Assembly (NCBI GenBank): GCA_027371715.1
Contig: DAHXMM010000020.1
Coordinates: 1-32,000 of the forward strand
Reading direction: 5' to 3'
Length of the DNA stretch: 32,000 nt
From: Elusimicrobiota bacterium
Lineage (GTDB): Bacteria; Elusimicrobiota; Elusimicrobia; UBA1565; UBA9628
Shown here: positions 1-32,000 of the stretch, piece after piece
Position numbering within the stretch: position 1 is the stretch's first letter
Layout: every line of letters starts with the position of its first letter
Translations under genes and position numbers: made by a program
Notes under the pieces: generated by a model
What the model was told of the DNA's origin: nothing
The model's database searches: none
The model's input: only the letters and a program-made list of their open reading frames with translations

Positions 1-2
1 TT

Positions 3-3000
3 GGAGATCATCCGACATCTATTGGATCTATCTATGAAAGCCCAGATGGAGTCAATTGGAATTTAGTTTATGCGACTTCAACAGATGCCAATTTCGGGGC
101 TCTATCCGACTTTAACGGGCAACTCTATGCCGGCAGTGTCAATGGTTCAATCTATCAAATCACCCCCGTCGCCGCGACCTTGGCCGGCTCCGATGGGACC
201 AACGCCGCAGAGAAACTCTCGGCTACCGGCCTCAATCTCGTTCAATCCACAAGTACCGTGACCTGCGGCGGGGTTTCTCCTTGCGGGGCGACTGATCAAA
301 TCATATTCACCGCCTCAGATTTGGCGGGAAATGTTTTGGAAAGCGGCCCCTACGCAATTTTAGTCGATACCACCGTCGCTCCGGCAATCTCAACGCCTTC
401 CTATCCCTCAAACGGCGCCTATCTCAACTATCAGACGAATTTCAGCTGGATAGGGCCAAGCACGACCGTCGTCTCGGGGCTCTTGCCTCCTTCCTTTTAC
501 CAACTTGAAGTCTCAAACAACGATCCCACTTTCGCGACGACTTTCGTCAATATCTCAACACCCATTCCGCCGGTCAATACCGGGCTCGCCACCGACAACG
601 GCGCTTATATCTCGACTTACACGTTCGCGAATTTGACGACCTATTATTGGCGCGTGAGAACCGTGGACGGCTTTGGGGGGACCAGCCCCTGGTCCGAGAC
701 CTTCAATTTTACCACCGATTTTTCAAGTCCGACAGCTGTCAACGGAAGTTTCGCGACGCTCAACAGTCTTGGTGGACTCGTTCCAGAAACTCAGGTCACC
801 GTTCTCCAAAACGGGGTGACGGCTCAGCTCAACATCACCGACATCGGGAGCGGGTTTTCCGCATTCAACTCCACGGATTATTCCGTCAGATATTCCACCA
901 ACGCCGGCGCTGTCTGGATTTCAGATCCCTTTTCCGCCCTCGCTTTCACGGGCTTAATCGGCCAAACCTCGACCCAAACTTTCACGGCCTACGGGCTCAA
1001 TCTCGCCGCCTCAACCAACAGCATCGTCTGCGCCGGAATTTCTCCCTGCGGCGCCAGCAATCAAATTGAATTTACGTTTTCGGATCAGGCCGGTAATTTC
1101 ACTACAGCCGGGCCTTATGCCATCATCGTCGACACTCATTCAACCGACGTCTTGGTCTCAACCGCCGATGTCGCGCCCTTGGGAATTCCGCAAAACACCT
1201 CCGTCGCTTTTATCCGATTGACTTTAAACAGTCTCGCCGGAACGGCGCCCTGGACCGGTCTGACGGTTGAACGCCTGGGAAGCGGAACGGACTCGGATGT
1301 TCAAAACGTCGCCATCTACCGCGATTCCCTAGGGACCGGAATTTTCTCGCCCTCGGATACCCAAATCACTCAAAACGCGGTTTTTTCCGGAGGCGTAGTT
1401 AATTTGACGATGACTAATCCCGAGAGCATCACGACCTCGACCAAGACCTATTTCGTGGTCTATACCGCGGCCGCCGGGGCCTTGGTTGGAGACGGTCTCC
1501 AAGCGGAAATTACCTCGACCGCCTCATTTACCTTCAACGGCGGATACGCGATGAGCGCGGCCCAGACGACGATTTATCCCTTGATTTCCAGCACCGCGAC
1601 CGTCGTCGACGGCCCTAATTATCTCTACATCACACCCACAAGCAAGGCGCCCTCGGATGACCCGCCGGGAACCGCCAATATCGAGATGCTCGCCTTAAAA
1701 GCTTATACCAATACCGGAACAAGCACTCTTTCCAAAATCGTCTTTAATCTTTTGGGCACGGGCGCCTCTAATGACATCAGCGCCATCTCCATTTACCGCG
1801 ACTCAAACGGCACCGGAGTCTATGCTAATAACGACGAACTCGTCACCAGCGGTTCGGACGCCTTTTTAAACGGAGTTTCGACCGTCGCCTTCACGACCAC
1901 CATCGCCTCCGAAACCGTGACGACTTCTCCCATTTATTATTTTGTCCTCATCAGCTTGTCTCCGAACGCGCCTTTGGGAGACACGCTGGGAGTTTCCATT
2001 TCCACCCCGTCCAATGTCGAGCTCATCGACGTCTTGGATACGACCACCTTTACAAGCAACCCCGCCGCGTCTTCCCTACTAACTATCGAATACGTCAACA
2101 CCTTGAACGTCCAGGGCGCAAGCCAGATTCCGCCGTCTCTTTTGCAGGGGCAGGAATACGCGGTGTTAAAGGCGAGTTTCACTGTCTCAACAGGGGAAAC
2201 TGCCTTTGATGGAATGGATATCACGCGCCTGGGGCTCGGGCACGATTCGGATATTTCAGCCGTAAGGATTTGGCAGGACCCCAATCCGCCCGAGGCTTTT
2301 AACCCAGCCACTTTCCTTCAGTTGAGTTCCGGAAGCTTCGTCAACGGAAACGCGCAGCTAAACTTTCCGCTTCAAACCTTGTCGGCCGGAACGACCTACG
2401 TCTATTACGTCACCTATGATATCAGCCCCACGGCCACGCAGGGAGACACGTTGGGCGGACGCATTACCAGTAATCTGGATATCTCAGACACCAATCCCGG
2501 AACGACGATTGTCGGCAATTTCTCGATTAATTCGGCCACTTCCCCCGTGGTTCCAACGACCGCGGGGCTTTTTGTCGGCGCTCAAAACGTCGCCCCCAGC
2601 GATCTCTTGCAAGGCGCGACCAATCAACAAATGCTCAATTTGACGATGGATACCACTCAATACTCGGTTCTTTTGGGAGCTTTGACCTTTAATTCCTTGG
2701 GAACGGCGGCGTCTTCCGACATCTCGCGCGTTGAGGTCTATCAAGATCTAGTGGGAAACGGAATTCTAAATACCACCAAAGATCCTCTTTTATCGGCGCT
2801 CTCATATCCTTTTATATCGGGAACCGGCATCATCCCTTTTTCATCTGGAATTACCATCAGCACCATTTCCATCACTCTTTTGGTCGCGGTGGACGTCTCA
2901 ACCGGGGCCAACTATATCAATAACGATTTTGGAATCGGCATCGCGACCCAGGCCAATATTTCGATTAATTCTCCCAATTTCGTCGTTCCCTCAACGACCA

Positions 3001-4481
3001 CTTTCCCGGCTGATTCCGGCATTATTCCCATCACCAAGTCTCCGGATGTCTTGAGCGTATTTCCGACCAACCTTATCAACCCCGCCGGCGTCGTTCAAGG
3101 CCAAAACGCGCCGGCGACGGAACTCAGTCTGATCACCCAGCACAGTTCGGTGACCTGGACGACGATTGCCGTCCAAAGAAGCGGGACCTTGCCGGATTCG
3201 GGAGTTGATTCCGTCAATGTTTATTACGACGCCGATCAAAACGGGGTGTTTGATTCCTCGGACGTCTTGGTCGGAAGCGCGCCGTTTGTTTCCGGAACGG
3301 CTAACATTTCTTTTTCCACCGCTCAGCTGGTCAATCCCGGAGGTTCGGACTATTTCGTCACGCTTCAAATCGATCCGAACGCCACACCCGGAGATACCAT
3401 TGGAATTTCTCTCTCTGGAAATTCTAACTTTAAGGTTTTGCCTCCAGATACGGTTTCGGGATCGAGCCTTCCTTTTAATTCGGCCCTGGCGCCGGTCTTA
3501 AACATAAAAACTCCGATCACGCCCGTCGTCACATTCCCCAATGGAGATTTTTCCAGTTCCTTTGACTCCATCGGATTTATCTGGTATTCGACCGTCGCCG
3601 TCGGGTCTATTTCAAGCGCGGCCTATGCCGTAGGAACGACGCCCGGGGGAACCGATATTGCGCCCTACACCAATATCCCTTTCGCCGCTTCCAGCTTTAC
3701 CGCGGTCAATCTTCTGCTCAGTAACGGCGCGACCTATTACGTATCTGTCGAAGCGACGTCCAACTACGGTTTTACCAGTCCGCCGGGAACCAGCCCCGGG
3801 TTCCTGGTCGATTTGATTACGCCCATGCCGCCGAGTAGTTTGACGGCTAATGTCGGAGTCAGCTCGATTTATCTCACCTGGAATCCCGGCAGCGCGGGGC
3901 CCTCGGGACTCGCGGGATACCTGCTTGAATATTCCGATGTCGAACATCCGACCTGGTATAACGCGAAAACCGGAGCGGTCTCCGCCCTGGAGATGGGGAC
4001 TGTCCCTAACTCCGCCAGCCCGCATTCCGTCTTGTCGGCGAATTTTATTTCCGCTTCGCCGTTCTTGTTCAATAGCCCGCCGCAAGGAACTCTGATGTTC
4101 CGCGTCAGTTCAGTCAACGGCGCGGGGGTACAAAGCGCGCCTTCCGACACCATTCGCGTGCTTTTTGGGACGCAATCGACGGCGGGAATATCCAACGTTT
4201 CCTCCTATCCCAATCCCTTTAATTCTAATTCCGGCGTGGCCACCATCGTCTATACCTTGGACGCGCCGGGAAGCGTCTCGATTCAAATCTACAGCGTCTT
4301 TGGAAGTCTCGTCAAAAGTTTCTCTTATTCCGGTGGAGGCACGGGGGGAGAAGCCGGAGTCAACACCGTCACCTGGGATGGGACGGATTCCGGGGGCCGC
4401 AAAGTATCGAAGGGAATTTACATTGCCGTCCTTAAAGCCAACGGCATGAGCGTCCAATACAAGATCGGGGTCAATCACTGA
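3..4481 (+). CDS. Very large secreted/surface protein (5' end outside window): fibronectin-III-like domains, five repeated ~150-aa modules, C-terminal FlgD-Ig-like domain
   Basis: Listed ORF starts at an internal TTG (180), but the frame is open back to position 3 (GDHPTSIGSIYESPDGVNWNLVYATST...). C-terminus YPNPFNSNSGVATIVYTLDAPGSVSIQIYSVFGSLVKSF...GVNTVTWDGTDSGGRKVSKGIYIAVLKA resembles FlgD Ig-like/sorting-type domains; FnIII-like YYWRVRTVDGFGGTSPWS. Confidence 0.85.
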   Translation, partial: GDHPTSIGSIYESPDGVNWNLVYATSTDANFGALSDFNGQLYAGSVNGSIYQITPVAATLAGSDGTNAAEKLSATGLNLVQSTSTVTCGGVSPCGATDQIIFTASDLAGNVLESGPYAILVDTTVAPAISTPSYPSNGAYLNYQTNFSWIGPSTTVVSGLLPPSFYQLEVSNNDPTFATTFVNISTPIPPVNTGLATDNGAYISTYTFANLTTYYWRVRTVDGFGGTSPWSETFNFTTDFSSPTAVNGSFATLNSLGGLVPETQVTVLQNGVTAQLNITDIGSGFSAFNSTDYSVRYSTNAGAVWISDPFSALAFTGLIGQTSTQTFTAYGLNLAASTNSIVCAGISPCGASNQIEFTFSDQAGNFTTAGPYAIIVDTHSTDVLVSTADVAPLGIPQNTSVAFIRLTLNSLAGTAPWTGLTVERLGSGTDSDVQNVAIYRDSLGTGIFSPSDTQITQNAVFSGGVVNLTMTNPESITTSTKTYFVVYTAAAGALVGDGLQAEITSTASFTFNGGYAMSAAQTTIYPLISSTATVVDGPNYLYITPTSKAPSDDPPGTANIEMLALKAYTNTGTSTLSKIVFNLLGTGASNDISAISIYRDSNGTGVYANNDELVTSGSDAFLNGVSTVAFTTTIASETVTTSPIYYFVLISLSPNAPLGDTLGVSISTPSNVELIDVLDTTTFTSNPAASSLLTIEYVNTLNVQGASQIPPSLLQGQEYAVLKASFTVSTGETAFDGMDITRLGLGHDSDISAVRIWQDPNPPEAFNPATFLQLSSGSFVNGNAQLNFPLQTLSAGTTYVYYVTYDISPTATQGDTLGGRITSNLDISDTNPGTTIVGNFSINSATSPVVPTTAGLFVGAQNVAPSDLLQGATNQQMLNLTMDTTQYSVLLGALTFNSLGTAASSDISRVEVYQDLVGNGILNTTKDPLLSALSYPFISGTGIIPFSSGITISTISITLLVAVDVSTGANYINNDFGIGIATQANISINSPNFVVPSTTTFPADSGIIPITKSPDVLSVFPTNLINPAGVVQGQNAPATELSLITQHSSVTWTTIAVQRSGTLPDSGVDSVNVYYDADQNGVFDSSDVLVGSAPFVSGTANISFSTAQLVNPGGSDYFVTLQIDPNATPGDTIGISLSGNSNFKVLPPDTVSGSSLPFNSALAPVLNIKTPITPVVTFPNGDFSSSFDSIGFIWYSTVAVGSISSAAYAVGTTPGGTDIAPYTNIPFAASSFTAVNLLLSNGATYYVSVEATSNYGFTSPPGTSPGFLVDLITPMPPSSLTANVGVSSIYLTWNPGSAGPSGLAGYLLEYSDVEHPTWYNAKTGAVSALEMGTVPNSASPHSVLSANFISASPFLFNSPPQGTLMFRVSSVNGAGVQSAPSDTIRVLFGTQSTAGISNVSSYPNPFNSNSGVATIVYTLDAPGSVSIQIYSVFGSLVKSFSYSGGGTGGEAGVNTVTWDGTDSGGRKVSKGIYIAVLKANGMSVQYKIGVNH
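3996..4006. repeat. Dispersed palindrome GGGACTGTCCC (inside the large surface-protein CDS)
   Basis: gagatgGGGACTGTCCCtaactccgcc; read as EMGTVPNS. Confidence 0.9.
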
Positions 4482-5110
4482 CATGAAAAAAAAAGGGACA
4501 GTCCCTTTTTCGGCCGCCCCACATGAGAATCCAGCCCCATTTTCTTTCTTGTCTCCAGCTCACATCCATCATCCACGATATATTTGTAAATCTCCACTCT
4601 CTTTTGGGAAAAGTCAGCCAAAGACAAATAAGCGGGGCTCTCTTCCAAAAAAGGGGACTGTCCCTTTTCTCCCAAATAAAAGCGATAACTGGACCAAGAA
4701 TAATCTTCCGGTTTCCGCGCGATGGCCGCGCGCACGGGATTTAACTCGATATAGCGGCCGCAAAGAAGAAGACTTCGGTCCGTCGGCAATAAAACGCTTT
4801 TATAGCGCCCCTGCCAGAGATGCCCCACCGAGGAATTTTTCTCTCGGAAATAATCGGAATACCCCTGTAAAAGCTTTTGCATCGCCTTGCTCAGGTCTTC
4901 CGGCTTTTGAACCTGGACCAAGAGATGAATATGGTTGGGCATCAGAACATAATGATGGATCCGAAAAGGATTTTTCACCTTGCTCCACCGCAGAATGTCC
5001 AAAAATCTCTCATAATCGGCTGTTTCATGGAACACGGCTTGACGATTATTCCCGCGCGCCATCAAGTGGTAAAACCCTCCTTCAATCAAATGTCTCCCGC
5101 ATCTTGACAT
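4475..5110 (-). CDS. REP-associated tyrosine transposase (RAYT, Y1_Tnp/IS200-like family)
   Basis: HUH motif in HYVLMPNHIHLLVQV, downstream GYSDYFREKNSSVGHLWQGRYKSVLL and YIELNPVRAAIARKPEDYSWSSYRFYLG, characteristic of RAYTs. Confidence 0.92.
   Translation of the reverse strand: MSRCGRHLIEGGFYHLMARGNNRQAVFHETADYERFLDILRWSKVKNPFRIHHYVLMPNHIHLLVQVQKPEDLSKAMQKLLQGYSDYFREKNSSVGHLWQGRYKSVLLPTDRSLLLCGRYIELNPVRAAIARKPEDYSWSSYRFYLGEKGQSPFLEESPAYLSLADFSQKRVEIYKYIVDDGCELETRKKMGLDSHVGRPKKGLSLFFSCQ
4495..4505. repeat. GGGACAGTCCC, A/T-flanked copy (inside RAYT 3' end)
   Basis: aaaaaGGGACAGTCCCttttt. Confidence 0.9.
4654..4664. repeat. GGGACTGTCCC inside RAYT CDS
   Basis: aaaaaaggGGACTGTCCCtttt; RAYT residues EKGQSPFLEE. 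Confidence 0.9.
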
Positions 5111-5186
5111 ATCAGAGTCTCCCCTTATCCGAATTATCTCCTACCTCTCATACGTCAAAAACGAGAAAAAAGTTCCCTCAAAAAAA

Positions 5187-5197
5187 GGGACAGTCCC
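5187..5197. repeat. GGGACAGTCCC, A/T-flanked copy
   Basis: AAAAAAGGGACAGTCCCTTTTTT perfect palindrome 5181-5203. Confidence 0.9.
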
Positions 5198-5205
5198 TTT
5201 TTTCA

Positions 5206-6765
5206 TTGATTCTAAACAAAAAAGGGACAGTCCCTTTTTTCTTATTTCTACTTCTCTCCTCCATATCGGCATCGGCCGCGAGCTTCTATGCGGGTTCTCC
5301 CAACGAGATATTTCAATTCGGCGCGGATGCCAGGGCCATGGGCATGGGCAACGCCTACACCGCCATTGCCGGTGGAGCGTCTTCCCTTTATTACAACCCG
5401 GCGGGCCTCGGTCTTCTCAATGGCCCCGATGTCAGCGCCATGCAGGCCAGTCTTATTGGCGGCGCGGCCTATGAAGATTTATCCTACGCCCAAAATTTCT
5501 CAAAAATGCCGGGAGCTTGGGGCGTTGAAGCCCTCAATATGGGAGTGGGAGGGGCCGAGCAAAGAGACTCTCAAAATAATCTCACCGGAAGCTTTGGTTT
5601 TCAAGAAACCGGATACGGAGCGGGATTTGGCCTAAGGAATGTCGTCATTCCGAACTTATCCTTGGGAGGCTCTTTTCAGGGGCTCAGCCGAAGCTTGGGC
5701 GGTAGTTCTTCCGACATGCTCTATGGAGCGAATTTGGGAGCCCAGTACGGCCCCTTTTTGGACAATATGGTGACCGCGGGTTTGGTCCTCCAAAACGGTT
5801 TTAACGGAGCGCAAAATACCTTTGACCGGCTACCCACGGTTTTACGCGCAGGGCTCGCCGTCACTCCCATCAATAATCTTCTCATTTCCGCGGATTACGG
5901 CGATGATGGCGATTACGGAATCGGCGCGGAATATCGAATATGGATGTTCGCCATACGAGCCGGATATATCCCCCAAGGCCTCACCTTCGGCGCCGGAATC
6001 TATTATCAATCTCTGGAAGCCGATGTCGCGATGGTCAACGATCCAATTTTTGGAATGGGGGAGAGATTCTCGCTTAATTACCGATTCGCGGGAAAGAAGA
6101 AAGAAAAGCCTCTTGAAGCTTACACTAATAGTTATCTGGATGCCGCAAAAAAAGAATTAAGTCTCCGCAATTATCTCAGCGCGCAATTCGCGCTTGAAGA
6201 AGCGATGGGAGTCTCTCCCGCTCAGATTCCTCAGACATGGAAAGAAAAACTCAAACTTCTTCAAGCTTTTAATGGCAGCCTAGATCTCAAAAACCGTCCG
6301 GATGAGGTCAAAACTCTCCTTGCAAAAGATCAACCGGCCATACTCGCCCAAAAATCGGTTTTTTCTTATTTAAACGGACGCGACGGAGACGCCATGATTT
6401 GGGCGTCCGTGGCAGCCGGAACCGCTCATAAATCCATGCCCTATATTGACTTTGTCAAGACGATGGCTTATCTTACGAATATGAAGGTTTCGGAAGGGGA
6501 TTTATTGCCTCCACCAGATTATGTTTCCAAAAAAATGGAGACTGCTCTTCATGCTATTTATCAAAAGCGTTTTGCCAATGCGGTTAAAAATTGCCAACAG
6601 GCCATCGTGGTAAACCCGAAAGAGCCTTCTGCCTGGACGCGGCTGGGTAGCGCTTATTTTGCCTGGGGACATAAGGATGAAGCCAAAAAAGCCTATCAGA
6701 AAGCTTTAGAGCTTGATCCCAAGAACGAAAATTTAAAGAAATTTATGGAGATGTATATCAAATGA
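5206..6765 (+). CDS. PorV/PorQ (UPF0164)-like outer-membrane beta-barrel protein with C-terminal TPR repeats
   Basis: FYAGSPNEIFQFGADARAMGMGNAYTAIAGGASSLYYNPAGLGLLNGPDVSAMQASLI is typical of the PorV-like family; C-terminal EPSAWTRLGSAYFAWGHKDEAKKAYQKALELDPKNENLKKF is a TPR. The track ORF starts at 4483, but 4483-5205 is antisense to the RAYT. TTG 5206 gives MILNKKGTVPFFLFLLLSSISASA/ASF, a plausible signal peptide. Start uncertain. Confidence 0.8.
   Translation: MILNKKGTVPFFLFLLLSSISASAASFYAGSPNEIFQFGADARAMGMGNAYTAIAGGASSLYYNPAGLGLLNGPDVSAMQASLIGGAAYEDLSYAQNFSKMPGAWGVEALNMGVGGAEQRDSQNNLTGSFGFQETGYGAGFGLRNVVIPNLSLGGSFQGLSRSLGGSSSDMLYGANLGAQYGPFLDNMVTAGLVLQNGFNGAQNTFDRLPTVLRAGLAVTPINNLLISADYGDDGDYGIGAEYRIWMFAIRAGYIPQGLTFGAGIYYQSLEADVAMVNDPIFGMGERFSLNYRFAGKKKEKPLEAYTNSYLDAAKKELSLRNYLSAQFALEEAMGVSPAQIPQTWKEKLKLLQAFNGSLDLKNRPDEVKTLLAKDQPAILAQKSVFSYLNGRDGDAMIWASVAAGTAHKSMPYIDFVKTMAYLTNMKVSEGDLLPPPDYVSKKMETALHAIYQKRFANAVKNCQQAIVVNPKEPSAWTRLGSAYFAWGHKDEAKKAYQKALELDPKNENLKKFMEMYIK
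5224..5234. repeat. GGGACAGTCCC, A/T-flanked copy overlapping a predicted signal peptide
   Basis: AAAAAAGGGACAGTCCCTTTTTT perfect palindrome 5218-5240. Confidence 0.9.
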
Positions 6766-6900
6766 AAGAAACGGAAAGTAAAAGAAAGTTACGGAAAGAA
6801 AATGAAAGAAACAGAAAAAGGCCTTACCTTGCTCTTCGTTCCTTTCTGTTGCTTTCCGTTACTTGCCGTTGCTTTCCGTTTCTTGCCGTTGCTCGCCGTT
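6761..6900. repeat. Inverted pair of imperfect 20-bp tandem arrays (three purine-rich units, then three pyrimidine-rich units)
   Basis: 6761-6820: aatgaaagaaacggaaagta / aaagaaagttacggaaagaa / aatgaaagaaacagaaaaag. 6841-6900: cctttctgttgctttccgtt / acttgccgttgctttccgtt / tcttgccgttgctcgccgtt. The reverse complement of unit 1 shares CTTTCCGTTTCTT with 6872-6884. Confidence 0.75.
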
Positions 6901-6903
6901 GCT

Positions 6904-6908
6904 GGAGG
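6904..6908 (+). promoter_or_regulatory. Shine-Dalgarno GGAGG upstream of ATG 6914
   Basis: gctGGAGGttatcATG. Confidence 0.7.
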
Positions 6909-6913
6909 TTATC

Positions 6914-9430
6914 ATGGACATCTTAATGATCGTTTTTATTCCCAGTCTTTTTATCATCCTGGGAGCCCTAATGTTTATCGTCAGCCGGGTGATGGAATTC
7001 TCGCAATCCAATCGTTATTTCGCAAAACAAAGAGGAAACAGCCTTATGTTTACGCGTTTCATGACTCAAATTGCCATGGCCAAAAGCCAACTTGGAAAAA
7101 GAGCCCAGGAATTGGAAGCTCTGTCCATGCGCCTTCAAATGAATAACGAAGAACTTGCCCGGCTCAACAACCTCAAAATGAAATTCTTATCAATGGCGGT
7201 TCATGATATTCGAAATCCACTCACCGCTATTACCGGTTACAGCGACATTTTGTCTCGCAACAAAAATCTAGGACCCAAAGAGCAGGTTTTGTCAAAAATG
7301 ATTTTGACCGCGACCCGGCAAATCAACCATCTGATGGGAGATCTCACCGATCTCGCCGTCATCGAAGCGGGAAAATTTAAAATGGAAATGGCGCCCTTTG
7401 ATCTGGCCGGACTCATCCAGGAAGTAGGGGCCACTTTGACCCCGGGAGCCTCCAACAAAGGCGTCATTCTTTCTGTTCGAGAACCTCCGCCCGGAATTAT
7501 CATCACCGCCGACCGCTACCGCATTTGGCGCGTTTTGACGAATCTTTTGGGAAATGCCGTTAAATTTACCCCTTCTGGAGGACGCGTCGAACTCCGGGCC
7601 GAAGTCGCGGCGGGAATGGCCATGATTTCAGTCCAAGACAACGGCCCCGGGATTCACCCGACCGAACGGCGGAAAATTTTTGAAAAGTTCTACCAGTCAA
7701 AACACATCAAAGATGAAAAAGCCCGCAAGGGCGGCTGGGGATTGGGACTGGCCATCGCCCAAGAAATTGTTCAGTCCCACGGGGGAGAAATCGGAGTCGA
7801 CAGCCGTGGTCTCGGACACGGTTCTACTTTTTGGGTTCGCATTCCTCTTAAAGCCAAGCGCCCCATCCGCTCCAGCCCCATGCGTCTTGCGCTCGCTTTA
7901 ATCGGGTTTTTAGCGCTCTCTTTGGCGCCGAAAAAAACTCAGGCTCAAACTGTTCCCTTCCTTGAAAAATCAAAATTCGAAAAATCATTGGAAACCAAGG
8001 TGGACGGAGTCCTTCTCAATATCTTGGGGCCCAATCGAGCCAAAGTCATCATCAACGCGACCCTCAATTTCACAAAAACCGAAAGCTTTCAAACCGAAGG
8101 CGCCAGCATCACGACGACAAAAACCTCGGGGCTTCCGTATCTTTGGCAAGAACCCAGTAAAACGGCGCAACCCGAAGAGTTGCTACCGGGAGTGCCGCTT
8201 GATTCCGGCGGCCCGGCTCTTCCCACGCCGCCGCCATCCATCAAGGGCTATAAAAAAGAAGATTCCTTCCCCGCCGAATTTATCAAAAGATTAGACGTCA
8301 CTCTCATTTTGGATAATTCCGTCAAGGGAAACCGGAGCGCCGAAATCGGCAAAATTACGGCCGATCTTCTCAGTCTCAATCCTAAACGAGGAGATTCTCT
8401 GACCGTGGTCCACACCGAGTTTTCTCCGATCTGGAAAACCGTTTGGTACTCTCCGGAAACTGCCGGTATGCTTCTTAAATATATTTTAACCGGATTTCTC
8501 TTTTTTATGGCGCTCATCGTCATCGCCGTCGGATTTATCAAAATCGCCAACGCCATGCGCATGATGGCCAACGCACAATCCCAGCAAATCTCAATGGAAA
8601 TGAAGGGGCTTGATGGCGAGGGGGGAAATGGACCGGGCGGAGTTTTAGGACATAATACGCTCATGATTGGGGATCAGAAATCGGGAGAAAACGCCCCTGA
8701 AAACAAAAACGAACCGGTCATGTTTGACGTGCGAATGGACCAAGTAGAAACCCTGGCTCAAATGCTTCTCCCCGAACCACCTGAAAATGTCGCCATTGTT
8801 GCCTCGCGCTTGACTCCGGATGTTTCAAAAAGGCTCATCGACGCCCTCCCGCCGGAACTGGCGAGCGCGGTCGTCAGTCAACTCGCCCGCCCGCGCTTTA
8901 TCGATCCGGAAATTATCGTCAACTTAAAGGAAGAGTTAGAACGGCGTCTTTCCGGCGCGGTCGGAGGAGTGCATTATCTCGCGGAACTGATGTCGGCCGC
9001 CAGCCAAAAAAGGCGTCATGAAATGCTGGAAGCCGTTCGCTCTCAAAACCAAAACCTCGCCGAGGAACTCAGAAAACGAGTCTTTTTCATCGAGGATCTC
9101 TCAAAACTAACCCAACAAGAATGGTCGTATCTCTTGTCCTTGGTCACTTATCAAGAATGGAGCGCCGGTCTCCATGAGGGTCCCCAAGTCGTCGTTGAAG
9201 CCATCAAACAAAATGTCTCAGAAAAAGCCTGGGGGGTTCTCAGCGAGATGATTGAAGCGGCTTCTCCCACAACAGAACAAACAGAAACGGCGCAAGATAA
9301 AATCGGTCAAAGCGTCTCAGAACTCATCCGGGAACAAAGAATCAAAACCATTGCGCCGCAATTGGGACTTCAAATTCATGAATCTCCAGTTGAAGAAGAA
9401 AAAGGCGCGGAAAGTAGTAAGGGCTCGTGA
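6914..9430 (+). CDS. Histidine kinase (HisKA-HATPase_c) fused in frame to FliF C-terminal-like periplasmic domain, a TM helix and FliG-like M/C domains
   Basis: N-terminal TM MDILMIVFIPSLFIILGALMFIVSRV; H-box SMAVHDIRNPLTAITGYSDIL; N-box NLLGNAVKFTPSGG; G1 VQDNGPGI; G2 GGWGLGLAIAQEIV. Then TM/signal-like MRLALALIGFLALSLAP; FliF_C-like FEKSLETKVDGVLLNILGPNRAKVIINATLNF and IKRLDVTLILDNSV...AEIGKITADLLSLNPKRGDSLTVVHTEFSP; TM LLKYILTGFLFFMALIVIAVGFI; FliG-like ENVAIVASRLTPDVSKRLIDALPPELASAVVSQLA...GGVHYLAELMSAASQKRRHEMLEAVRSQNQNLAEELRKRVFFIEDLSKL...QNVSEKAWGVLSEMIE. The track start at 6863 precedes the better RBS-supported ATG at 6914. Confidence 0.85.
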   Translation: MDILMIVFIPSLFIILGALMFIVSRVMEFSQSNRYFAKQRGNSLMFTRFMTQIAMAKSQLGKRAQELEALSMRLQMNNEELARLNNLKMKFLSMAVHDIRNPLTAITGYSDILSRNKNLGPKEQVLSKMILTATRQINHLMGDLTDLAVIEAGKFKMEMAPFDLAGLIQEVGATLTPGASNKGVILSVREPPPGIIITADRYRIWRVLTNLLGNAVKFTPSGGRVELRAEVAAGMAMISVQDNGPGIHPTERRKIFEKFYQSKHIKDEKARKGGWGLGLAIAQEIVQSHGGEIGVDSRGLGHGSTFWVRIPLKAKRPIRSSPMRLALALIGFLALSLAPKKTQAQTVPFLEKSKFEKSLETKVDGVLLNILGPNRAKVIINATLNFTKTESFQTEGASITTTKTSGLPYLWQEPSKTAQPEELLPGVPLDSGGPALPTPPPSIKGYKKEDSFPAEFIKRLDVTLILDNSVKGNRSAEIGKITADLLSLNPKRGDSLTVVHTEFSPIWKTVWYSPETAGMLLKYILTGFLFFMALIVIAVGFIKIANAMRMMANAQSQQISMEMKGLDGEGGNGPGGVLGHNTLMIGDQKSGENAPENKNEPVMFDVRMDQVETLAQMLLPEPPENVAIVASRLTPDVSKRLIDALPPELASAVVSQLARPRFIDPEIIVNLKEELERRLSGAVGGVHYLAELMSAASQKRRHEMLEAVRSQNQNLAEELRKRVFFIEDLSKLTQQEWSYLLSLVTYQEWSAGLHEGPQVVVEAIKQNVSEKAWGVLSEMIEAASPTTEQTETAQDKIGQSVSELIREQRIKTIAPQLGLQIHESPVEEEKGAESSKGS

Positions 9431-9498
9431 CAAAATAATAACAGTCTCTATTTACTTCGTCATTTCTTCATGATTCAATACCATTTTTGTTCTATCCT

Positions 9499-10443
9499 AT
9501 GGGTATGGCTGAAAGTCCGAAAGGTTCCATCTTTTCCTCCTTAAGGGCGCTGGAAGAAATTCCGGAAGAAACTCCCGCCGCGCCTCCGACTTCGCAAAAC
9601 CCTTCACCCTCTCCCACCCCCGCCGCACAAACACCAACGCCCACGCCGCCACCTTCGCAAGCGCCTCCTCCATCAGATGAGACTTTGAAAGCCGTGGAGT
9701 CAAAAATCGAAAAGTTAGAACAAAAAATCCAGGAGATGGGGACAGTCCCCAATTCAGACCCTCATCTTAACCGTATTGAAGCCCTGGAGCAAAAATTGCA
9801 ACAAATGCAGGAACGCGCCATTCAGGCGGAGGTCGCTCTCAGAGAGCGCGAGAAATCCCAAGAAGCCGCCCGGCGCGAGACGGAATCTCTTCTTCAAAAT
9901 TTAGCGTCCCAGCGCCGGCTTGAAGAATCGGACCGGCAAATGAAGGAAAATCTGGCTTATTGCCGACGCCGAATCGAAGAATTGGAGGAAAAACAATCCT
10001 CTATTAAAATTCCGGATACCCAACAATCGGAAAATGAGTTTAAATCCCTCCTAAAAAGTTTTATGGAACAGATCGAGCTAAAAACAACTCCGGTTTTAGC
10101 GTCTCTTGTTGATCTCAGGAAAGAAAATGAAAACCGCGAAAAAGAAAATCGCGGCATGGAGCAAAGGATAAACGAGATTGAGAAAAATATCAATTCTTTT
10201 TTTTCGACAGAGTTAGGGCAAGCGAGCGCTCTAGCAGAAGGATTACGCCACCTAAAACAAACCGTGGAACGAGTCAACACGGAAACCGCGGAAAAACTCG
10301 AAAAAATAAGCGCCGCTCTAAGCCTATTAGAATTTAGGCATTCCCAAGCGAAAAACACAACAGAAGAATTACGCGCTCTCGATAAAGACTTTCAGAAAAT
10401 ACTCTCCATTCTCGATGCCAGCGTTTCCAACTCGCCCAAATAA
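9499..10443 (+). CDS. Pro-rich linker plus long coiled-coil protein, no recognised family
   Basis: PSPSPTPAAQTPTPTPPPSQAPPPS, then heptad-rich ETLKAVESKIEKLEQKIQE...; ATG 9499 preferred over TTG 9487. Confidence 0.75.
   Translation: MGMAESPKGSIFSSLRALEEIPEETPAAPPTSQNPSPSPTPAAQTPTPTPPPSQAPPPSDETLKAVESKIEKLEQKIQEMGTVPNSDPHLNRIEALEQKLQQMQERAIQAEVALREREKSQEAARRETESLLQNLASQRRLEESDRQMKENLAYCRRRIEELEEKQSSIKIPDTQQSENEFKSLLKSFMEQIELKTTPVLASLVDLRKENENREKENRGMEQRINEIEKNINSFFSTELGQASALAEGLRHLKQTVERVNTETAEKLEKISAALSLLEFRHSQAKNTTEELRALDKDFQKILSILDASVSNSPK
9739..9749. repeat. GGGACAGTCCC inside coiled-coil CDS
   Basis: TGGGGACAGTCCCCA 9737-9751; read as EMGTVPNS. Confidence 0.9.
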
Positions 10444-10444
10444 A

Positions 10445-10455
10445 GGGATAGTCCC
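10445..10455. repeat. Degenerate copy GGGATAGTCCC between coiled-coil gene and motA
   Basis: One mismatch; directly after stop codon TAA. Confidence 0.7.
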
Positions 10456-10500
10456 TATTAGTATTTGGAATTCTCTTTTCTTTCCTATATAATAAGCAAC

Positions 10501-11238
10501 ATGGAACTAACATCGATCATCGGTCTAGGGGCTATTCTAATTTTAACTGCGATTGGCCTTGCCACTGGAGGGCTTCCGGCGGTTTTCATCAACTGGCATG
10601 GAATTGGAATCGTGCTTGGGGGAACTTTTTGCGCCCTCATGATCAACACCCCACTGGATATTTTGCTCAGAACCGGATCGTCTGTGACCGATTTAATTTC
10701 GGCCGATCCTTATGTCGACCGGATCGCTCTTGTGGACGCCATCATGACACTAGCACAAGAGGTTCAATCCCGGGGAATTAACGCCTTTAACAATGTCAAT
10801 AAAACAGTGGCCGCCGGGTATCTCGCTTACGCCGCTCAAATCGCGGTTGAATATAACAACCCTGAAACCCTCCGACAGGTGCTGGAAAATGAGATCATTC
10901 AAAATTCCGATTTACAGAACGAAGCGGTCAACGTTTTTAGAACCGCCGGAATTTTGGCGCCGATGTTCGGACTTTTGGGAACCTTAATTGGAATTGTCGA
11001 GGTTCTGCGCCAAATCGCCAACCCCGCACAAGTGGGTTCCGCCATGGCGGTCGCCATTACGACCGCTTTTTATGGCATCGCGACCGCAAACGTTTTTTGC
11101 GTGCCGATAGCCGGTAAACTAAGAATTCGCTACTGGAGAGAAACGCAGGCCAAGACCATGATTTTGGAAGGCGTCTTTGAAATCCTCCAGCGAACGCCCG
11201 CCGTCATTATCTCGCGGAAACTGAAATCTTATCTATGA
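10501..11238 (+). CDS. motA: MotA-like stator proton/ion channel subunit (MotA/TolQ/ExbB superfamily)
   Basis: MELTSIIGLGAILILTAIGLATGGLPAVFINWHGIGIVLGGTFCALMINTP; AGILAPMFGLLGTLIGIVEVLRQIANPAQVGSAMAVAITTAFYGIATANVFCVPIAGKLRIR. Confidence 0.9.
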   Translation: MELTSIIGLGAILILTAIGLATGGLPAVFINWHGIGIVLGGTFCALMINTPLDILLRTGSSVTDLISADPYVDRIALVDAIMTLAQEVQSRGINAFNNVNKTVAAGYLAYAAQIAVEYNNPETLRQVLENEIIQNSDLQNEAVNVFRTAGILAPMFGLLGTLIGIVEVLRQIANPAQVGSAMAVAITTAFYGIATANVFCVPIAGKLRIRYWRETQAKTMILEGVFEILQRTPAVIISRKLKSYL

Positions 11239-11246
11239 ATGAATTG

Positions 11247-11257
11247 GGGACTGTCCC
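11247..11257. repeat. GGGACTGTCCC between motA and motB
   Basis: gaattgGGGACTGTCCCtaattatt. Confidence 0.9.
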
Positions 11258-11269
11258 TAATTATTAATT

Positions 11270-11962
11270 ATGAGACGCTCAAGGCACGAAGACCTCGAAA
11301 ATCAGCTTGCGAAATCCGCCCAATGGGCCATTACCTATGGGGATTTCATGAGTTATCTCATGATTTTCTTTCTCATCATGTTTTCTTTCACGCTTTCAAA
11401 ATCCGGAGGGAAAACTACGGAAAACGTTAAGTATCAGGAATCCCTCATTAAAATTCAGAAGGTCTTTGGCGGGAAGGGAAGCTCCGTGGATTATGATCGC
11501 CTGATTAAGCGCGAAAAAGAAGAGTCCATGGTCACCCAACTTAAACAAGCTCTTGATAAAAAGGATTTGTCAAAATACGCGAAAATAGAAACCTGGGATA
11601 AAAAAATTCGACTCATCTTAGCCAGCGCGGTTCTTTTTGACTCCGGCCGAGCAAGCTTAGCCCCGCGATCGGAAAAAATTTTAGCCGCCGTCGCCCAACA
11701 ACTTAAAACCTTGGACAACCCGATTCAAATTGAAGGGCATACCGATAACGTTCCTATTAACGGCGGACGCTATAAATCCAATTGGGAACTTTCAATGGCG
11801 CGCGCCTACTCAGTTCTCGTTTTTTTTGAGAAACAAGGCATCGCGCCTCAACGTTTGTCCGCCATCGGCTACGGCCAATATCACCCCATCGCCGACAACA
11901 AAACGCCGGAAGGACGCGCTAAAAATCGTAGAATCGAGATAGATTTATTACGGACGGAATGA
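11270..11962 (+). CDS. motB: MotB-like protein (MotB plug + OmpA peptidoglycan-binding domain)
   Basis: WAITYGDFMSYLMIFFLIMFSFTLSKSGG (single TM with conserved Asp) and IEGHTDNVPINGGRYKSNWELSMARAYSVLVFFEKQGIAPQRLSAIGYGQYHPIADNKTPEGRAKNRRIEI. Confidence 0.9.
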   Translation: MRRSRHEDLENQLAKSAQWAITYGDFMSYLMIFFLIMFSFTLSKSGGKTTENVKYQESLIKIQKVFGGKGSSVDYDRLIKREKEESMVTQLKQALDKKDLSKYAKIETWDKKIRLILASAVLFDSGRASLAPRSEKILAAVAQQLKTLDNPIQIEGHTDNVPINGGRYKSNWELSMARAYSVLVFFEKQGIAPQRLSAIGYGQYHPIADNKTPEGRAKNRRIEIDLLRTE

Positions 11963-11976
11963 AAGGGAGATCAAAA

Positions 11977-12999
11977 ATGAAAGAATTGTGGGCTATTCTC
12001 TGCACCATCCTAGTCTTGCCGGTCGCGGCTTTTTCAGCCGCCTCATCCGGAACGAATAATTCGAACACTGCCCCTTATCAAGGAGCCACGGCGCCGCATC
12101 CAAAACTTCCGCAAGATCCTTATCTCACGGCCCTTGACGACATCAAAAGCCCGATTCCCTCGGTTCGTTTGGCGGCAGTTCAAGTTTTAGCTCAAAACCG
12201 TAATCCTGCCTCCATCGCGCCTCTGACCCAAGCCCTTTCCGATAAAAACCCGGCGGTCTGCGCCGCCGCCATTCACGCCTTGGGTCTTTTAAGGGTTAAG
12301 GCCGTAGCTCCAAAAATCGCGCAACTTTTAGCCACCTCCCAAGCTTCCCAAGTCAGGCAAAACGCCGCCGTCGCCTTGGCTTATCTGGCCGATCCGGCGG
12401 CCATCCCCACCTTAATTTCCGCTATTTCCGATTCTCATCGAAGCGTTCGCTATGCGGCAATTAAAACCTTGGGCAGTCTCCACGCCCAGGCTGCATTACC
12501 GGCCCTCATTAACACGCTTAAAAGTTCAAACGCTAATATCCGAGAGACCGCCGCTGCGGCCCTGGGGCAAATTCAATCTCCAAAAGCCTCATCCGCCCTT
12601 GCCGCTTTAACGACCGACCCCAACATCCAAGTTCGAGAGGCCGCCGTCATCGCGCTTGGTTCAACCGGAGGCAAGACCGCCATCTCGCCCCTCCTCAAAG
12701 CGCTTAAGGATTCGAATTTTTCCGTCAGTCTTGATGCGGCCCGCTCTCTTTCAAAACTGGGAAATTTTAAGGGAAAAAGCGTCGCGCTCAAGGGATTGAG
12801 CCAAAAAAACTCCTTTCTCAGGCAAGAAGCCGTCACGGTTTTAGGAATGACCGGAGGGAAAAAAGCTCTCCTTGCGCTTGAAAAACTTTCTAAAAAAGAA
12901 AAAGATCCCGCGACGATTAGCCTCATTGGTTTTGCCGAAGCCCAAATCAAGGGACGCCTTGGAATAAGACCCACGCCTCCTCAATCGCGCAAAAAATGA
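11977..12999 (+). CDS. Exported HEAT-repeat protein
   Basis: Signal peptide MKELWAILCTILVLPVAAFSAA; tandem HEAT units (PSVRLAAVQVLAQ..., SQVRQNAAVALAYLAD..., RSVRYAAIKTLGSLH..., IQVREAAVIALGSTG...). ATG 11977 with upstream GGGAG. Confidence 0.85.
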   Translation: MKELWAILCTILVLPVAAFSAASSGTNNSNTAPYQGATAPHPKLPQDPYLTALDDIKSPIPSVRLAAVQVLAQNRNPASIAPLTQALSDKNPAVCAAAIHALGLLRVKAVAPKIAQLLATSQASQVRQNAAVALAYLADPAAIPTLISAISDSHRSVRYAAIKTLGSLHAQAALPALINTLKSSNANIRETAAAALGQIQSPKASSALAALTTDPNIQVREAAVIALGSTGGKTAISPLLKALKDSNFSVSLDAARSLSKLGNFKGKSVALKGLSQKNSFLRQEAVTVLGMTGGKKALLALEKLSKKEKDPATISLIGFAEAQIKGRLGIRPTPPQSRKK

Positions 13000-15011
13000 G
13001 ACGCCTCTTCGGCCTTTTCTTTTCGCTGGCCTTAAGTTTTCTTTTTATCTTTCTTTATCGGCCAGCCATATTTGAACTCCAAGCCAACGATGTCTTTAAT
13101 AATCTGGAAAACTCTTGGCAGGATTTTCTTTTTCGCGTCAATAGAAATCACCTAAAGCACGGAGACCCTCGCATCATCATCGCGGCCATTGATGATCCCA
13201 CCCTTCATCAATACGGATACCCGCTTCCTAGAATAATTTATGCGAAGCTCTTAGATCGTCTTCACGAGTTAAAAGTCAAGACCGTGGCCTTCGACGTCCT
13301 TTTCGCGGACCCCCGAAAAGGAGATTCTGATTTAGCGCGCGCTCTAGGGAAATTTAATAAAAGCGTTCTCGCCTATGCTTATGATCAAAACAGTTCCGAA
13401 CATTTCGTTTTGCCCACGCGCCCGCTCTATCAAGCCGCAAAAAGACTTGGGTATGTCAATGTGGGAAATTGCATAGATCCTGATGGGCATATCCGAGAAT
13501 TTCAAATTTTTCAGTCTTCTTTTAAAAACCCAAAAACAAATTCGATGGGAGAAGCTCTCTCGGTTCCGACGCTCGCCTATTTTACAGGGCAACTCTTTGA
13601 AAAGACCACCGGCCTCGGCCCAACCGACGCGCATTTCTACATTAATTTTAGGCCGCCTACTTATGCCAACGATCAAGACGTGCTGTTCTCTTATCCCGTT
13701 TTTTCCATCGCCAAGATTTTAAGCAAAAACCTTCCGCAAAAAGAGAAAGATGCTTTAAAAGGAGCCTTAGTTCTTGTCGGCTCAACCGCCCTTTCCGCTT
13801 TCGATCATTATCCCTCGCCCTTTAGCGATGCCAGTCCCGGAGTCGAATATCACGCTAACATTCTGGACAATCTTCTTCATCGCAACTGGATGCGCCCCTT
13901 TTCGCCTTTTTATCAGATATTCATCATACTTTTGTTTATCTGGCTTCCCTTTTTTCTGAGACGCGCGCCGACGCAGTGGGAAACGTTTTCGGTTTTTGGG
14001 GTTTTCTTGGCCTGGCTTTGTTTTTGCGAATGGCAATTTTTGAAAGGAGTTCGCGTGGAATTCGTCCTACCCTCTGCCGCTCTTTTGACGTCTTTTGTCG
14101 GCGAAACTATCCATCAAGCCTTGACCGAGGGGCGGGAGAAAAAATTCATCAAGAACTTATTTACTCAATTTGTCTCTCCCGAAGTGGTTGAGGACCTCGC
14201 CAAAAACCCTGACAAAATTAAACTGGGGGGAGAAAAAAAAGACATGACGGTTCTTTTTTTGGACATCGCCCATTTTACCAGCATCTCAGAAAAAATGTCG
14301 CCGGAAGAACTCATCAAGTTTCTCAATCTCTATCTCTCGCGTTTGAGCCAAGTCATTTACGATTACGGCGGGGTCGTTGATAAATATATTGGAGACTCCA
14401 TCATGGCTTTTTGGAACGCTCCATTAGAAGTAAAATCCCATCGCATGAAGGCCTGCCTTGCGGCGTTATCCCTTCAAGACGCCGTTTTAGAACTCAACAA
14501 AAATCTGCCTTCAAGCATCCCACATCCACCTCAAGTGAGAATTGGAATCAATTCCGGCATTGTCACCGTGGGCCTTACTGGAAGCGAACATAAACTTCAA
14601 TATACCGTGATCGGAGATGAAGTTAATTTAGCCTCTCGCCTTGAAGGGGCCAATAAGTTTTTTAAATCGCAGACCATGATCAGCGAAGCCGTTTACGCCG
14701 AAGCCAAAGCGGAAATAGAGGCTCGGGAAATCGGGATTATCCGCGTTCTTGGGAAAGAAACCCCCATCAAGACTTATCAGATTCTGGCTCGAAAAGGAGC
14801 GCTTTCCCGCTCCTGGAAAACAGCCCTTCCGATTTACAATCAAGCGCTTCAAGACGTACGAAACAAGGAATACGTCAATGCCATCCATCTTTTTGAAACT
14901 TTCCTTAAAATTATTCCCAATGACGGAACCGCCTCATTTTATCTCTCCGCTTGTAAAAAAGCCCAAGAGAGCACTCCATGGGATGGAATTATTCATCTGA
15001 CCTCTAAATAA
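12996..15011 (+). CDS. CHASE2-sensor class III adenylate/guanylate cyclase with C-terminal TPR
   Basis: Periplasmic CHASE2-like IIIAAIDDPTLHQYG.PLPRIIYAKLLDRLHELKVKTVAFDVLFADP; cyclase MTVLFLDIAHFTSISEKMSPEELIKFLNLYLSRLSQVIYDYGGVVDKYIGDSIMAFWNAP; GDEVNLASRLEG. Overlaps the HEAT gene stop (ATGA). Confidence 0.92.
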   Translation: MRRLFGLFFSLALSFLFIFLYRPAIFELQANDVFNNLENSWQDFLFRVNRNHLKHGDPRIIIAAIDDPTLHQYGYPLPRIIYAKLLDRLHELKVKTVAFDVLFADPRKGDSDLARALGKFNKSVLAYAYDQNSSEHFVLPTRPLYQAAKRLGYVNVGNCIDPDGHIREFQIFQSSFKNPKTNSMGEALSVPTLAYFTGQLFEKTTGLGPTDAHFYINFRPPTYANDQDVLFSYPVFSIAKILSKNLPQKEKDALKGALVLVGSTALSAFDHYPSPFSDASPGVEYHANILDNLLHRNWMRPFSPFYQIFIILLFIWLPFFLRRAPTQWETFSVFGVFLAWLCFCEWQFLKGVRVEFVLPSAALLTSFVGETIHQALTEGREKKFIKNLFTQFVSPEVVEDLAKNPDKIKLGGEKKDMTVLFLDIAHFTSISEKMSPEELIKFLNLYLSRLSQVIYDYGGVVDKYIGDSIMAFWNAPLEVKSHRMKACLAALSLQDAVLELNKNLPSSIPHPPQVRIGINSGIVTVGLTGSEHKLQYTVIGDEVNLASRLEGANKFFKSQTMISEAVYAEAKAEIEAREIGIIRVLGKETPIKTYQILARKGALSRSWKTALPIYNQALQDVRNKEYVNAIHLFETFLKIIPNDGTASFYLSACKKAQESTPWDGIIHLTSK

Positions 15012-15018
15012 ACCCTGC

Positions 15019-15732
15019 ATGATTATATTCTGGCGCTTATTATTCGGGCATTTACTGGCGGATTTTACGCTCCAAACCAACGCCGTCAATCGTTGGAAAA
15101 GAAAAAATATTTTTGGGATGTTGTTTCATTGCGCCATGCACCCCGTTCTCTATGCGCTTTTGACCTATCCCTATCTCTCCCGTCCTTGGATTGAATGGAA
15201 AAGTTTTAGTTTGAATGGATGGGCCTGCATCCTCATCCTCTTCTTAGTTCATTGGATTGAGGATGAATGGCGGGTTTTTACTATTTTTAAATACCATACG
15301 CCCGACAATACGCTTTACTTTCTTTGGGATCAAGTCATTCACATCGCGCTTATTTTTGCGGTAGCGCCTCTTTTGGCCTTTTCCAACCCTTCCCAAGGGC
15401 TTATCCCCGAGAAATGGCCCGTCTTGGGATGCCTTTTTGTCCTCGCAACCCATTTCAGCGCCATTCTGATTTATTTTATCGAGCAAGACATTTTTGGCAA
15501 GCCTTTTCCAGGAACTTTCAAGAAATACGCGCTCATGGCTGAACGCCTGGGACTGGCCCTCTGTTTTCTCGCGCCCATTCATTTATGCTCCGTTTTAGTC
15601 TTGGCGTGGATTGGAATCATGACTTCACTCCGGTTTAAGAAACAAAATGAGTTTTCCTGGACCAGCTTCTTCATTGGTGCTCCTCTCGCCGGGCTTTGCG
15701 GTTTTCTCTCCAGAATCTTGTATTATCAATAG
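15019..15732 (+). CDS. DUF3307-like inner membrane protein
   Basis: LLFGHLLADFTLQTNAVNRWKRKN...LFHCAMHPVLYALLTYP, typical of DUF3307. Confidence 0.7.
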   Translation: MIIFWRLLFGHLLADFTLQTNAVNRWKRKNIFGMLFHCAMHPVLYALLTYPYLSRPWIEWKSFSLNGWACILILFLVHWIEDEWRVFTIFKYHTPDNTLYFLWDQVIHIALIFAVAPLLAFSNPSQGLIPEKWPVLGCLFVLATHFSAILIYFIEQDIFGKPFPGTFKKYALMAERLGLALCFLAPIHLCSVLVLAWIGIMTSLRFKKQNEFSWTSFFIGAPLAGLCGFLSRILYYQ

Positions 15733-15735
15733 ATA

Positions 15736-15812
15736 GGGACTGTGCCTCTTCTTCATAATTCTTAAGGGCGGCACTGTCCCGACCTTAAGGTTCTAAGGAA
15801 AGGGACAGTCCC
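15736..15812. repeat. Cluster of three copies: GGGACTGTGCC (15736), GGCACTGTCCC (15770), GGGACAGTCCC (15802)
   Basis: Direct reading of the DUF3307-thiolase intergenic region. Confidence 0.8.
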
Positions 15813-15836
15813 TAATTATTTAAAGGAGGCATTTGT

Positions 15837-16982
15837 ATGGAAGAAGTTTTCATTCTCTCGGCCGCAAGAACGCCAATTGGTTCTCTTAACGGTTCTCTTG
15901 CCGCCTACAGCGCGCCGCAATTAGGCGGGAAAATTTTAGCCGAGGCCGTCAAAAGAGCCGGAATTTCCCCTGAAGCTCTAAGCGAAGTCATCATGGGAAA
16001 TGTGTTGTCCGGAGGAGTGGGTCAAGCGCCAGCCAGGCAAGCAATGATGGCGGCCCAATTTCCCATCTCGGTTGGAGCGACTACGGTCAATAAAGTTTGC
16101 GGTTCGGGCCTTAAGGCAGTCATGATGGCTTCTCAATCCATCGCCCTGGGCGAAGAAGACTACGCTGCGGCGGGGGGAATGGAATCCATGTCCCAATCTC
16201 CGTTCATGCTTGAAAAAGCTAGAGGCGGTTATCGCTATGGAAACGGAGTTTTGATTGATTCTATTTTAAAAGACGGTCTCATTGATCCCTATTCCAATTG
16301 GCATATGGGAGAATGCGGAGAGTTATGCGCGGAAACCCACGCCATCAGCCGTGAGATGCAGGACGCCCACGCCGCTGAAAGTTACGCAAGGGCTCTTAAA
16401 GCCCAGCAAAGCGGCGCTTTTACGGAGGAAATTTTCGCCATTGACGGAATCGCCTTGGATGAAGAACCAGGGCGAGGAAAACCGGAAAAAATCGCGCGTC
16501 TTAAACCCGCCTTTAAATCCGGTGGCACCATTACCGCGGCCAACGCTTCAAAACTCAATGACGGCGCCGCAGCTTTGGTTTTATCGAGCGCGAAAGGGGC
16601 CGCCGGAAAAAAACCCTTGGCCCGCATCGCGGGATGGACCACTTTTTCCCAAGAGCCTAAATGGTTTACCACCGCCCCCGCCGGAGCGATTGAAAAACTC
16701 CTTAAGAAAACGGGCTGGGCAAAAGAATCTGTCGATATTTTCGAAGTCAACGAAGCCTTTAGCGTAGTGGCTTTAGCCGTTCAGAAACTGGTAGGTCTTA
16801 ATCCGGAAAAAATCAATGTCAACGGCGGAGCTGTCGCTTTAGGACATCCCTTGGGGGCCAGCGGAGCGCGAATTTTGGTCACCCTCTTACACGCTCTCAA
16901 AGCGCGGCAAGGAAAACGCGGCATTGCGGCCATTTGTCTGGGAGGGGGAGAATCCGTTGCCGTCGCCATTGAAAGAATTTAA
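15837..16982 (+). CDS. Acetyl-CoA acetyltransferase-type thiolase
   Basis: EVFILSAARTPIGS; nucleophile region NKVCGSGLKAVMMASQSI; NEAFSVVALA; NVNGGAVALGHPLGASGARI; CLGGGE. Confidence 0.93.
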   Translation: MEEVFILSAARTPIGSLNGSLAAYSAPQLGGKILAEAVKRAGISPEALSEVIMGNVLSGGVGQAPARQAMMAAQFPISVGATTVNKVCGSGLKAVMMASQSIALGEEDYAAAGGMESMSQSPFMLEKARGGYRYGNGVLIDSILKDGLIDPYSNWHMGECGELCAETHAISREMQDAHAAESYARALKAQQSGAFTEEIFAIDGIALDEEPGRGKPEKIARLKPAFKSGGTITAANASKLNDGAAALVLSSAKGAAGKKPLARIAGWTTFSQEPKWFTTAPAGAIEKLLKKTGWAKESVDIFEVNEAFSVVALAVQKLVGLNPEKINVNGGAVALGHPLGASGARILVTLLHALKARQGKRGIAAICLGGGESVAVAIERI

Positions 16983-18459
16983 GCTCCCCAAAAAACTTTC
17001 TCTTTTTGATTTGAGGCTATTGGACGGCTCCGCTCGGGCCGTCTTAGACTCTTTGAGCGTAAACAAAATCAAAAGATCGCGCGCGATAGTCGAAAAGATT
17101 GCAGCCGGTCAAAAACCGGTCTACGGAATTAATACCGGTTTTGGGAGTCTCGCCTCTCAGAAAATCCCCAAAGAAAACCTACTCGAACTTCAAAAAAATC
17201 TCGTTCTCAGCCATGCCTGCGGGGTGGGGGAAATTTTAAGCGAAAAAGAAGCTCGGGCCATTTTGTTTTTACGGCTTAATGAACTTTCCCGGGGTTACTC
17301 AGGGGTCAGAATGAATCTTGTCGAACACATGATTCGGATTTTTAATTCCCCGGCTTCTCCGTTGATTCCTTCTCAAGGCTCTGTTGGCGCCAGCGGAGAT
17401 TTGGCGCCGCAAGCGCACATGGCGCTTCTTCTTTTGGGAGAGGGAAAGGCTTTTTTAAATGGAAAGCTTATGCCAAGCCGAAAAATTTTGCGCACGATTG
17501 GTCTTTCTCCCATTCAGCTGGAAGCGAAAGAAGGTCTTTCGCTCATTAATGGAACGCAAGCCATGCAAGCGGTTGGAGGGCTGGCCTTATCCTTGGCCTA
17601 TCGAGTTTTTGAGACAGCCCAAAAAACGGCGGCCCTCAGCCTTGAAGCCTTAACGGGAAGCCCGGTTCCCTTTGAAGATAGAATTCAAAGACTTAAACCC
17701 CATCCGGGCCAAATCGAGACCGGGCGAACGCTGACCCAAATTCTTAAAGACAGCCCCTTAAGAGAATCTCATCGCGCCAATGATCCGCGTGTTCAAGACC
17801 CTTATAGCCTTCGTTGTCTTCCGCAGGTTCACGGCGCGGTTTTAGACGCGCTTGAATTCGCCAGAAAAACCGTCGAGCGCGAAATGGCGAGCGTGACGGA
17901 CAACCCCCTGGTTTTTCCCGATGGAGAAATTATCTCAGCCGGCAATTTTCATGGTCAAGCTTTAAGCCTTGCCTTTGACTTTGCCAGTTTGGCGCTGACT
18001 TCGCTTGGAAACATGTCCGAGCGAAGAATCTTTCAACTCATTTTAGGTCAGGCCCCGCGTTTAAAACCCTTCTTAGCTCAAAGACCTGGACTTGAGTCCG
18101 GTTGGATGATCGCCCAAGTCGCGGCGGCGGCCTTGGCTTCCGAAAATAAGACTCTCGCTCATCCCTCTTCTTCAGACTCCATTCCCACTTCAGCCAATCA
18201 GGAAGATTTTGTCAGCATGGGGATGAACGCGGCTCTTAAACTTAAGCGCGTCGTTCAAAACGTTTCCCGCATTGTCGCCATTGAAATGCTCTGCGCGGCC
18301 TGCGCCGTTGAGTCTCACAAGCCCCTCAAGCCCGGAAAAGGAGTTCGCGATTTACTCAAGCGGCTCAACGCTCAATTAGACACCATGCCCAAAGAGCGCT
18401 CTTTATCCCCTGAAATCGAAAAAGCCCATCTTTTAATTTTAGATGGATATTTTGATTGA
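16924..18459 (+). CDS. hutH: Histidine ammonia-lyase
   Basis: YGINTGFGSLASQKI; NLVLSHACGVGE; MIO triad in GSVGASGDLAPQAHMALLLLGEG; SENKTLAHPSSSDSIPTSANQEDFVSMG. Start uncertain (overlaps thiolase by 59 bp in the track). Confidence 0.92.
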   Translation: MRPFVWEGENPLPSPLKEFKLPKKLSLFDLRLLDGSARAVLDSLSVNKIKRSRAIVEKIAAGQKPVYGINTGFGSLASQKIPKENLLELQKNLVLSHACGVGEILSEKEARAILFLRLNELSRGYSGVRMNLVEHMIRIFNSPASPLIPSQGSVGASGDLAPQAHMALLLLGEGKAFLNGKLMPSRKILRTIGLSPIQLEAKEGLSLINGTQAMQAVGGLALSLAYRVFETAQKTAALSLEALTGSPVPFEDRIQRLKPHPGQIETGRTLTQILKDSPLRESHRANDPRVQDPYSLRCLPQVHGAVLDALEFARKTVEREMASVTDNPLVFPDGEIISAGNFHGQALSLAFDFASLALTSLGNMSERRIFQLILGQAPRLKPFLAQRPGLESGWMIAQVAAAALASENKTLAHPSSSDSIPTSANQEDFVSMGMNAALKLKRVVQNVSRIVAIEMLCAACAVESHKPLKPGKGVRDLLKRLNAQLDTMPKERSLSPEIEKAHLLILDGYFD

Positions 18460-18490
18460 CAAAGCCCTTAAACTTCTCTAAGATAAAACC

Positions 18491-19165
18491 ATGAATGCCT
18501 ATACCAGCTTGATTCTCGATCCATTAAGCGACGCGCTGACACGTTTTGCGTCGCATCTGCCGCAACTCGCGGCGGCGATTGTGTTATTGATTATTGGGAT
18601 GTTCGTGGCCAGAGCCTTGCGCACAGTGGTTGACAAGCTCTTTGAGCGCGCCCATCTGGATGAATATACCAGCCGAATCGGCCTCAACGAGGTCTTTTCG
18701 CATCTGGGCTTTGGAAAATCCCCCACCTACGTGGCCTCGTTTCTGATCTATTGGTTTGTTTTGTTTATCTTCATTATTTCTGCGGCCAATGCGGTCAATA
18801 TGACGGTGGTGTCAAGTCTCCTTGAAAAATTCGCGCTTTTTCTGCCGACCCTTGTGGCCGCGATTCTGATTCTGTTTGGCGGTCTTTTTTTCGCGCGTTT
18901 TCTCTCAACTGTCGTCGAGAACGCAGCGAAATCAAATGGAATTTCAGGAAGCGCGTTTATTGCTGAAATTACCTATACCTTTGTTCTTATTTTCACGGCA
19001 ATGACCGCCCTCCAACAGTTGGGGTTTAAAATGGAACTCTTAACGGTCGCAATTGAAATTCTTTTGGCCTCAATAGGCCTGGCAGCGGCAATCGCTTTCG
19101 GATTAGGCGGGAAAGACGCGGCAGCAGAATTAATCCGCGATTTCGTCAAAAAATCAAAAGGTTAA
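18491..19165 (+). CDS. MscS-like/TM-helix-repeat membrane protein (apparently lacks the cytoplasmic vestibule domain)
   Basis: LPQLAAAIVLLIIGMFVARALRTVVDKLFER and LPTLVAAILILFGGLFFARFLSTVVENAAK repeats; ends ...AAAIAFGLGGKDAAAELIRDFVKKSKG. Confidence 0.8.
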   Translation: MNAYTSLILDPLSDALTRFASHLPQLAAAIVLLIIGMFVARALRTVVDKLFERAHLDEYTSRIGLNEVFSHLGFGKSPTYVASFLIYWFVLFIFIISAANAVNMTVVSSLLEKFALFLPTLVAAILILFGGLFFARFLSTVVENAAKSNGISGSAFIAEITYTFVLIFTAMTALQQLGFKMELLTVAIEILLASIGLAAAIAFGLGGKDAAAELIRDFVKKSKG

Positions 19166-19170
19166 AAAAT

Positions 19171-19242
19171 TGGGCCGTAGAGGATTTGAACCTCTGACAT
19201 CTGTCGTGTGAGGACAGCGCTCTACCGCTGAGCTAACGGCCC
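19171..19242 (-). tRNA. tRNA-Val (anticodon CAC), no encoded CCA
   Basis: Reverse complement folds as GGGCCGT TA GCTC AGCGGTA GAGC G CTGTC CTCACAC GACAG ATGTC AGAGG TTCAAAT CCTCT ACGGCCC A; 7-bp acceptor, anticodon loop CT-CAC-AC. Confidence 0.95.
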
Positions 19243-19268
19243 GACTTTTTGATTTTACAAAATAATTA

Positions 19269-19279
19269 GGGACTGTCCC
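19269..19279. repeat. GGGACTGTCCC between tRNA-Val and FAH gene
   Basis: TTAGGGACTGTCCCTAA 19266-19282, perfect palindrome around a single central T. Confidence 0.9.
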
Positions 19280-19290
19280 TAACTCTGATC

Positions 19291-20328
19291 ATGAAGCTGT
19301 TAAGTTTTGAGATTTCAACGCCGCTAGGACCCAAAGAACGCCTCGGCGTTTTATCCGGCGCTCATGTTATCGACATCAGCCTCGCCACAAGACTTCGATT
19401 CGAAGCGGAAGGAAAATCTAATCCTGAAAGACTTGCCGAGGTCTTTGCTCCGCCGGAAATAATCGCTTTTTTAGATATGGGAAACGAGTCTTTTTCGGCC
19501 GCGCGGGAGACCCTCGATTTTTTATCTAAAAACTTTCCCCAAAAAACGCCTCTTGGAAGTCGTGGGGAAAAAATTGACTACTTGGAAGAAGAAATTCGCT
19601 ATCTTCCGCCCATCCCTCACCCTGGAGCTTTGAGAGATTTCTTCGCCTTTGAGGATCACGCTCTTAAGGCTTCTGAACGCCGGAACGAGCCCTTAAGCGA
19701 GGCCTGGTATAACCAACCGATTTATTACAAAGGAAATCACCGCGAAATTTATGGGCATAAAGCAGTTATCCCCTGGCCCAGTTATACCCGGCGTTTTGAT
19801 TTTGAACTTGAAATCGCCTGCGTTATTAAAAAAAAGGGGCGCAATATTCCGGTTGAAAAAGCAGGCGAATATATCGCCGGATATTCAATATTAAATGATT
19901 TCTCCGCCCGCGACATTCAAAAAAACGAGATGGTTTGCCGCATGGGCCCCGCCAAAGGAAAAGATTTCGCGACTGGCCTTGGGCCTTATCTGGCGACGCC
20001 CGATGAAATCAAAGACCCAAATAATCTCGCGATGTCTGTTTCCATCAACGGCGAAAAATGGAGCGCGGGAAATTCCGGCGGAAGGTACTGGAGTTTTGAG
20101 ACCATGATTTCTCATATCTCCCAAGAAGAAACAATTTATCCCGGAGATATTCTGGGATCAGGAACCTATTACCGCGGTTGCGGACTTGATTTGGACCGCT
20201 GGGTTAAGCCGGGAGACTTGATCGAACTTGAAGTCGAAGGTCTGGGAAAACTCATTAATAAGGTCGGAACATCCAAAGAACAAAGACAGCTTAAATACCC
20301 GAGAAAAGCAAATGTCCTTGATCGTTAA
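19291..20328 (+). CDS. Fumarylacetoacetate hydrolase (FAH) family protein
   Basis: RDFFAFEDHALKA...WYNQPIYYKGNHREIYGH...FDFELEIACVI...YIAGYSILNDFSARDIQ...GKDFATGLGPYLATPDE...PGDILGSGT. Confidence 0.88.
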   Translation: MKLLSFEISTPLGPKERLGVLSGAHVIDISLATRLRFEAEGKSNPERLAEVFAPPEIIAFLDMGNESFSAARETLDFLSKNFPQKTPLGSRGEKIDYLEEEIRYLPPIPHPGALRDFFAFEDHALKASERRNEPLSEAWYNQPIYYKGNHREIYGHKAVIPWPSYTRRFDFELEIACVIKKKGRNIPVEKAGEYIAGYSILNDFSARDIQKNEMVCRMGPAKGKDFATGLGPYLATPDEIKDPNNLAMSVSINGEKWSAGNSGGRYWSFETMISHISQEETIYPGDILGSGTYYRGCGLDLDRWVKPGDLIELEVEGLGKLINKVGTSKEQRQLKYPRKANVLDR

Positions 20329-21529
20329 GCGCGGAGACGTCCCTAAAACCCCACACACTGAATTTTACGGGCGAAAAAATATTCTGTCTTTGGAAGAAAT
20401 CCACGGCACCTACGGTTTTTCCGGAGCTTTCTCCCGGAAGATGCACTTGCGTCGCTACCCGACGATTCAAATAGAAAGCCCTAAACTCCTGCCATTAAAC
20501 CTCAGTAGTCCCGTTCTTAAGGACGCGCCGCTCAGCCCCTATCATCTTTTGACCGGAAAAATACCCTCTCAAGGGGTTTTCGAGCGTTCAAGGCATTGTC
20601 TTCTCAAAGGTCCAAGCGCCGTGATTTCAGTTTCCAAACCAACGAATTCTTCTCCTGAAAATGATTTTTTTCGAAACGCGGAAAGGCACGAATGTCTTTT
20701 CGTACAAGAAGGAAACGGAATTTTGGCCAGCGAATACGGCGAGCTCAAATTTCAAGAAAAAAAATATCTCGTCATTCCCAAGGGAACGACCTATCAATTC
20801 CGCCTTTCAAGTAAACGCGCCTTCTTTCTAATCATTGAATCTCTCTACCCTATTCGCTTTGCCCCGCATTACCTTAACTCCGAGGGACAAGCCACTTTGA
20901 TGTCTCCGGTCATTGAGACTGAAATTGGCATTCCCCAGCTCAAAGAGCCTCTGGACATCTCGGGGAAGTTTAACATCCTCTCTAAACATGACGACGGGAA
21001 AATGACAAAGATTGTCTTGGGGCATCACCCCTTTGATCTCATCGGCTGGGAAGGCGCGCTTTACCCCTTTACCTTTGACTCATCCGATCATCATTCCATC
21101 GCGCGCGAAATTCACACCGCCCCGCCGGTTCGGCAAACCTTTCAAGCGGGAAACGCGCCCCATAGCGGATTTTCAATCTGCACTTTCCGCGCTCAAATCG
21201 AGGGATGGAACCCCAAGGACGTGCCCGCGCCCTATGCGCATTATAATGTTGACTCCGATGAAATGATGTTCTTTTCAAACACAAGCTACGGGGCCCGGAA
21301 AGGAATCGTTGAACCCGGTTCCATCACCTTTCATCCCTCGGGTCTTCCGCATAGCCCGCATGGAGACGCCGCAAAAAAGTCCTTTAAATCTCGCGGCACA
21401 CTGTCGGATTATCTAGCCGTCATGTTGGATACATTTTTTGAATCTCTTCAGCCCACAAAAGAAGCCCTTAAATATTGCGACTCCCAATATCCGCTGAGTT
21501 GGGCCAAAGCGGAAGGGGACTGTCCCTAA
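20312..21529 (+). CDS. hmgA: Homogentisate 1,2-dioxygenase-like protein
   Basis: PHTEFYGRKNILSLEEIHGTYGFSGAFSRKMHLRRYPT; HYNVDSDEMMFFSNTSYGARKGIVEPGSITFHPSGLPHSPHGD. ATG 20312 (MSLIVKRGDVPKTPHTEFYG) preferred over 20228, which lies in the FAH gene. Confidence 0.85.
   Translation: MSLIVKRGDVPKTPHTEFYGRKNILSLEEIHGTYGFSGAFSRKMHLRRYPTIQIESPKLLPLNLSSPVLKDAPLSPYHLLTGKIPSQGVFERSRHCLLKGPSAVISVSKPTNSSPENDFFRNAERHECLFVQEGNGILASEYGELKFQEKKYLVIPKGTTYQFRLSSKRAFFLIIESLYPIRFAPHYLNSEGQATLMSPVIETEIGIPQLKEPLDISGKFNILSKHDDGKMTKIVLGHHPFDLIGWEGALYPFTFDSSDHHSIAREIHTAPPVRQTFQAGNAPHSGFSICTFRAQIEGWNPKDVPAPYAHYNVDSDEMMFFSNTSYGARKGIVEPGSITFHPSGLPHSPHGDAAKKSFKSRGTLSDYLAVMLDTFFESLQPTKEALKYCDSQYPLSWAKAEGDCP
21516..21526. 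repeat. GGGACTGTCCC at the hmgA 3' end
   Basis: gcg gaa gGG GAC TGT CCC TAA; the repeat supplies the last codons and leads into the stop. Confidence 0.9.
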
Positions 21530-21533
21530 CTCC

Positions 21534-22142
21534 ATGCCCTCCATAGATATCGAAACACTCAACGTCCGGGAACGGTATCATCTTTTGGTTGCAACCGTTA
21601 TTCCGCGCCCCATCGCGTGGGTTTCAAGCATGAACAAAGCGGGTCAAACCAATCTCGCGCCCTTTAGCTTCTTTAACGCCGTCGCGGCCAACCCCATGAG
21701 CGTTTGCTTTGCTCCCGTCAATGATCGAAACGGAAAGCCCAAGGACACTCTTCTCAATATCAAGGAAACCGGCCAATTCGTCGTCAATATCGCCAACGAA
21801 GACAATGCGGAAAAAATGAACGCAACTTCTGAAACCTATCCTTACGGGGTCAGCGAGTTTGAGAAAGCGGGGCTGACCCCGATTCCATCTCTAAAAATTA
21901 AACCGCCCCGCGTGAAAGAATCCCCCGTTCAAATGGAATGCGAATTGCTTCAAATTGTGACTTTAAGCGAAGGCCCCTTGGGTGGAAATCTTGTCATCGG
22001 CCAAGTTGTCATGTTTCACGTCGATGAAAAAATATGGAATAATGGGGATATTCGACATCAGGATTTAAAGGCCGTCGGACGTATGGCGGGAAACTGGTAT
22101 GCGAAAACAAAAGACGCCTTTGAGCTCATTCGGCCTAAATAA
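21534..22142 (+). CDS. Flavin reductase-like FMN-binding protein
   Basis: LLVATVIPRPIAWVSSMNKAGQTNLAPFSFFNAVAANPMSVCFAP...KDTLLNIKETGQFVVNIAN. Confidence 0.9.
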   Translation: MPSIDIETLNVRERYHLLVATVIPRPIAWVSSMNKAGQTNLAPFSFFNAVAANPMSVCFAPVNDRNGKPKDTLLNIKETGQFVVNIANEDNAEKMNATSETYPYGVSEFEKAGLTPIPSLKIKPPRVKESPVQMECELLQIVTLSEGPLGGNLVIGQVVMFHVDEKIWNNGDIRHQDLKAVGRMAGNWYAKTKDAFELIRPK

Positions 22143-22157
22143 AGAGAGGGCATTGCT

Positions 22158-22907
22158 ATGAAAAAACCGTTCATGAACTTTGTCGTTGACCACATGACTT
22201 TTCTCGTCGAACCGCGTTTTTATCCCGTCACATACGCTCTTTTTAGAATTATCTTTGGTCTTGGGGATGAAGACATCATCTACAATAAACGCCGAAAATG
22301 GCCTGGCGAGAACCAGGAAAAATCAATGACCTTTGCCGCCCGGCTTGGACGTTATGAGGGAAAGCCAGGACTCGATCAATCCATCATAGCTGTCGTTCAG
22401 CCCTCCGAACCCGAATCCCAGCCGTCTCACGTCCGGGAAATGCTTAAAAACCGAGGAGGATCCGCTCATTGGCAGCATATTGCTCTGAGAACGCCGGATT
22501 TAATGGCCTTTCACAAATACGCGCTTGAGCGCGGGGTCAATTTCATTACGCCTATTCTCAAAGACGCGGAAGAAGATTTAATTCAGGTCTTTAGCGGCGA
22601 GTGGAAGCTCCCCGGAATGCCGTCCAGCGGAATCTTTTTTGAGTTTGTCCAGAGAAACCCCTCCGCCGAACTCCTTGAGAAAATTACATCCAACCGCGAG
22701 GCTTTCTTTCGGGATAAAACTTTCTTGGGCCTTTACCAAGAAAAGGAAGCTGAATATCAAAGCAAAAAAGTTCGCCCTTTTATCGATGACGATCTTTTCT
22801 TTCAAATGGAAAAATCCTTGGCGGGGAAACCTATTTGGGAATTGACAGCTCAAGATTTGCGCCTCGTGGAAGAAAAAATGAAAAACTATGCCCATTCAGC
22901 GGTTTGA
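22158..22907 (+). CDS. Short 4-hydroxyphenylpyruvate dioxygenase-like VOC protein
   Basis: FVVDHMTFLV; HWQHIALRTPDLMAFHKYALERGVNFI; GIFFEFVQR. Candidate metal ligands H, H, E. Confidence 0.65.
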   Translation: MKKPFMNFVVDHMTFLVEPRFYPVTYALFRIIFGLGDEDIIYNKRRKWPGENQEKSMTFAARLGRYEGKPGLDQSIIAVVQPSEPESQPSHVREMLKNRGGSAHWQHIALRTPDLMAFHKYALERGVNFITPILKDAEEDLIQVFSGEWKLPGMPSSGIFFEFVQRNPSAELLEKITSNREAFFRDKTFLGLYQEKEAEYQSKKVRPFIDDDLFFQMEKSLAGKPIWELTAQDLRLVEEKMKNYAHSAV

Positions 22908-22909
22908 TA

Positions 22910-22920
22910 GGGACTGTCTA
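22910..22920. repeat. Degenerate/deleted copy GGGACTGTC-TAACTC between convergent genes
   Basis: tgataGGGACTGTCTAACTCtgg; retains the CTAACTC flank seen at four other copies. Confidence 0.7.
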
Positions 22921-23703
22921 ACTCTGGGGAGGGGGATAAGGTAGTCCGCGCACGGAAAACTCGGCGCTGACATCGCCCAAAATAGCGTTTTCGCCAAAAG
23001 CCGCCATCTCAAGCCTGGCCGAATTAAGCGTTTTCTTCCCACGGCGGATATTGAGGTGAGAGATAAAAACCTTTCCAGAACTCGCGAAATTTTCGCTAAA
23101 GCCAATTTTTTGATCTTCTAATTGATGAGAATTTAAAAACTTTTCCTTTTGACTTCGGTCTAAGATTGAAACAATGACCGGCTGAACCTTAGTCAAACGA
23201 GTTTTCGAAATAAAAAATCTTAACTCCAAATGTTTGCGCAAATCTTTCAAGGATTTAGGAAATAGAGAAACAATAAATTCTCCATTCGAGGAATTTCCGT
23301 AAAATGCGGAAAAGACTTTGGCGGAAGACTCCTCGCCCTTTAAGGCTTTTTTAAGCGTCACTTTTTTAGTCTTTTTGTTTTTAATTTTCTCAACTACATT
23401 TTGAATCTGGCGCACAAAGAAGGCGGATTTAAAGTTTTTCTTTTTCTCTTTAAAAACTTGAATGGGCTTCCAATGGACCGAATCCTTAGGAATGAAAACC
23501 TCTACGGATGCCTTATATTTTTTCTTTTTTTTCTTTAAACTTCCTTTTTTATTTTCTTTCTTAGGACGTTTAAGGGCCAATTTGTGATTAGATTTTGATT
23601 TTTTCGTTGAGGTGCTTGTGGCGACGTTTTGAGCCGGCAAAACAGTAGGAAATGCCGCCCCTAAAAAAAACCACGCCATTAAAATCGAAAAAAATTTTTT
23701 CAA
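22918..23703 (-). CDS. Hypothetical exported Lys-rich protein
   Basis: Signal peptide MKKFFSILMAWFFLGAAFPTVLPAQ followed by a highly basic segment KRPKKENKKGSLKKKKKKYK; 4-bp overlap with valS. Confidence 0.7.
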   Translation of the reverse strand: MKKFFSILMAWFFLGAAFPTVLPAQNVATSTSTKKSKSNHKLALKRPKKENKKGSLKKKKKKYKASVEVFIPKDSVHWKPIQVFKEKKKNFKSAFFVRQIQNVVEKIKNKKTKKVTLKKALKGEESSAKVFSAFYGNSSNGEFIVSLFPKSLKDLRKHLELRFFISKTRLTKVQPVIVSILDRSQKEKFLNSHQLEDQKIGFSENFASSGKVFISHLNIRRGKKTLNSARLEMAAFGENAILGDVSAEFSVRGLPYPPPQS

Positions 23704-26414
23704 GCGAGAACCTTAATCAATTCTTCAAGGCGCGCTTTTTTAGAGAGCGCCGTATCCTGGAGAAACCGCGTTTCAGAGACCTCTTCCATAGCCGCTTTTG
23801 AAAGATAATTGGGATCAGAGAGCTTCTGCGATAATTTGCCCAAATCGTTTTCAACTTTTCCAAGCTCTTTTTTTAAGCGTTCAGATTCTTTCTTAAAATC
23901 AATCAAGCCTTCAAGCGGAACATAGAAGGTAAAGTGCGGAGTCACCGTGGAAGCCGCCTTGGTGGGCAGAGATTCTCGCTTAGAACTTAAGAAAGAAATC
24001 TCTCTTCCCCCGGCTAACGCCGCTAAATAAAGAAGATTCTCTTTTAAGAAGTTTGTCTCTGCGGCGTCTTCGCTTTGACAAATGACGGGAATCTTAAGCC
24101 CTGGAGAGATGCCCAGCTGCGCGCGCAAGGACCTTAAAGACTTAACCGCTTCAATTAAAGCGCTCATTCCTTTTTGGGTTTCTTCCGTAATTTTAATTTC
24201 CGGGACATTTGGAAAACGGGAATTCATCAAAAAATCCGCGGGTTCGGTATCCCAAGTTTTTAGGACCGAATAAATTTCTTCCGTGACAAAAGGCATCAAG
24301 GGATGAAGCATTTTAACGACGCCATTTAAAACGGTTATTAAAACGCGAAACGCCGTTTTTTTGGCTCTTAGATCGGCGCCTTGAAGGCGGAGTTTTGCTA
24401 TTTCTACATACCAATCGCAAAACTCATCCCACAAAAACTCATACATTTTCTCCGTCGCGTTGGCGAGATTATAAATTTCAATTTCTTCTTGAACGGAAAG
24501 AATCATCTTTTGGTATTCAGACAAGATCCAAACATCCGCCGCCTCTAATTGGAAGTTAGGGACTGTCCCTAACTCTTCAGGGGCGACCGCATTCATCAAG
24601 GCAAAGCGCGCGGTATTCCAGAGTTTATTGGTAAAATTTCGTCCGGCAATCAGCGAATCTTCCGAAAATAAGATGTCTTTTCCGGGACGGGCTTGGGAAA
24701 TTAAGGAAAAGCGAAGAGCGTCGGTTCCATATTTGTCCATCATCTCGATCGGATCGATAACGTTTCCGAGAGACTTCGACATTTTTTTTCCCTTTTTATC
24801 GCGAATGATGCCGTGGATAAACGCTTCGGAAAAGGGGACCTTCCCGGTTAAATAGAGACCCATCATCTGCATACGAGCGACCCACAGATAGATAATTTCG
24901 TATCCCGTGACGAGAATTTGAGTTGGGTAATAACGCTGGAGATCCTGATTTTTTTCCGGCCAGCCAAAAACGGAGAAAGGCCAAAGGGCCGAGGAAAACC
25001 AGGTGTCTAAAACGTCGGGGTCTTGAATCAATTCCAAATGACCGCAAACAGAACAAGCCTTTGGCTTTTCGCGAGAGACCACTCCCCTAAGATTAGGAAT
25101 TTGATGGAAAGATGAGTCTTTTGAAATCGCGTTGCATTTAAGACAGTACCAAACGGGAATTTCATGTCCCCACCAAATTTGGCGGGAGACGCACCAATCG
25201 CGAATATCGAGGAGCCAGTTCCTATAAGGCTCTTTCCAGGAGGCCGGATAAATTTTAAATTGGTTATTCTCCAAAGTCTTCAAAGCCCCGGCGGCCAAGT
25301 CCTTGGTTTTAACAAACCACTGCCAGGAAAGAAGCGGTTCAATAATTTCCTGACAACGATAACAAATTCCGACCGCGTGCGGATGGGTTTCCGTCTTTTC
25401 CAAAAAGCCTTGGAATTCCAAGTCTTGAATAATTTTTTTGCGCGCATCTTCTCTGGACAATCCGGCATAAAGGCCGCCTTCTTCAGTGATTTTTCCGGAA
25501 GGGGAAATGACCTTGATGCGGGGAAGTTGATGCCGAAGACCCATTTCAAAGTCATTGGGATCATGAGCGGGAGTGACCTTGACGGCTCCCGTTCCAAAAG
25601 AAGACTCGACAAAACCATCTTCAATCACCGGAATTTCTCGGTTCACAAGCGGCAAGCGAAGTTTTTTTCCAATTAAAGACCGATAGCGCTTGTCCTCGGG
25701 GTAAACGGCGACCGCGACATCTCCCAGCATGGTTTCAGGCCGGGTGGTGGCCACAACCAACCCCGGTCCGCCGGAAGCCTCCGGGTAGCGGATATGCCAG
25801 AGATTTCCCTTTCTTTCCTCATGCTCAACTTCTATGTCGGATAAAGCCGTTCCGCATCTCACGCACCAGTTGACCAACCGCTCCCCGCGGTAAAGAAGCC
25901 CGTCATCCCACAATTTTTTAAACGCCTCAAAAACGGCCGCTTTTCGTTTTTCATCCATCGTAAAGGACTCACGGCTAAAATCAAGCGAACATCCGAGTTT
26001 CTTGAGTTGCCCCAAAATCGTCTCTTTACAATGAAGCGTCCAATCTTCCATGCGCTGGGTAAAAGCCTCCCTTCCAATTCTAACGCGAGAAGTGTTTTCA
26101 GCCTTTAAAATTTTTTCCATTACGGTTTGAGTCGCGATGCCGCCGTGATCGGTTCCAGGAACCCAGCAGAGATCTTTTCCTGACATTCTCTTTAAGCGGG
26201 CCAGAAAATCTTGAATGGTATTATTGAGCGCATGCCCAACATGAAGCGCTCCCGTTACATTCGGAGGGGGAATGACCAGGGAATACGGTTCTTGATTTAA
26301 ATCAGGATGAGAATTGAAAATCCCCGATTGAGCCCAATGGTTCACCCAGCGAGCCTCAACATCCTTGGGACTATAGGCTTTGTCCCAGGTTTTTATTTCG
26401 GTCGTTTCATTCAT
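23700..26414 (-). CDS. valS: Valyl-tRNA synthetase
   Basis: IPPPNVTGALHVGHALNNTIQDFLARLKRMSGKDLCWVPGTDHGGIATQ; GKKMSKSLGNVIDP; C-terminal coiled-coil. Confidence 0.98.
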   Translation of the reverse strand: MNETTEIKTWDKAYSPKDVEARWVNHWAQSGIFNSHPDLNQEPYSLVIPPPNVTGALHVGHALNNTIQDFLARLKRMSGKDLCWVPGTDHGGIATQTVMEKILKAENTSRVRIGREAFTQRMEDWTLHCKETILGQLKKLGCSLDFSRESFTMDEKRKAAVFEAFKKLWDDGLLYRGERLVNWCVRCGTALSDIEVEHEERKGNLWHIRYPEASGGPGLVVATTRPETMLGDVAVAVYPEDKRYRSLIGKKLRLPLVNREIPVIEDGFVESSFGTGAVKVTPAHDPNDFEMGLRHQLPRIKVISPSGKITEEGGLYAGLSREDARKKIIQDLEFQGFLEKTETHPHAVGICYRCQEIIEPLLSWQWFVKTKDLAAGALKTLENNQFKIYPASWKEPYRNWLLDIRDWCVSRQIWWGHEIPVWYCLKCNAISKDSSFHQIPNLRGVVSREKPKACSVCGHLELIQDPDVLDTWFSSALWPFSVFGWPEKNQDLQRYYPTQILVTGYEIIYLWVARMQMMGLYLTGKVPFSEAFIHGIIRDKKGKKMSKSLGNVIDPIEMMDKYGTDALRFSLISQARPGKDILFSEDSLIAGRNFTNKLWNTARFALMNAVAPEELGTVPNFQLEAADVWILSEYQKMILSVQEEIEIYNLANATEKMYEFLWDEFCDWYVEIAKLRLQGADLRAKKTAFRVLITVLNGVVKMLHPLMPFVTEEIYSVLKTWDTEPADFLMNSRFPNVPEIKITEETQKGMSALIEAVKSLRSLRAQLGISPGLKIPVICQSEDAAETNFLKENLLYLAALAGGREISFLSSKRESLPTKAASTVTPHFTFYVPLEGLIDFKKESERLKKELGKVENDLGKLSQKLSDPNYLSKAAMEEVSETRFLQDTALSKKARLEELIKVLA
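24559..24569. repeat. GGGACTGTCCC inside valS
   Basis: GTTAGGGACTGTCCCTAAC 24555-24573, perfect 19-bp palindrome; valS residues EELGTVPNF. Confidence 0.92.
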
Positions 26415-26788
26415 TTTTTTAAATGTGATTTAATTTTAGCGAGTAAAATGTTGACATCAATAGGCTTAACCACATATTCAACCGCGCCTGCGTCAACCCC
26501 GGCTAAACGATCGATTTTTTCAGTTGAAGAAGTAAACAAGATAACCGGAATATCCTTAGTCTTTAGATTTTGTTTTAGCTTCCGACAAATATCTAAGCCG
26601 CTGAAATCCCTAATGTAGAGGTCTAGTAAAATAATATCGGGGTCAACCGCTTCGGCTTTCTCAACAAAATTCTCTCCAGGGATCTCAAAAGCCTCAACCT
26701 CCATGCCGGCCCAGCGAAGCGCGGCTCCAACCGCTTCGCGTAAAAGGTCGTCATCATCCACCAAAAGAATTTTAGCTGTTTTTTCCAT
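26411..26788 (-). CDS. Stand-alone response-regulator receiver domain
   Basis: KILLVDDDDLLREAV, IILLDLYIRDFSG, VILFTSS, YVVKPID. Confidence 0.93.
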   Translation of the reverse strand: MEKTAKILLVDDDDLLREAVGAALRWAGMEVEAFEIPGENFVEKAEAVDPDIILLDLYIRDFSGLDICRKLKQNLKTKDIPVILFTSSTEKIDRLAGVDAGAVEYVVKPIDVNILLAKIKSHLKK

Positions 26789-26797
26789 TTGAGCACC

Positions 26798-28102
26798 TCA
26801 CAATAAATCGGAAGCGAGAGCCGCCAAAAGACTTCTTTCGCTCTTGGTAAAAGTCACGTGGCCATAAAGCCCTTGTCCCTTAAAACGTTCGACCAAATAG
26901 GTCAAGCCGTTGGAAGCCGAATCCAAATAATAATTATCTATTTGATAAGGGTCCCCGGTCAAAACTATTTTCGCGCCTTGCCCCGCGCGTGAAATAATCG
27001 TCTTCATTTCATGAGGAGTCAGGTTCTGGGCGTCGTCGATAATAATAAAAAGGTTCGGAAGCGTACGGCCTCTTAAATAGGTCACGGCCTCGATTTCAAG
27101 CATCCCTTCTTCCATCAGCATTTGGATATCCATGTCGGAAGTCTCAAGAGAGCCGTGCGGGCGCTCCAAAAGGTAGCTTAAATTATCGTAGATGGCTCCC
27201 ATCCAGTTGGTCAGCTTCTCTTCCTTCGTTCCGGGCAAAAATCCGATGTCGTGCCCGACCGCCACGATCGGGCGGCCGACAAAAATGCGGCGATAATATT
27301 TCTCCTCAAGGCTTTGTTGCAAGGCCGTCGCCAAAGCCAGCAAGGTTTTTCCCGATCCCGCCAGTCCCACCAAGGTCACCAACTGGATATCCTTGTTAAG
27401 CAACAGCTCAAGCGCGAAACGCTGTTCGACGTTTAAGGGTTTAATTCCCCACGGCACCGAGTCGGCATGGGCAAGGGGCAAGAGATTTCCTGTTTTCTTA
27501 TCGAATCTCGTCAAAGCTGTTTGCGATTGAGAAGCTCTAAGAAGAATAAACTCATTAGGCGCCGCCTCGATTTTTAAATCGGAAGCCGGTATTCTCTTTT
27601 CTTTATAAAACCTGTCGATGACCGCGGGTTCAACAGGTTCTTCTCTCCAGCCGGAATAAAGCTCGGAGACGTCTACTTTTTGCTTCTCATAATCTTCCGT
27701 CTCAAGGCCTAAGGCATCCGCCTTGATTCGGAGGTTGATGTCCTTGGAAATGAAGACGACGTGTTCCTCGACCTTGCTGAGATAAAGAGCGGAGCCTAAA
27801 ATGGCGTTATCTTTGTGCTGAATGGGAAGCTCTTTTGGGAGATTCGCGACGGTTTTGAGTTCGACTTTAAGCTTCCCGCCATTTTCTAAATCAACCCAGT
27901 CGGAAAGACGTCCTTTTTGGCGAAGTTCGTCAAGTTTTCTAGCGACCAATCGCGCGGAACGCCCGCGCTCATCATTGGAGCGTTTAAAAGAATCAAGCTC
28001 TTCGATAACGCCAAGCGGAATTACCACCCGCGAACCCGCAAAAGAAAACGGAGCGAGCGGATCATGCAAAATGACGTTGGTATCTAAAACGAATGTTTTC
28101 AT
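26798..28102 (-). CDS. PIN domain + PhoH-like ATPase (YlaK type)
   Basis: KTFVLDTNVILHDP (PIN) and LVTLVGLAGSGKTLLALA (Walker A), LFIIIDDAQNLTPHEMKTIISRAGQGAKIVLTGDPYQID. Confidence 0.95.
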   Translation of the reverse strand: MKTFVLDTNVILHDPLAPFSFAGSRVVIPLGVIEELDSFKRSNDERGRSARLVARKLDELRQKGRLSDWVDLENGGKLKVELKTVANLPKELPIQHKDNAILGSALYLSKVEEHVVFISKDINLRIKADALGLETEDYEKQKVDVSELYSGWREEPVEPAVIDRFYKEKRIPASDLKIEAAPNEFILLRASQSQTALTRFDKKTGNLLPLAHADSVPWGIKPLNVEQRFALELLLNKDIQLVTLVGLAGSGKTLLALATALQQSLEEKYYRRIFVGRPIVAVGHDIGFLPGTKEEKLTNWMGAIYDNLSYLLERPHGSLETSDMDIQMLMEEGMLEIEAVTYLRGRTLPNLFIIIDDAQNLTPHEMKTIISRAGQGAKIVLTGDPYQIDNYYLDSASNGLTYLVERFKGQGLYGHVTFTKSERSLLAALASDLL

Positions 28103-29226
28103 GAAAGGGCCTCGCTTGGTTGTATTCGATCAAAGGGGGGAACAAATTCCATAAAAACTTGATTGGCGACGAAGACGCCTTCCTTGGTCAATCTAAAAAC
28201 GTTTTCGCGCCTTTCAATGAGGCCGCGGCCCATCAAGGAATTCCATTGGGAATTAAACACCCTAAGAGATTCCTCGGAAGGGACATACCCTTCAATCATC
28301 CGCAGTCCTAAAAAAGCCTTTTCGCCCAAGCTCGCCACTCCTTCCAGTTTCTCCGATGAAGACAACGGAATTTGTCCTGATTCCACCTTCACGCAGTAAG
28401 AAATAAGCCGATCCTCGTTTATCGAGCGCGTTCCATTCAAATAAGAAGCCGCTCCGCAGCCGAGGCCCAGATATTCCCCGTTTCTCCAGTAGATCTTATT
28501 ATGCAAAGATTCCGAGCCCAAACGCGCGAAATTCGATATTTCGTAATGAATAAAACCCGCCTCTTTCAGGATTTCAATCGAGCGCTCGAACATCTCCCGC
28601 GCGAGATTCTCATCGACTTTGACGTCTCTTTTCGAGAATAAAGTCCAATCCTCGACTTGAAGGCCGTAAAGAGAAATATGCTCCGGAGACAGATCAAGAA
28701 CCCGTTTCAAAGTTTCAAGATGAGTTTTAAGACTCTGATTGGGAAGGCCGTACATTAAATCAACGGAAATCGAAAACCCGCCCGCTTTTCTTACGCTTGA
28801 AAAAACATCGAAAAAATCTTCAGAGGAATGTCGGCGTCCGATTAATTTAAGCAAATGGTCGTCAAGAGTTTGAAGCCCAAGGCTAAGGCGGTTAACTCCC
28901 GATTCTTTTAATATTTTAATCTTATCCATATCGAGGCTTTCGGGATTAGCCTCAAAGGTCGCTTCTTTAAAATCAGCTCTAGGAAAGCGGGAGTGAATAA
29001 TTTTAAAAAGTGTTTGTAATTCTTCTGCTGAAAGCTCTGAAGGGGTTCCGCCTCCGATGTAGAGAGTCTCCGGGTTAAATTCCGGAAAAAAAGAGGCCTC
29101 TTGGTCTAAGGCCGACAAATAGCGGGAAATGGTTTTCTTTTGCCCGGAAAACGCCGTAAAATCACAATAAAAACACTTAATGGAACAAAACGGAATATGC
29201 AGATAAAGCCCGCGTTGCGGTTTCAA
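28099..29226 (-). CDS. hemW: Radical SAM HemW-like (coproporphyrinogen III oxidase-like) protein
   Basis: LYLHIPFCSIKCFYCDF (CX3CX2C), YIGGGTPSELS, EANPES...KESGVNRLSLGLQTLDD. Confidence 0.93.
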   Translation of the reverse strand: MKPQRGLYLHIPFCSIKCFYCDFTAFSGQKKTISRYLSALDQEASFFPEFNPETLYIGGGTPSELSAEELQTLFKIIHSRFPRADFKEATFEANPESLDMDKIKILKESGVNRLSLGLQTLDDHLLKLIGRRHSSEDFFDVFSSVRKAGGFSISVDLMYGLPNQSLKTHLETLKRVLDLSPEHISLYGLQVEDWTLFSKRDVKVDENLAREMFERSIEILKEAGFIHYEISNFARLGSESLHNKIYWRNGEYLGLGCGAASYLNGTRSINEDRLISYCVKVESGQIPLSSSEKLEGVASLGEKAFLGLRMIEGYVPSEESLRVFNSQWNSLMGRGLIERRENVFRLTKEGVFVANQVFMEFVPPFDRIQPSEALS

Positions 29227-29229
29227 GCT

Positions 29230-31206
29230 TTAAGTCTCAACAAAATTAGATTTTGGAATTAAGTCCGTCGCGCGCCGAGACCAAGTCTTCGGGGCGTTTC
29301 CATAATCGATGTAGGTATATTTTTTCATCGCCGCTTCATACTCATCGAGCAAATCGACGCCTTCGCGAGGCTTAATCGCGCCTGAGCGAACCCGGCTATC
29401 AATGGCGGATTTGAGCATTTTAATGAGCTCAAAATCGCTGTATTGAATACTCTGAAGAACATCTCGAACATTTTGGCCTTGAATCATTTCCTCGATATAA
29501 TACCCAGACGGTTCCGTAGGATCTTCAAAAACATGAACCTCGCTAACCCGGCCAAACAAATTATGAATATCTCCCATCGTCGCCTGATAAGCGCCCATCA
29601 GGAAAACGCCCAAATAGTAAGGATCTCCCGGTTGAATCGGATGAAGAGGGAGAGTTCCTCCCGCTTTCCGGTGACACGCGAATTGAGAAATTTTTCCGTC
29701 TGAATCGCAAGTGATATCCACCAATGCCGCCCGGTGGGTCGGCTCCTCGTTTAAGCGCTCCAAGGGCATGATGGGGAAAAGCTGTCCTATGGCCCAACTG
29801 TCCGGCAGGGATTGAAAAATAGAAAAATTACACAAATACTGATCGCGCAAGGCCTTTGACATTTCAAGAATGTCATCGGGAACGTCTTTAATTTTGGCCA
29901 ACACGCCTCCGATTTCCCGGCAAAGACTCCAAAAAAGAGTTTCCGCCTTGGCCCGGTCCTCAAGGCCCAAGTATCCCAAATTAAACAAGGAAAACGCCTC
30001 ATCGCGCTTCTGAACGGCTTGATGGTAACTCTCGACAACCGTCCTAGGGCTCAGATCGGCAAACAGGGAACGCAAAGACTTGACGATTTCGTGCTCGTCC
30101 TCGGTCGGAAGAAACTCAGCGGGCCGTGATCCGCCCTCGATGAACCCAAAGACATTGACGGCCAGCATCGAGTGATGAGCGACCAGGGAACGCCCTGATT
30201 CGGTTACGATGTTAGGCTCGGGAACCTTCTCTTGCCGACAAACTTCCTGAATGGTCATGACCAAAGCTCGCGCGTATTCTCTTAAATTATAGTTGACGGA
30301 ACTGTCGACCGAGGAATGGGAACCGTCGTAATCGACCCCCAAGCCGCCGCCACAGTCGAGATATTCCATCTCAACGCCCATCTTGCGAAGCTTGGCGTAG
30401 ACGCGCGAGGCTTCTTTGACCGCGTCTTTAATCGTCTGAATGTTGGTGATTTGAGAGCCGATATGAAAATGCAAAAGTTTAGCGGAGGAAACAAGCCCGG
30501 CGGATTTAAGCTCGGAAACGGCTTCCAAAATTTCGGAGGTGGTCAAGCCGAATTTCGCGGAGTGCCCGCTCGAATACTTCCACTTTCCACTTCCTTCGGT
30601 TTGAAGGCGAACGCGAATCCCGATTGTCGGAACCACATTGAGGTCCTTGGCGGCCTTGATGAGAAGCGCGAGTTCCCCGGGCTTTTCAATGACGACGATG
30701 ACTTTTTTACCGATCTTGGTTCCGATCATGGCCAAACGCATCATGGTCTCGTCTTTATAACCGTTGAGAATGGTCAAGCCTTCCGAATTATTCATCGCCA
30801 AAACCGCGACCAATTCCCCAAGGCTTCCGGCCTCAAGGCCGAACTGATAGGGAGCGCCCGCATCCAGAATTTCCTCGACGACTTCCCGCAACTGATTGAC
30901 TTTAATGGGATAAACGCCGTAATAACGGCCTTTGTATTTAAAATCCGAAACCGCCTTTTTAAAAGTCTCGTTTAAAAGCTCGACGCGATGGCGGAGGATA
31001 TCTTGAAAGCGAAAAAGAACCGGCAGGCGCAGTCCGCGGCTCAAAACATCATCAATGATCTTGCGAATTTCAATAGGATGCTCGACATCAAAGCGGGGGT
31101 GAACGGCTAAGCGTCCTTCCGGAGTGATTCCAAAATATTTAAGGCCCCATCCTTTGAGATTGTAAATCGAGGCGGAGTCATCAACGGTCCAAGGGCGGTT
31201 GTTCAT
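29230..31206 (-). CDS. speA: Biosynthetic arginine decarboxylase
   Basis: YNLKGWGLKYFGITPEGRLAVHP; GVYPIKVNQLREVVEEI; LHFHIGSQITNIQTIKDAVKEA; EYLDCGGGLGVDYDG; CDSDGKI. Confidence 0.97.
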   Translation of the reverse strand: MNNRPWTVDDSASIYNLKGWGLKYFGITPEGRLAVHPRFDVEHPIEIRKIIDDVLSRGLRLPVLFRFQDILRHRVELLNETFKKAVSDFKYKGRYYGVYPIKVNQLREVVEEILDAGAPYQFGLEAGSLGELVAVLAMNNSEGLTILNGYKDETMMRLAMIGTKIGKKVIVVIEKPGELALLIKAAKDLNVVPTIGIRVRLQTEGSGKWKYSSGHSAKFGLTTSEILEAVSELKSAGLVSSAKLLHFHIGSQITNIQTIKDAVKEASRVYAKLRKMGVEMEYLDCGGGLGVDYDGSHSSVDSSVNYNLREYARALVMTIQEVCRQEKVPEPNIVTESGRSLVAHHSMLAVNVFGFIEGGSRPAEFLPTEDEHEIVKSLRSLFADLSPRTVVESYHQAVQKRDEAFSLFNLGYLGLEDRAKAETLFWSLCREIGGVLAKIKDVPDDILEMSKALRDQYLCNFSIFQSLPDSWAIGQLFPIMPLERLNEEPTHRAALVDITCDSDGKISQFACHRKAGGTLPLHPIQPGDPYYLGVFLMGAYQATMGDIHNLFGRVSEVHVFEDPTEPSGYYIEEMIQGQNVRDVLQSIQYSDFELIKMLKSAIDSRVRSGAIKPREGVDLLDEYEAAMKKYTYIDYGNAPKTWSRRATDLIPKSNFVET

Positions 31207-31248
31207 CGATTATTCTTATTATTATATCACGTTCAGGGAAAATAAGAA

Positions 31249-31277
31249 CGGGAATTGAGGACAGTCCCCAATTCCCG
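31249..31277. repeat. 29-bp near-perfect palindrome containing a degenerate copy
   Basis: CGGGAATTGAGGACAGTCCCCAATTCCCG, one mismatched pair (31258/31268). Confidence 0.85.
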
Positions 31278-31304
31278 ACTTATCTTTCCTTAATTTATTT
31301 CAGC

Positions 31305-31550
31305 TTAAGGAAGGTTTTTGTGAGCGCCATCGCAATAGGGCTTGTTTTTTGAATGCTTGCATCCGCACCACGCCACTTTCTTGGCCTCGGTCAACTCGAC
31401 GATAATCGGAGTCATTCCGGTGTTCATTTTAGAATGACTGCCGTCGCAGTAGGGCTGATTTTTTGAATGTCCGCACGCGCACCAAGCGTATTTGCCCGGT
31501 TTTTCATCTTTCACGTACGGCGCTTTTTGCGCCACTTTAGGTTCGCTCAT
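31305..31550 (-). CDS. Tandem CDGSH-type iron-sulfur protein
   Basis: WCACGHSKNQPYCDGSH and WCGCKHSKNKPYCDGAH. Confidence 0.93.
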   Translation of the reverse strand: MSEPKVAQKAPYVKDEKPGKYAWCACGHSKNQPYCDGSHSKMNTGMTPIIVELTEAKKVAWCGCKHSKNKPYCDGAHKNLP

Positions 31551-31564
31551 GGAAGGTCTCCTTT

Positions 31565-32000
31565 TTATTTTTTCGCTTTGGGCGCGATAATCGCCTCGAC
31601 ATCCAGCTTAATTTTGATTCTATTTCCAACTAAAAGACCGCCGCTTTCCAAGACCTTGTTATACATCAGGCCGAAGTCCTTGCGGTTAATGCTAGTTGTC
31701 GCGACCGCTCCCAAACGCTGATTTCCCCACGGATCCTTGACGACTCCGCCAATTTTCATTTTCAAGACGACGGGTTTGGTGACGCCGTGAATCGTCAGGT
31801 TTCCCAACAAGTCGGCGGTCTTCCCTTTAACGCCCTCGACTTTGACGCTTTTAAAGACAATCTCGGGATATTTCTTGACGTCCAAGAAATTAGACGAGCG
31901 CACGTCATTATCGCGCATTTGAATGCGGGTGTCGATGGAAGCCGCGTCGATATGCGCCTCCGTTTTCCACAGCTTCGGTTTTCCCGGAACGTAATCGACG
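31565..32000 (-). CDS. YceI-family protein (5' end outside window)
   Basis: Frame is open upstream of the listed Met: VDYVPGKPKLWKTEAHIDAASIDTRIQMRDNDVRSSNFLDVKKYPEIVFKS...GNLTIHGVTKPVVL. Confidence 0.9.
   Translation of the reverse strand, partial: VDYVPGKPKLWKTEAHIDAASIDTRIQMRDNDVRSSNFLDVKKYPEIVFKSVKVEGVKGKTADLLGNLTIHGVTKPVVLKMKIGGVVKDPWGNQRLGAVATTSINRKDFGLMYNKVLESGGLLVGNRIKIKLDVEAIIAPKAKK

Follow-up and report, generated by a model that had tools for sequence, protein, structure and literature searches.

The 11-nt palindrome GGGACWGTCCC is probably the core of a REP-like repeat family cognate to a resident RAYT of subclass 2.1, in an uncultured lineage of Elusimicrobiota. A REP/MITE-like unit of the resident RAYT had been proposed in a first-pass annotation of the window (the whole 32,000-nt stretch analysed here). 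The proposal is now supported by an intact RAYT gene, by the bracketing of that gene with copies in three species, by a related motif around RAYT homologues and by the turnover of whole units. The two other options raised there, a protein-binding site and a structural signal, are compatible with the REP-like reading because the unit is presumably the binding hairpin of the RAYT.

Abundance, location and anatomy of the palindromic unit

All 11 exact copies of GGGACWGTCCC counted previously were found again in the window (3996, 4495, 4654, 5187, 5224, 9739, 11247, 15802, 19269, 21516 and 24559), against a mean of 0.01 and a maximum of 1 in 100 dinucleotide-preserving shuffles; the original chance estimate of 0.015 exact occurrences was arithmetically right. 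Allowing up to two mismatches gave 22 sites compared to 5.5 expected. The five degenerate copies listed earlier are likewise present, four with one mismatch (10445 GGGATAGTCCC, 15736 GGGACTGTGCC, 15770 GGCACTGTCCC and 31258 AGGACAGTCCC) and one with two (22910 GGGACTGTCTA), and an additional one-mismatch site lies at 15549. The commonest 10-mers of the window come from this family. The RAYT gene and the copies are as follows, the latter listed without strand.

3991..4011: in-frame insertion of 21 nt, AGATGGGGACTGTCCCTAACT, within the gene for the giant surface protein, adding EMGTVPN (core 3996)
4475..5110, minus strand: RAYT gene, 211 aa, putative HUH/Y1 tyrosine transposase of the TnpAY1 subclass 2.1 type (from Pfam, NCBIfam and motifs)
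4489..4511: 3′-terminal RAYT copy (core 4495-4505); it encodes the last RAYT residues and adjoins the giant gene at its convergent end
4649..4669: copy within the RAYT reading frame (core 4654-4664), encoding EKGQSPF
5181..5240: doublet upstream of RAYT (cores 5187 and 5224, at distances of 77 and 114 nt from its start), with A6/T6 flanks
9734..9754: copy in the 314-aa gene (core 9739-9749, exact match), encoding MGTVPNS
10440..10460: decayed copy GGGATAGTCCC at the 314-aa gene/motA junction (1 mismatch)
11242..11262: copy AATTGGGGACTGTCCCTAATT in the 31-nt motA/motB spacer (exact match)
15736..15812: ~85-nt composite upstream of the thiolase gene (degenerate 15736 and 15770, exact 15802), a long hairpin
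19264..19284: copy AATTAGGGACTGTCCCTAACT between a tRNA gene and an FAA-hydrolase gene (exact match)
21511..21531: copy at the HgmA-like/flavin-reductase junction, supplying the last codons and TAA stop of the HgmA-like gene (exact match)
22905..22925: decayed copy GGGACTGTCTA in the gap between convergent genes, both of unknown function (2 mismatches)
24554..24574: valS copy AGTTAGGGACTGTCCCTAACT, a perfect 21-nt palindrome encoding LGTVPNF in a variable surface loop (exact match)
31250..31276: decayed copy AGGACAGTCCC in a conserved 27-nt palindrome, GGGAATTG...CAATTCCC, at the speA/CDGSH junction (1 mismatch)

Intergenic DNA makes up ~2.9% of the window in our gene map, yet it wholly contains five of the 11 exact copies (5187, 5224, 11247, 15802 and 19269; binomial p ~1e-5). 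Two overlap gene 3′ ends (4495 in the RAYT tail, 21516 in the HgmA-like gene). The earlier statement that most copies lie at gene junctions holds for these two sets, but not for the other four, which lie within the coding sequences of the giant surface-protein gene (3996), RAYT (4654), the 314-aa gene (9739) and valS (24559). While REPs are by definition extragenic, coding sequence is touched here by 6/11 exact copies, four internal and two at 3′ ends.

The window derives from a metagenome-assembled genome, and the copies could in principle be an artefact of assembly or base composition. We consider this exceedingly improbable: the same copies occupy the same places in nine independent contigs (different samples and assemblers, 99.6-100% identity), shuffling yields only 0.01 copies, and the family is present in related species (called B, C and D here). 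Four species together hold 37 exact cores in ~100 kb, a density of ~1 per 3 kb.

The core lies within a perfect 21-nt palindrome, whose dispersed form in the window species is AGTTAGGGACWGTCCCTAACT; copies adjacent to RAYT carry A/T-tract arms in its place. The arm types seen were AGTTA/TAACT, A5/T5 and GAAATA/TATTTC. Flank complementarity was 72-92% at offsets 1-5, 53% at offset 6 and 14-33% beyond (chance ~25%), a profile that points to a structure-defined 21-nt unit. The arms vary yet stay complementary, and this fits a hairpin rather than a sequence-specific duplex operator. A short hairpin is possible on either single strand. Units are arranged as singlets, as doublets ~37 nt apart and as one ~85-nt composite hairpin. 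Singlets, which are most of the copies in the window, are predicted to fold with -5 to -7.6 kcal/mol; as ssDNA the doublet at 5181-5240 is predicted to form one long hairpin (dG -20.2 kcal/mol, z -6.7), and the composite at 15736-15812 another (dG -21.8 kcal/mol, z -6.3). A palindromic stem-loop of 21 nt, in the 20-40 nt range of REPs, thus recurs in many copies over ~100 kb of the clade. The foot of the canonical REP super-families (GT[AG]G or CGTC) was not found, with no GTAG, GTGG or CGTC at the arm feet. Two of the three reading frames of the unit are free of stops; the third reads TAA, the stop used at 21516.

Perfect dyad symmetry is also what a host cis-element would display, whether a dimeric transcription-factor operator or a terminator or RNA-stability hairpin, held at junctions by selection and not mobile. 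Copies 11247, 15802, 19269 and 21516 lie directly upstream of start codons, four junction copies are conserved in three species, and the A-tract/T-tract form, found near RAYT and in most species B copies, resembles bidirectional intrinsic terminators, some of which were caught by a terminator scan. However, terminator-like sites showed no overall enrichment (38 compared to 31.6 expected), the dispersed form has TAA arms without a T-run, and a GC stem-loop with a T-run after genes is true only of the A/T-armed copies near RAYT. One copy sits in the motA/motB spacer, within an apparent operon, and four lie in coding sequence; the complementary arm changes suit a hairpin and not a duplex operator. 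Moreover, the number of units at a junction (singlet or doublet) varies among species, the element is missing from an orthologous junction of a more distant relative, and the repeat had no match in Rfam. We regard a cis-element as a very unlikely primary explanation, while a secondary, co-opted cis role is compatible with the REP-like reading.

The resident RAYT and its flanking motif

Judged by its sequence, the RAYT gene is intact, real and classifiable. Its product matches Pfam Y1_Tnp (PF01797; E=1.4e-15) and passes the cut-off of NCBIfam REP_Tyr_transpos NF047646 (87.4 bits, cut-off 80), while it fails that of the IS200 model NF033573 (22.8 against 55). The HUH motif is NHIH (residues 59-62), followed by WQ, the Y-motif YIELNP (tyrosine in GRYIELNPV) and a WSSY...GRP tail, and all family-invariant residues are retained; the protein thus combines an HUH motif and a predicted catalytic tyrosine in a Y1_Tnp fold with a score above the curated threshold. 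TIRYT (PMC3733652), TnpAY1 subclass 2.1 (PMC6006769) and RAYT Group 1 (PMC5581495) denote the same class, described in Table 1 of PMC6006769 by NHVH or NH[YF]H, W[EQ], YIELNP or Y[IV]HLNP, a C-terminal SS tail and a median of 238 aa. With NHIH (I for V), WQ, YIELNP, WSSY and 211 aa, the window's RAYT is assigned to this class by motif match. Its sole PDB relative is E. coli TnpArep 4ER8 (26.9 bits). In the window species, B and D alike, the gene lies between the TPR gene and the giant gene at the same syntenic site, with identities of 70% to species B and 66% to species D, and dN/dS against the species B orthologue is ~0.16; the gene is probably a domesticated one, inherited vertically under purifying selection.

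Four of the 11 exact copies fall within ~740 nt around RAYT, and seven more are dispersed over the 32 kb. The upstream doublet is kept in species B with a diverged spacer; the internal copy has positional equivalents in the RAYT genes of species B (L010 10447) and D (L014 3566); and the 3′ site in species B holds a doublet, 37 nt longer than the window's copy. Bracketing by two upstream copies, one internal copy and one or two at the 3′ end is common to all three species.

A related motif surrounds more distant homologues. An Elusimicrobiota RAYT 52% identical to that of the window (L015) has the variant AAAAGGGGACAGACCCCTTTT on both sides, the two copies being inverted relative to each other. 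The inverted-repeat motif published for TIRYT genes is GGGGWSAS (PMC3733652), and this equals one half of the 21-nt palindrome; therefore the unit looks like a GGGGWSAS-type terminal motif joined to its own reverse complement. The flanking copies in species B read GGGGACAG exactly, and those of the window read GGGACAG or GGGGACTG. Among 80 metagenomic loci with RAYT homologues (33-49% identity), GGGGWSAS occurred at 1.93 per kb beside the gene compared to 0.27 per kb elsewhere (7-fold; n=80). Its spacing from the gene is fixed on either side: it lay on the plus strand within 300 nt upstream in 40/73 loci (median 70 nt before the start), with its reverse complement downstream in 28/71, and the motif arms in these loci are complementary around a 13-nt core. 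The exact 11-mer core was found in 0/80.

The family of 21-nt units is restricted to one small clade: no GGGACWGTCCC copies were detected in 38 kb from two more distant Elusimicrobiota, which included the orthologous HgmA junction. An identical core was also found in unrelated phyla. The first-pass annotation had held that a similar density in unrelated genomes lacking a RAYT would speak against the link. The outcome is mixed and does not refute it: the core does occur in unrelated phyla, and RAYT-like ORFs adjoin core clusters in L061 (Planctomycetia) and L057 (Kiritimatiellae), with another 2 kb from a core doublet in L018. In 117 of the 120 cross-phylum doublet loci, a RAYT was absent from the locus (at most 8 kb examined each).

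Gain, loss and retention between species

Whole units were gained and lost between sister species, in some cases as clean in-frame coding insertions of 21 and 36 nt. The 3991..4011 insertion is missing in species B and D at the orthologous CTGG^CCGC. Comparison of orthologous loci had been suggested as a way to define insertion boundaries and any target duplication; the boundaries at 3996 proved exact, with no duplicated target bases, so that terminal inverted repeats with a target-site duplication do not describe this insertion. Reciprocally, a 36-nt in-frame insertion is found in species B only. Species differ in carrying a singlet or a doublet at 4495 and 21516. At the latter junction there is a doublet in species B and one copy, read in another frame, in species C; in the more distant relative L218 the junction measures 1 nt and is free of copies. 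The 22910 junction holds an exact copy in species C and none in species B. Species B also has one doublet and a ~100-nt composite without counterpart in the window. The window's composite is >90% identical to two copies at unrelated species B sites (L010 ~5660-5740 and ~18365-18445), placing it at three sites.

Other copies have been retained. Cores are kept at four intergenic junctions in three species despite a near-saturated dS of 0.6-1.2, among them the thiolase-upstream junction (core in all three species compared) and 19269 (same site in species B and C, central base flipped). At three shared junctions species B has the same core with different arms, and its motA/motB copy has A5/T5 flanks. 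Decay has also taken separate courses, the 10445 copy having decayed differently in species B and the 31258 site there retaining its arms around a core decayed to GGAAAAATTCC. Invariably identical positions, named at the outset as a sign of an ancient fixed signal, were thus not observed, although four junctions are common to three species.

Two coding copies show almost no change in length. In valS, LGTVPNF replaces LGDLQDF of the species B orthologue (others differ), with length unchanged relative to B and D and 12 differences in a 24-nt stretch between flanks of ~85% identity. At 9739, species B has TTAGGAAATCTCCCAATC, 14/21 identical to the unit and differing in length by only 3 nt. Both cases are compatible with a hyperabundant word, like HIP1 of cyanobacteria or the uptake sequences USS/DUS, which are common in and between genes. 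Such a word would have spread in place by substitution, through biased repair, a methylation-linked process or uptake bias with recombination, and RAYT would be incidental or a mere source of the word. The three junctions that keep the core while the arms differ by species and the persistence of cores at four junctions agree with this account, as does the density, since ~1 per 3 kb falls in the range of uptake sequences. However, exact-boundary indels exist (in-frame ones of 21 and 36 nt, doublet steps of 37 nt and a composite of ~100 nt), the ~85-nt composite recurs at unrelated sites, and a related motif brackets RAYT throughout its family. Neither HIP1 nor USS/DUS is known to be accompanied by a dedicated transposase-like gene with flanking copies, and whole-unit indels and composite copies are not known from them. 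Uptake sequences are, as far as we know, not palindromes and their flanks lack pairing-preserving covariation. Old insertions since decayed in species B, as at 10445 and 31258, could also account for the in-place cases. We therefore consider spread by substitution very unlikely, and favour the REP-like reading.

Relation to known repeats and a proposed working

Palindromic elements of Rickettsia were reportedly described inside protein-coding genes by Ogata and colleagues in 2000. The present family shares with them in-frame coding insertions, which here include a tRNA synthetase and the transposase gene itself, and a position in variable loops, but it adds 7 codons compared to 20-50 residues in most reported inserts. 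REPs also occur inside tnpAREP genes of subclass 2.4 (PMC6006769), a subclass that differs from that of the RAYT found here.

Among the closest parallels are TIRYT/TIRtron elements (Di Nocera et al. 2013, PMC3733652; Quentin et al. 2018, PMC6006769; Bertels et al. 2017, PMC5581495), which share NH[V/I]H, WQ, YIELNP, the SS tail and a length of 211-240 aa, the bracketing of the gene by inverted GGGGWSAS copies (species B GGGGACAG) and a chromosomal gene that is probably low-copy here too (~100 kb of the clade examined). Published TIR families include self-complementary repeats as dimers or clusters (PMC3733652). Here, in contrast, the motif and its own complement form a perfect 21-nt palindrome that enters coding sequence in frame and is far more abundant, with one copy every ~3 kb in the ~100 kb from four species; TIR families were called 'moderately abundant' (PMC3733652), Group 1 has about 12 copies of flanking 16-mers (PMC5581495), and no REPs were reported for subclass 2.1 (PMC6006769). 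A term search of PMC3733652 found no mention of the host phylum, Elusimicrobiota.

Canonical REP/REPtron systems (E. coli TnpArep, PDB 4ER8; Nunvar 2010; Ton-Hoang 2012; Messing 2012) likewise have short GC-rich palindromes in high copy with intergenic enrichment, a single bracketed HUH/Y1 gene inherited vertically at a fixed locus (probably so here, over the ~100 kb of clade examined) and an own repeat variant per RAYT lineage. The present units differ in lacking a GT[AG]G or CGTC foot, in being perfect rather than imperfect or bulged palindromes, so that both strands give nearly the same hairpin, in belonging with a different RAYT subclass (26.9 bits to 4ER8) and in touching coding sequence with more than half of the copies, although intragenic REPs are documented in other species (PMC3733652). 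REPINs (Bertels and Rainey 2011, PMC3116915) resemble the family in their short-spacer doublets that fold into one long hairpin, in singlets that look like remnants and, probably, in long vertical persistence with a RAYT, some positions being conserved between species. In a REPIN the replicating unit is an inverted pair; here no inverted orientation can be assigned to the halves of a doublet because each unit is itself palindromic, singlets dominate in the window, and this RAYT lies outside the REPIN-associated groups (2 and 3).

Several observations count against the REP-like reading: the perfect palindrome without a foot, the coding location of 6/11 copies, atypical for REPs, the lack of reported REPs in subclass 2.1 (PMC6006769), the exact 11-mer in 0/80 homologue loci and the 117/120 cross-phylum doublet loci without a RAYT (≤8 kb). 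Simple insertion does not explain the valS (24559) and 9739 copies, with practically no length change relative to species B, nor the different arms of species B at three shared junctions.

We infer that this RAYT is the enzyme mobilising the units, and by analogy model its chemistry on E. coli TnpArep and the IS200/IS605 transposases. The HUH/Y1 enzyme would bind the unit hairpin in single-stranded DNA, for example at a replication fork, and would cut and rejoin beside it, such that units are added, removed or replaced. Insertions into tolerant protein loops would survive because the unit is 21 nt long and stop-free in two of three frames. The repeats are of a kind already known in bacteria, and the present family is a new example of it with a few unusual habits.

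The palindromic unit in the window

A pattern search recovered all 11 exact copies of the core GGGACWGTCCC (W = A/T) reported by the first-pass annotation, each at its position, and the five degenerate copies were likewise present. The proposed extreme over-representation was confirmed, with a mean of 0.01 exact copies in 100 dinucleotide-preserving shuffles. With up to two mismatches allowed, 22 sites were found against 5.5 expected, and the most frequent 10-mers of the window stem from this family. The accompanying statement that most copies lie at gene junctions held in part: five of the 11 exact copies are intergenic and two overlap gene 3′ ends, while four are gene-internal. Intergenic DNA nevertheless makes up only ~2.9% of the window in our gene map. 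Nine independent contigs from different samples carry the same copies at the same places (99.6-100% identity), which excludes an assembly artefact; these contigs match the MAG GCA_021796015.1. Homologues of the window's ValRS assign the organism to Elusimicrobiota. Rfam returned one tRNA as its sole match in the whole window and no RNA family over the repeat. As GGGAC is a type IIS site, a role in restriction or methylation was also considered, and nothing in the window bore on it. Within the DUF3307 gene, a one-mismatch match (GGGACTGGCCC, 15549-15559) absent from the first-pass list may be a decayed copy or chance.

Alignment of the copies revealed that the palindrome reaches past the 11-mer, and the copy in valS is a perfect 21-nt palindrome. 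Among 36 distinct copies from this clade, flank complementarity was 72-92% at offsets 1-5, 53% at offset 6 and 14-33% further out, about the 25% chance level. Because complementarity falls off beyond offsets 5-6, we take the unit to be 21 nt long, possibly up to 23. The core is identical in the window species and three sister species, with differences in the preferred arms. RAYT orthologues are present in species B (GCA_027401815.1, loci L010 and L016) and species D (GCA_021829385.1, locus L014); species C (GCA_027406905.1, locus L017) is syntenic to the right half of the window.

Forms of the palindromic unit
Window, dispersed copies: AGTTA-GGGACWGTCCC-TAACT
Window, four copies around 4475-5240: A5-6-GGGACWGTCCC-T5-6
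Species B, typical unit: AAAAAG-GGGACWGTCCC-CTTTTT
Species D, typical unit: GAAATA-GGGACWGTCCC-TATTTC
Window species and species C, typical unit: AGTTA-GGGACWGTCCC-TAACT

As single-stranded DNA, singlets have a predicted fold of -5 to -7.6 kcal/mol, and the doublet at 5181-5240 (two units ~37 nt apart) is predicted to form a single long hairpin (-20.2 kcal/mol, z -6.7). The composite at 15736-15812, comprising two degenerate copies and one exact copy, gives a predicted ~85-nt hairpin (-21.8 kcal/mol, z -6.3); a sister species has two copies of it elsewhere, at unrelated sites, with >90% identity. The idea that the TAACTC arm is biased in strand or orientation was dropped, since at the same junction the well-preserved arm of species C lies on the other side.

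The RAYT gene and the sister-species comparison

The ORF at 4475-5110 (-) encodes a Y1 HUH protein with a Pfam Y1_Tnp match. It scores 87.4 bits against the NCBIfam model 'REP-associated tyrosine transposase' (RAYT; cut-off 80) and fails the NCBIfam IS200 model. The protein carries the motifs NHIH, HLWQGRYK and GRYIELNPV...YSWSSY and keeps all invariant residues of a 38-member alignment; its sole solved relative is E. coli TnpArep (4ER8), and no relative was found in the genome collection of species representatives. Quentin et al. (PMC6006769) equated TIRYT with TnpAY1 subclass 2.1 and gave as its signature NHVH / W[EQ] / YIELNP together with an SS-containing tail; the median length is 238 aa. 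By its motifs, the window's protein fits this signature.

Two copies of the unit lie upstream of the RAYT start, at 77 and 114 nt, one lies within the gene at a variable part of its conserved tail, and one encodes the last residues. Species B and D have RAYT orthologues (70% and 66% identical, respectively) in the unchanged slot between a TPR gene and a giant surface-protein gene, with copies arranged alike around the gene and within it. The giant secreted/surface protein (window 1-4481, continuing upstream at L001 10630-18105; >2,490 aa) has Ig/fn3-like repeats and a C-terminal FlgD_ig-like domain and shares 72% identity with the species B orthologue; the 3′ ends of its gene and of the convergent RAYT gene overlap by 7 nt (4475-4481).

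The comparison of orthologous loci proposed by the first-pass annotation yielded an exact insertion boundary for one unit: the 3996 copy is a clean in-frame 21-nt insertion (EMGTVPN) at CTGG^CCGC in the giant gene, and neither B nor D has it. Elsewhere in the same gene, species B alone has an in-frame 36-nt insertion. Species B also carries a doublet at the TPR/kinase junction and a ~100-nt composite at the kinase/314-aa junction, where the window has none, and the singlets at 4495 and 21516 are doublets in B. In the TPR/kinase spacer of the window (6759-6910), a 10-nt periodic purine-rich array (GAAAGNNACG, ~5 units) is followed by its pyrimidine-rich complement (CTTTCCGTTG-like, ~8 units), together forming a 54-nt inverted repeat with 78% complementarity; the palindrome doublet of species B stands in place of these arrays.

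At the motA/motB, DUF3307/thiolase, tRNA/FAA-hydrolase and HgmA/flavin-reductase junctions, the core is present in every available species. At a synonymous divergence of 0.6-1.2 between the species, such cores are not neutral leftovers. At three of the four junctions the arms in species B are of that species' own type, and the copies at 10445 and 31258 are decaying at orthologous sites. Junction conservation and the A/T-armed copies would fit a host operator or terminator, a reading we consider very unlikely: copies lie inside genes and in the motAB spacer, the arms covary, singlets and doublets vary among species, and terminator-like sites were not enriched in a terminator and promoter scan of the window. 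A co-opted secondary role of this kind is possible. The first-pass annotation had also raised an ancient fixed signal. Positions differ in part between the sister species. In 38 kb of partly syntenic DNA from two more distant Elusimicrobiota (ValRS 56-57% identical) no copy is present, HgmA junction included; the family is therefore a clade-level expansion and not an ancient fixed signal.

Several loci near these copies have features of their own. In the conserved cluster at 6914-15011, MotA and MotB are encoded together with the 314-aa coiled-coil-like protein, a HEAT-repeat protein, a CHASE2 adenylate/guanylate cyclase and a histidine kinase that carries fused FliG middle and C-terminal domains and shows a faint FliF C-terminal match. 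The cluster is syntenic with its counterpart in species B. No further flagellar genes are in view, and from its domains it looks like a stator-plus-FliG signalling module. A tRNA gene (19171-19242 (-), Rfam 70.6 bits) lies 27 nt from the 19269 copy. The region 19291-22907 holds a homogentisate-pathway-like cluster of FAA hydrolase, divergent HgmA-like dioxygenase, flavin reductase and glyoxalase/4HPPD-like genes; the last codons and stop of the HgmA-like gene are supplied by a repeat unit, read in a different frame in species C.

The core and the RAYT family beyond the clade

Two inverted copies of AAAAGGGGACAGACCCCTTTT bracket a more distant Elusimicrobiota RAYT (52% identical, L015). Beside 80 metagenomic RAYT homologues (33-49% identity), the exact 11-mer was found in none. 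GGGGWSAS, described by Di Nocera et al. in inverted repeats flanking 'TIRYT' genes (PMC3733652), was 7-fold enriched beside these genes (1.93/kb vs 0.27/kb elsewhere). It lay upstream on the coding strand in 40 of 73 loci (median 70 nt before the start) and as its reverse complement downstream in 28 of 71, with arms complementary around a 13-nt core. Given the absence of the exact 11-mer from the 80 loci, the link to the RAYT family is visible only with this looser published motif. GGGGACAG corresponds to GGGGWSAS, and at the sequence level the window palindrome is GGGGWSAS joined to its own reverse complement.

When 185,579 species representatives were scanned for pairs of cores spaced 15-45 nt apart, at least 120 loci were returned, against ~4 expected by chance under uniform base composition (our calculation). 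The matches listed cover many phyla, Planctomycetota most frequently; exact-core doublets with lineage-specific arms occur among them in Planctomycetota, Actinomycetota, Bacillota, Proteobacteria, Kiritimatiellia, Omnitrophota, Saccharibacteria and others. Arms and spacer in these listed matches are particular to each genome, and several genomes matched more than once. Clusters of exact cores have a RAYT-like ORF directly beside them at L061 (Planctomycetia) and L057 (Kiritimatiellae). A third such ORF, at L018, lies 2 kb from a doublet and has ordinary GGGGACAC inverted repeats that do not include the palindromic core, so this locus lends weak support. By tblastn, HMM search and ORF clustering, RAYT-like ORFs were found at these three of the 120 listed loci only, and no other gene family recurred nearby.

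Some of these loci have further structure. In L057, six TTCTTCGGGGACAGTCCCCAG-like units cluster at 160-385, ~330-560 nt upstream of the RAYT-like ORF (NHLH), and another copy lies within that ORF at 1060. Several Bacillaceae doublets (L069, L075, L084, L085, L107, L133) have a common spacer with an aacgcgtta-like sequence between differently armed cores, a resemblance pointing to a composite element shared at the family level. Planctomycete doublets have a common inner hairpin, GATTTTCG...CGAAAATC.

A probable REP-like family and its proposed spread

Taken together, the best-supported reading is that the palindromes form a REP-like family whose cognate enzyme is a probably domesticated RAYT of subclass 2.1. 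This retains the first-pass proposal of a REP/MITE-like unit of the resident RAYT; its mobilisation would follow by analogy. The models for the mechanism are E. coli TnpArep and the IS200/IS605 transposases. By that analogy, the RAYT would bind the hairpin in single-stranded DNA and cut and rejoin beside it, so that units would be added, deleted or exchanged. With a unit of 21 nt and two of its three frames free of stops, insertions into tolerant loops of proteins would be able to persist.

In valS the copy falls in a surface loop of variable length; both it and the copy in the 314-aa gene are essentially length-neutral relative to species B. Simple insertion does not account for these two or for the species-specific arms at three orthologous junctions. 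One possibility is old insertion followed by decay in B, as at 10445 and 31258; another is that resident copies were replaced. Spread by substitution, as of a HIP1-like or uptake-sequence-like word, would fit the length-neutral copies, but would leave the unit-sized indels, the copied composite and the family-wide bracketing of RAYT genes unexplained; we regard it as very unlikely. We tentatively propose, as a possibility well short of even odds, that the GGGGAC-W-GTCCCC hairpin may be a recognition site widely shared in subclass 2.1 / Group 1, the largest RAYT class and one described in the literature as having few or no REPs. This class would then seed REPIN-like repeats across many phyla, and resident copies may be overwritten in place as well as inserted. 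Such overwriting would account for the length-neutral copies in valS and the 314-aa gene and for arms that differ between species at orthologous sites.

REPs inside genes, tRNA synthetase genes included, and self-complementary TIR repeat families linked to TIRYTs have been described (PMC3733652), as have REPs inside tnpAREP genes (PMC6006769). Subclass 2.1 was reported with 'no REP' (PMC6006769) and the equivalent Group 1 with ~12 copies (PMC5581495), whereas the density here is ~1 per 3 kb. A term search of the PMC3733652 survey found no mention of Elusimicrobiota, and a full-text literature search with the motif strings returned unrelated eukaryotic and viral primer sequences only. New here are the host phylum, the perfect 21-nt palindrome, the density and the recurrence of an identical core across phyla.

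These results extend the REP-RAYT partnership to Elusimicrobiota and to a RAYT subclass reported as REP-lacking, and suggest that the 'no REP' conclusion came from sampling cultured Proteobacteria. The units break assemblies, and recognising them aids MAG curation. They also create or extend ORFs, as in the RAYT tail, the HgmA stop codon and the inserts in valS and the surface protein. With a 21-nt perfect palindrome, one enzyme and clean in-frame insertions, this compact system is a convenient substrate for studying HUH/Y1 hairpin spread, and the identical 11-nt core across phyla is a testable lead on subclass 2.1 recognition.

Follow-up and report, generated by a model that had tools for sequence, protein, structure and literature searches.

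A REP copy beside a RAYT (REP-associated tyrosine transposase) gene codes for part of the predicted export signal of a PorV-like β-barrel protein. In the window (the whole 32,000-nt stretch of DNA that was analysed), the evidence supports the residues coded by this copy, REP2, as a necessary part of the signal. The frame of the barrel gene is stop-free back through the RAYT gene, so that its real start may lie 720 bases upstream. Judging from sequence, we favour translation from ATG 4483, with the REP-built signal internal to the precursor, over TTG 5206 as the sole start, and give it about an even chance. The features concerned are the following.

180–4481, + strand: large surface-protein gene with a C-terminal T9SS type A sorting (CTD) domain; stop codon TGA at 4479–4481.
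4475–5110, − strand: RAYT, 211 aa; NF047646, 87.4 bits (cut-off 80); PF01797, E = 1.4e-15.
4483–4485, + strand: ATG one base past the upstream stop (TGAcATG), candidate coupled start of a 760-codon ORF at 4483–6765, from the sequence.
4483–5205, + strand: stop-free leader of 241 codons in the frame of the barrel gene, running antisense to RAYT.
4489–4510, no strand assigned: REP copy at the 3′ end of the RAYT gene and the 5′ end of the leader, read KKGTVPF in the leader frame.
4648–4668, no strand assigned: REP copy with a T centre within RAYT codons ~148–155; position conserved in L001, L003, L005, and L007.
5170–5172, + strand: AAG at the ATG position of orthologues L003 and L007, upstream of REP1, from the alignment.
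5181–5203, no strand assigned: REP1, in-frame QKKGQSLF; orthologue of the one REP that relatives have in the signal.
5206–5208, + strand: TTG, the only canonical start close to the signal, inside the 14-nt REP1/REP2 spacer (5204–5217).
5206–5277, + strand: predicted Sec/SPase I signal, 24 codons if TTG-started, from heuristic features; cleavage predicted after ASA.
5218–5240, no strand assigned: REP2, coding KKGTVPFF; belongs to an in-frame insertion of 45 nt when compared with L001 and of 42 nt when compared with L003.
5278–6765, + strand: mature PorV-like protein (barrel and C-terminal TPR domain), stop codon included.

In an AF2 model of the barrel protein (pLDDT 87.9), a 14-strand β-barrel occupies residues 75–293 of the 519-aa form and the TPR domain residues 302–518; residues 1–29 are of low confidence, with a helix at 10–18. 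The top PDB matches are 8gl6_F and 6h3i_F (E = 6e-12 and 2e-10; target TM-score 0.60–0.63), which we take to be the PorV chains of T9SS translocon entries, and FadL and TodX come next. The family model NF033709 (PorV_fam) matches with E = 2.4e-20 but with 73.4 bits, under the curated cut-off of 90, and the scores of the PorV, PorQ, and PorV2 equivalog models are far under their cut-offs. Therefore, we name the protein PorV-like, not PorV. As a 14-strand PorV-like barrel, it must be exported.

The barrel may be associated with T9SS: the adjacent cargo gene has a sorting domain, but PorV itself has no C-terminal TPR domain of this kind. TIGR04183 matches the last 133 aa of the cargo protein with 27.5 bits (cut-off 23), and the gene also matches FlgD_ig and fn3. 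The cargo gene keeps its synteny in all related loci, and the barrel gene has conserved synteny with it and with the kinase gene downstream. We found no literature in which T9SS was studied in Elusimicrobia.

The mature coding sequence, 490 codons, has no indels in nine loci, with dN/dS of 0.04–0.16 over all 36 pairs. Purifying selection on the gene is strong (dN/dS ~0.05), including the comparison of the window with L005 at dS 0.92, and sequence conservation thus supports a functional barrel gene. Three public gene calls (P0001, P0061, and P0062) start at ATG 5338, which is M45. This ATG is rejected as the true start, which would drop the signal and the N-terminal motif FGADARAMGMG common to all homologues. 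As the public calls start at an internal methionine and miss the signal, annotation pipelines mis-handle such loci.

The REP has the sequence AAAAAAGGGACAGTCCCTTTTTT and is present as identical 23-mers in REP1 and REP2, whose starts are 37 nt apart. Its core, GGGACWGTCCC with at most one mismatch, occurs in 16 copies in 32 kb versus 0.34 expected. Within this 32-kb window, most copies are intergenic; other ORFs contain three of them, and the four around the RAYT gene are translated. The preliminary description had stated that the A/T-flanked form is free of stops in all three frames, and this holds with either centre base (KKGTVPF; KKGQSLF/KKGLSLF; KRDSPFF/KRDCPFF); the TA-flanked dispersed form has a TAG in one frame. 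Within the 37-nt doublet, the two copies pair to form a stem of 22 bp; their centres are A and A in the window versus A and T in L005, where the doublet is a true inversion. Both REP1 and REP2 fit a terminator pattern, and a search of Rfam returned only sub-threshold generic hairpin matches. A second REP insertion, 21 nt long and coding EMGTVPN, lies in the neighbouring cargo gene; it is specific to the window and absent from six other lineages compared.

The RAYT gene is itself conserved. Six lineages share its NH[IV]H motif, which is of HUH type, and its GRYKS region without variation, and its core shows dN/dS of 0.07–0.12 between lineages, with synonymous sites saturated (dS of at least 1.3 across clades). 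The ORF runs through two REPs in its 3′ part, and REPs stand on both sides of the gene (4489–4510 and 4648–4668 on the 3′ side, 5181–5203 and 5218–5240 on the 5′ side). The same REP–RAYT–REP layout is found in L001, L003, L005, L007, and L010.

Translation of the window from TTG 5206 gives MILNKKGTVPFFLFLLLSSISASA, as first described, followed by ASFYAG past the cleavage site. The codons comprise TTG ATT CTA AAC, eight REP2 codons from AAA to TTC, and TTA TTT CTA CTT onwards to TCG GCA TCG GCC, then GCG AGC TTC TAT. The 24 codons finish at 5277, and the end formerly given, 5271, is 6 nt short. REP2 makes up codons 5–12 and contributes two lysines and the first residues of the h-region, in agreement with the earlier proposal that the repeat provides the basic n-region and the beginning of the h-region. 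The features, assessed heuristically, follow a Sec/SPase I layout: K5 and K6, with an n-region charge of +2; a hydrophobic core, TVPFFLFLLLSSI, with a best 10-residue Kyte–Doolittle window of 2.65; and A-S-A at −3 to −1, all values being inside the range of 49 homologues. The signals of these homologues are classical (N-terminal, 18–25 aa), and the position of the signal relative to the conserved IFxFGA motif matches theirs. Without the REP2-coded residues, only LFLLLSSI is left, with no basic residue. Between the window and its sister L005 (dS 0.92), the stretch of 22 codons that begins with REP2 and ends at the cleavage site has changes in 6 codons, each of them synonymous, and the spacer just upstream of REP2 has five non-synonymous changes in six codons.

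The start codon is less well conserved than the signal. The closest in-frame ATGs are at 4483, the sole upstream one, and at 5338, the next downstream, confirming that no in-frame ATG is nearby. A start 15–35 codons before the cleavage site is expected; TTG 5206 fits, and the alternative, ATG 4483, would render the signal internal. In the sister lineage L005/L006/L015 (three assemblies), the codon at 5206 is TTA, and the TTG/TTA difference between the window and L005 behaves like a silent leucine change. No Shine-Dalgarno sequence was found before TTG 5206. The codon lies in the loop of the 22-bp REP1:REP2 stem, or in a linker between hairpins (−28.9 or −19.7 kcal/mol), and the minimum free energy of 5150–5290 is −40.6 kcal/mol (z = −6.2). 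TTG 5206 is doubtful as the start.

The history of the start was followed in seven related lineages. All sequences are metagenome assemblies, and key states recur in two to three independent assemblies; a scan of genome contigs for relatives gave no lineage beyond those already compared. In L003 and L007, FPW is immediately preceded by an ATG, which lies upstream of REP1 and is accompanied by AAGGGG or AAGGGTG, both resembling a Shine-Dalgarno sequence. An ATG is close by in L001 too; in an ungapped alignment it lies opposite AAA 5158–5160 of the window. The purine-rich, Shine-Dalgarno-like patch before the old start position is kept in all lineages. The in-signal REP (..FPWKWGLSLF..) is ancestral to all RAYT-bearing relatives, and REP2 is absent from five orthologous lineages. 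We infer that AAG 5170–5172 is the remnant of the ancestral start ATG. The common ancestor would thus have had one REP (REP1) already in the signal, with an ATG just upstream, and the ancestor of the window and L005 would have undergone a change of this ATG to AAG and gained the 45-nt in-frame segment with REP2 downstream of the old start. It had been suggested that the element overwrote the original start and rebuilt an export signal. The start was not overwritten, because the ancestral ATG position lies upstream of REP1 and differs by a point change. The second suggestion stands insofar as REP2 codes for KKGTVPFF of the signal, and falls insofar as the older REP1 was already part of it. In L005 and L010 (three assemblies each), no canonical start within 50 codons leaves a usable signal.

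A comparison with an orthologue lacking RAYT, as proposed in the preliminary description, is provided by L012. Its signal does contain a REP, and its sole signal-yielding start is the ATG abutting the upstream stop. The mature coding sequences of L003, which has RAYT, and L012–L014, which lack it, are 100% identical over 1470 nt. At the L012 junction, the left junction (stop/ATG and REP) continues straight into the right REP and reads MKKLGTVPISYTAGGAQKFPWSWGLSL.., and the inter-REP segments of L003 and L012 differ at ~9 of 30 positions, with a resemblance to L010.

The frame between ATG 4483 and the signal is open although it runs antisense to RAYT, with 0 stops in 211 codons versus 4–13 expected. 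In the window, synonymous shuffles of the RAYT ORF leave 4.9 stops (P = 0.002). The frame is likewise free of stops in L005 (224 codons), L001, L010, and L003 (180 codons, to the contig end), and L007 has one. Across lineages, synonymous shuffles predict 3.8–9.4 stops (P ≤ 0.008 each, the lineages being related and the P values not independent). In the 22 other genes of the window, the same relative antisense frame averages 6.1 stops per 100 codons, and no open run there exceeds 116; the three closest out-of-clade RAYTs have 9–10 stops, matching their own shuffles, and 11 distant RAYT-like ORFs have 1–12, save two truncated ones. These controls and the shuffles rule out that the open frame is a general RAYT trait or an artefact of codon usage. 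Because the synonymous sites of RAYT are saturated, the stops must have been removed by selection and not inherited as absent.

The peptide read from this frame is S/P/K/R-rich, with a net charge of +21, and lacks a hydrophobic segment (maximum 13-residue hydrophobicity 0.74). Its sequence is not conserved (43–52% identity between lineages), and Pfam and NCBIfam profiles give no match to it. As far as the sequences indicate, the leader is constrained only to be stop-free, its amino acids being otherwise free. The contact of an ATG with the upstream stop occurs in every lineage (TGAtATG in L005; TAATG in L001, L007, and L012; TGATG in L010). A sigma-70 promoter scan of 4300–5500 found none on the + strand or in the 5111–5205 gap, an uninformative result.

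In the favoured route, ribosomes that finish the T9SS-cargo gene would restart at ATG 4483, one base past the stop. They would read the 241-codon leader antisense to RAYT and melt the REP hairpins, which are terminator-like and might otherwise block initiation, and would then go on into the barrel gene without a change of frame. The leader, basic and non-hydrophobic, would remain cytoplasmic. The most hydrophobic 13-mer in the entire 760-aa ORF is TVPFFLFLLLSSI; as the sole strongly hydrophobic stretch, the REP2-built segment would act as an internal signal, KKGTVPFFLFLLLSSISASA, in which KKGTVPFF supplies the positive charges together with the initial third of the hydrophobic core. Signal peptidase I would cleave it after ASA (5275–5277). 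TTG 5206 may contribute some direct initiation, which would not be required. Tentatively, at somewhat less than an even chance, we extend this to the whole arrangement: a REP/RAYT unit inside a host-gene leader, with a coupled start, over 200 codons read antisense to a RAYT gene that is intact and under selection, stops alone selected against, and a REP doublet supplying a cleaved internal signal.

Some observations count against entry from ATG 4483. To place 241 residues ahead of a cleavable signal is costly and out of the ordinary, signals in the family normally being N-terminal and 18–25 aa long, and the canonical TTG of the window gives a signal of textbook length. The avoidance of stops may merely prevent polarity or termination, in which case the fusion would not be a functional precursor. 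A local start can suffice, because L003, L007, and L001 have a nearby ATG and L007 tolerates a stop in the leader.

We regard as possible, though on balance doubtful, that TTG 5206 is the sole start of a classical 24-residue signal, the open antisense frame being irrelevant in this lineage or serving anti-polarity only. Within 44 codons of the signal there is no canonical start but TTG 5206; it leaves 35 residues to the conserved IF motif (10th–90th percentile of the family, about 25–35), and the charge, the A-S-A site, and the hydrophobic window of its product are ordinary (family median of the latter, 2.7). Several other window genes also lack an obvious Shine-Dalgarno sequence, and L003, L007, and L001 use local ATGs. 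However, the codon is TTA in a sister lineage with the same REP doublet and signal, in which the gene has dN/dS of 0.05. A 30S subunit would moreover have to melt hairpins of −19.7 to −28.9 kcal/mol around a 14-nt loop or linker without the help of a Shine-Dalgarno sequence, REP1 and its T-run just upstream look terminator-like, and public gene callers passed over the codon. This explanation also leaves the stop-free leader frame of the same lineage unaccounted for.

An on/off switch, in which the barrel is poorly or not translated while RAYT is present and RAYT-mediated or REP–REP deletion of the RAYT cassette brings ATG 4483 to the signal and turns the gene on, is improbable. The identity of the mature coding sequences of L003 and L012–L014 despite the presence or absence of RAYT agrees with switching, as does the L012 junction, which matches the left stop/ATG and REP fused to the right REP. 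Switching, however, neither requires nor explains a stop-free antisense frame, and the L003/L012 polymorphism looks like inter-lineage recombination and not clean excision, because the inter-REP segment differs and resembles that of L010.

Slightly less probable still is initiation at a rare non-canonical codon near the signal, with no long leader. Table 11 permits ATT, ATC, ATA, and CTG; ATT 5209 is in frame here, an ATT lies in the right flank of the 5′-leader REP of L010, and an ATA is available in L005, AAG being a further equivalent in these two lineages. The persistence of the purine patch before the old start in all lineages would suit such a codon. Near-cognate starts are very inefficient and rare, they meet the same structural objections as TTG 5206, and they leave the stop-free leader and the conserved stop/ATG junction unexplained.

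That the gene is a start-less pseudogene or non-expressed, its signal a by-product of repeat composition, is very improbable: it would fit the lack of an ATG near the signal and the public starts at M45, which omit the signal and the conserved N-terminal motif, but pseudogene status, which the preliminary description had raised, is ruled out by dN/dS ~0.05 and intact 490-codon ORFs in nine loci, and the signal region has only synonymous changes (all six) in a locus with conserved synteny to the cargo and kinase genes.

In-frame fusions are known for Rickettsia palindromic elements (RPEs) and other intragenic MITE/ERIC insertions (Ogata et al. 2000, summarised in PMC10969869). The present case resembles RPEs in that a short mobile palindrome is in frame, translated, and tolerated in a host gene that is still selected; the corresponding findings are the 45- or 42-nt REP2 insertion relative to L001 or L003, the EMGTVPN insertion, and dN/dS of 0.05. 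RPEs are about 100–150 bp long and sited in surface loops of cytoplasmic enzymes, and we know of no cognate transposase. Unlike RPEs, the element here is an 11–23-nt REP hairpin with an adjoining RAYT, and it supplies the n- and h-region of a targeting signal and not a neutral loop. A signal-peptide role of RPE-type insertions is unmentioned in the review (PMC10969869).

The locus also resembles REP/REPIN–RAYT systems (Nunvar 2010; Bertels & Rainey 2011, PMC3116915; Ton-Hoang 2012), with one HUH/Y1 RAYT at the locus flanked by REPs, some of these in doublets ~34–37 nt apart, and many dispersed copies that are mostly intergenic. It differs in that REPs are extragenic by definition, whereas four copies here are translated on one or both strands; in that the RAYT is antisense within a host-operon frame kept stop-free; and in its phylum, Elusimicrobia. 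The REP superfamilies described have GTAG or CGTC tags (PMC3733652); the REP here has TTAG/CTAA-type flanks.

As in classical Sec signals of the PorV/FadL family, the signal has a basic n-region, a core of ~13 residues, and A-x-A at −3/−1, but 8 of its ~20 functional residues come from mobile repeat DNA, its start codon is unconserved even between sister lineages, and the signal may lie inside a precursor of 760 aa. Internal signals or signal anchors after a long cytoplasmic N-terminal domain occur in PknB-type kinases and anti-sigma factors, and autotransporters have extended signal-peptide regions. The precursor read from ATG 4483 would resemble such proteins in having a positive, non-hydrophobic N-terminal part and, after it, one hydrophobic segment by which the C-terminal part is sent through the inner membrane; their N-terminal parts are functional conserved domains, whereas the leader here would be antisense-coded filler.

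Searches of the literature turned up no description of a signal peptide encoded by a REP. If the favoured reading is true, REPs, defined as extragenic, have been co-opted as coding DNA of a functional targeting signal, beyond the tolerance of a neutral loop. Palindromes flanked by an A-run and a T-run read Lys-Lys...Phe-Phe whichever strand or frame is used, which would make them ready-made cassettes for n- and h-regions. The host operon would keep a frame open across an antisense transposase gene, a testable case of selection against stops only. With at least five start solutions in seven close lineages, the locus would show that export can be preserved through repeated turnover of the start codon.

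Read from TTG 5206, the PorV-like barrel gene (mature part 5278–6765, +) begins with a predicted signal peptide, MILNKKGTVPFFLFLLLSSISASA, and continues beyond it with ASFYAG. Re-reading of the sequence bears out this signal as proposed in the preliminary description; the start of its span (5206–5271) holds, but the 24 codons run to 5277, leaving the end 6 nt short. The REP sequence is AAAAAAGGGACAGTCCCTTTTTT. Two identical 23-mers, REP1 (5181–5203) and REP2 (5218–5240), lie 37 nt apart, and REP2 forms codons 5–12 (KKGTVPFF). As that description also held, REP2 codes for the basic residues of the export signal and for the first part of its hydrophobic core, no in-frame ATG is close by (the nearest are 4483, upstream, and 5338, downstream), and the A/T-flanked REP is free of stops in all three frames. 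The last point is true whichever base is at the centre; in the TA-flanked form, which is dispersed, one frame has TAG. Without REP2, a heuristic signal-peptide assessment leaves just LFLLLSSI, with zero basic residues; therefore, REP2 is predicted to be functionally necessary to the signal. From REP2 to the cleavage site, six codons differ between the window and the sister lineage L005, all synonymously, and the six spacer codons immediately 5' of REP2 contain five non-synonymous changes. The TTG/TTA difference between the two behaves like a silent leucine change. Further REP copies lie at 4489–4510 and 4648–4668, and the GGGACWGTCCC core occurs 16 times in the window (at most one mismatch) against 0.34 expected.

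The barrel product matches the PorV/PorQ family model with E=2.4e-20 and 73 bits, short of the curated cut-off (90), and carries TPR repeats at its C-terminus. Its AlphaFold model (42 homologues, pLDDT 87.9) contains 14 β-strands (residues 75–293) and an all-helical domain (302–518), with low confidence at residues 1–29. The closest solved structures are chain F of 8gl6 and of 6h3i, both T9SS translocon entries; we take this chain to be PorV. FadL and TodX come next. Such a product has to be exported across the inner membrane. The upstream cargo gene, for a large surface protein (180–4481, +), encodes a C-terminal T9SS type A sorting domain. Homologues of the barrel product come from Elusimicrobia MAGs and have ordinary signal peptides (18–25 residues), with M1 ~25–35 residues (10th–90th percentile) ahead of a conserved IFxFGA motif. 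The mature CDS, 490 codons, has zero indels in 9/9 loci compared, and its pairwise dN/dS is 0.04–0.16 (window versus L005, 0.052 at dS 0.92). By these measures the barrel gene is predicted to be functional, and the intact mature CDS and low dN/dS in all loci indicate that lineages without a nearby canonical start still make the protein. Public gene calls in the window lineage and its sister (P0001, P0061, and P0062) begin at the internal Met45 (5338), and thus lack a signal peptide. The downstream gene (6863–9430, +) encodes a histidine kinase (HisKA and HATPase_c) fused to FliF-C-like and FliG middle/C-terminal domains, and the order cargo, PorV-like, kinase-FliG is kept in all related loci.

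The orthologous locus was obtained from seven lineages, most in two or three independent assemblies; all sequences compared are metagenome assemblies, and the lineages are related and recombining.

Orthologous loci: identity to the window; RAYT (transposase ORF); REPs; nearby start.
Window and L004: RAYT present; REP1 and REP2; TTG in the spacer.
L005, L006, and L015: 92%; RAYT present; same REP doublet; none, TTA at the TTG position.
L007: 91%; RAYT present; one REP in the 5' leader and one in the signal (MFPWKWGLSLF..); ATG directly before FPW, AAGGGTG ahead.
L010, L011, and L016: 86%; RAYT present; REPs as in L007; none, AAG at the old ATG position.
L001 and L002: 85%; RAYT present; REPs as in L007; ATG four codons further upstream (MRRKKFPW..).
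L003: 76%; RAYT present; REPs as in L007; ATG directly before FPW, AAGGGG ahead.
L012–L014: 76%; RAYT absent; both REPs kept; ATG overlapping the cargo stop (TAATG): MKKLGTVPISYTAGGAQKFPWSWGLSL.
L008, L009, and L017: 86%; RAYT absent; no REPs, an unrelated CTTTCCGTT-type repeat encoding the signal region; GTG 45 codons ahead of a conserved GSPNE motif.

L005 has no canonical start within 63 codons. The proposal that the element overwrote the original start does not survive this comparison: the ancestral ATG, common to L007 and to L003, the most divergent lineage, lay upstream of REP1 and is AAG in the window (5170–5172), a point change. REP1 retains its orthologous left flank (AAG TTC CCT) and reading frame, and REP2 is part of an in-frame insertion (45 nt versus L001, 42 nt versus L003). 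Judged from these alignments, the clade's ancestor already had a REP within the signal. The mature barrel CDS of L012–L014 is identical to that of L003 over 1470 nt, although RAYT is present only in the latter; in the inter-REP segment (~30 nt), L003 and L012 differ at ~9 positions, and the L012 version matches the L010 lineage. This pattern suggests recombination whose breakpoints lay at the REPs or close to them.

RAYT (4475–5110, −), a REP-associated tyrosine transposase, scores 87.4 bits against NF047646 (cut-off 80), and the plus frame antisense to it stays open and shares the barrel gene's reading frame. No stop interrupts it for 211 codons (window), 224 (L005), 212 (L001 and L010), and 180 (L003, to the contig end); L007 has one stop, and a good nearby ATG. 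Synonymous-codon shuffles of each RAYT predict 3.8–9.4 stops (P≤0.008 per lineage, the lineages being related). Among the remaining 22 genes of the window, the corresponding antisense frame shows 6.1 stops per 100 codons, its longest open run being 116 codons. The three closest out-of-clade RAYTs (45–52% identity, co-directional with their neighbours) have 9–10 stops, as shuffles predict, and more distant RAYT-like ORFs have 1–12, two truncated ones excepted. The RAYT core is under selection (dN/dS 0.07–0.12) and synonymous sites are saturated across clades, indicating that selection maintains the absence of stops, which is not just inherited. The ATG equivalent to 4483 abuts or overlaps the cargo stop in every lineage; in the window it lies one base past the cargo TGA and opens a 760-residue ORF, whose most hydrophobic 13-mer is the REP2-built TVPFFLFLLLSSI. 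The leader peptide (4483–5205) is rich in S/P/K/R, with a net charge of +21 and no hydrophobic segment, and is 43–52% identical between lineages. In L001 and L010, public calls are 713- or 763-aa ORFs antisense through RAYT, which is then itself uncalled. RAYT runs through REPs at its own 3' end (window 4475–4670, −; L005 1596–1700), where a conserved GRPKK motif precedes a REP-coded tail (KKGLSLFFSCQ in the window, KKGTVPFFEISPKKGTVPFFSYQ in L005); codons ~148–155, right behind the catalytic domain, are one REP. Evolution is faster in the tail (dN/dS 0.14–0.65) than in the core (0.06–0.12).

We favour, with about even confidence, a model in which ribosomes enter mainly at ATG 4483, by coupling to the end of cargo-gene translation. 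They would traverse the stop-free leader, melting the REP hairpins en route; the positively charged leader would remain cytoplasmic, and the REP2-built segment would serve as an internal signal cleaved after ASA. TTG 5206 may add some direct initiation. The main rival, less likely but a serious one, is that TTG is the sole start of a classical signal, as first described: it opens a plausible signal in the window, and no Shine-Dalgarno sequence precedes it. REP1 and REP2 can pair in RNA as a 22-bp stem with TTG 5206 inside the 14-nt loop; the fold of 5150–5290 has an MFE of −40.6 kcal/mol (z=−6.2), and the doublet by itself −28.9 kcal/mol, or −19.7 when the two REPs form separate local hairpins. 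Either REP also has the pattern of an intrinsic terminator. The stretch between RAYT and the signal yielded no sigma-70-like promoter, a negative to which we give little weight. The minor alternatives are on/off switching through loss of the RAYT cassette and a near-cognate start, both improbable, and a pseudogene, which is very improbable.

A second RPE-like case is a 21-nt REP in the cargo gene (3990–4010, core 3996–4006), read as EMGTVPN. These residues are exactly missing from the L005, L001, L010, L008, and L007 orthologues (the L012 sequence there is different), indicating an in-frame 21-nt insertion specific to the window lineage. Intragenic cores at 9739–9749 (ORF 9487–10443, +; ..QEMGTVPNSD..) and 24559–24569 (ORF 23700–26414, −; ..EELGTVPNFQ..) are both read as GTVPN. 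Dispersed cores at 10445, 11247, 19269, and 21516 end 7–12 nt ahead of the next ORF's first start codon (10465, 11270, 19291, and 21534), where a Shine-Dalgarno sequence normally sits. A second repeat family lies at 6764–6900, separating the barrel gene from the gene that follows; its GAAACGGAAAG / CTTTCCGTTTC units form a long imperfect palindrome. Upstream of the barrel gene in L008, L009, and L017, this second family takes the place of both RAYT and REPs (L008 2316–2720), and its T/C-rich arm encodes the signal region (..RFPFLSVTFRYVRFFLFLAVSFCSFPFLSLPASA).

In the respects tested, the window element agrees with REP/RAYT systems. In-frame intragenic insertions of RPE, ERIC, and MITE elements are summarised in PMC10969869, and the window REP is likewise used as coding sequence. 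A limited literature search found no report of a repeat-supplied targeting signal, start turnover, an antisense-nested RAYT, or stop-only selection. The window locus differs from those insertions in its start-codon turnover, in the RAYT nested antisense in the host frame, in apparent selection against stops alone, and in the role of the repeat, which supplies a targeting signal and not a neutral loop.

Follow-up and report, generated by a model that had tools for sequence, protein, structure and literature searches.

The open reading frame at positions 6914-9430 (+) of the window (the whole 32,000-nucleotide stretch of Elusimicrobiota DNA analyzed here) probably encodes a dedicated histidine kinase coupled to a non-flagellar FliF/FliG ring, which would be driven by MotAB and forms part of a gene cluster conserved in the Elusimicrobiota, a reading to which we assign a probability of roughly 0.6. 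FliG and FliF are not known outside the flagellum, and a search of the literature recovered no description of a kinase-FliF-FliG fusion, of this cluster, of a non-flagellar FliG, or of a link between FliG and PorV.

The frame runs from the ATG at 6914 to the stop codon at 9428-9430, and specifies 838 amino acids (Table 1). Given the GGAGG that lies 6 nt 5' of this ATG, and the ME/MD N-terminus found at the same alignment column in 16 of 17 homologues, this start is preferred over the TTG at 6863, which would open a longer ORF and is unlikely to be used. A Pfam search of the protein recovered HisKA, HATPase_c, YscJ_FliF_C, FliG_M, and FliG_C, in this order, all five above their gathering cut-offs, which bears out the sequence-only reading of the region as one uninterrupted frame joining a sensor kinase to FliF- and FliG-like domains, including the FliF and FliG matches on which that reading depended. 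A hydropathy scan identified strong membrane segments at aa 5-23 and aa 524-542, the middle segment having a hydrophobic core of just 14 residues, and the topology predicted earlier, in which the FliF part is periplasmic and the kinase and FliG parts are cytoplasmic, is supported. The AF2 model of the product, built on shallow alignments, is of moderate confidence (pLDDT 65-67).

Table 1. Features of the kinase-FliF-FliG gene and its neighborhood in the window.
Feature	Position	Strand	Details
Giant surface protein, C-terminal part	3..4481	+	Cut by window edge; ends in FlgD_ig / T9SS type-A-like sorting domain
PorV/PorQ-family outer-membrane barrel with C-terminal TPR repeats	5185..6765	+	Exact start uncertain; conserved directly upstream of kinase/rotor gene
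Kinase-FliF-FliG ORF, 838 aa	6914..9430	+	TM1, coiled coil, HisKA, HATPase_c, signal-peptide-like segment, FliF RBM3, TM3, linker, FliG_M, FliG_C
TM1	6926..6982	+	aa 5-23, ~4 residues outside; hydropathy 2.82, K/R after segment; also in split kinases
HisKA (DHp)	7175..7372	+	aa 88-153, Pfam 49 bits; phospho-acceptor His97 invariant
HATPase_c	7511..7852	+	aa 200-313, Pfam 95 bits; N, G1, F, G2 boxes conserved
Junction, aa 313-344	7850..7945	+	Basic n-region (KAKRPIRSSPMR), 14-aa hydrophobic core, Pro, TQA|Q
FliF RBM3-type (S-ring) domain, periplasmic	7946..8428	+	Pfam YscJ_FliF_C, Foldseek, conservation
TM3	8471..8548	+	Core aa 524-542, out to in
Cytoplasmic juxtamembrane helix (FIKIANAMRMMANAQSQQISMEM)	8540..8608	+	Conserved; kinase-associated clades only
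FliG_M	8747..8959	+	aa 612-682, Pfam 42 bits
FliG_C (torque)	9032..9343	+	aa 707-810, Pfam 49 bits
Pro-rich coiled-coil cytoplasmic protein	9487..10443	+	Core of ~75 aa common to several loci
MotA/PomA stator subunit, flagellar-type	10501..11238	+	Likely start ATG 10501; listed ORF opens at TTG 10465
MotB	11270..11962	+	Plug, TM with YGDF Asp, OmpA-type peptidoglycan-binding domain
HEAT-repeat protein and CHASE2 nucleotide cyclase	11959..15011	+	Extension in close relatives L001/L002 only; overlapping stop/start codons after motB

The kinase portion can be classified, from its sequence, as a class I (HisKA) histidine kinase with one N-terminal membrane helix, followed by a long helix that runs into the DHp domain (the helix spans aa 2-115 in the AF2 model). 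The complete H, N, G1, and G2 boxes described from the letters are present, and in 18 aligned sequences His97 is invariant and N210, N214, D242, G244, G246, F256, G274, G276, and G278 vary little or not at all. No sensor domain was recognizable in the kinase in profile searches of the protein.

The periplasmic part was identified as the C-terminal-type domain of FliF by two approaches that agree. The YscJ_FliF_C match covers aa 457-503, with 26-28 bits against a Pfam cut-off of 23.8, and Foldseek, applied to the AF2 model, recovered FliF RBM3/S-ring structures (E ~6e-6, TMt 0.5-0.57), including 8ftf, a 33-mer ring made of RBM3 alone; the peptide from which the domain had first been recognized (IKRLDVTLILDNSV...SLTVV) is present. 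A short, poorly modeled insertion in the domain (aa 397-443) carries the conserved motifs YLW and ELLPGVP, and an RGD motif close to the end of the domain is near-invariant throughout the family. The RBM1/RBM2 region (Pfam YscJ_FliF, PF01514) gave no match at E<=1, and the periplasmic part measures just ~175 aa, which agrees with the earlier suspicion that the N-terminal ring-building part of FliF is missing. Of the two membrane helices that flank a FliF-type domain, the C-terminal one, also anticipated, is clear, and the N-terminal one, with its A|Q site and the anatomy of a signal peptide, may be removed by cleavage. On the cytoplasmic side, the juxtamembrane helix is a candidate for the element that couples the rotor to the kinase.

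A disordered linker of ~45 aa, found in both the alignment and the AF2 model, joins the FliF part covalently to FliG_M. The FliF C-terminal peptide that binds FliG_N is absent from the ORF product, and the covalent link takes the place of the flagellar contact between the FliF C-terminus and FliG_N. The only match to FliG_N (22.5 bits when the full protein is searched, against a cut-off of 25) overlaps FliG_M/C at aa 623-713, and the interval between TM3 and FliG_M is too short to house this domain. The middle and C-terminal FliG-type domains, by contrast, were confirmed by their Pfam scores, by the similarity in sequence between the FliG part and T. maritima FliG_MC (E 3e-20), and by a Foldseek match of the model to FliG (E 5e-9), and the Gly-Gly hinge that follows FliG_M (G684 G685) is invariant. 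In FliG_C, VFFIEDL corresponds to the MFxF region of FliG, and the torque helix is SEKAWGVLSEMI, in which the equivalents of E. coli R281, D288, and D289 are K, E, and M; in the family as a whole, G or N frequently occupies the basic position, and one of the acidic residues tends to be retained. The FliM-binding motif EHPQR, mapped by E. coli numbering, is degenerate (EPPEN..., with Q at the Arg position, in the window; E.PAN in the family consensus). The FliF-FliG fusions of PDB 8z4d/8z4g, which are presumably laboratory constructs, still form S-ring structures as covalent chains; they hold full-length FliF and FliG, whereas the window protein is a natural, truncated fusion. By homology, the latter may also be expected to form a ring.

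The search of related genomes proposed from the sequence was productive, given that the fused architecture is kept in more than 20 homologues from independent assemblies (NCBI, ENA, JGI, and Logan), down to 38% identity. In the first search, 16 of the 18 matches had all of the domains, and these 16 measure 819-876 aa and are 38-93% identical; a second search, with the family profile, added one more protein and no taxonomy. The rotor-protein family comprises 216 representatives at E<1e-30, and its named members are all Elusimicrobiota, except for one 4.9-kb contig binned to an archaeon; in the family tree, the fused forms group in one clade. At four loci (L007, L013, L014, and L015), an unfused rotor gene shares its operon with an orthologous short kinase, which is 44-52% identical to the fused kinase and has the same N-terminal TM, and in L014 the split genes follow the gene order of the fusion. 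The kinases near the unfused rotor genes of L008 and L016 are different proteins, of 27-31% identity and with other architectures, and were left out of the supporting evidence. The data are compatible with the idea of a signaling rotor put forward in the sequence-only reading, and the recurrent linkage of the kinase and rotor genes lends it further weight.

The nature of this linkage depends on the junction. What had been called a second membrane segment does exist as a hydrophobic stretch, and is better read as a Sec-type signal peptide that once formed the N-terminus of the FliF-FliG protein; a putative site for signal peptidase I, of the small-x-A|Q type, lies between A344 and Q345. All 17 fused sequences have 4-5 K/R in the n-region before an uncharged core of 10-21 aa (14-16 aa in 12 of them), and in most of them a P or G helix breaker lies behind the core; position -3 is A, S, T, G, I, or L, position -1 is always A, and position +1 is always Q. 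The split orthologues of the rotor protein have an ordinary N-terminal signal peptide that ends at the homologous A|Q. Because the junction keeps this canonical site, the mature products may be two proteins, and the chance that the ORF is a polyprotein precursor, cut by signal peptidase I at A344|Q345 and fused in translation only, falls just short of even. The products would be a kinase with two TMs in a hairpin (aa 1-344) and a mature RBM3-TM-FliG protein that crosses the membrane once and has the same form as the product of the split gene, and the fusion would serve equal synthesis and co-insertion, not a permanent mechanical link. The hydropathy scan, which did not score the junction as a full membrane helix, favors cleavage, whereas the invariant A-Q-T could reflect a structural need at the start of the RBM3 domain, and bacterial signal peptidase I seldom cuts internally in nature. 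The cytochrome b/c1 precursor FbcH of Bradyrhizobium, cleaved at an internal signal peptide, is a possible precedent; the literature search for a bacterial precedent of this kind recovered viral polyproteins only. A precursor of this type would be compatible with the kinase-coupled ring proposed here, and would alter only the nature of the coupling between kinase and rotor.

The conserved cluster comprises a giant protein whose C-terminal domain is T9SS-like, a PorV-like TPR barrel, the kinase-FliF-FliG protein, the conserved coiled-coil protein (probably a system-specific partner), MotA, and MotB, and the same neighbors occur in L004, L005, L010, L011, L012, L013, and L015, as well as in the kinase-free relatives L008 and L009. 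The best matches of MotA are flagellar (C. sporogenes MotA, E 3e-26; PomA, E 1e-23), not ExbB/TolQ, and its channel prolines, P154 and P202, are invariant. At the positions of the charges that contact FliG (E. coli R90/E98; PomA R88/K89/E96/E97), the window MotA has QSRG...NN, other kinase-clade loci have K/R near Gly with no acidic pair, and the distant locus L009 keeps RARTEG...LER. MotB has the YGDF Asp and matches MotB_plug (38 bits) and OmpA (79 bits); the NCBIfam scores of MotA and MotB lie under the equivalog cut-offs.

This layout resembles that of the Bacteroidota type IX secretion (T9SS)/gliding machinery (motor GldLM, shuttle PorV, giant adhesin SprB, and SprF), in which a proton-driven inner-membrane motor of the MotAB superfamily is likewise linked, genetically, both to a PorV-family barrel and to a giant surface protein bearing a sorting domain at its C-terminus. 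The motor of the cluster, however, would consist of flagellar-type MotAB and a FliF/FliG ring, not GldL/GldM. True T9SS membership was rejected, given that SprA, GldK/L/M/N, and PorU are absent from the window ORFs and that the scores are sub-threshold for the PorV/PorQ family (73 bits against an NCBIfam cut-off of 90, E 2.5e-20) and for the sorting domain (Por_Secre_tail, 22 against 23 bits; FlgD_ig exceeds its Pfam cut-off), and the likeness is best regarded as an analogy of layout. The 5:2 motors TolQR, ExbBD, AglRQS, SiiAB, and ZorAB are also proton motors of the MotAB superfamily that energize an envelope process, and SiiAB also serves a giant adhesin, but none of them uses FliG/FliF, and the window MotA is far closer to flagellar MotA/PomA than to TolQ/ExbB. 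Zorya and other known defense systems were rejected, as MotA gave no match in PADLOC, to ZorA or to any other entry, the similarity of MotB/OmpA to ZorB is of a generic kind, and the remaining matches are to generic domains.

In the mechanism that we propose, the RBM3 domains would assemble as an inner-membrane ring that overlies a FliG ring, and peptidoglycan-anchored, proton-conducting MotAB units would act on FliG_C. On its periplasmic side, the ring would couple to the outer-membrane and giant surface proteins, in secretion, anchoring, or movement, and the kinase would be kept at the ring, through the covalent link or, once A344|Q345 has been cut, as an adjacent two-helix membrane protein. 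A bolder version, which we regard as tentative and on balance somewhat doubtful, is that of a stand-alone rotary engine (the RBM3-FliG ring with MotAB) that drives or gates the PorV-like protein and giant adhesin of a new gliding or secretion machine, with the kinase from the same precursor turning ring assembly or load into phosphorylation.

The kinase may report the assembly or working state of the ring to a response regulator, for which a precedent exists in Campylobacter jejuni FlgS/FlgR. FlgS co-precipitates with FliF/FliG and depends on them (PMC3760246); it also lacks a classical sensor domain, and takes its signal from the FliF/FliG ring once assembled. FlgS is a soluble, separate protein of a true flagellar system, and depends on the T3SS, whereas the kinase described here is membrane-anchored and shares an ORF or operon with the rotor protein, and no T3SS genes were found in the window or in the related loci; the two kinases are likened here by role. 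In three distant kinase-fused loci (L005, L010, and L012), a CheY-like single-domain receiver adjoins motB, with 64-66% identity between loci, their rotor proteins being much more divergent, and an OmpR-type DNA-binding regulator co-occurs in these same loci. No cognate response regulator was found beside the cluster in the window, where the only receiver, 26411-26788(-), is 25-29% identical to the conserved cluster-linked receiver, and was rejected as not being its orthologue. The highly conserved receiver beside motB, the absence of FliM/FliN, and the degenerate FliM-binding motif would be consistent with a kinase that acts as an input to the motor, by phosphorylating a CheY-like regulator that binds FliG in place of FliM/FliN to brake, clutch, or reverse the motor. 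This direction of signaling is nevertheless unlikely: there is no obvious independent input, because the kinase is without a recognizable sensor domain, the OmpR-type regulator suggests a transcriptional output, and no CheY-like receiver lies near the window cluster.

It is highly improbable that the protein serves in the flagellum of a flagellated bacterium, as an unusual but otherwise ordinary FliF/FliG to which a regulatory kinase has been added. The shared features include RBM3, FliG_M/FliG_C with the Gly-Gly hinge, a PomA-like MotA, and a MotB with plug, Asp, and peptidoglycan-binding domain; the FliG, FliF, MotA, and MotB parts all find their best matches among flagellar proteins, FlbD is present in one related locus, and a few Elusimicrobiota have complete flagellar gene sets (10.1101/2022.07.08.499144). 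In contrast with the flagellar rotor, however, RBM1/RBM2, FliG_N, and FliM/FliN are missing, the FliM-binding motif is degraded, FliF and FliG form one polypeptide with a kinase attached, and the charge pairs between stator and rotor are only partly kept. No flagellar export, rod, hook, or switch genes were found in the window or in 16 related loci, nor are filament genes found near the cluster, where the neighbors are instead the PorV-like outer-membrane protein and the giant surface protein. Free-living Elusimicrobiota have been described, moreover, that have motAB, flbD, and fliG without flagellar structural genes, in a role considered “unclear” (10.1101/2022.07.08.499144).

The likelihood that a sequencing error deleted a stop codon, and thus joined a kinase gene to a FliF-FliG gene in the assembly or annotation, is practically negligible, despite the split genes of L014 and the in-frame ATG at 7880, since more than 20 homologues, as little as 38% identical and drawn from independent assemblies and sources, keep the frame open, the length of the junction is conserved, the aligned fused homologues share no conserved Met there (most have none, and distant homologues lack one at the position of this ATG), and no RBS precedes 7880, as had been pointed out. 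A missed stop or frameshift at ~7880 is thus refuted for practical purposes, in favor of one gene, as first proposed, and the ORF is a genuine gene, maintained in evolution, of the Elusimicrobiota.

The cluster, with its kinase-rotor gene, stator genes, outer-membrane protein, and giant surface protein, suggests an undescribed proton-driven envelope machine that employs parts of the flagellar motor outside the flagellum. If the stand-alone rotary engine is real, a FliG/FliF rotor outside the flagellum and a kinase built into a rotor would each be seen for the first time, while the internal signal peptidase site, if used, would represent a rare bacterial case of two membrane proteins derived from one precursor. 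A minimal FliF/FliG and MotAB system without other flagellar parts would show that the torque core is a separable module, reusable for another envelope function, which bears, in turn, on the evolutionary assembly, or dismantling, of the flagellar motor. With ~six genes, the cluster offers a small natural system for the study of stator-rotor coupling, and its built-in kinase makes it possible to test whether a two-component kinase can sense how far a membrane ring is assembled, or its mechanical state. The cluster could also explain the orphan motAB, fliG, and flbD genes of non-flagellated, possibly surface-motile Elusimicrobiota.

The kinase-FliF-FliG gene of the window is a single frame of 838 codons, open without interruption from an ATG that is preceded, at a distance of 6 nt, by a GGAGG motif. 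The TTG at 6863 was rejected as the start because of this motif, and because the N-termini of the homologues (ME/MD...) line up in the alignment with the methionine at 6914. All five Pfam domain matches exceed the gathering scores. The 18 aligned sequences show no or almost no variation at the phospho-acceptor His97 and at the residues of the N, G1, F, and G2 boxes; the kinase part is a bona fide HisKA kinase. The FliG part matches the Thermotoga FliG_MC (E 3e-20) in sequence comparison. With the AlphaFold model of aa 323-838 (moderate confidence; pLDDT 67 overall, 75-89 in the folded domains), Foldseek recovered FliG structures (E 5e-9), as well as FliF structures in their RBM3/S-ring part (E about 6e-6, target TM-score 0.5-0.57), including a 33-mer ring that consists of RBM3 alone. 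The Pfam, sequence, and structural matches thus bear out the sequence-only reading, which had placed kinase, FliF-like, and FliG-like domains in one frame.

The absence of an RBS ahead of the internal ATG at 7880, also pointed out in that reading, was confirmed in the window. A search with the FliF-FliG part retrieved 18 proteins from NCBI, ENA, JGI, and Logan assemblies, at identities of 93% down to 38%, and 16 of them (819-876 aa) contain the kinase and every rotor domain. More fused representatives (P0021, P0022, P0024, P0025, P0033, and P0034), together with fragments, came from an exhaustive profile search. Given these fused homologues, the conserved length of the fusion junction, the lack of the Met in most of them, and the missing RBS, a missed stop codon at ~7880 that would split the ORF is excluded for practical purposes, and the frame represents one gene.

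The periplasmic part comprises ~175 aa and holds the RBM3 domain only, modelled in the order alpha-beta-beta, insertion, beta-beta-alpha-beta, where the poorly modelled insertion of ~47 aa bears the conserved motifs YLW and ELLPGVP. FliG_N is absent from the ORF, and between FliG_M and the last membrane helix lies a disordered linker of ~45 aa. All aligned sequences keep the Gly-Gly hinge, the FliM-binding EHPQR motif is degenerate (EPPEN...Q in the window), and the torque helix of the window, though not of the whole family, has K and E at what we take to be the equivalents of R281 and D288 of E. coli. The ORF clearly bears FliF/FliG-derived RBM3, FliG_M, and FliG_C domains. It is not a FliF, having no match to RBM1/RBM2, no FliG_N-binding tail, and no flagellar context in the window, nor is it a full FliG, given the missing FliG_N and the degenerate EHPQR motif.

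The FliF(RBM3)-FliG family includes 216 representatives (50%-identity clusters, E<1e-30), most of them kinase-free proteins of 480-650 aa. The named members are annotated merely as "FliG C-terminal domain-containing protein" or "hypothetical", and all are assigned to Elusimicrobiota, except for one 4.9-kb contig binned to an archaeon. Cytoplasmic TPR repeats are present at the C-terminus of some unfused members (P0077, P0086, and P0099), and extensions of 220-300 aa without a known domain at the N-terminus of others (P0027, P0042, and P0055). Various modules have evidently been added to the rotor protein on repeated occasions.

The neighbors of the gene lie on the same strand, with mostly short or overlapping boundaries, in the order giant surface protein, PorV-like barrel, kinase-FliF-FliG, Pro-rich coiled-coil protein, MotA, MotB, HEAT-repeat protein, and CHASE2 cyclase. 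The frame of the giant protein is open from base 3, past the left edge of the window, and the homologue in L001, a close relative, has at least 2203 aa, so that the 1433-aa ORF given by the ORF tool covers only the C-terminal part.

Features of the window, of its kinase-FliF-FliG protein (aa), and of related loci
Feature	Position	Strand	Remarks
Giant surface protein, 3' part of gene	3-4481	+	ends in FlgD_ig / T9SS type-A-like sorting domain (T9SS sorting-domain match sub-threshold)
IS200-like Y1 transposase	4475-5110	-	AAAAAAGGGACAGTCCCTTT on both flanks
Palindrome AAAAAAGGGACAGTCCCTTT	4489-4511, 4648-4670, 5181-5203, 5218-5240		degenerate copy at 10439-10458
PorV-like barrel	5185-6765	+	PorV/PorQ family, C-terminal TPR repeats; E 2.5e-20; 73 bits, below cut-off of 90
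Hairpin, ~120 nt	6766-6884		-55.5 kcal/mol, z -5.4
Purine-rich decamer array	6760-6817		hairpin arm
Pyrimidine-rich array	6837-6903		complementary hairpin arm
Kinase-FliF-FliG	6914-9430	+	838 aa
HisKA	aa 88-153		Pfam
HATPase_c	aa 200-313		Pfam
YscJ_FliF_C	aa 457-503		Pfam
Juxtamembrane helix	aa 543-565		LKLAgAM..MA.aQ..Q.sME
FliG_M	aa 612-682		Pfam
FliG_C	aa 707-810		Pfam
Coiled-coil protein	9487-10443	+	Pro-rich
MotA	10501-11238	+	
MotB	11270-11962	+	
HEAT-repeat protein	11959-12999	+	secreted
CHASE2 adenylate/guanylate cyclase	12996-15011	+	
Aromatic amino-acid catabolism run	16924-22142	+	
Unfused FliF-FliG protein P0099	L009 10001-11923		C-terminal TPR
FlbD homologue	L009 14592-14810		directly upstream of motA
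CheY-like receiver	L005 15411-15806	-	adjoins motB
CheY-like receiver	L010 15168-15551	+	adjoins motB
CheY-like receiver	L012 12868-13242	-	adjoins motB
OmpR-type regulator	L004 15112-15816		adjoins motB
OmpR-type regulator	L010 14467-15171		adjoins motB
OmpR-type regulator	L012 13245-14033	-	adjoins motB

The Y1 transposase gene and its palindromes (nine matches versus zero expected) form the layout of a REP element with its REP-associated tyrosine transposase, and the gene occupies the same place in L001 and in L002, the other close relative. At its 5' end, the PorV-like gene overlaps with the palindromes, which are the source of a recurring "KKGTVPF" peptide in spurious upstream frames. The spacer before the kinase gene is variable, since L001 and L002 carry a REP-like palindrome where the window has the hairpin, just upstream of the RBS. 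Further downstream, a run that encodes an aromatic amino acid lyase, a protein of the fumarylacetoacetate hydrolase family, a weak homogentisate dioxygenase-like protein, and a flavin reductase appears to have no connection with the motor cluster.

MotA and MotB are flagellar-type, and the closest solved relatives of MotA are the Clostridium MotA (3e-26), the Bacillus-type MotA, and PomA (1e-23), with TolQ/ExbB far lower. The channel prolines of MotA are invariant, MotB has the plug, the Asp of YGDF, and the OmpA domain, and both the proton channel and the kinase core are apparently competent. In the LAQEVQSRGINAFNN region of MotA (QSRG...NN), Q/S and N/N replace the equivalents of PomA R88/K89/E96/E97; these FliG-contact charges are variably kept in the related loci, and are canonical (RARTEG...LER) in the kinase-free L009. 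Their loss may reflect co-evolution with the altered torque helix of FliG. The stator-rotor charge pairs of flagella are only partly kept in this clade, which may mean that the interface has changed, or that torque generation is not the function. The 32-kb window contains no other flagellar genes.

The distant kinase-fused loci (L004, L005/6, L010, L011, and L012) have one common order, that is, a giant protein, a TPR protein of ~510 aa, kinase-FliF-FliG, an unknown or coiled-coil protein, and then MotA and MotB where the contig reaches them, L011 stopping short of both. Their giant proteins, several of them cut by the end of the contig or locus, have 2679 to 6602 aa, with Laminin_G/fn3/FG-GAP and FlgD_ig domains, and the coiled-coil proteins have a core of ~75 aa in common across the loci. 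The neighbors are the same in unfused relatives: L008 encodes a Kelch protein of 3850 aa and a UPF0164+TPR protein, and L009 a protein of 14454 aa, a TPR protein, FlbD, MotA, and two MotB-like genes. FlbD is a small protein mostly encoded alongside flagellar stator genes. Free-living Elusimicrobiota have been described as having motAB, flbD, and fliG but no flagellar structural genes, in a role called unclear (preprint on magnetotactic members, 10.1101/2022.07.08.499144). The literature search found no paper on the kinase fusion, the FliF-FliG family, or the cluster.

In four loci with an unfused rotor protein, L007, L013, L014, and L015, a short kinase of 311-344 aa is encoded in the same operon, with 44-52% identity to the kinase part of the window over its full length, including the N-terminal membrane helix. 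This count omits the kinases near the rotor genes of L008 and L016, which belong to other types. In L014, the short kinase gene immediately precedes the rotor gene, an order that would turn into the fusion if a stop codon were lost. In a neighbor-joining tree of the rotor parts, the fused forms fall in one clade, with the split-kinase forms inside or adjoining it. The cytoplasmic juxtamembrane helix is kept in the fused and split-kinase clades (in L015, for example, both motif and kinase are present) and is missing from the clades without this kinase, which makes it a candidate coupling element.

The CheY-like receivers of the distant loci, single-domain proteins with 64-66% identity between these loci, and the OmpR-type winged-helix regulators, with a degenerate receiver, are candidate partners of the kinase; neither has an orthologue within the window. 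There, the stop and start codons overlap from motB through the HEAT-repeat and CHASE2 genes, and L001 and L002 have ORFs of matching size in the same order, which are not found in the distant loci. This pair may tie the machine to cyclic-nucleotide signaling in the clade of the window, instead of the CheY-like/OmpR-like pair.

The state of the mature protein depends on the junction. A second membrane segment had been predicted here from the sequence; the hydrophobic segment is present, but the hydropathy scan scores it lower than a full membrane helix, and it appears to have been the signal peptide of an originally separate rotor protein. The layout is identical in all 17 fused sequences: 4-5 K/R precede an uncharged core that is 10-21 residues long (14 in the window, and 14-16 in 12 of the 17), most have a helix-breaking Pro or Gly after it, and the end has a small residue at -3, an Ala at -1, and a Gln at +1, the latter two without exception. 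In the split orthologues, the N-terminus is an ordinary signal peptide whose end coincides with the homologous A|Q. Because of this layout, the shared A|Q, and the hydropathy, the ORF may encode a precursor. Cleavage by signal peptidase I at A344|Q345 would release a kinase with a two-helix hairpin and an RBM3-TM-FliG protein with one membrane pass; we give this reading slightly less than an even chance. To our knowledge, Bradyrhizobium FbcH is the sole bacterial precedent for such an internal cut.

From the observed homology of the modules, conservation of the cluster, and linkage of the kinase, a mechanism can be proposed in which the RBM3 domains would form an inner-membrane ring with FliG_M/C underneath. 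Peptidoglycan-anchored MotAB units would push on FliG_C, and the periplasmic face of the ring, perhaps via the ELLPGVP insertion, would engage the TPR domain of the PorV-like barrel, which may hold the sorting domain of the giant protein. The kinase, which has no sensor domain of its own, would be activated by the assembly or working state of the ring, or report it, with its output passing to the CheY-like receiver and the OmpR-type regulator. This link may be likened to that of the Campylobacter FlgS, which depends on FliF/FliG and co-precipitates with them (PMC3760246). Signaling in the opposite direction, with the CheY-like protein passing control from the kinase to the motor, is a viable alternative.

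The cluster is neither a T9SS, with no Gld/SprA core seen in the window, nor a Zorya system, with no ZorA match. Its layout is similar to those of GldLM/SprB and SiiAB/SiiE, proton-motor-driven envelope machines that serve giant adhesins, but it uses the flagellar rotor-stator pair. The cluster may represent a machine of a categorically new kind, in which a FliF/FliG rotor with its own built-in kinase works outside a flagellum, and to this reading we assign a probability of roughly 35%.

Follow-up and report, generated by a model that had tools for sequence, protein, structure and literature searches.

What do a flagellar rotor and stator do in a bacterium when no flagellum is encoded beside them? 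The question is raised by a locus in 32,000 nucleotides of Elusimicrobiota DNA (the whole stretch analysed here, referred to as the window), in which an earlier note had placed genes for a kinase–FliF–FliG protein, a coiled-coil protein, MotA, and MotB at 6914–11962. These genes lie at those positions, co-directional on the + strand, with no rod, hook, filament, export, or FliM/N gene among the other large annotated ORFs of the window, and the observation is confirmed. Most free-living Elusimicrobiota have been described as lacking flagellar structural genes yet carrying motAB, flbD, and fliG, the role of which was termed 'unclear/enigmatic', while a few do encode complete flagellar gene sets (10.1101/2022.07.08.499144); a 'clear absence of flagellar genes' has been noted in Elusimicrobia (PMC7031533).

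Rotor, stators, and coiled-coil partner

The rotor protein, an HK–FliF–FliG fusion of 838 aa (6914..9430, + strand), was delineated by Pfam, an AF2 model, Foldseek, and an alignment with homologues, which sets its start at ATG 6914, the mechanical ORF opening at 6863. It begins with TM1 and a cytoplasmic histidine kinase (HK), passes through a signal-peptide-like TM2 that bears a conserved AxA|Q site into a periplasmic FliF RBM3/β-collar, and returns through TM3 to a ~45-residue disordered linker (pLDDT <50 in the AF2 model) ahead of FliG_M and FliG_C, the Pfam matches being HisKA (5.9e-13), HATPase_c (4e-27), YscJ_FliF_C (1.5e-5; 25.9 bits against a cutoff of 23.8), FliG_M (4.7e-11), and FliG_C (1e-12). 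The kinase core (7175..7852, + strand; HisKA 7175–7372, HATPase_c 7511–7852), assigned by Pfam and direct reading of the sequence, has the H-box His and the N, G1, F, and G2 boxes and contains no sensor domain; in most relatives the kinase is encoded by a separate gene (312 aa) adjoining the rotor gene, rather than fused.

The ring-building module, RBM3 plus β-collar (7952..8416, + strand; AF2, Foldseek, and alignment), is modelled as α-β-β-[long loop]-β-β-α-β, with the near-invariant motif LLPG(V/F)P in the disordered collar loop, and P103 and G104 are invariant in the homologue alignment of the rotor protein. Foldseek matches it to 6sd1_A, 7cg7_A, 8ftf_A, and 8z4d_1 (E 1e-5 to 1e-6), the periplasmic part of the model matching the FliF S-ring 6sd1_A at E=1.5e-6 (TMt 0.56), and more weakly to SpoIIIAG, PrgK, and EscJ. 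The FliG part (8747..9343, + strand; FliG_M 8747–8959, FliG_C 9032–9343; Pfam, structure alignment, and Foldseek) carries LSGAVGG as its GG linker, RVFFIEDL as an MFxF-like hinge, and NVSEKAWGVLSEMIE as the torque helix. It matches T. maritima FliG-MC (1lkv) in sequence at E=1.2e-20, with a residue-level alignment also to 4fhr, and Foldseek pairs it with FliG-MC (1e-10) and with 8ucs_H, the FliG chain of a MotAB–FliG complex (TMt 0.78). One protein thus unites the RBM3/β-collar by which FliF builds its ring with the M and C domains through which FliG faces the stator. RBM1, RBM2, and FliG_N are absent from it by Pfam, AF2, and Foldseek, and the FliM-binding EHPQ motif, counted among the missing flagellar features, is altered, so that what the earlier note called FliF holds for the RBM3/β-collar ring module and not for the rest. 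The missing parts are exactly those that, in a flagellum, serve the export gate and the switch. In flagella, the ring and FliG are linked by the rigid FliF_C/FliG_N joint, whereas the tether here is the disordered linker.

MotA, the stator A subunit (245 aa; 10501..11238, + strand; Pfam, NCBIfam, and PDB alignment), matches MotA_ExbB in Pfam (1.6e-22) and aligns over its full length with solved flagellar MotA/PomA stators (2.8e-26 to 1e-23), end to end with C. sporogenes MotA (8ucs) and PomA (8bri). Its best NCBIfam models are PRK09109 (144 bits), PomA (125), MotA (121), and MotP (115), with TolQ and ExbB at 27 and 16. Judged from sequence, it is of the flagellar, PomA/MotC-like type, and MotA/MotB are of the flagellar stator class, not Tol/Exb, matching features of the 'FIT' class set out in PMC12505986. 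MotB, the stator B subunit (230 aa; 11270..11962, + strand; Pfam and NCBIfam), has a plug, a TM, and an OmpA-like peptidoglycan-binding domain (MotB_plug 1.2e-9 and OmpA 4.7e-22 in Pfam; nearest NCBIfam model MotD, 3.4e-52). Its channel Asp, D25 (nt 11342–11344), is invariant in 40/40 family members and its TM helix is near-invariant across the family.

The window MotA retains the equivalents of P173 and P222. In the window clade, the equivalents of R90 and E98 are Q and N, and FliG shows D289->M, R297->T, and K264->H, the canonical charges of MotA R90/E98 and FliG D288/D289 being lost on both partners; in type II, the MotA R/K–D/E residues are kept and the FliG helix is K/R- and E-rich. The loop of MotA and the torque helix of FliG change in concert across the types, which speaks for contact between rotor and stator; torque generation by the window system is predicted.

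The coiled-coil partner, a cytoplasmic protein of 318 aa (9487..10443, + strand) that matched no Pfam family, has GSIFSSL as its N-terminal motif, a linker rich in Pro, and an extended coiled coil. Its gene always lies downstream of the rotor gene and encodes 290–630 aa, at times as two tandem paralogues; the N-terminal motif (K/G)DS[ILV]F[SA]x[ILV] is common to clade A, and the clade B protein (517–1,302 aa) has a Pro-rich N-terminus and an E/K-rich coiled coil.

Conservation and extent of the gene cluster

A scan of one genome per bacterial or archaeal species (GTDB) found the module in 58 species-level loci, every one in a MAG that bears the label Elusimicrobia/Elusimicrobiota or simply 'bacterium', and its recurrence in 58 independent loci places it far beyond chance. 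At E≤1e-30, an exhaustive profile search returned 254 cluster representatives; among them is a second clade in which flbD–motA–motB persist in the order of spirochaete and Firmicutes flagellar operons. Where a locus had enough flank to be counted, the kinase (48/51), the outer-membrane (OM) barrel-TPR (42/43), MotA (31/33), and MotB (31/34) were found beside the rotor gene. Purifying selection on the module genes is strong (dN/dS 0.03–0.07), the coiled-coil gene evolving faster (0.15–0.19). The genes that accompany the fusion, for flagellar-type MotA/MotB, a coiled-coil protein, a kinase lacking a sensor, and an OM barrel-TPR, thus form with it a set conserved across Elusimicrobia, and the earlier proposal of a membrane-anchored FliG that uses its own MotA/MotB for a non-flagellar purpose is supported by the gene order, the selection values, and the trimmed rotor.

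The bounds 6914–11962 are nonetheless too narrow, since the functional unit takes in the upstream barrel-TPR gene; this constant partner, the cargo with a T9SS-type C-terminal domain (CTD), and the limitation of FliF to RBM3/collar had all been missed. The barrel-TPR protein (5206..6765, + strand; NCBIfam, Pfam, AF2, and Foldseek) is a 14-strand β-barrel of the FadL/PorV superfamily followed by a periplasmic TPR solenoid, its start, probably TTG 5206, being deduced from the signal peptide MILNKKGTVPFFLFLLLSSISASAA. Its gene lies directly upstream of the rotor gene and is the most constant partner. NCBIfam places it nearest the PorV/PorQ family (2.5e-20; 73 bits, under the cutoff of 90), with PorV2 and PorQ also matching, and Pfam gives TPR_1 (2.6e-14) and Toluene_X (0.005). 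The AF2 model (pLDDT 88) has 14 strands and then 12 helices, its best structural matches being TodX (5e-8) and FadL (9e-8), and homologues carry the precomputed annotations PF19572 PorV and PF03687. In locus L066 a PorP/SprF-TPR protein takes the place of the barrel-TPR and is accompanied by a CHU_C protein.

Upstream again, from the window start to 4481, a giant surface protein is probably part of the unit (C-terminal 1,490+ aa; 3..4481, + strand, the frame being open from base 3; NCBIfam and Pfam). Ig/fn3-like repeats lead to a T9SS type-A sorting/FlgD-Ig-like CTD at ~4239–4439; the protein matches TIGR04183 Por_Secre_tail at 26.5 bits (cutoff 23) as well as PorU/PorZ C-terminal regions, and Pfam gives FlgD_ig (1.7e-6) and fn3. 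Orthologues of 3,500–6,600 aa occupy the same position in L003, L005–L007, L012, L054, L065, L069, although only 5/31 clade-A loci, as judged by similarity, have a giant CTD protein next to them. Divergent clades show the same pattern: the order in L069 and L070 is giant protein, PorV-like-TPR, FliF-FliG(-TPR), coiled coil, FlbD, MotA, MotB; L067 and L068 are flanked by FlgD_ig-CTD proteins, and L064 has PorV genes and CTD cargo nearby, as well as a Roadblock/MglB-like gene. No locus contains T9SS translocon or GldKLMN genes.

In the window clade, the unit also includes two downstream accessory genes, each translationally coupled through a 4-nt overlap and shared with just L005 and L006, the nearest relatives. 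The first, overlapping motB, encodes a secreted HEAT-repeat protein with a signal peptide (11959..12999, + strand; HEAT_2 1.4e-58), and the second a CHASE2 sensor joined to a class III adenylate/guanylate cyclase (12996..15011, + strand; CHASE2 4e-42, Guanylate_cyc 6.4e-24).

A proposed envelope machine and its alternatives

This conserved, flagellum-less cluster with its barrel, kinase, and giant surface protein points to an undescribed ion-driven envelope machine. We consider it somewhat more probable than an even chance that the cluster encodes a flagellum-derived but flagellum-independent, ion-driven rotor–stator that acts through the OM barrel on surface proteins in a gliding- or T9SS-like manner under two-component control. 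The fusion protein would oligomerise via RBM3, forming in the inner membrane a ring like the S-ring, below which FliG_C would hang and be pushed by a peptidoglycan-anchored MotA5B2 conducting ions via the invariant MotB Asp. Synteny suggests two further contacts: the periplasmic collar may engage the TPR of the OM barrel via the conserved LLPGxP loop, and the barrel may hold the CTD of the giant protein as PorV/PorQ/PorP do in type IX systems. Surface proteins would then be the output, inner-membrane ion flow moving, exporting, or tensioning surface adhesins, analogous to gliding/T9SS, while the adjacent kinase and CheY-like receivers might set or report motor activity. The charge loss in the window clade, the flexible FliG tether, the presence of the CTD protein in only 5/31 clade-A loci, and the absence of a translocon are points against this reading.

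The rotor–stator might instead gate the histidine kinase rather than work on the envelope, as a mechanosensory or energy-sensing device in which stator engagement, load, or proton-motive force alters the ring conformation and thereby the kinase and CheY-like or OmpR-type regulators, complemented in the window clade by the CHASE2 cyclase. This is unlikely. In its favour, the kinase, which lacks a sensor domain, is joined to the rotor protein in the window clade and adjacent to it elsewhere (48/51), stand-alone receiver genes adjoin ~25 loci, these and OmpR-type regulators being frequent neighbours, a sensor cyclase closes the window operon, and a sensor would be less affected than a motor by the loss of torque charges. 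It leaves unexplained, however, the near-universal barrel-TPR and the CTD-bearing giant proteins, and the kinase is missing from L065, L069, and L070 of clade B, which keep the rotor, coiled coil, FlbD, and MotAB, so that the kinase is an add-on and not the core.

Distinctly unlikely is a Ton/Tol-like energiser of FadL/PorV-type barrel transport, serving hydrophobic-substrate uptake, or CTD-protein export and insertion, through or at the barrel without moving adhesins. The top structural matches of the barrel are indeed hydrophobic-substrate channels, its gene and that of the rotor are closely linked, and secreted S8 peptidases with CTDs adjoin some loci, but the barrel sequence is nearer PorV/PorQ than FadL, known OM energisers consist of Exb/Tol-type motors with TonB/TolA-like rods and not FliG, and the loci lack the translocon.

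That the cluster is a divergent part of a canonical flagellum with its regulon elsewhere, or the decaying leftover of a lost one, is highly improbable. Its components are clearly flagellum-derived, clade B keeps flbD–motA–motB, and complete flagellar sets are known from a few members of the phylum, most of which is reported to lack flagellar structural genes (10.1101/2022.07.08.499144; PMC7031533). Without RBM1/2 and FliG_N, and with EHPQ altered, however, the fusion could accommodate neither an export gate nor a FliM/N switch. Neither the large ORFs annotated in the window nor the Pfam-annotated genes of twelve annotated neighbourhoods include another flagellar gene, save FlbD in clade B. Conservation in 58 species-level loci under purifying selection excludes decay, and the cluster is not a relic.

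An anti-phage, Zorya-like system on a MotAB-type motor is effectively refuted by the defence-profile results, for although MotB matches ZorB profiles (3e-22) and the cyclase PycC profiles, these similarities are generic MotB and class-III-cyclase likeness, MotA has no ZorA match, ZorC/D and effector genes are absent, and the module has been stably and vertically conserved in the chromosome, unlike a variable defence island.

Comparison with known systems

Several parts of the flagellar motor core have their counterparts in this system: a homologous RBM3/β-collar of FliF, the M and C domains of FliG together with the GG linker and a hinge resembling MFxF, a MotA of flagellar class, a MotB in which plug, channel Asp, and OmpA-like domain are all present, and, in clade B, FlbD. 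The Elusimicrobia system differs in lacking RBM1/2, FliG_N, FliM/FliN, export apparatus, rod, hook, and filament, in carrying FliF and FliG on a single polypeptide with a flexible linker, in having classical charge pairs that are shifted (type II) or lost (window clade), and in its genetic partners, the OM barrel-TPR, kinase, and coiled-coil protein. Single FliF–FliG polypeptides have been engineered in Salmonella and Vibrio, and the Vibrio fusion is reported to form MS-rings, an S-ring structure having been solved from it (PMC10941966, PMC11481574). Those constructs are lab-made from full-length FliF and FliG, whereas the Elusimicrobia fusion is natural, cut to RBM3 and FliG_MC, and non-flagellar.

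The Elusimicrobia system most likely works like the T9SS/gliding machinery of Bacteroidota (GldLM, PorV/PorQ/PorP-SprF, SprB-type adhesins), an analogy suggested by an inner-membrane ion-driven motor encoded with PorV/PorQ/PorP-family barrels and by giant surface proteins with T9SS-type CTDs. The motor here is MotAB with a FliF/FliG ring instead of GldL5M2, the GldK/N ring, SprA/Sov translocon, and PorU sortase occur in none of the loci, the barrel is fused to a TPR, and the system comes from Elusimicrobia rather than Bacteroidota. Myxococcus Agl–Glt likewise combines a PMF motor, TPR proteins, and OM β-barrels that jointly move surface adhesion sites, and the TPR part of the barrel-TPR weakly matches GltE and Tgl, the Roadblock/MglB-like gene near L064 being a further resemblance; Agl–Glt, however, contains neither FliG nor FliF, its core parts are not homologous, and AglRQS are TolQR-type motors ('GIT' in PMC12505986).

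The motAB, flbD, and fliG genes that Uzun et al. observed in non-flagellated Elusimicrobiota, based on KEGG counts only, are almost certainly the same genes, although FlbD, read there as a transcriptional activator, is here a small PF06289 FlbD (10.1101/2022.07.08.499144). New with respect to that observation are the FliF-RBM3 fusion, the kinase fusion, the synteny, the coiled-coil partner, and the link to an OM barrel-TPR and CTD proteins.

The rotor fusion protein and its stators

On the forward strand between 6.9 and 12.0 kb lie four adjacent, co-directional genes, which the earlier note had read as a kinase-FliF-FliG fusion, a coiled-coil protein, MotA and MotB, and open reading frames and Pfam matches bear this out. 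The first gene, at 6914–9430 (+), encodes a protein of 838 residues, its start being placed at the ATG at 6914 from homologues that begin "MD/ME-ILMIVF" (the mechanically called ORF opens at 6863). Pfam recognises in it HisKA (5.9e-13, 49.1 bits), HATPase_c (4e-27, 95.3 bits), YscJ_FliF_C, weakly but above threshold (25.9 bits against a cutoff of 23.8), FliG_M (4.7e-11, 43.2 bits against 25) and FliG_C (1e-12, 48.7 bits against 23.3). The histidine kinase has every catalytic box, including the H-box 'AVHDIRNPL', and neither its sequence nor Pfam reveals a sensor domain. The FliG part aligns with the FliG-MC structures of T. maritima (1lkv, 4fhr) at E values around 1e-20 (1.2e-20 for 1lkv).

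An AF2 model of residues 340–855, built from a 16-sequence alignment (mean pLDDT 73, about 90 in the FliG part), runs from a signal-peptide-like transmembrane (TM) helix through a periplasmic α-β-β-(disordered loop)-β-β-α-β domain to a long TM helix (TM3), which some 45 disordered residues link to the FliG armadillo helices. Against the PDB, Foldseek matches FliG-MC structures at 1e-10 and assigns the periplasmic domain to the RBM3/β-collar region of the FliF S-ring (6sd1_A, 1.5e-6, TMt 0.56; further S-ring matches 7cg7, 8ftf and Vibrio 8z4d, E 1e-5 to 1e-6, TMt 0.5–0.56), with SpoIIIAG, PrgK and EscJ matching much more weakly. By the model, Foldseek and Pfam together, an RBM3 and β-collar ring-building fold sits between two TM helices. 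In the flagellum, RBM1 and RBM2 surround the export gate and FliG_N binds the FliF C-terminus. RBM1 and RBM2 are absent here, the periplasmic segment of about 170 residues holding a single RBM and giving no further Pfam or Foldseek match, and FliG_N stays below threshold (22.4 bits against a cutoff of 25), its match overlying the M domain, with the disordered linker preceding FliG_M. As modelled, "FliF" is here the outermost ring-building module alone, and the covalent fusion stands in for the FliF–FliG_N joint. The FliM-binding EHPQR motif is likewise not kept: the window reads E-P-P-E-N and the family E-D-P-A-N (E-D/P-P-A/E-N across its members), retaining E and P alone. The alignment shows the GG linker of FliG (LSGAVGG) and an MFxF-like hinge (RVFFIEDL, with an invariant E-D) to be conserved. 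The TM helix between kinase and FliF resembles a signal peptide (7937–7951, T359-Q360-A361|Q362 of the 855-residue ORF); its AxA|Q signal-peptidase-like site is conserved in kinase-fused and unfused forms alike, standing N-terminally in the unfused form, and a signal peptidase may cut the fusion into kinase and rotor.

MotA (10501–11238, +) belongs to MotA_ExbB and has four TM helices and a large loop in the cytoplasm. Its alignment with flagellar stators of solved structure runs end to end, over residues 13–257 (C. sporogenes MotA, 8ucs, 2.8e-26; PomA, 1e-23), and the equivalents of P173 and P222 are kept in 'APMFG' and 'VPIAGK'. NCBIfam flagellar stator models score it at 115–144 bits and the TolQ and ExbB models at no more than 27 and 16, which rules out a Tol/Exb-type motor; the protein reaches no equivalog cutoff of a named stator, the best being PRK09109 with 144 bits against 237. 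MotB (11270–11962, +) combines a plug (MotB_plug, 38.1 bits), a single TM helix carrying the ion-binding Asp and an OmpA-like peptidoglycan-binding domain (78.6 bits), and also falls under equivalog cutoffs (MotD, 177.6 against 283). In the family alignment the channel Asp is invariant (40/40) and the TM helix almost so. A 2025 stator survey (PMC12505986), in which Elusimicrobia are not mentioned, takes an extensive interface on the cytoplasmic side, together with plug and OmpA-like domain, as the marks that set flagellar ("FIT") stators apart from non-flagellar ones. Compared with that class, plug and OmpA-like domain are present by sequence here, and the whole length of PomA/MotA is aligned.

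The rotor–stator interface was compared across 47 MotA and 57 FliF-FliG sequences, in alignments covering 10765–10830 (MotA) and 9180–9260 (FliG_C) of the window. Relative to E. coli, the torque helix of the window's FliG carries K264→H, R281→K, D288→E, D289→M and R297→T, and its MotA has Q and N at R90 and E98, so that the rotor-facing charges of MotA are not found. The related loci fall into two gene orders, type I, to which the window belongs, and type II. Type II MotA has R (38/40) or K (2/40) at R90 and K followed by D/E at 98/99 in 40/40, and type II FliG has K/R at the R281 equivalent in 44/48, further conserved K/R residues, and a Glu one residue ahead of the D288 equivalent in 46/48. 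In type I, MotA has Q/H, Q/N/R and N/E at the interface positions and FliG has K/G and S-E/Q, with V/A at sites that are K/R in type II, the charges of MotA loop and FliG helix being lost together. Such joint change is the pattern expected of contacting surfaces, though it counts as weak evidence, because a concerted loss of charge is one evolutionary event; it also means that the motor in the window itself cannot use the textbook electrostatic pairs.

Neighbouring genes and conservation of the locus

The functional unit extends beyond the four genes first reported. Directly upstream, at about 5206–6765 (+), a gene encodes a β-barrel followed by tetratricopeptide repeats (barrel-TPR), which matches the PorV/PorQ family NF033709 at 2.5e-20 (73.3 bits against a cutoff of 90). 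Its AF2 model (pLDDT 88) shows a 14-strand barrel and then a 12-helix TPR solenoid; the nearest solved folds of the barrel by Foldseek are TodX and FadL, a fold class that includes PorV, and the barrels of relatives are annotated as PF19572 PorV or PF11751 PorP_SprF. Further upstream, a giant protein (+) runs off the window start, leaving a C-terminal part with Ig/fn3 repeats and a T9SS type-A sorting domain (CTD; TIGR04183, 26.5 bits against 23). Between these two genes lies a REP-associated tyrosine transposase (RAYT; 4475–5110, −). Downstream, within 11959–15011 (+), a gene for a secreted HEAT-repeat protein overlaps the motB stop by 4 nt and is itself overlapped at its stop, again by 4 nt, by a gene for a CHASE2–class III cyclase. 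Both are limited to the closest relatives, L005 and L006, and suggest a cNMP signalling branch particular to the window's clade.

The coiled-coil protein between rotor and MotA (9487–10443, +) has no family assignment, Pfam, NCBIfam and PADLOC yielding mere generic SMC/Rad50/JetC coiled-coil noise. Its sole defining mark is an N-terminal SxF(S/A)x(I/L) motif; in clade A, to which the window belongs, every such protein runs from an N-terminal (K/G)DS[ILV]F[SA]x[ILV] through a Pro/Ala-rich linker into a long coiled coil, and the N-terminal peptide is read as a putative docking motif.

A word-indexed search that took the FliF–FliG part as query returned 33 homologues, those with organism names coming from Elusimicrobia or Elusimicrobiota metagenome-assembled genomes (MAGs), in two forms, kinase-fused of about 830 residues and unfused of about 510. 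A scan of one genome per bacterial or archaeal species (GTDB) gave 58 loci, in MAGs labelled Elusimicrobia, Elusimicrobiota, Elusimicrobiales, Elusimicrobiaceae or just 'bacterium', several of which have two loci. Gene orders were taken from phmmer comparison of the window's proteins with all ORFs of the related loci. Type I (the window, L003, L005–L009 and L012) has giant protein, barrel-TPR, HK::FliF::FliG, coiled coil, MotA and MotB; type II, found in most Elusimicrobiales, has barrel-TPR, HK, MotA, FliF::FliG, one or two coiled-coil genes and MotB. Among loci with enough flank, barrel-TPR is present in 42/43, HK in 48/51, MotA in 31/33 and MotB in 31/34, and the association of kinase-FliF-FliG with motAB, for which the earlier note had proposed a comparison of relatives, is thus conserved. 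Where MotAB are missing, the locus is in some cases a second copy, the other locus of the MAG having them (L066 with L010, L053 with L036); the two MotAB-less loci in the census, L024 and L041, are each the sole locus recovered from their MAG. Against the three closest relatives, Nei–Gojobori dN/dS is 0.04–0.05 for the fusion gene, 0.03–0.06 for MotA, 0.03 for MotB, 0.05–0.07 for barrel-TPR and 0.15–0.19 for the coiled coil.

An HMM of RBM3–TM–FliG_MC searched exhaustively against 1.84 billion cluster representatives gave 254 matches at E≤1e-30; of the best 150, most are full-length and in one stretch, the proteins being 480–700 residues long. BLAST clustering sets the window's clade apart from another, of 36 members extended at the C-terminus by TPRs, and from some ten small clades. 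In the divergent clade B (L065, L069, L070), a giant protein (>3,500 aa) is followed by a UPF0164/PorV-like-TPR protein, FliF-FliG-TPR and a coiled-coil protein that is E/K-rich and has a Pro-rich N-terminus, and L069 and L070 continue with FlbD (PF06289), MotA and MotB. The FlbD there is small and classical, just upstream of motA–motB (16386–16598 in L069, 15885–16112 in L070), and the kinase is absent; phmmer on six-frame ORFs found no FlbD in the window or in clade A, and all 58 loci of the genome scan (L005–L062) lack it. Elsewhere, L066 has a CHU_C protein, PorP/SprF-TPR, HAMP-HK and FliF-FliG; L067 a TPR protein, FliF-FliG, MotA, MotB and two FlgD_ig-CTD proteins, one of them an S8 peptidase; L068 a FlgD_ig protein, FadL-like-TPR, FliF-FliG, MotA and a LysM protein; and L064 has PorV genes and CTD cargo nearby, CTD-type cargo (CHU_C, Por_Secre_tail, FlgD_ig) lying beside all four of these loci. 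The LysM-domain protein of L068 (5271–5792) occupies MotB's usual place, in L064 the second gene after the rotor gene is of the Roadblock/LC7 (MglB-like) kind (15798–16145), and L034 has two tandem FliF–FliG genes (5714–7417 and 9050–10906). The repeated contexts in divergent clades define a universal core of an outer-membrane barrel::TPR of the PorV/PorQ/PorP/FadL kind, FliF(RBM3)::FliG and a coiled-coil protein, around which MotAB occur nearly always and kinases, receivers and CTD-bearing surface proteins frequently.

Stand-alone CheY-like receivers adjoin about 25 related loci: in about 13, a PAS-kinase and two or three receivers stand upstream of the barrel gene, in four a single receiver lies between barrel and kinase genes, and in three type I loci (L003, L009, L012) a single receiver comes right after motB. 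OmpR-type regulators adjoin L003, L064, L066 and L067. The window's nearest receiver (26411–26788, 125 aa) is 14 kb off, directly downstream of the genes for a PIN–PhoH ATPase and a radical-SAM/HTH protein (26411–29226, −), and resembles the post-motB receivers at the general family level at most.

The window further holds 16 copies of an 11-nt palindrome, GGGACWGTCCC, where 0.34 are expected, often within a longer A-rich/T-rich hairpin (3996, 4495, 4654, 5187, 5224, 9739, 10445, 11247, 15549–15812, 19269, 21516, 24559 and 31258). They lie mostly in the operon's intergenic gaps, and REP palindromes were the one informative outcome of the promoter and terminator scans; some fall within coding sequence, encoding 'GTVP' in the giant protein, the coiled-coil protein and ValRS, and in the barrel-TPR gene one copy overlaps the region predicted to encode the signal peptide. 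At 15837–22907 lies an aromatic amino-acid breakdown cluster with a thiolase, a member of the histidine/phenylalanine ammonia-lyase family, fumarylacetoacetate hydrolase, a weak homogentisate dioxygenase-like protein, a flavin reductase and a weak 4HPPD-like protein, interrupted by a small protein with an MS-channel TM region and by tRNA-Val(CAC) (19171–19242, −). An Rfam scan found nothing beyond a tRNA.

A proposed mechanism and its alternatives

The balance of the evidence leans somewhat towards a flagellum-derived, ion-driven rotor–stator that acts through an outer-membrane barrel on surface proteins. What is observed is the homology and fold of every part, their co-conservation, purifying selection, the invariant Asp and the correlated change of MotA and FliG. 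RBM3 would assemble the fusion protein into an S-ring-like ring, which peptidoglycan-anchored MotA5B2 units would push or turn through FliG_C; the collar's conserved LLPGxP loop would touch the TPR domain of the barrel; in the manner of PorV/PorQ/PorP, the barrel would hold giant surface proteins by their T9SS-type CTDs; and the output would be surface adhesins moved, exported or tensioned, with kinase and receivers steering the motor or reading it out. The fusion of kinase to rotor suggests a direct path from motor state to phosphorelay signalling. That the whole locus is a purely signalling device is unlikely, since this leaves the barrel-TPR protein unexplained and the kinase is absent from clade B; unlikely, too, is a Ton-like role in which the stators would energise transport by the barrel.

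The rotor–stator acting on surface proteins could, with a fair if minority probability, amount to something categorically new, a third ion-driven envelope-spanning rotary machine beside the flagellum and the GldLM/T9SS motor. MotAB would then spin a minimal FliF(RBM3)–FliG ring whose collar drives a PorV-like barrel via its TPR domain, giant CTD-anchored adhesins would be translocated or moved, and the rotor-attached kinase would be in control; if so, gliding-type motility would become available to non-flagellated Elusimicrobia, magnetotactic ones included. FliG and flagellar-class MotAB stators are generally regarded as flagellum-specific. Of the flagellar machinery, the present system would retain the torque-generating interface alone (S-ring module, FliG_MC, MotAB and sometimes FlbD) and connect it to T9SS-like parts of the outer membrane. 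If the reading holds, the flagellar rotor–stator can be re-used more generally, as a motor for varied tasks in the envelope. Torque could then be studied structurally and biophysically on a natural "minimal rotor", free of export apparatus and switch, and there would be a concrete candidate for the means by which Elusimicrobiota without flagella move or handle giant adhesins, the motility of magnetotactic Elusimicrobiota being an open question (10.1101/2022.07.08.499144).

Relation to the flagellum and other envelope machines

It is very improbable that the locus is a part or relic of a true flagellum, as RBM1/2, FliG_N and EHPQ are missing, selection is strong and the literature on flagellar genes in Elusimicrobiota speaks against it; a decaying remnant is ruled out by dN/dS of 0.03–0.07 and 58 conserved loci. 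The earlier statement that the window holds no rod, hook, filament, export-gate or C-ring (FliM/N) genes stands for its large annotated ORFs; the remaining ones are metabolic or housekeeping (among them thiolase, aromatic amino-acid lyase, FAA hydrolase, HgmA-like, ValRS, PIN-PhoH, radical SAM and arginine decarboxylase genes), and no flagellar gene is among them. Uzun et al. (10.1101/2022.07.08.499144) describe cultured Elusimicrobiota as non-motile, find a complete flagellum in "only a few" genomes, report motAB, flbD and fliG from most free-living members although these lack flagellar structural genes, and call the role of motAB/flbD/fliG "unclear" or "enigmatic"; a "clear absence of … flagellar genes" is stated for Elusimicrobia in PMC7031533. 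Clade B loci encode exactly the triple of Uzun et al., motAB/flbD/fliG, so the existence of these genes has been noticed before; their architecture and partners are new as far as the literature searched shows. That literature gave no account of a system joining FliG with PorV or T9SS in Elusimicrobia, motility is not discussed in the Elusimicrobia survey of Méheust et al., and the LBCA-flagellum preprint does not mention Elusimicrobia.

The faintest chance attaches to a Zorya-like defence system: Zorya pairs ZorA and ZorB with ZorC/D or an effector, whereas MotA here has no ZorA match, the ZorB matches (MotB) are generic and stand alone, and the PycC (Pycsar) matches of the cyclase are equally generic, on which grounds Zorya and other defence systems are ruled out.

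The closest functional analogue of the proposed envelope motor is the gliding/T9SS apparatus of Bacteroidota, from which it differs in the motor: GldL/PorL–GldM/PorM, the GldK/N ring and the SprA/Sov translocon are all absent from the window's large ORFs and from the Pfam-annotated neighbourhoods. By family membership, the parts are divergent, sub-threshold members of the FliG, FliF (RBM3 only), MotA and MotB families. Compared with the flagellum, they do without FliG_N, EHPQ and RBM1/2, and in the window's clade also without the charge pairs. The system is classed here as a flagellar rotor–stator, stripped down and re-wired.

Follow-up and report, generated by a model that had tools for sequence, protein, structure and literature searches.

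A dispersed 21-nt palindrome, probably the cognate repeat of a REP-associated tyrosine transposase, in place of seven codons of an Elusimicrobiota valyl-tRNA synthetase gene

The valyl-tRNA synthetase gene (valS) in the 32-kb stretch of Elusimicrobiota DNA analysed here, referred to below as the window, carries a perfect palindrome that is best explained, with a probability of about 0.8, as a copy of a 21-nt repeat, the cognate DNA of a TIRYT-type REP-associated tyrosine transposase (RAYT) encoded at 4475-5110, the consensus 21-mer having been written over seven codons of valS. Comparison with sister species indicates that the event was a same-length replacement of a variable loop, and not an insertion that added length, and that it postdates the split from those species. 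The features of the window are collected in Table 1.

Table 1. Genes and repeat copies of the window, in window coordinates
Feature	Positions	Strand	Remarks
In-frame 21-nt insertion AGATGGGGACTGTCCCTAACT in surface-protein gene 180-4481	3991..4011		adds EMGTVPN; gapped alignment, L204 and L205
REP-associated tyrosine transposase (RAYT, Y1 HUH enzyme), 211 aa	4475..5110	minus	NF047646, Pfam Y1_Tnp, PDB match
Repeat copy at transposase ORF 3' end	4490..4510		14 nt past surface-protein gene stop codon; core 4495
Repeat copy in transposase C-terminal tail, reads KGQSP	4649..4669		core 4654
Repeat pair, cores at 5187 and 5224, A and T runs beside	5182..5239		directly upstream of transposase gene
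In-gene copy, coiled-coil protein gene 9499-10443, reads EMGTVPNS	9734..9754		site comparison L204-L206
Degenerate copy GGGATAGTCCC, spacer upstream of motA	10440..10460		absent from L204
Intergenic copy, motA/motB spacer	11242..11262		site conserved in L204, L205, L206
Intergenic copy, DUF3307 gene/thiolase gene spacer	15797..15817		window scan
Intergenic copy, tRNA-Val(CAC)/fumarylacetoacetate (FAA) hydrolase gene spacer	19264..19284		window scan
Copy overlapping homogentisate dioxygenase gene end	21511..21531		provides stop codon, GGG GAC TGT CCC TAA, 21516-21529
valS, intact 904-aa valyl-tRNA synthetase	23700..26414	minus	ORF call and ValRS matches
valS palindrome copy	24554..24574		perfect 21-nt palindrome AGTTAGGGACTGTCCCTAACT; encodes (E)LGTVPN(F), ValRS residues 614-621
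Degenerate copy AGGACAGTCCC, ATTG/CAAT flanks, upstream of arginine decarboxylase gene	31253..31273		window scan

The valS palindrome, as read from the window sequence, is organized as AGTTAGGGAC-T-GTCCCTAACT, with arms of 10 nt and a single central base. The first-pass annotation had described the 19-bp palindrome GTTAGGGACTGTCCCTAAC at 24555-24573, in frame within valS and encoding ELGTVPN; it is located there and its symmetry is perfect, while its length was understated, the real unit having 21 nt, that is, one base more on each side. The coding strand across the palindrome (GAG TTA GGG ACA GTC CCT AAC TTC) reads E L G T V P N F, in agreement with the annotated peptide, and the ORF is intact, its identity as a ValRS being given by the match to 1GAX (E=6.6e-221), the KMSKS motif, and a complete set of the expected Pfam domains. 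The valS 21-mer is identical to the consensus of its subfamily, and the same sequence occurs at L002 15292 and L008 3020. As single-stranded DNA, it is predicted to fold at -7.1 kcal/mol (z = -4.9). Given that the same site is carried by both of the other same-species assemblies that cover valS, which are independent (L211 and L212), the palindrome is no assembly artefact.

The claim that this sequence belongs to a dispersed repeat of the mobile type was borne out by the window itself, in which nine matches to the 19-mer were found when 3 mismatches were allowed, against 0.00 expected, and shuffled versions of the window contain no match to it. The repeat has a self-complementary 21-nt consensus (A-R-W-W-R-GGGAC-W-GTCCC-Y-W-W-Y-T), and its invariant core, GGGACWGTCCC, is found in 11 exact copies in the 32 kb, where approximately 0.015 would be expected by chance (an estimate based on 2/4^11 per site), and in 16 copies at one mismatch or fewer, against 0.34 expected. 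In a position-specific profile of 41 copies, the constrained span runs exactly from -10 to +10, with near-random sequence on either side, and the arms extend perfectly past the core for a mean of 3.4 nt, in comparison with about 0.33 by chance. Copies occur in the window at a frequency of about one per 3 kb, and a tally from the gene calls places five of the exact copies in the ~1.1 kb of intergenic DNA (~3.5% of the window) and the other six in 30.9 kb of genes, so that the intergenic density is ~23-fold above the genic one. The window's copies therefore conform to the REPtron description of a short, hairpin-forming, high-copy palindrome that is predominantly extragenic. Within genes, copies that read GTVPN are found in three ORFs of the 32 kb, and the transposase ORF adds two in another frame; as the TTA...TAA subfamily has stops in two of the three frames on both strands, a genic copy that survives must read (L/M)-G-T-V-P-N.

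Other functions were considered for the repeat. A scan of the whole window against Rfam (E<=1) ruled out a known structured-RNA family, given that the only matches at repeat copies, those of the 5187/5224 pair to hairpin families of plastids and miRNAs, were at the level of chance, and the literature on the motif, in literal or degenerate spelling, offered only incidental primers or NF-kB sites. The reading of the repeat as primarily a terminator, a promoter or a transcription-factor site was set aside once copies had been found within genes, a 21-nt indel identified, and the repeat linked to a transposase. It had been suggested by the many copies situated 7-24 nt upstream of a start codon and by the resemblance of the copies flanked by A and T runs to bidirectional terminators. 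A secondary role of this kind (terminator, promoter or transcription-factor site) may exist in the A/T-flanked copies.

The transposase gene is the likely source of the activity that acts on the repeat, judging from its domain content and its position. It encodes a RAYT-type Y1 HUH transposase, as in REPtrons, which scores 87.4 bits against the RAYT equivalog model NF047646 of NCBIfam (cut-off 80) and 1.4e-15 against Pfam Y1_Tnp, has the E. coli TnpA-REP (4ER8) as its best PDB match, and presents the motifs NHIH (HuH), WQ, and RYIELNPV, the last of which is the catalytic-tyrosine motif. Orthologues occupy the same locus in L204, L205, and L207-L210, the HuH motif being NHVH in the first two of these. 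The flanking of the transposase gene by the dispersed palindromic repeat, which is a further REPtron feature, was found in the window, in L204 and L205, and in four more distant loci (L093, L100, L091, and L059). The valS copy lies ~19 kb from this gene.

This association was recovered from both directions. Among the matches listed, some 120 loci retrieved with the motif as the sole query, transposase homologues have the exact core directly on either side in Carboxydothermus (L093), Sedimentisphaerales (L100), Sphingorhabdus (L091), and Novosphingobium (L059). The search with the protein, in turn, recovered four homologues, with 42-52% identity, flanked by GGGGACAGACCCC, GGGGTCAGACCCC, GGGGACGGTTCT...AGAACCGTCCCC, and GGGGACGCTT...AAGCGTCCCC, and, in other phyla, homologous transposases have either the core of the window or GGGGAC...GTCCCC variants on their flanks. 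The GGGGWSAS motif of the TIRYT elements is represented by GGGGACAG in the copies that have a fourth G, and the protein-side homologues are flanked by GGGGACAG.., GGGGTCAG.., GGGGACGG.., and GGGGACGC... Among the matches listed, the family is patchily distributed across phyla, with the 11-nt core conserved from the Elusimicrobiota to the Sphingomonadales, Firmicutes, and Planctomycetota. As a negative control, 80 unrelated metagenome contigs, whose ValRSs are relatives at no more than 52% identity, contained neither a core nor a transposase homologue in the 1.2 Mb surrounding their valS genes. Within the set of 120 transposase homologues, GTVP, GQSP, and similar tetrapeptides, taken as a proxy for adjacent repeats, are found only in the close Elusimicrobiota relatives.

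In the synthetase, the AF2 model (mean pLDDT 87.3 overall) places residues 614-621 in the loop 608-624, between the helices 587-607 and 625-646, and the block of residues 611-620, with a mean of 69, is among its lowest 10-residue blocks. According to the model, then, the peptide encoded by the repeat occupies a loop, presumably at the surface, of a protein whose ORF is intact, which agrees with the first-pass annotation in locating it in a variable connection. The loop is hypervariable, with almost no residues common to the three species, and those of the sister species read LGDLQD, LNSPTD or IETQDLA in place of LGTVPN. An alignment of the kind proposed in that annotation found LGTVPN in none of the other ValRSs examined, sister species included, and the observation that would have spoken against a repeat origin, i.e., the conservation of LGTVPN in repeat-free ValRSs, is accordingly absent.

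What did not stand is the description of the repeat as inserted. The two nearest sister-species ValRSs, which are 85% and 78% identical to that of the window, have a loop of the same length (17 residues; P0002 and P0005), and the valS DNA aligns with theirs across the repeat without a gap. The loop of this species ranks among the shortest of the clade, those of the deeper relatives being longer and none shorter, and ValRS does not exceed its orthologues by the peptide of the element, as it would in the manner of an RPE. As the sister loops are equally long and the DNA is aligned without gaps, 21 nt were replaced and no residues added. The 21-nt block is identical to L001 at 10 of its 21 positions, in comparison with 81.9% for the whole gene, which places it in the lowest 1.2% of 21-nt windows, and the sisters have a GAT-T in common at the 3' edge of the block. 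The sister species keep the same gene neighbourhood around valS, yet without the palindrome in the gene. The rewriting of the ValRS loop is presumably functionally neutral.

Evidence that the repeat has moved comes from other sites. At 3991-4011, the repeat forms an exact 21-nt indel between conserved flanks when the gene is aligned with its L204 and L205 orthologues, and the surface protein is lengthened by 7 aa, as in an in-frame palindromic insertion. In the coiled-coil gene, the site of the copy at 9734-9754 also carries the core in L205, where the protein is only 37% identical, while L204 lacks it and L206 has the degenerate palindrome TTGGGAAATATTCCCAA, and orthologous spacers differ among species in the presence or absence of the intergenic copies. 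Within the species, on the other hand, the repeat positions are the same in six conspecific contigs (99.7-99.98% identity), and there is thus no sign of current movement.

We infer the enzymology of the RAYT by analogy with the E. coli TnpA-REP and the IS200/IS605 transposases. The RAYT would bind the hairpin formed by the repeat on single-stranded DNA, and then cut and rejoin it, an activity that may spread or homogenise the copies, chiefly in intergenic spacers, and those that arise within genes would persist only when they are in frame, free of stops, and situated in a tolerant region. In valS, the loop in question is variable, is modelled with low confidence, and lies at the entrance to the helical domain that binds the anticodon; seven of its codons would have been overwritten with the consensus 21-mer in a templated event that left both the length of the loop and the enzyme intact, either through transposition accompanied by a loss of equal size or through short-patch conversion from another copy. 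The absence of added length in valS is not predicted by simple cut-and-paste insertion.

One alternative is precisely such an insertion, in which the repeat would have transposed into valS in frame and lengthened the loop by about 6-7 residues, in the manner of a Rickettsia palindromic element (RPE). While the valS unit has exactly 21 nt, i.e., seven codons, and the same unit did enter another gene of the window in frame (3991-4011), this account is unlikely, given that the loop has 17 residues both here and in the two nearest sisters, with gapless DNA, that the loops of deeper relatives are longer instead of shorter, and that the GAT-T shared by the sisters at the 3' edge points to ancestral sequence filling those positions. 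Point mutations might also have drifted the loop by chance into a sequence similar to the repeat, and both the hypervariability of the loop and the 10 of 21 positions at which the sister sequence already matches are compatible with this possibility. It is nevertheless very improbable, as 11 specific substitutions would be required to reach a 21/21 match to the consensus, the AGTTA/TAACT flanks included, in a window in which GTVPN copies lie in three ORFs and two more copies in the transposase ORF, against the ~0.015 exact cores expected, and whose shuffles contain no match.

In cyanobacteria, HIP1 (GCGATCGC) is a motif that occurs abundantly inside genes and is connected with methyltransferases, no transposase being associated with it, and a similar bias, driven by methylation or mismatch repair, could create GGGACWGTCCC throughout the genome, valS included. 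The alteration of the valS site without an indel, the W-centred palindromic core, typical of type II restriction-modification sites, and the patchiness of the family across phyla are all in keeping with this mechanism, to which we nevertheless assign only a slim chance. The unit here is a sharply bounded 21-mer, in which the variable flanks are palindromic too, an exact 21-nt indel exists, the copies, in contrast to HIP1, are ~23-fold denser between genes than within them, the Y1 transposase is tightly linked to the repeat in both directions of search, and a methyltransferase gene was not found within the window. Finally, the palindrome might have been selected in valS as a functional cis-element, that is, a protein-binding operator or an mRNA hairpin regulating valS, given that it is perfect, is predicted to form a stable hairpin, and was found in all of the conspecific assemblies examined in which valS is covered. 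This is the least credible of these explanations and exceedingly improbable, considering that the valS genes of all the sister species lack the palindrome despite the same neighbourhood, that the identical sequence is scattered near unrelated genes, and that it has no match in Rfam. The overwriting of valS codons by a copy of a RAYT-associated repeat thus remains the preferred reading.

A bolder extension of this reading, which we consider doubtful, is that the 21-nt palindrome consists solely of the two tips recognised by the transposase (GGGAC and GTCCC), placed end to end, and would by itself be a whole mobile unit of minimal size, one of the smallest known; the transposase, or repair templated by the hairpin, would overwrite resident sequence at constant length and so rewrite loops in essential genes such as valS, and a single transposase clade would have taken the core with it into five phyla or more.

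In-gene repeats of the REP kind, including those in tRNA synthetase genes, are already documented and represent a rare fate of these sequences. Here, an odd peptide in an essential enzyme can be traced, with the probability given above, to a concrete agent whose gene lies in the window too, and two outcomes of one tiny repeat are found within 32 kb, i.e., a clean 21-nt in-frame insertion and, elsewhere, a same-length replacement. A RAYT group reported without REP-like repeats can, it appears, accompany a dense family of short palindromes, and the 21-mer provides a defined, very short substrate for testing the action of "domesticated" Y1 transposases. For annotation, the repeat accounts for the GTVP(N) peptides that recur, for stop codons that derive from repeat copies, and for the way in which these assemblies are fragmented around the transposase genes.

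Among the closest known systems are the TIRYT elements. The TIRs that flank TIRYT genes have the common motif GGGGWSAS, and some of the published families are self-complementary and present in moderate numbers in their genomes (Di Nocera et al. 2013, PMC3733652). Like the TIRYT enzymes, the transposase here is of the Y1 HUH type, has the motifs NH[IV]H, W[EQ], and YIELNP, and carries a C-terminal tail of ~70-100 aa; its gene lies between inverted repeats, the tips of which conform to GGGGWSAS (here GGGGACAG). Unlike TIRYT, there is no long TIR, but a 21-nt perfect palindrome, essentially both tips abutted, with approximately one copy per 3 kb in the window, and an identical 11-nt core is found beside homologous transposases in several phyla.

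The TIRYT, or "TIRtron", elements probably correspond to subclass 2.1 of TnpA-Y1 and to Bertels group 1. Subclass 2.1 is characterized by NHVH or NH[YF]H, W[EQ], the YIELNP tyrosine motif, and a C-terminal tail domain (Quentin et al. 2018, PMC6006769), and the transposases considered here match in YIELNP and WQ, with a length of 211-224 aa against a subclass median of 238, although the assignment is based on three short motifs only. According to Quentin et al. (PMC6006769), subclass 2.1 genes have no REP-like sequences nearby, whereas the palindromes here are dense.

The REPtrons and REPINs (E. coli TnpA-REP, PDB 4ER8; PMC3479197; PMC3116915) also have short, high-copy palindromes that are mostly extragenic and often closely paired, their transposase genes are flanked by their own repeats, and the window's transposase lies above the cut-off of the RAYT equivalog model NF047646; the binding and cleavage of single-stranded repeats by a RAYT has been shown only for the E. 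coli TnpA-REP (PMC3479197). The differences lie in the repeat, in which the foot of the hairpin is A-R-W-W-R instead of the GT[AG]G tag (GT[AG]G or C[TC]AC within 15 nt was found in 2 of the 41 copies, against ~17% by chance), the unit is shorter, with 21 nt and a 3-nt apical loop, and the symmetry is perfect, so the repeat has no orientation.

REPs inside tRNA synthetase genes have been described in X. oryzae, E. litoralis, and S. alaskensis (PMC3733652). As with these intragenic REPs and the RPEs, an in-frame palindrome is tolerated in a functional gene, aminoacyl-tRNA synthetases included, presumably in loops, and the repeat gives a neighbouring ORF its stop codon (here at 21516-21529). Proteins gain roughly 7-50 aa from an RPE or from the intragenic REPs so far reported, whereas the valS copy adds 0 residues, and the unit is far smaller than the RPEs, which have about 100-150 bp. 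Like HIP1, the repeat is short, GC-rich, and palindromic, is heavily over-represented, and occurs in genes without a change in length, but it differs in being strongly intergenic, in having a 21-nt unit, and in being tied to a Y1 transposase.

The 19-bp palindrome that the first-pass annotation had placed at 24555-24573 was found at exactly that position, and it is perfect over 21 nt, AGTTAGGGAC-T-GTCCCTAACT, i.e., one base further on each side. The host ORF encodes an intact valyl-tRNA synthetase (ValRS), which matches the T. thermophilus enzyme (1GAX) with E=6.6e-221, has the KMSKS motif and the full set of expected Pfam domains, and finds its nearest named matches in Elusimicrobiota MAGs. 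On the coding strand, the palindrome is read GAG TTA GGG ACA GTC CCT AAC TTC, or E-L-G-T-V-P-N-F, residues 614-621.

This palindrome belongs to a repeat family with the core GGGACWGTCCC. The window has 11 exact occurrences of this core, and allowing one mismatch raises the number to 16, against 0.34 expected. When 41 copies from the clade were profiled position by position, exactly 21 positions proved to be constrained, A-R-W-W-R-GGGAC-W-GTCCC-Y-W-W-Y-T, outside of which the composition is near random, and the perfect arms reach a mean of 3.4 nt past the core, versus ~0.33 by chance. Two main flank subfamilies were recognized, A-run/T-run and AGTTA/TAACT; the copy in valS fits the latter perfectly, and 21-mers identical to it occur at 15292 and 3020 of two other loci (L002 and L008, respectively). 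The gene calls leave only ~1.1 kb of the window intergenic, where five of the exact copies lie, while two overlap gene ends and four are within ORFs; the intergenic copies vary in presence or absence between the orthologous spacers of different species. No Rfam family matched the repeat, and the motif was spelled out in no paper found in the literature search.

Repeat copies and other features of the window
Feature	Position	Strand	Remarks
RAYT gene (predicted)	4475-5110	minus	211 aa; orthologue of the sister-species Y1_Tnp gene
Exact cores	3996, 4495, 4654, 5187, 5224, 9739, 11247, 15802, 19269, 21516, 24559		
valS ORF	23700-26414	minus	904 aa
valS palindrome	24554-24574		21 nt
Surface-type protein ORF	180-4481		1,433 aa; C-terminal part only, gene start beyond the window
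GAAAG/CTTTC inverted repeat	6765-6913		spacer between TPR and histidine-kinase genes
Conserved gene cluster	6914-15011		
45-nt composite	15736-15780		GGGACTGTGCC-N23-GGCACTGTCCC
tRNA-Val(CAC) gene	19171-19242	minus	22 nt from the copy at 19264-19284

The ValRSs of close relatives that have their gene neighbourhood in common with the window, P0002 (85% identity, locus L001), P0005 (78%, L003) and P0003/P0004 (79% and 78%), were checked, and their valS genes are without the motif; the loop reads VAPEELGTVPNFQLEAA in the window versus VSPEELGDLQDFPLEAA, VNLEKLNSPTDSQLEAA and a loop longer by three residues in the relatives, and deeper relatives mostly have longer loops. The alignment of the valS DNA with L001 and L003, both from sister species, has no gaps. 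The earlier reading of a repeat inserted in frame thus stands as regards the mobile-type repeat, the reading frame and the tolerant loop, but not as an insertion that adds length, and the aligned sequences point to a same-length replacement with zero net insertion. The 21-nt block is identical to L001 at 10/21 positions, the whole gene at 81.9%, and it ranks in the bottom 1.2% of 21-nt windows as one of three hot-spots of divergence. As independent point mutations are an implausible route to full (21/21) agreement with the family consensus, a templated event is preferred as the best reading of the valS copy, which may have proceeded through transposition with an equal-sized loss or through short-patch conversion from another copy. 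At the block's 3' edge, L001 and L003 have GAT-T in common, which indicates that the repeat arose within the lineage of this species and is not an ancestral one that decayed in the sisters. The copy is present in both conspecific assemblies that cover valS, and six conspecific contigs (99.7-99.98% identity) show no difference in any repeat position.

In the AF2 model of ValRS (mean pLDDT 87.3), residues 614-621 fall within a connection (608-624) that joins helix 587-607 to helix 625-646, and block 611-620 has a mean pLDDT of 69, among the lowest of the 10-residue blocks, which agrees with the variability of this segment in length and sequence across ValRSs. The repeat is thus predicted to sit in a tolerant loop.

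True in-frame insertion is within the capacity of the 21-nt unit, given that the surface-protein gene has exactly 21 extra nt, AGATGGGGACTGTCCCTAACT, at 3991-4011 in comparison with two loci of other species (L204 and L205), with well-conserved flanks on either side, adding EMGTVPN. The third in-gene copy (core 9739) reads EMGTVPNS and is older: at this very site L205, whose protein is just 37% identical, has the core, L204 is without it, and a third comparison locus, L206, has a degenerate palindrome (TTGGGAAATATTCCCAA). All three in-gene copies are read as GTVPN, and the remaining two frames of TTAGGGACWGTCCCTAA hold TAG or TAA on either strand. The surface-type protein itself is very large (>2,490 aa in L207, a conspecific contig), and its matches to fn3, FlgD-Ig and BNR-associated domains are all weak, near or below the Pfam cut-offs.

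A Y1_Tnp gene that the sister species' locus has between the surface-protein and TPR genes has its orthologue in the window. The protein scores 87.4 bits against NCBIfam NF047646, "REP-associated tyrosine transposase" (curated cut-off 80), and 1.4e-15 against Pfam Y1_Tnp, its closest solved structure is E. coli TnpA-REP (4ER8), and it carries the motifs NHIH (HuH), WQ and RYIELNPV. The gene is bracketed by repeat copies, those at 5187 and 5224 upstream and those at 4654 and 4495 in the 3' tail, an arrangement shared by L204 and L205. The tail of the ORF runs through two or three copies (window 4475-4700 (-); L204 4925-5150 (-)), encoding ..KGQSPF.. and ..KKGLSLFF* in the window and ..KKGTVPFFEISPKKGTVPFF..* in L204, so the C-terminus as annotated is partly repeat-encoded.

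The link between repeat and transposase holds outside this lineage, from both the motif and the protein sides. A pattern scan of species-representative genomes gave at least ~120 loci, which were then searched by tblastn with the window transposase, and the exact core was found directly on both sides of homologues in Carboxydothermus (L093), Sedimentisphaerales (L100), Sphingorhabdus (L091) and Novosphingobium (L059). Four homologues picked without regard to the motif (42-52% identity) are flanked by GGGGACAGACCCC; GGGGTCAGACCCC; GGGGACGGTTCT...AGAACCGTCCCC; and GGGGACGCTT...AAGCGTCCCC. By way of control, 80 unrelated metagenome contigs, with 1.2 Mb of sequence surrounding valS, yielded 0 cores and 0 transposase homologues.

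Among the matches listed, the core is multi-copy with lineage-specific palindromic flanks in many phyla (L036, L041, L059, L066 and L091 of the Sphingomonadales, e.g., AAAATAGGGACAGTCCCTATTTT; L037; L100; L023; L070; L118; L009; L029/L101; L076), the copies being frequently paired, 15-65 bp apart; single matches in other taxa are at chance level for 596 Gb of sequence. Many homologues in the protein database are on contigs of only 1-2 kb, as would be expected of assemblies broken by flanking repeats.

The copy at 21516-21529 forms the last four codons and TAA stop of the homogentisate dioxygenase gene (..G D C P *), ending 7 nt ahead of the next gene's start, and the FAA hydrolase, flavin reductase and motB genes, each directly downstream of copies, are without a recognisable Shine-Dalgarno sequence. 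One copy neighbours the tRNA-Val gene, and another, in L008, adjoins an apparent part of a tRNA gene. The 45-nt composite, a core seemingly split by a 23-nt insert, recurs near-identical in reverse complement at L204 9898-9942, in a non-orthologous spacer of the sister species, and may be a second mobile, REPIN-like derivative. The GAAAG/CTTTC inverted repeat, long and with one arm rich in GAAAG and the other in CTTTC, is of another kind and has a weak, chance-level Rfam match. The corresponding spacer of the sister-species loci L204 and L205 instead contains two copies of the palindromic repeat, and a comparable GAAAG/CTTTC hairpin lies in a different spacer of L206. The adjacent cluster, in the same order in L204, L205 and L206, comprises a histidine kinase fused to FliF-C and FliG-M/C domains, a coiled-coil protein, MotA and MotB homologues, a HEAT-repeat protein and a CHASE2 adenylate/guanylate cyclase; the window has no further flagellar genes. 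The cluster may represent a stator/FliG signalling module of a non-flagellar kind.

The 41-copy profile lacks the GT[AG]G tag that marks classical REPs, and the family is therefore filed with the RAYT/TIRYT-associated palindromic repeats rather than the canonical GTAG REPs. The inverted repeats flanking TIRYT transposases share GGGGWSAS (PMC3733652), a description that fits the flanks of the homologues found here, and TIRYT is probably the TnpA-Y1 subclass 2.1, of which the tyrosine motif is YIELNP (PMC6006769). REPs and Rickettsia palindromic elements are known inside genes, tRNA synthetase genes explicitly included (Di Nocera et al. 2013, PMC3733652), and REPs also lie in frame within RAYT genes (Quentin et al. 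2018, PMC6006769). What is less expected is the same-length replacement in valS, the conservation of an 11-nt core across phyla and the company that a subclass-2.1-like transposase keeps here with a family of perfect palindromes, 21 nt long and densely spaced; the subclass 2.1 group is reported to be without REP-like neighbours (PMC6006769).
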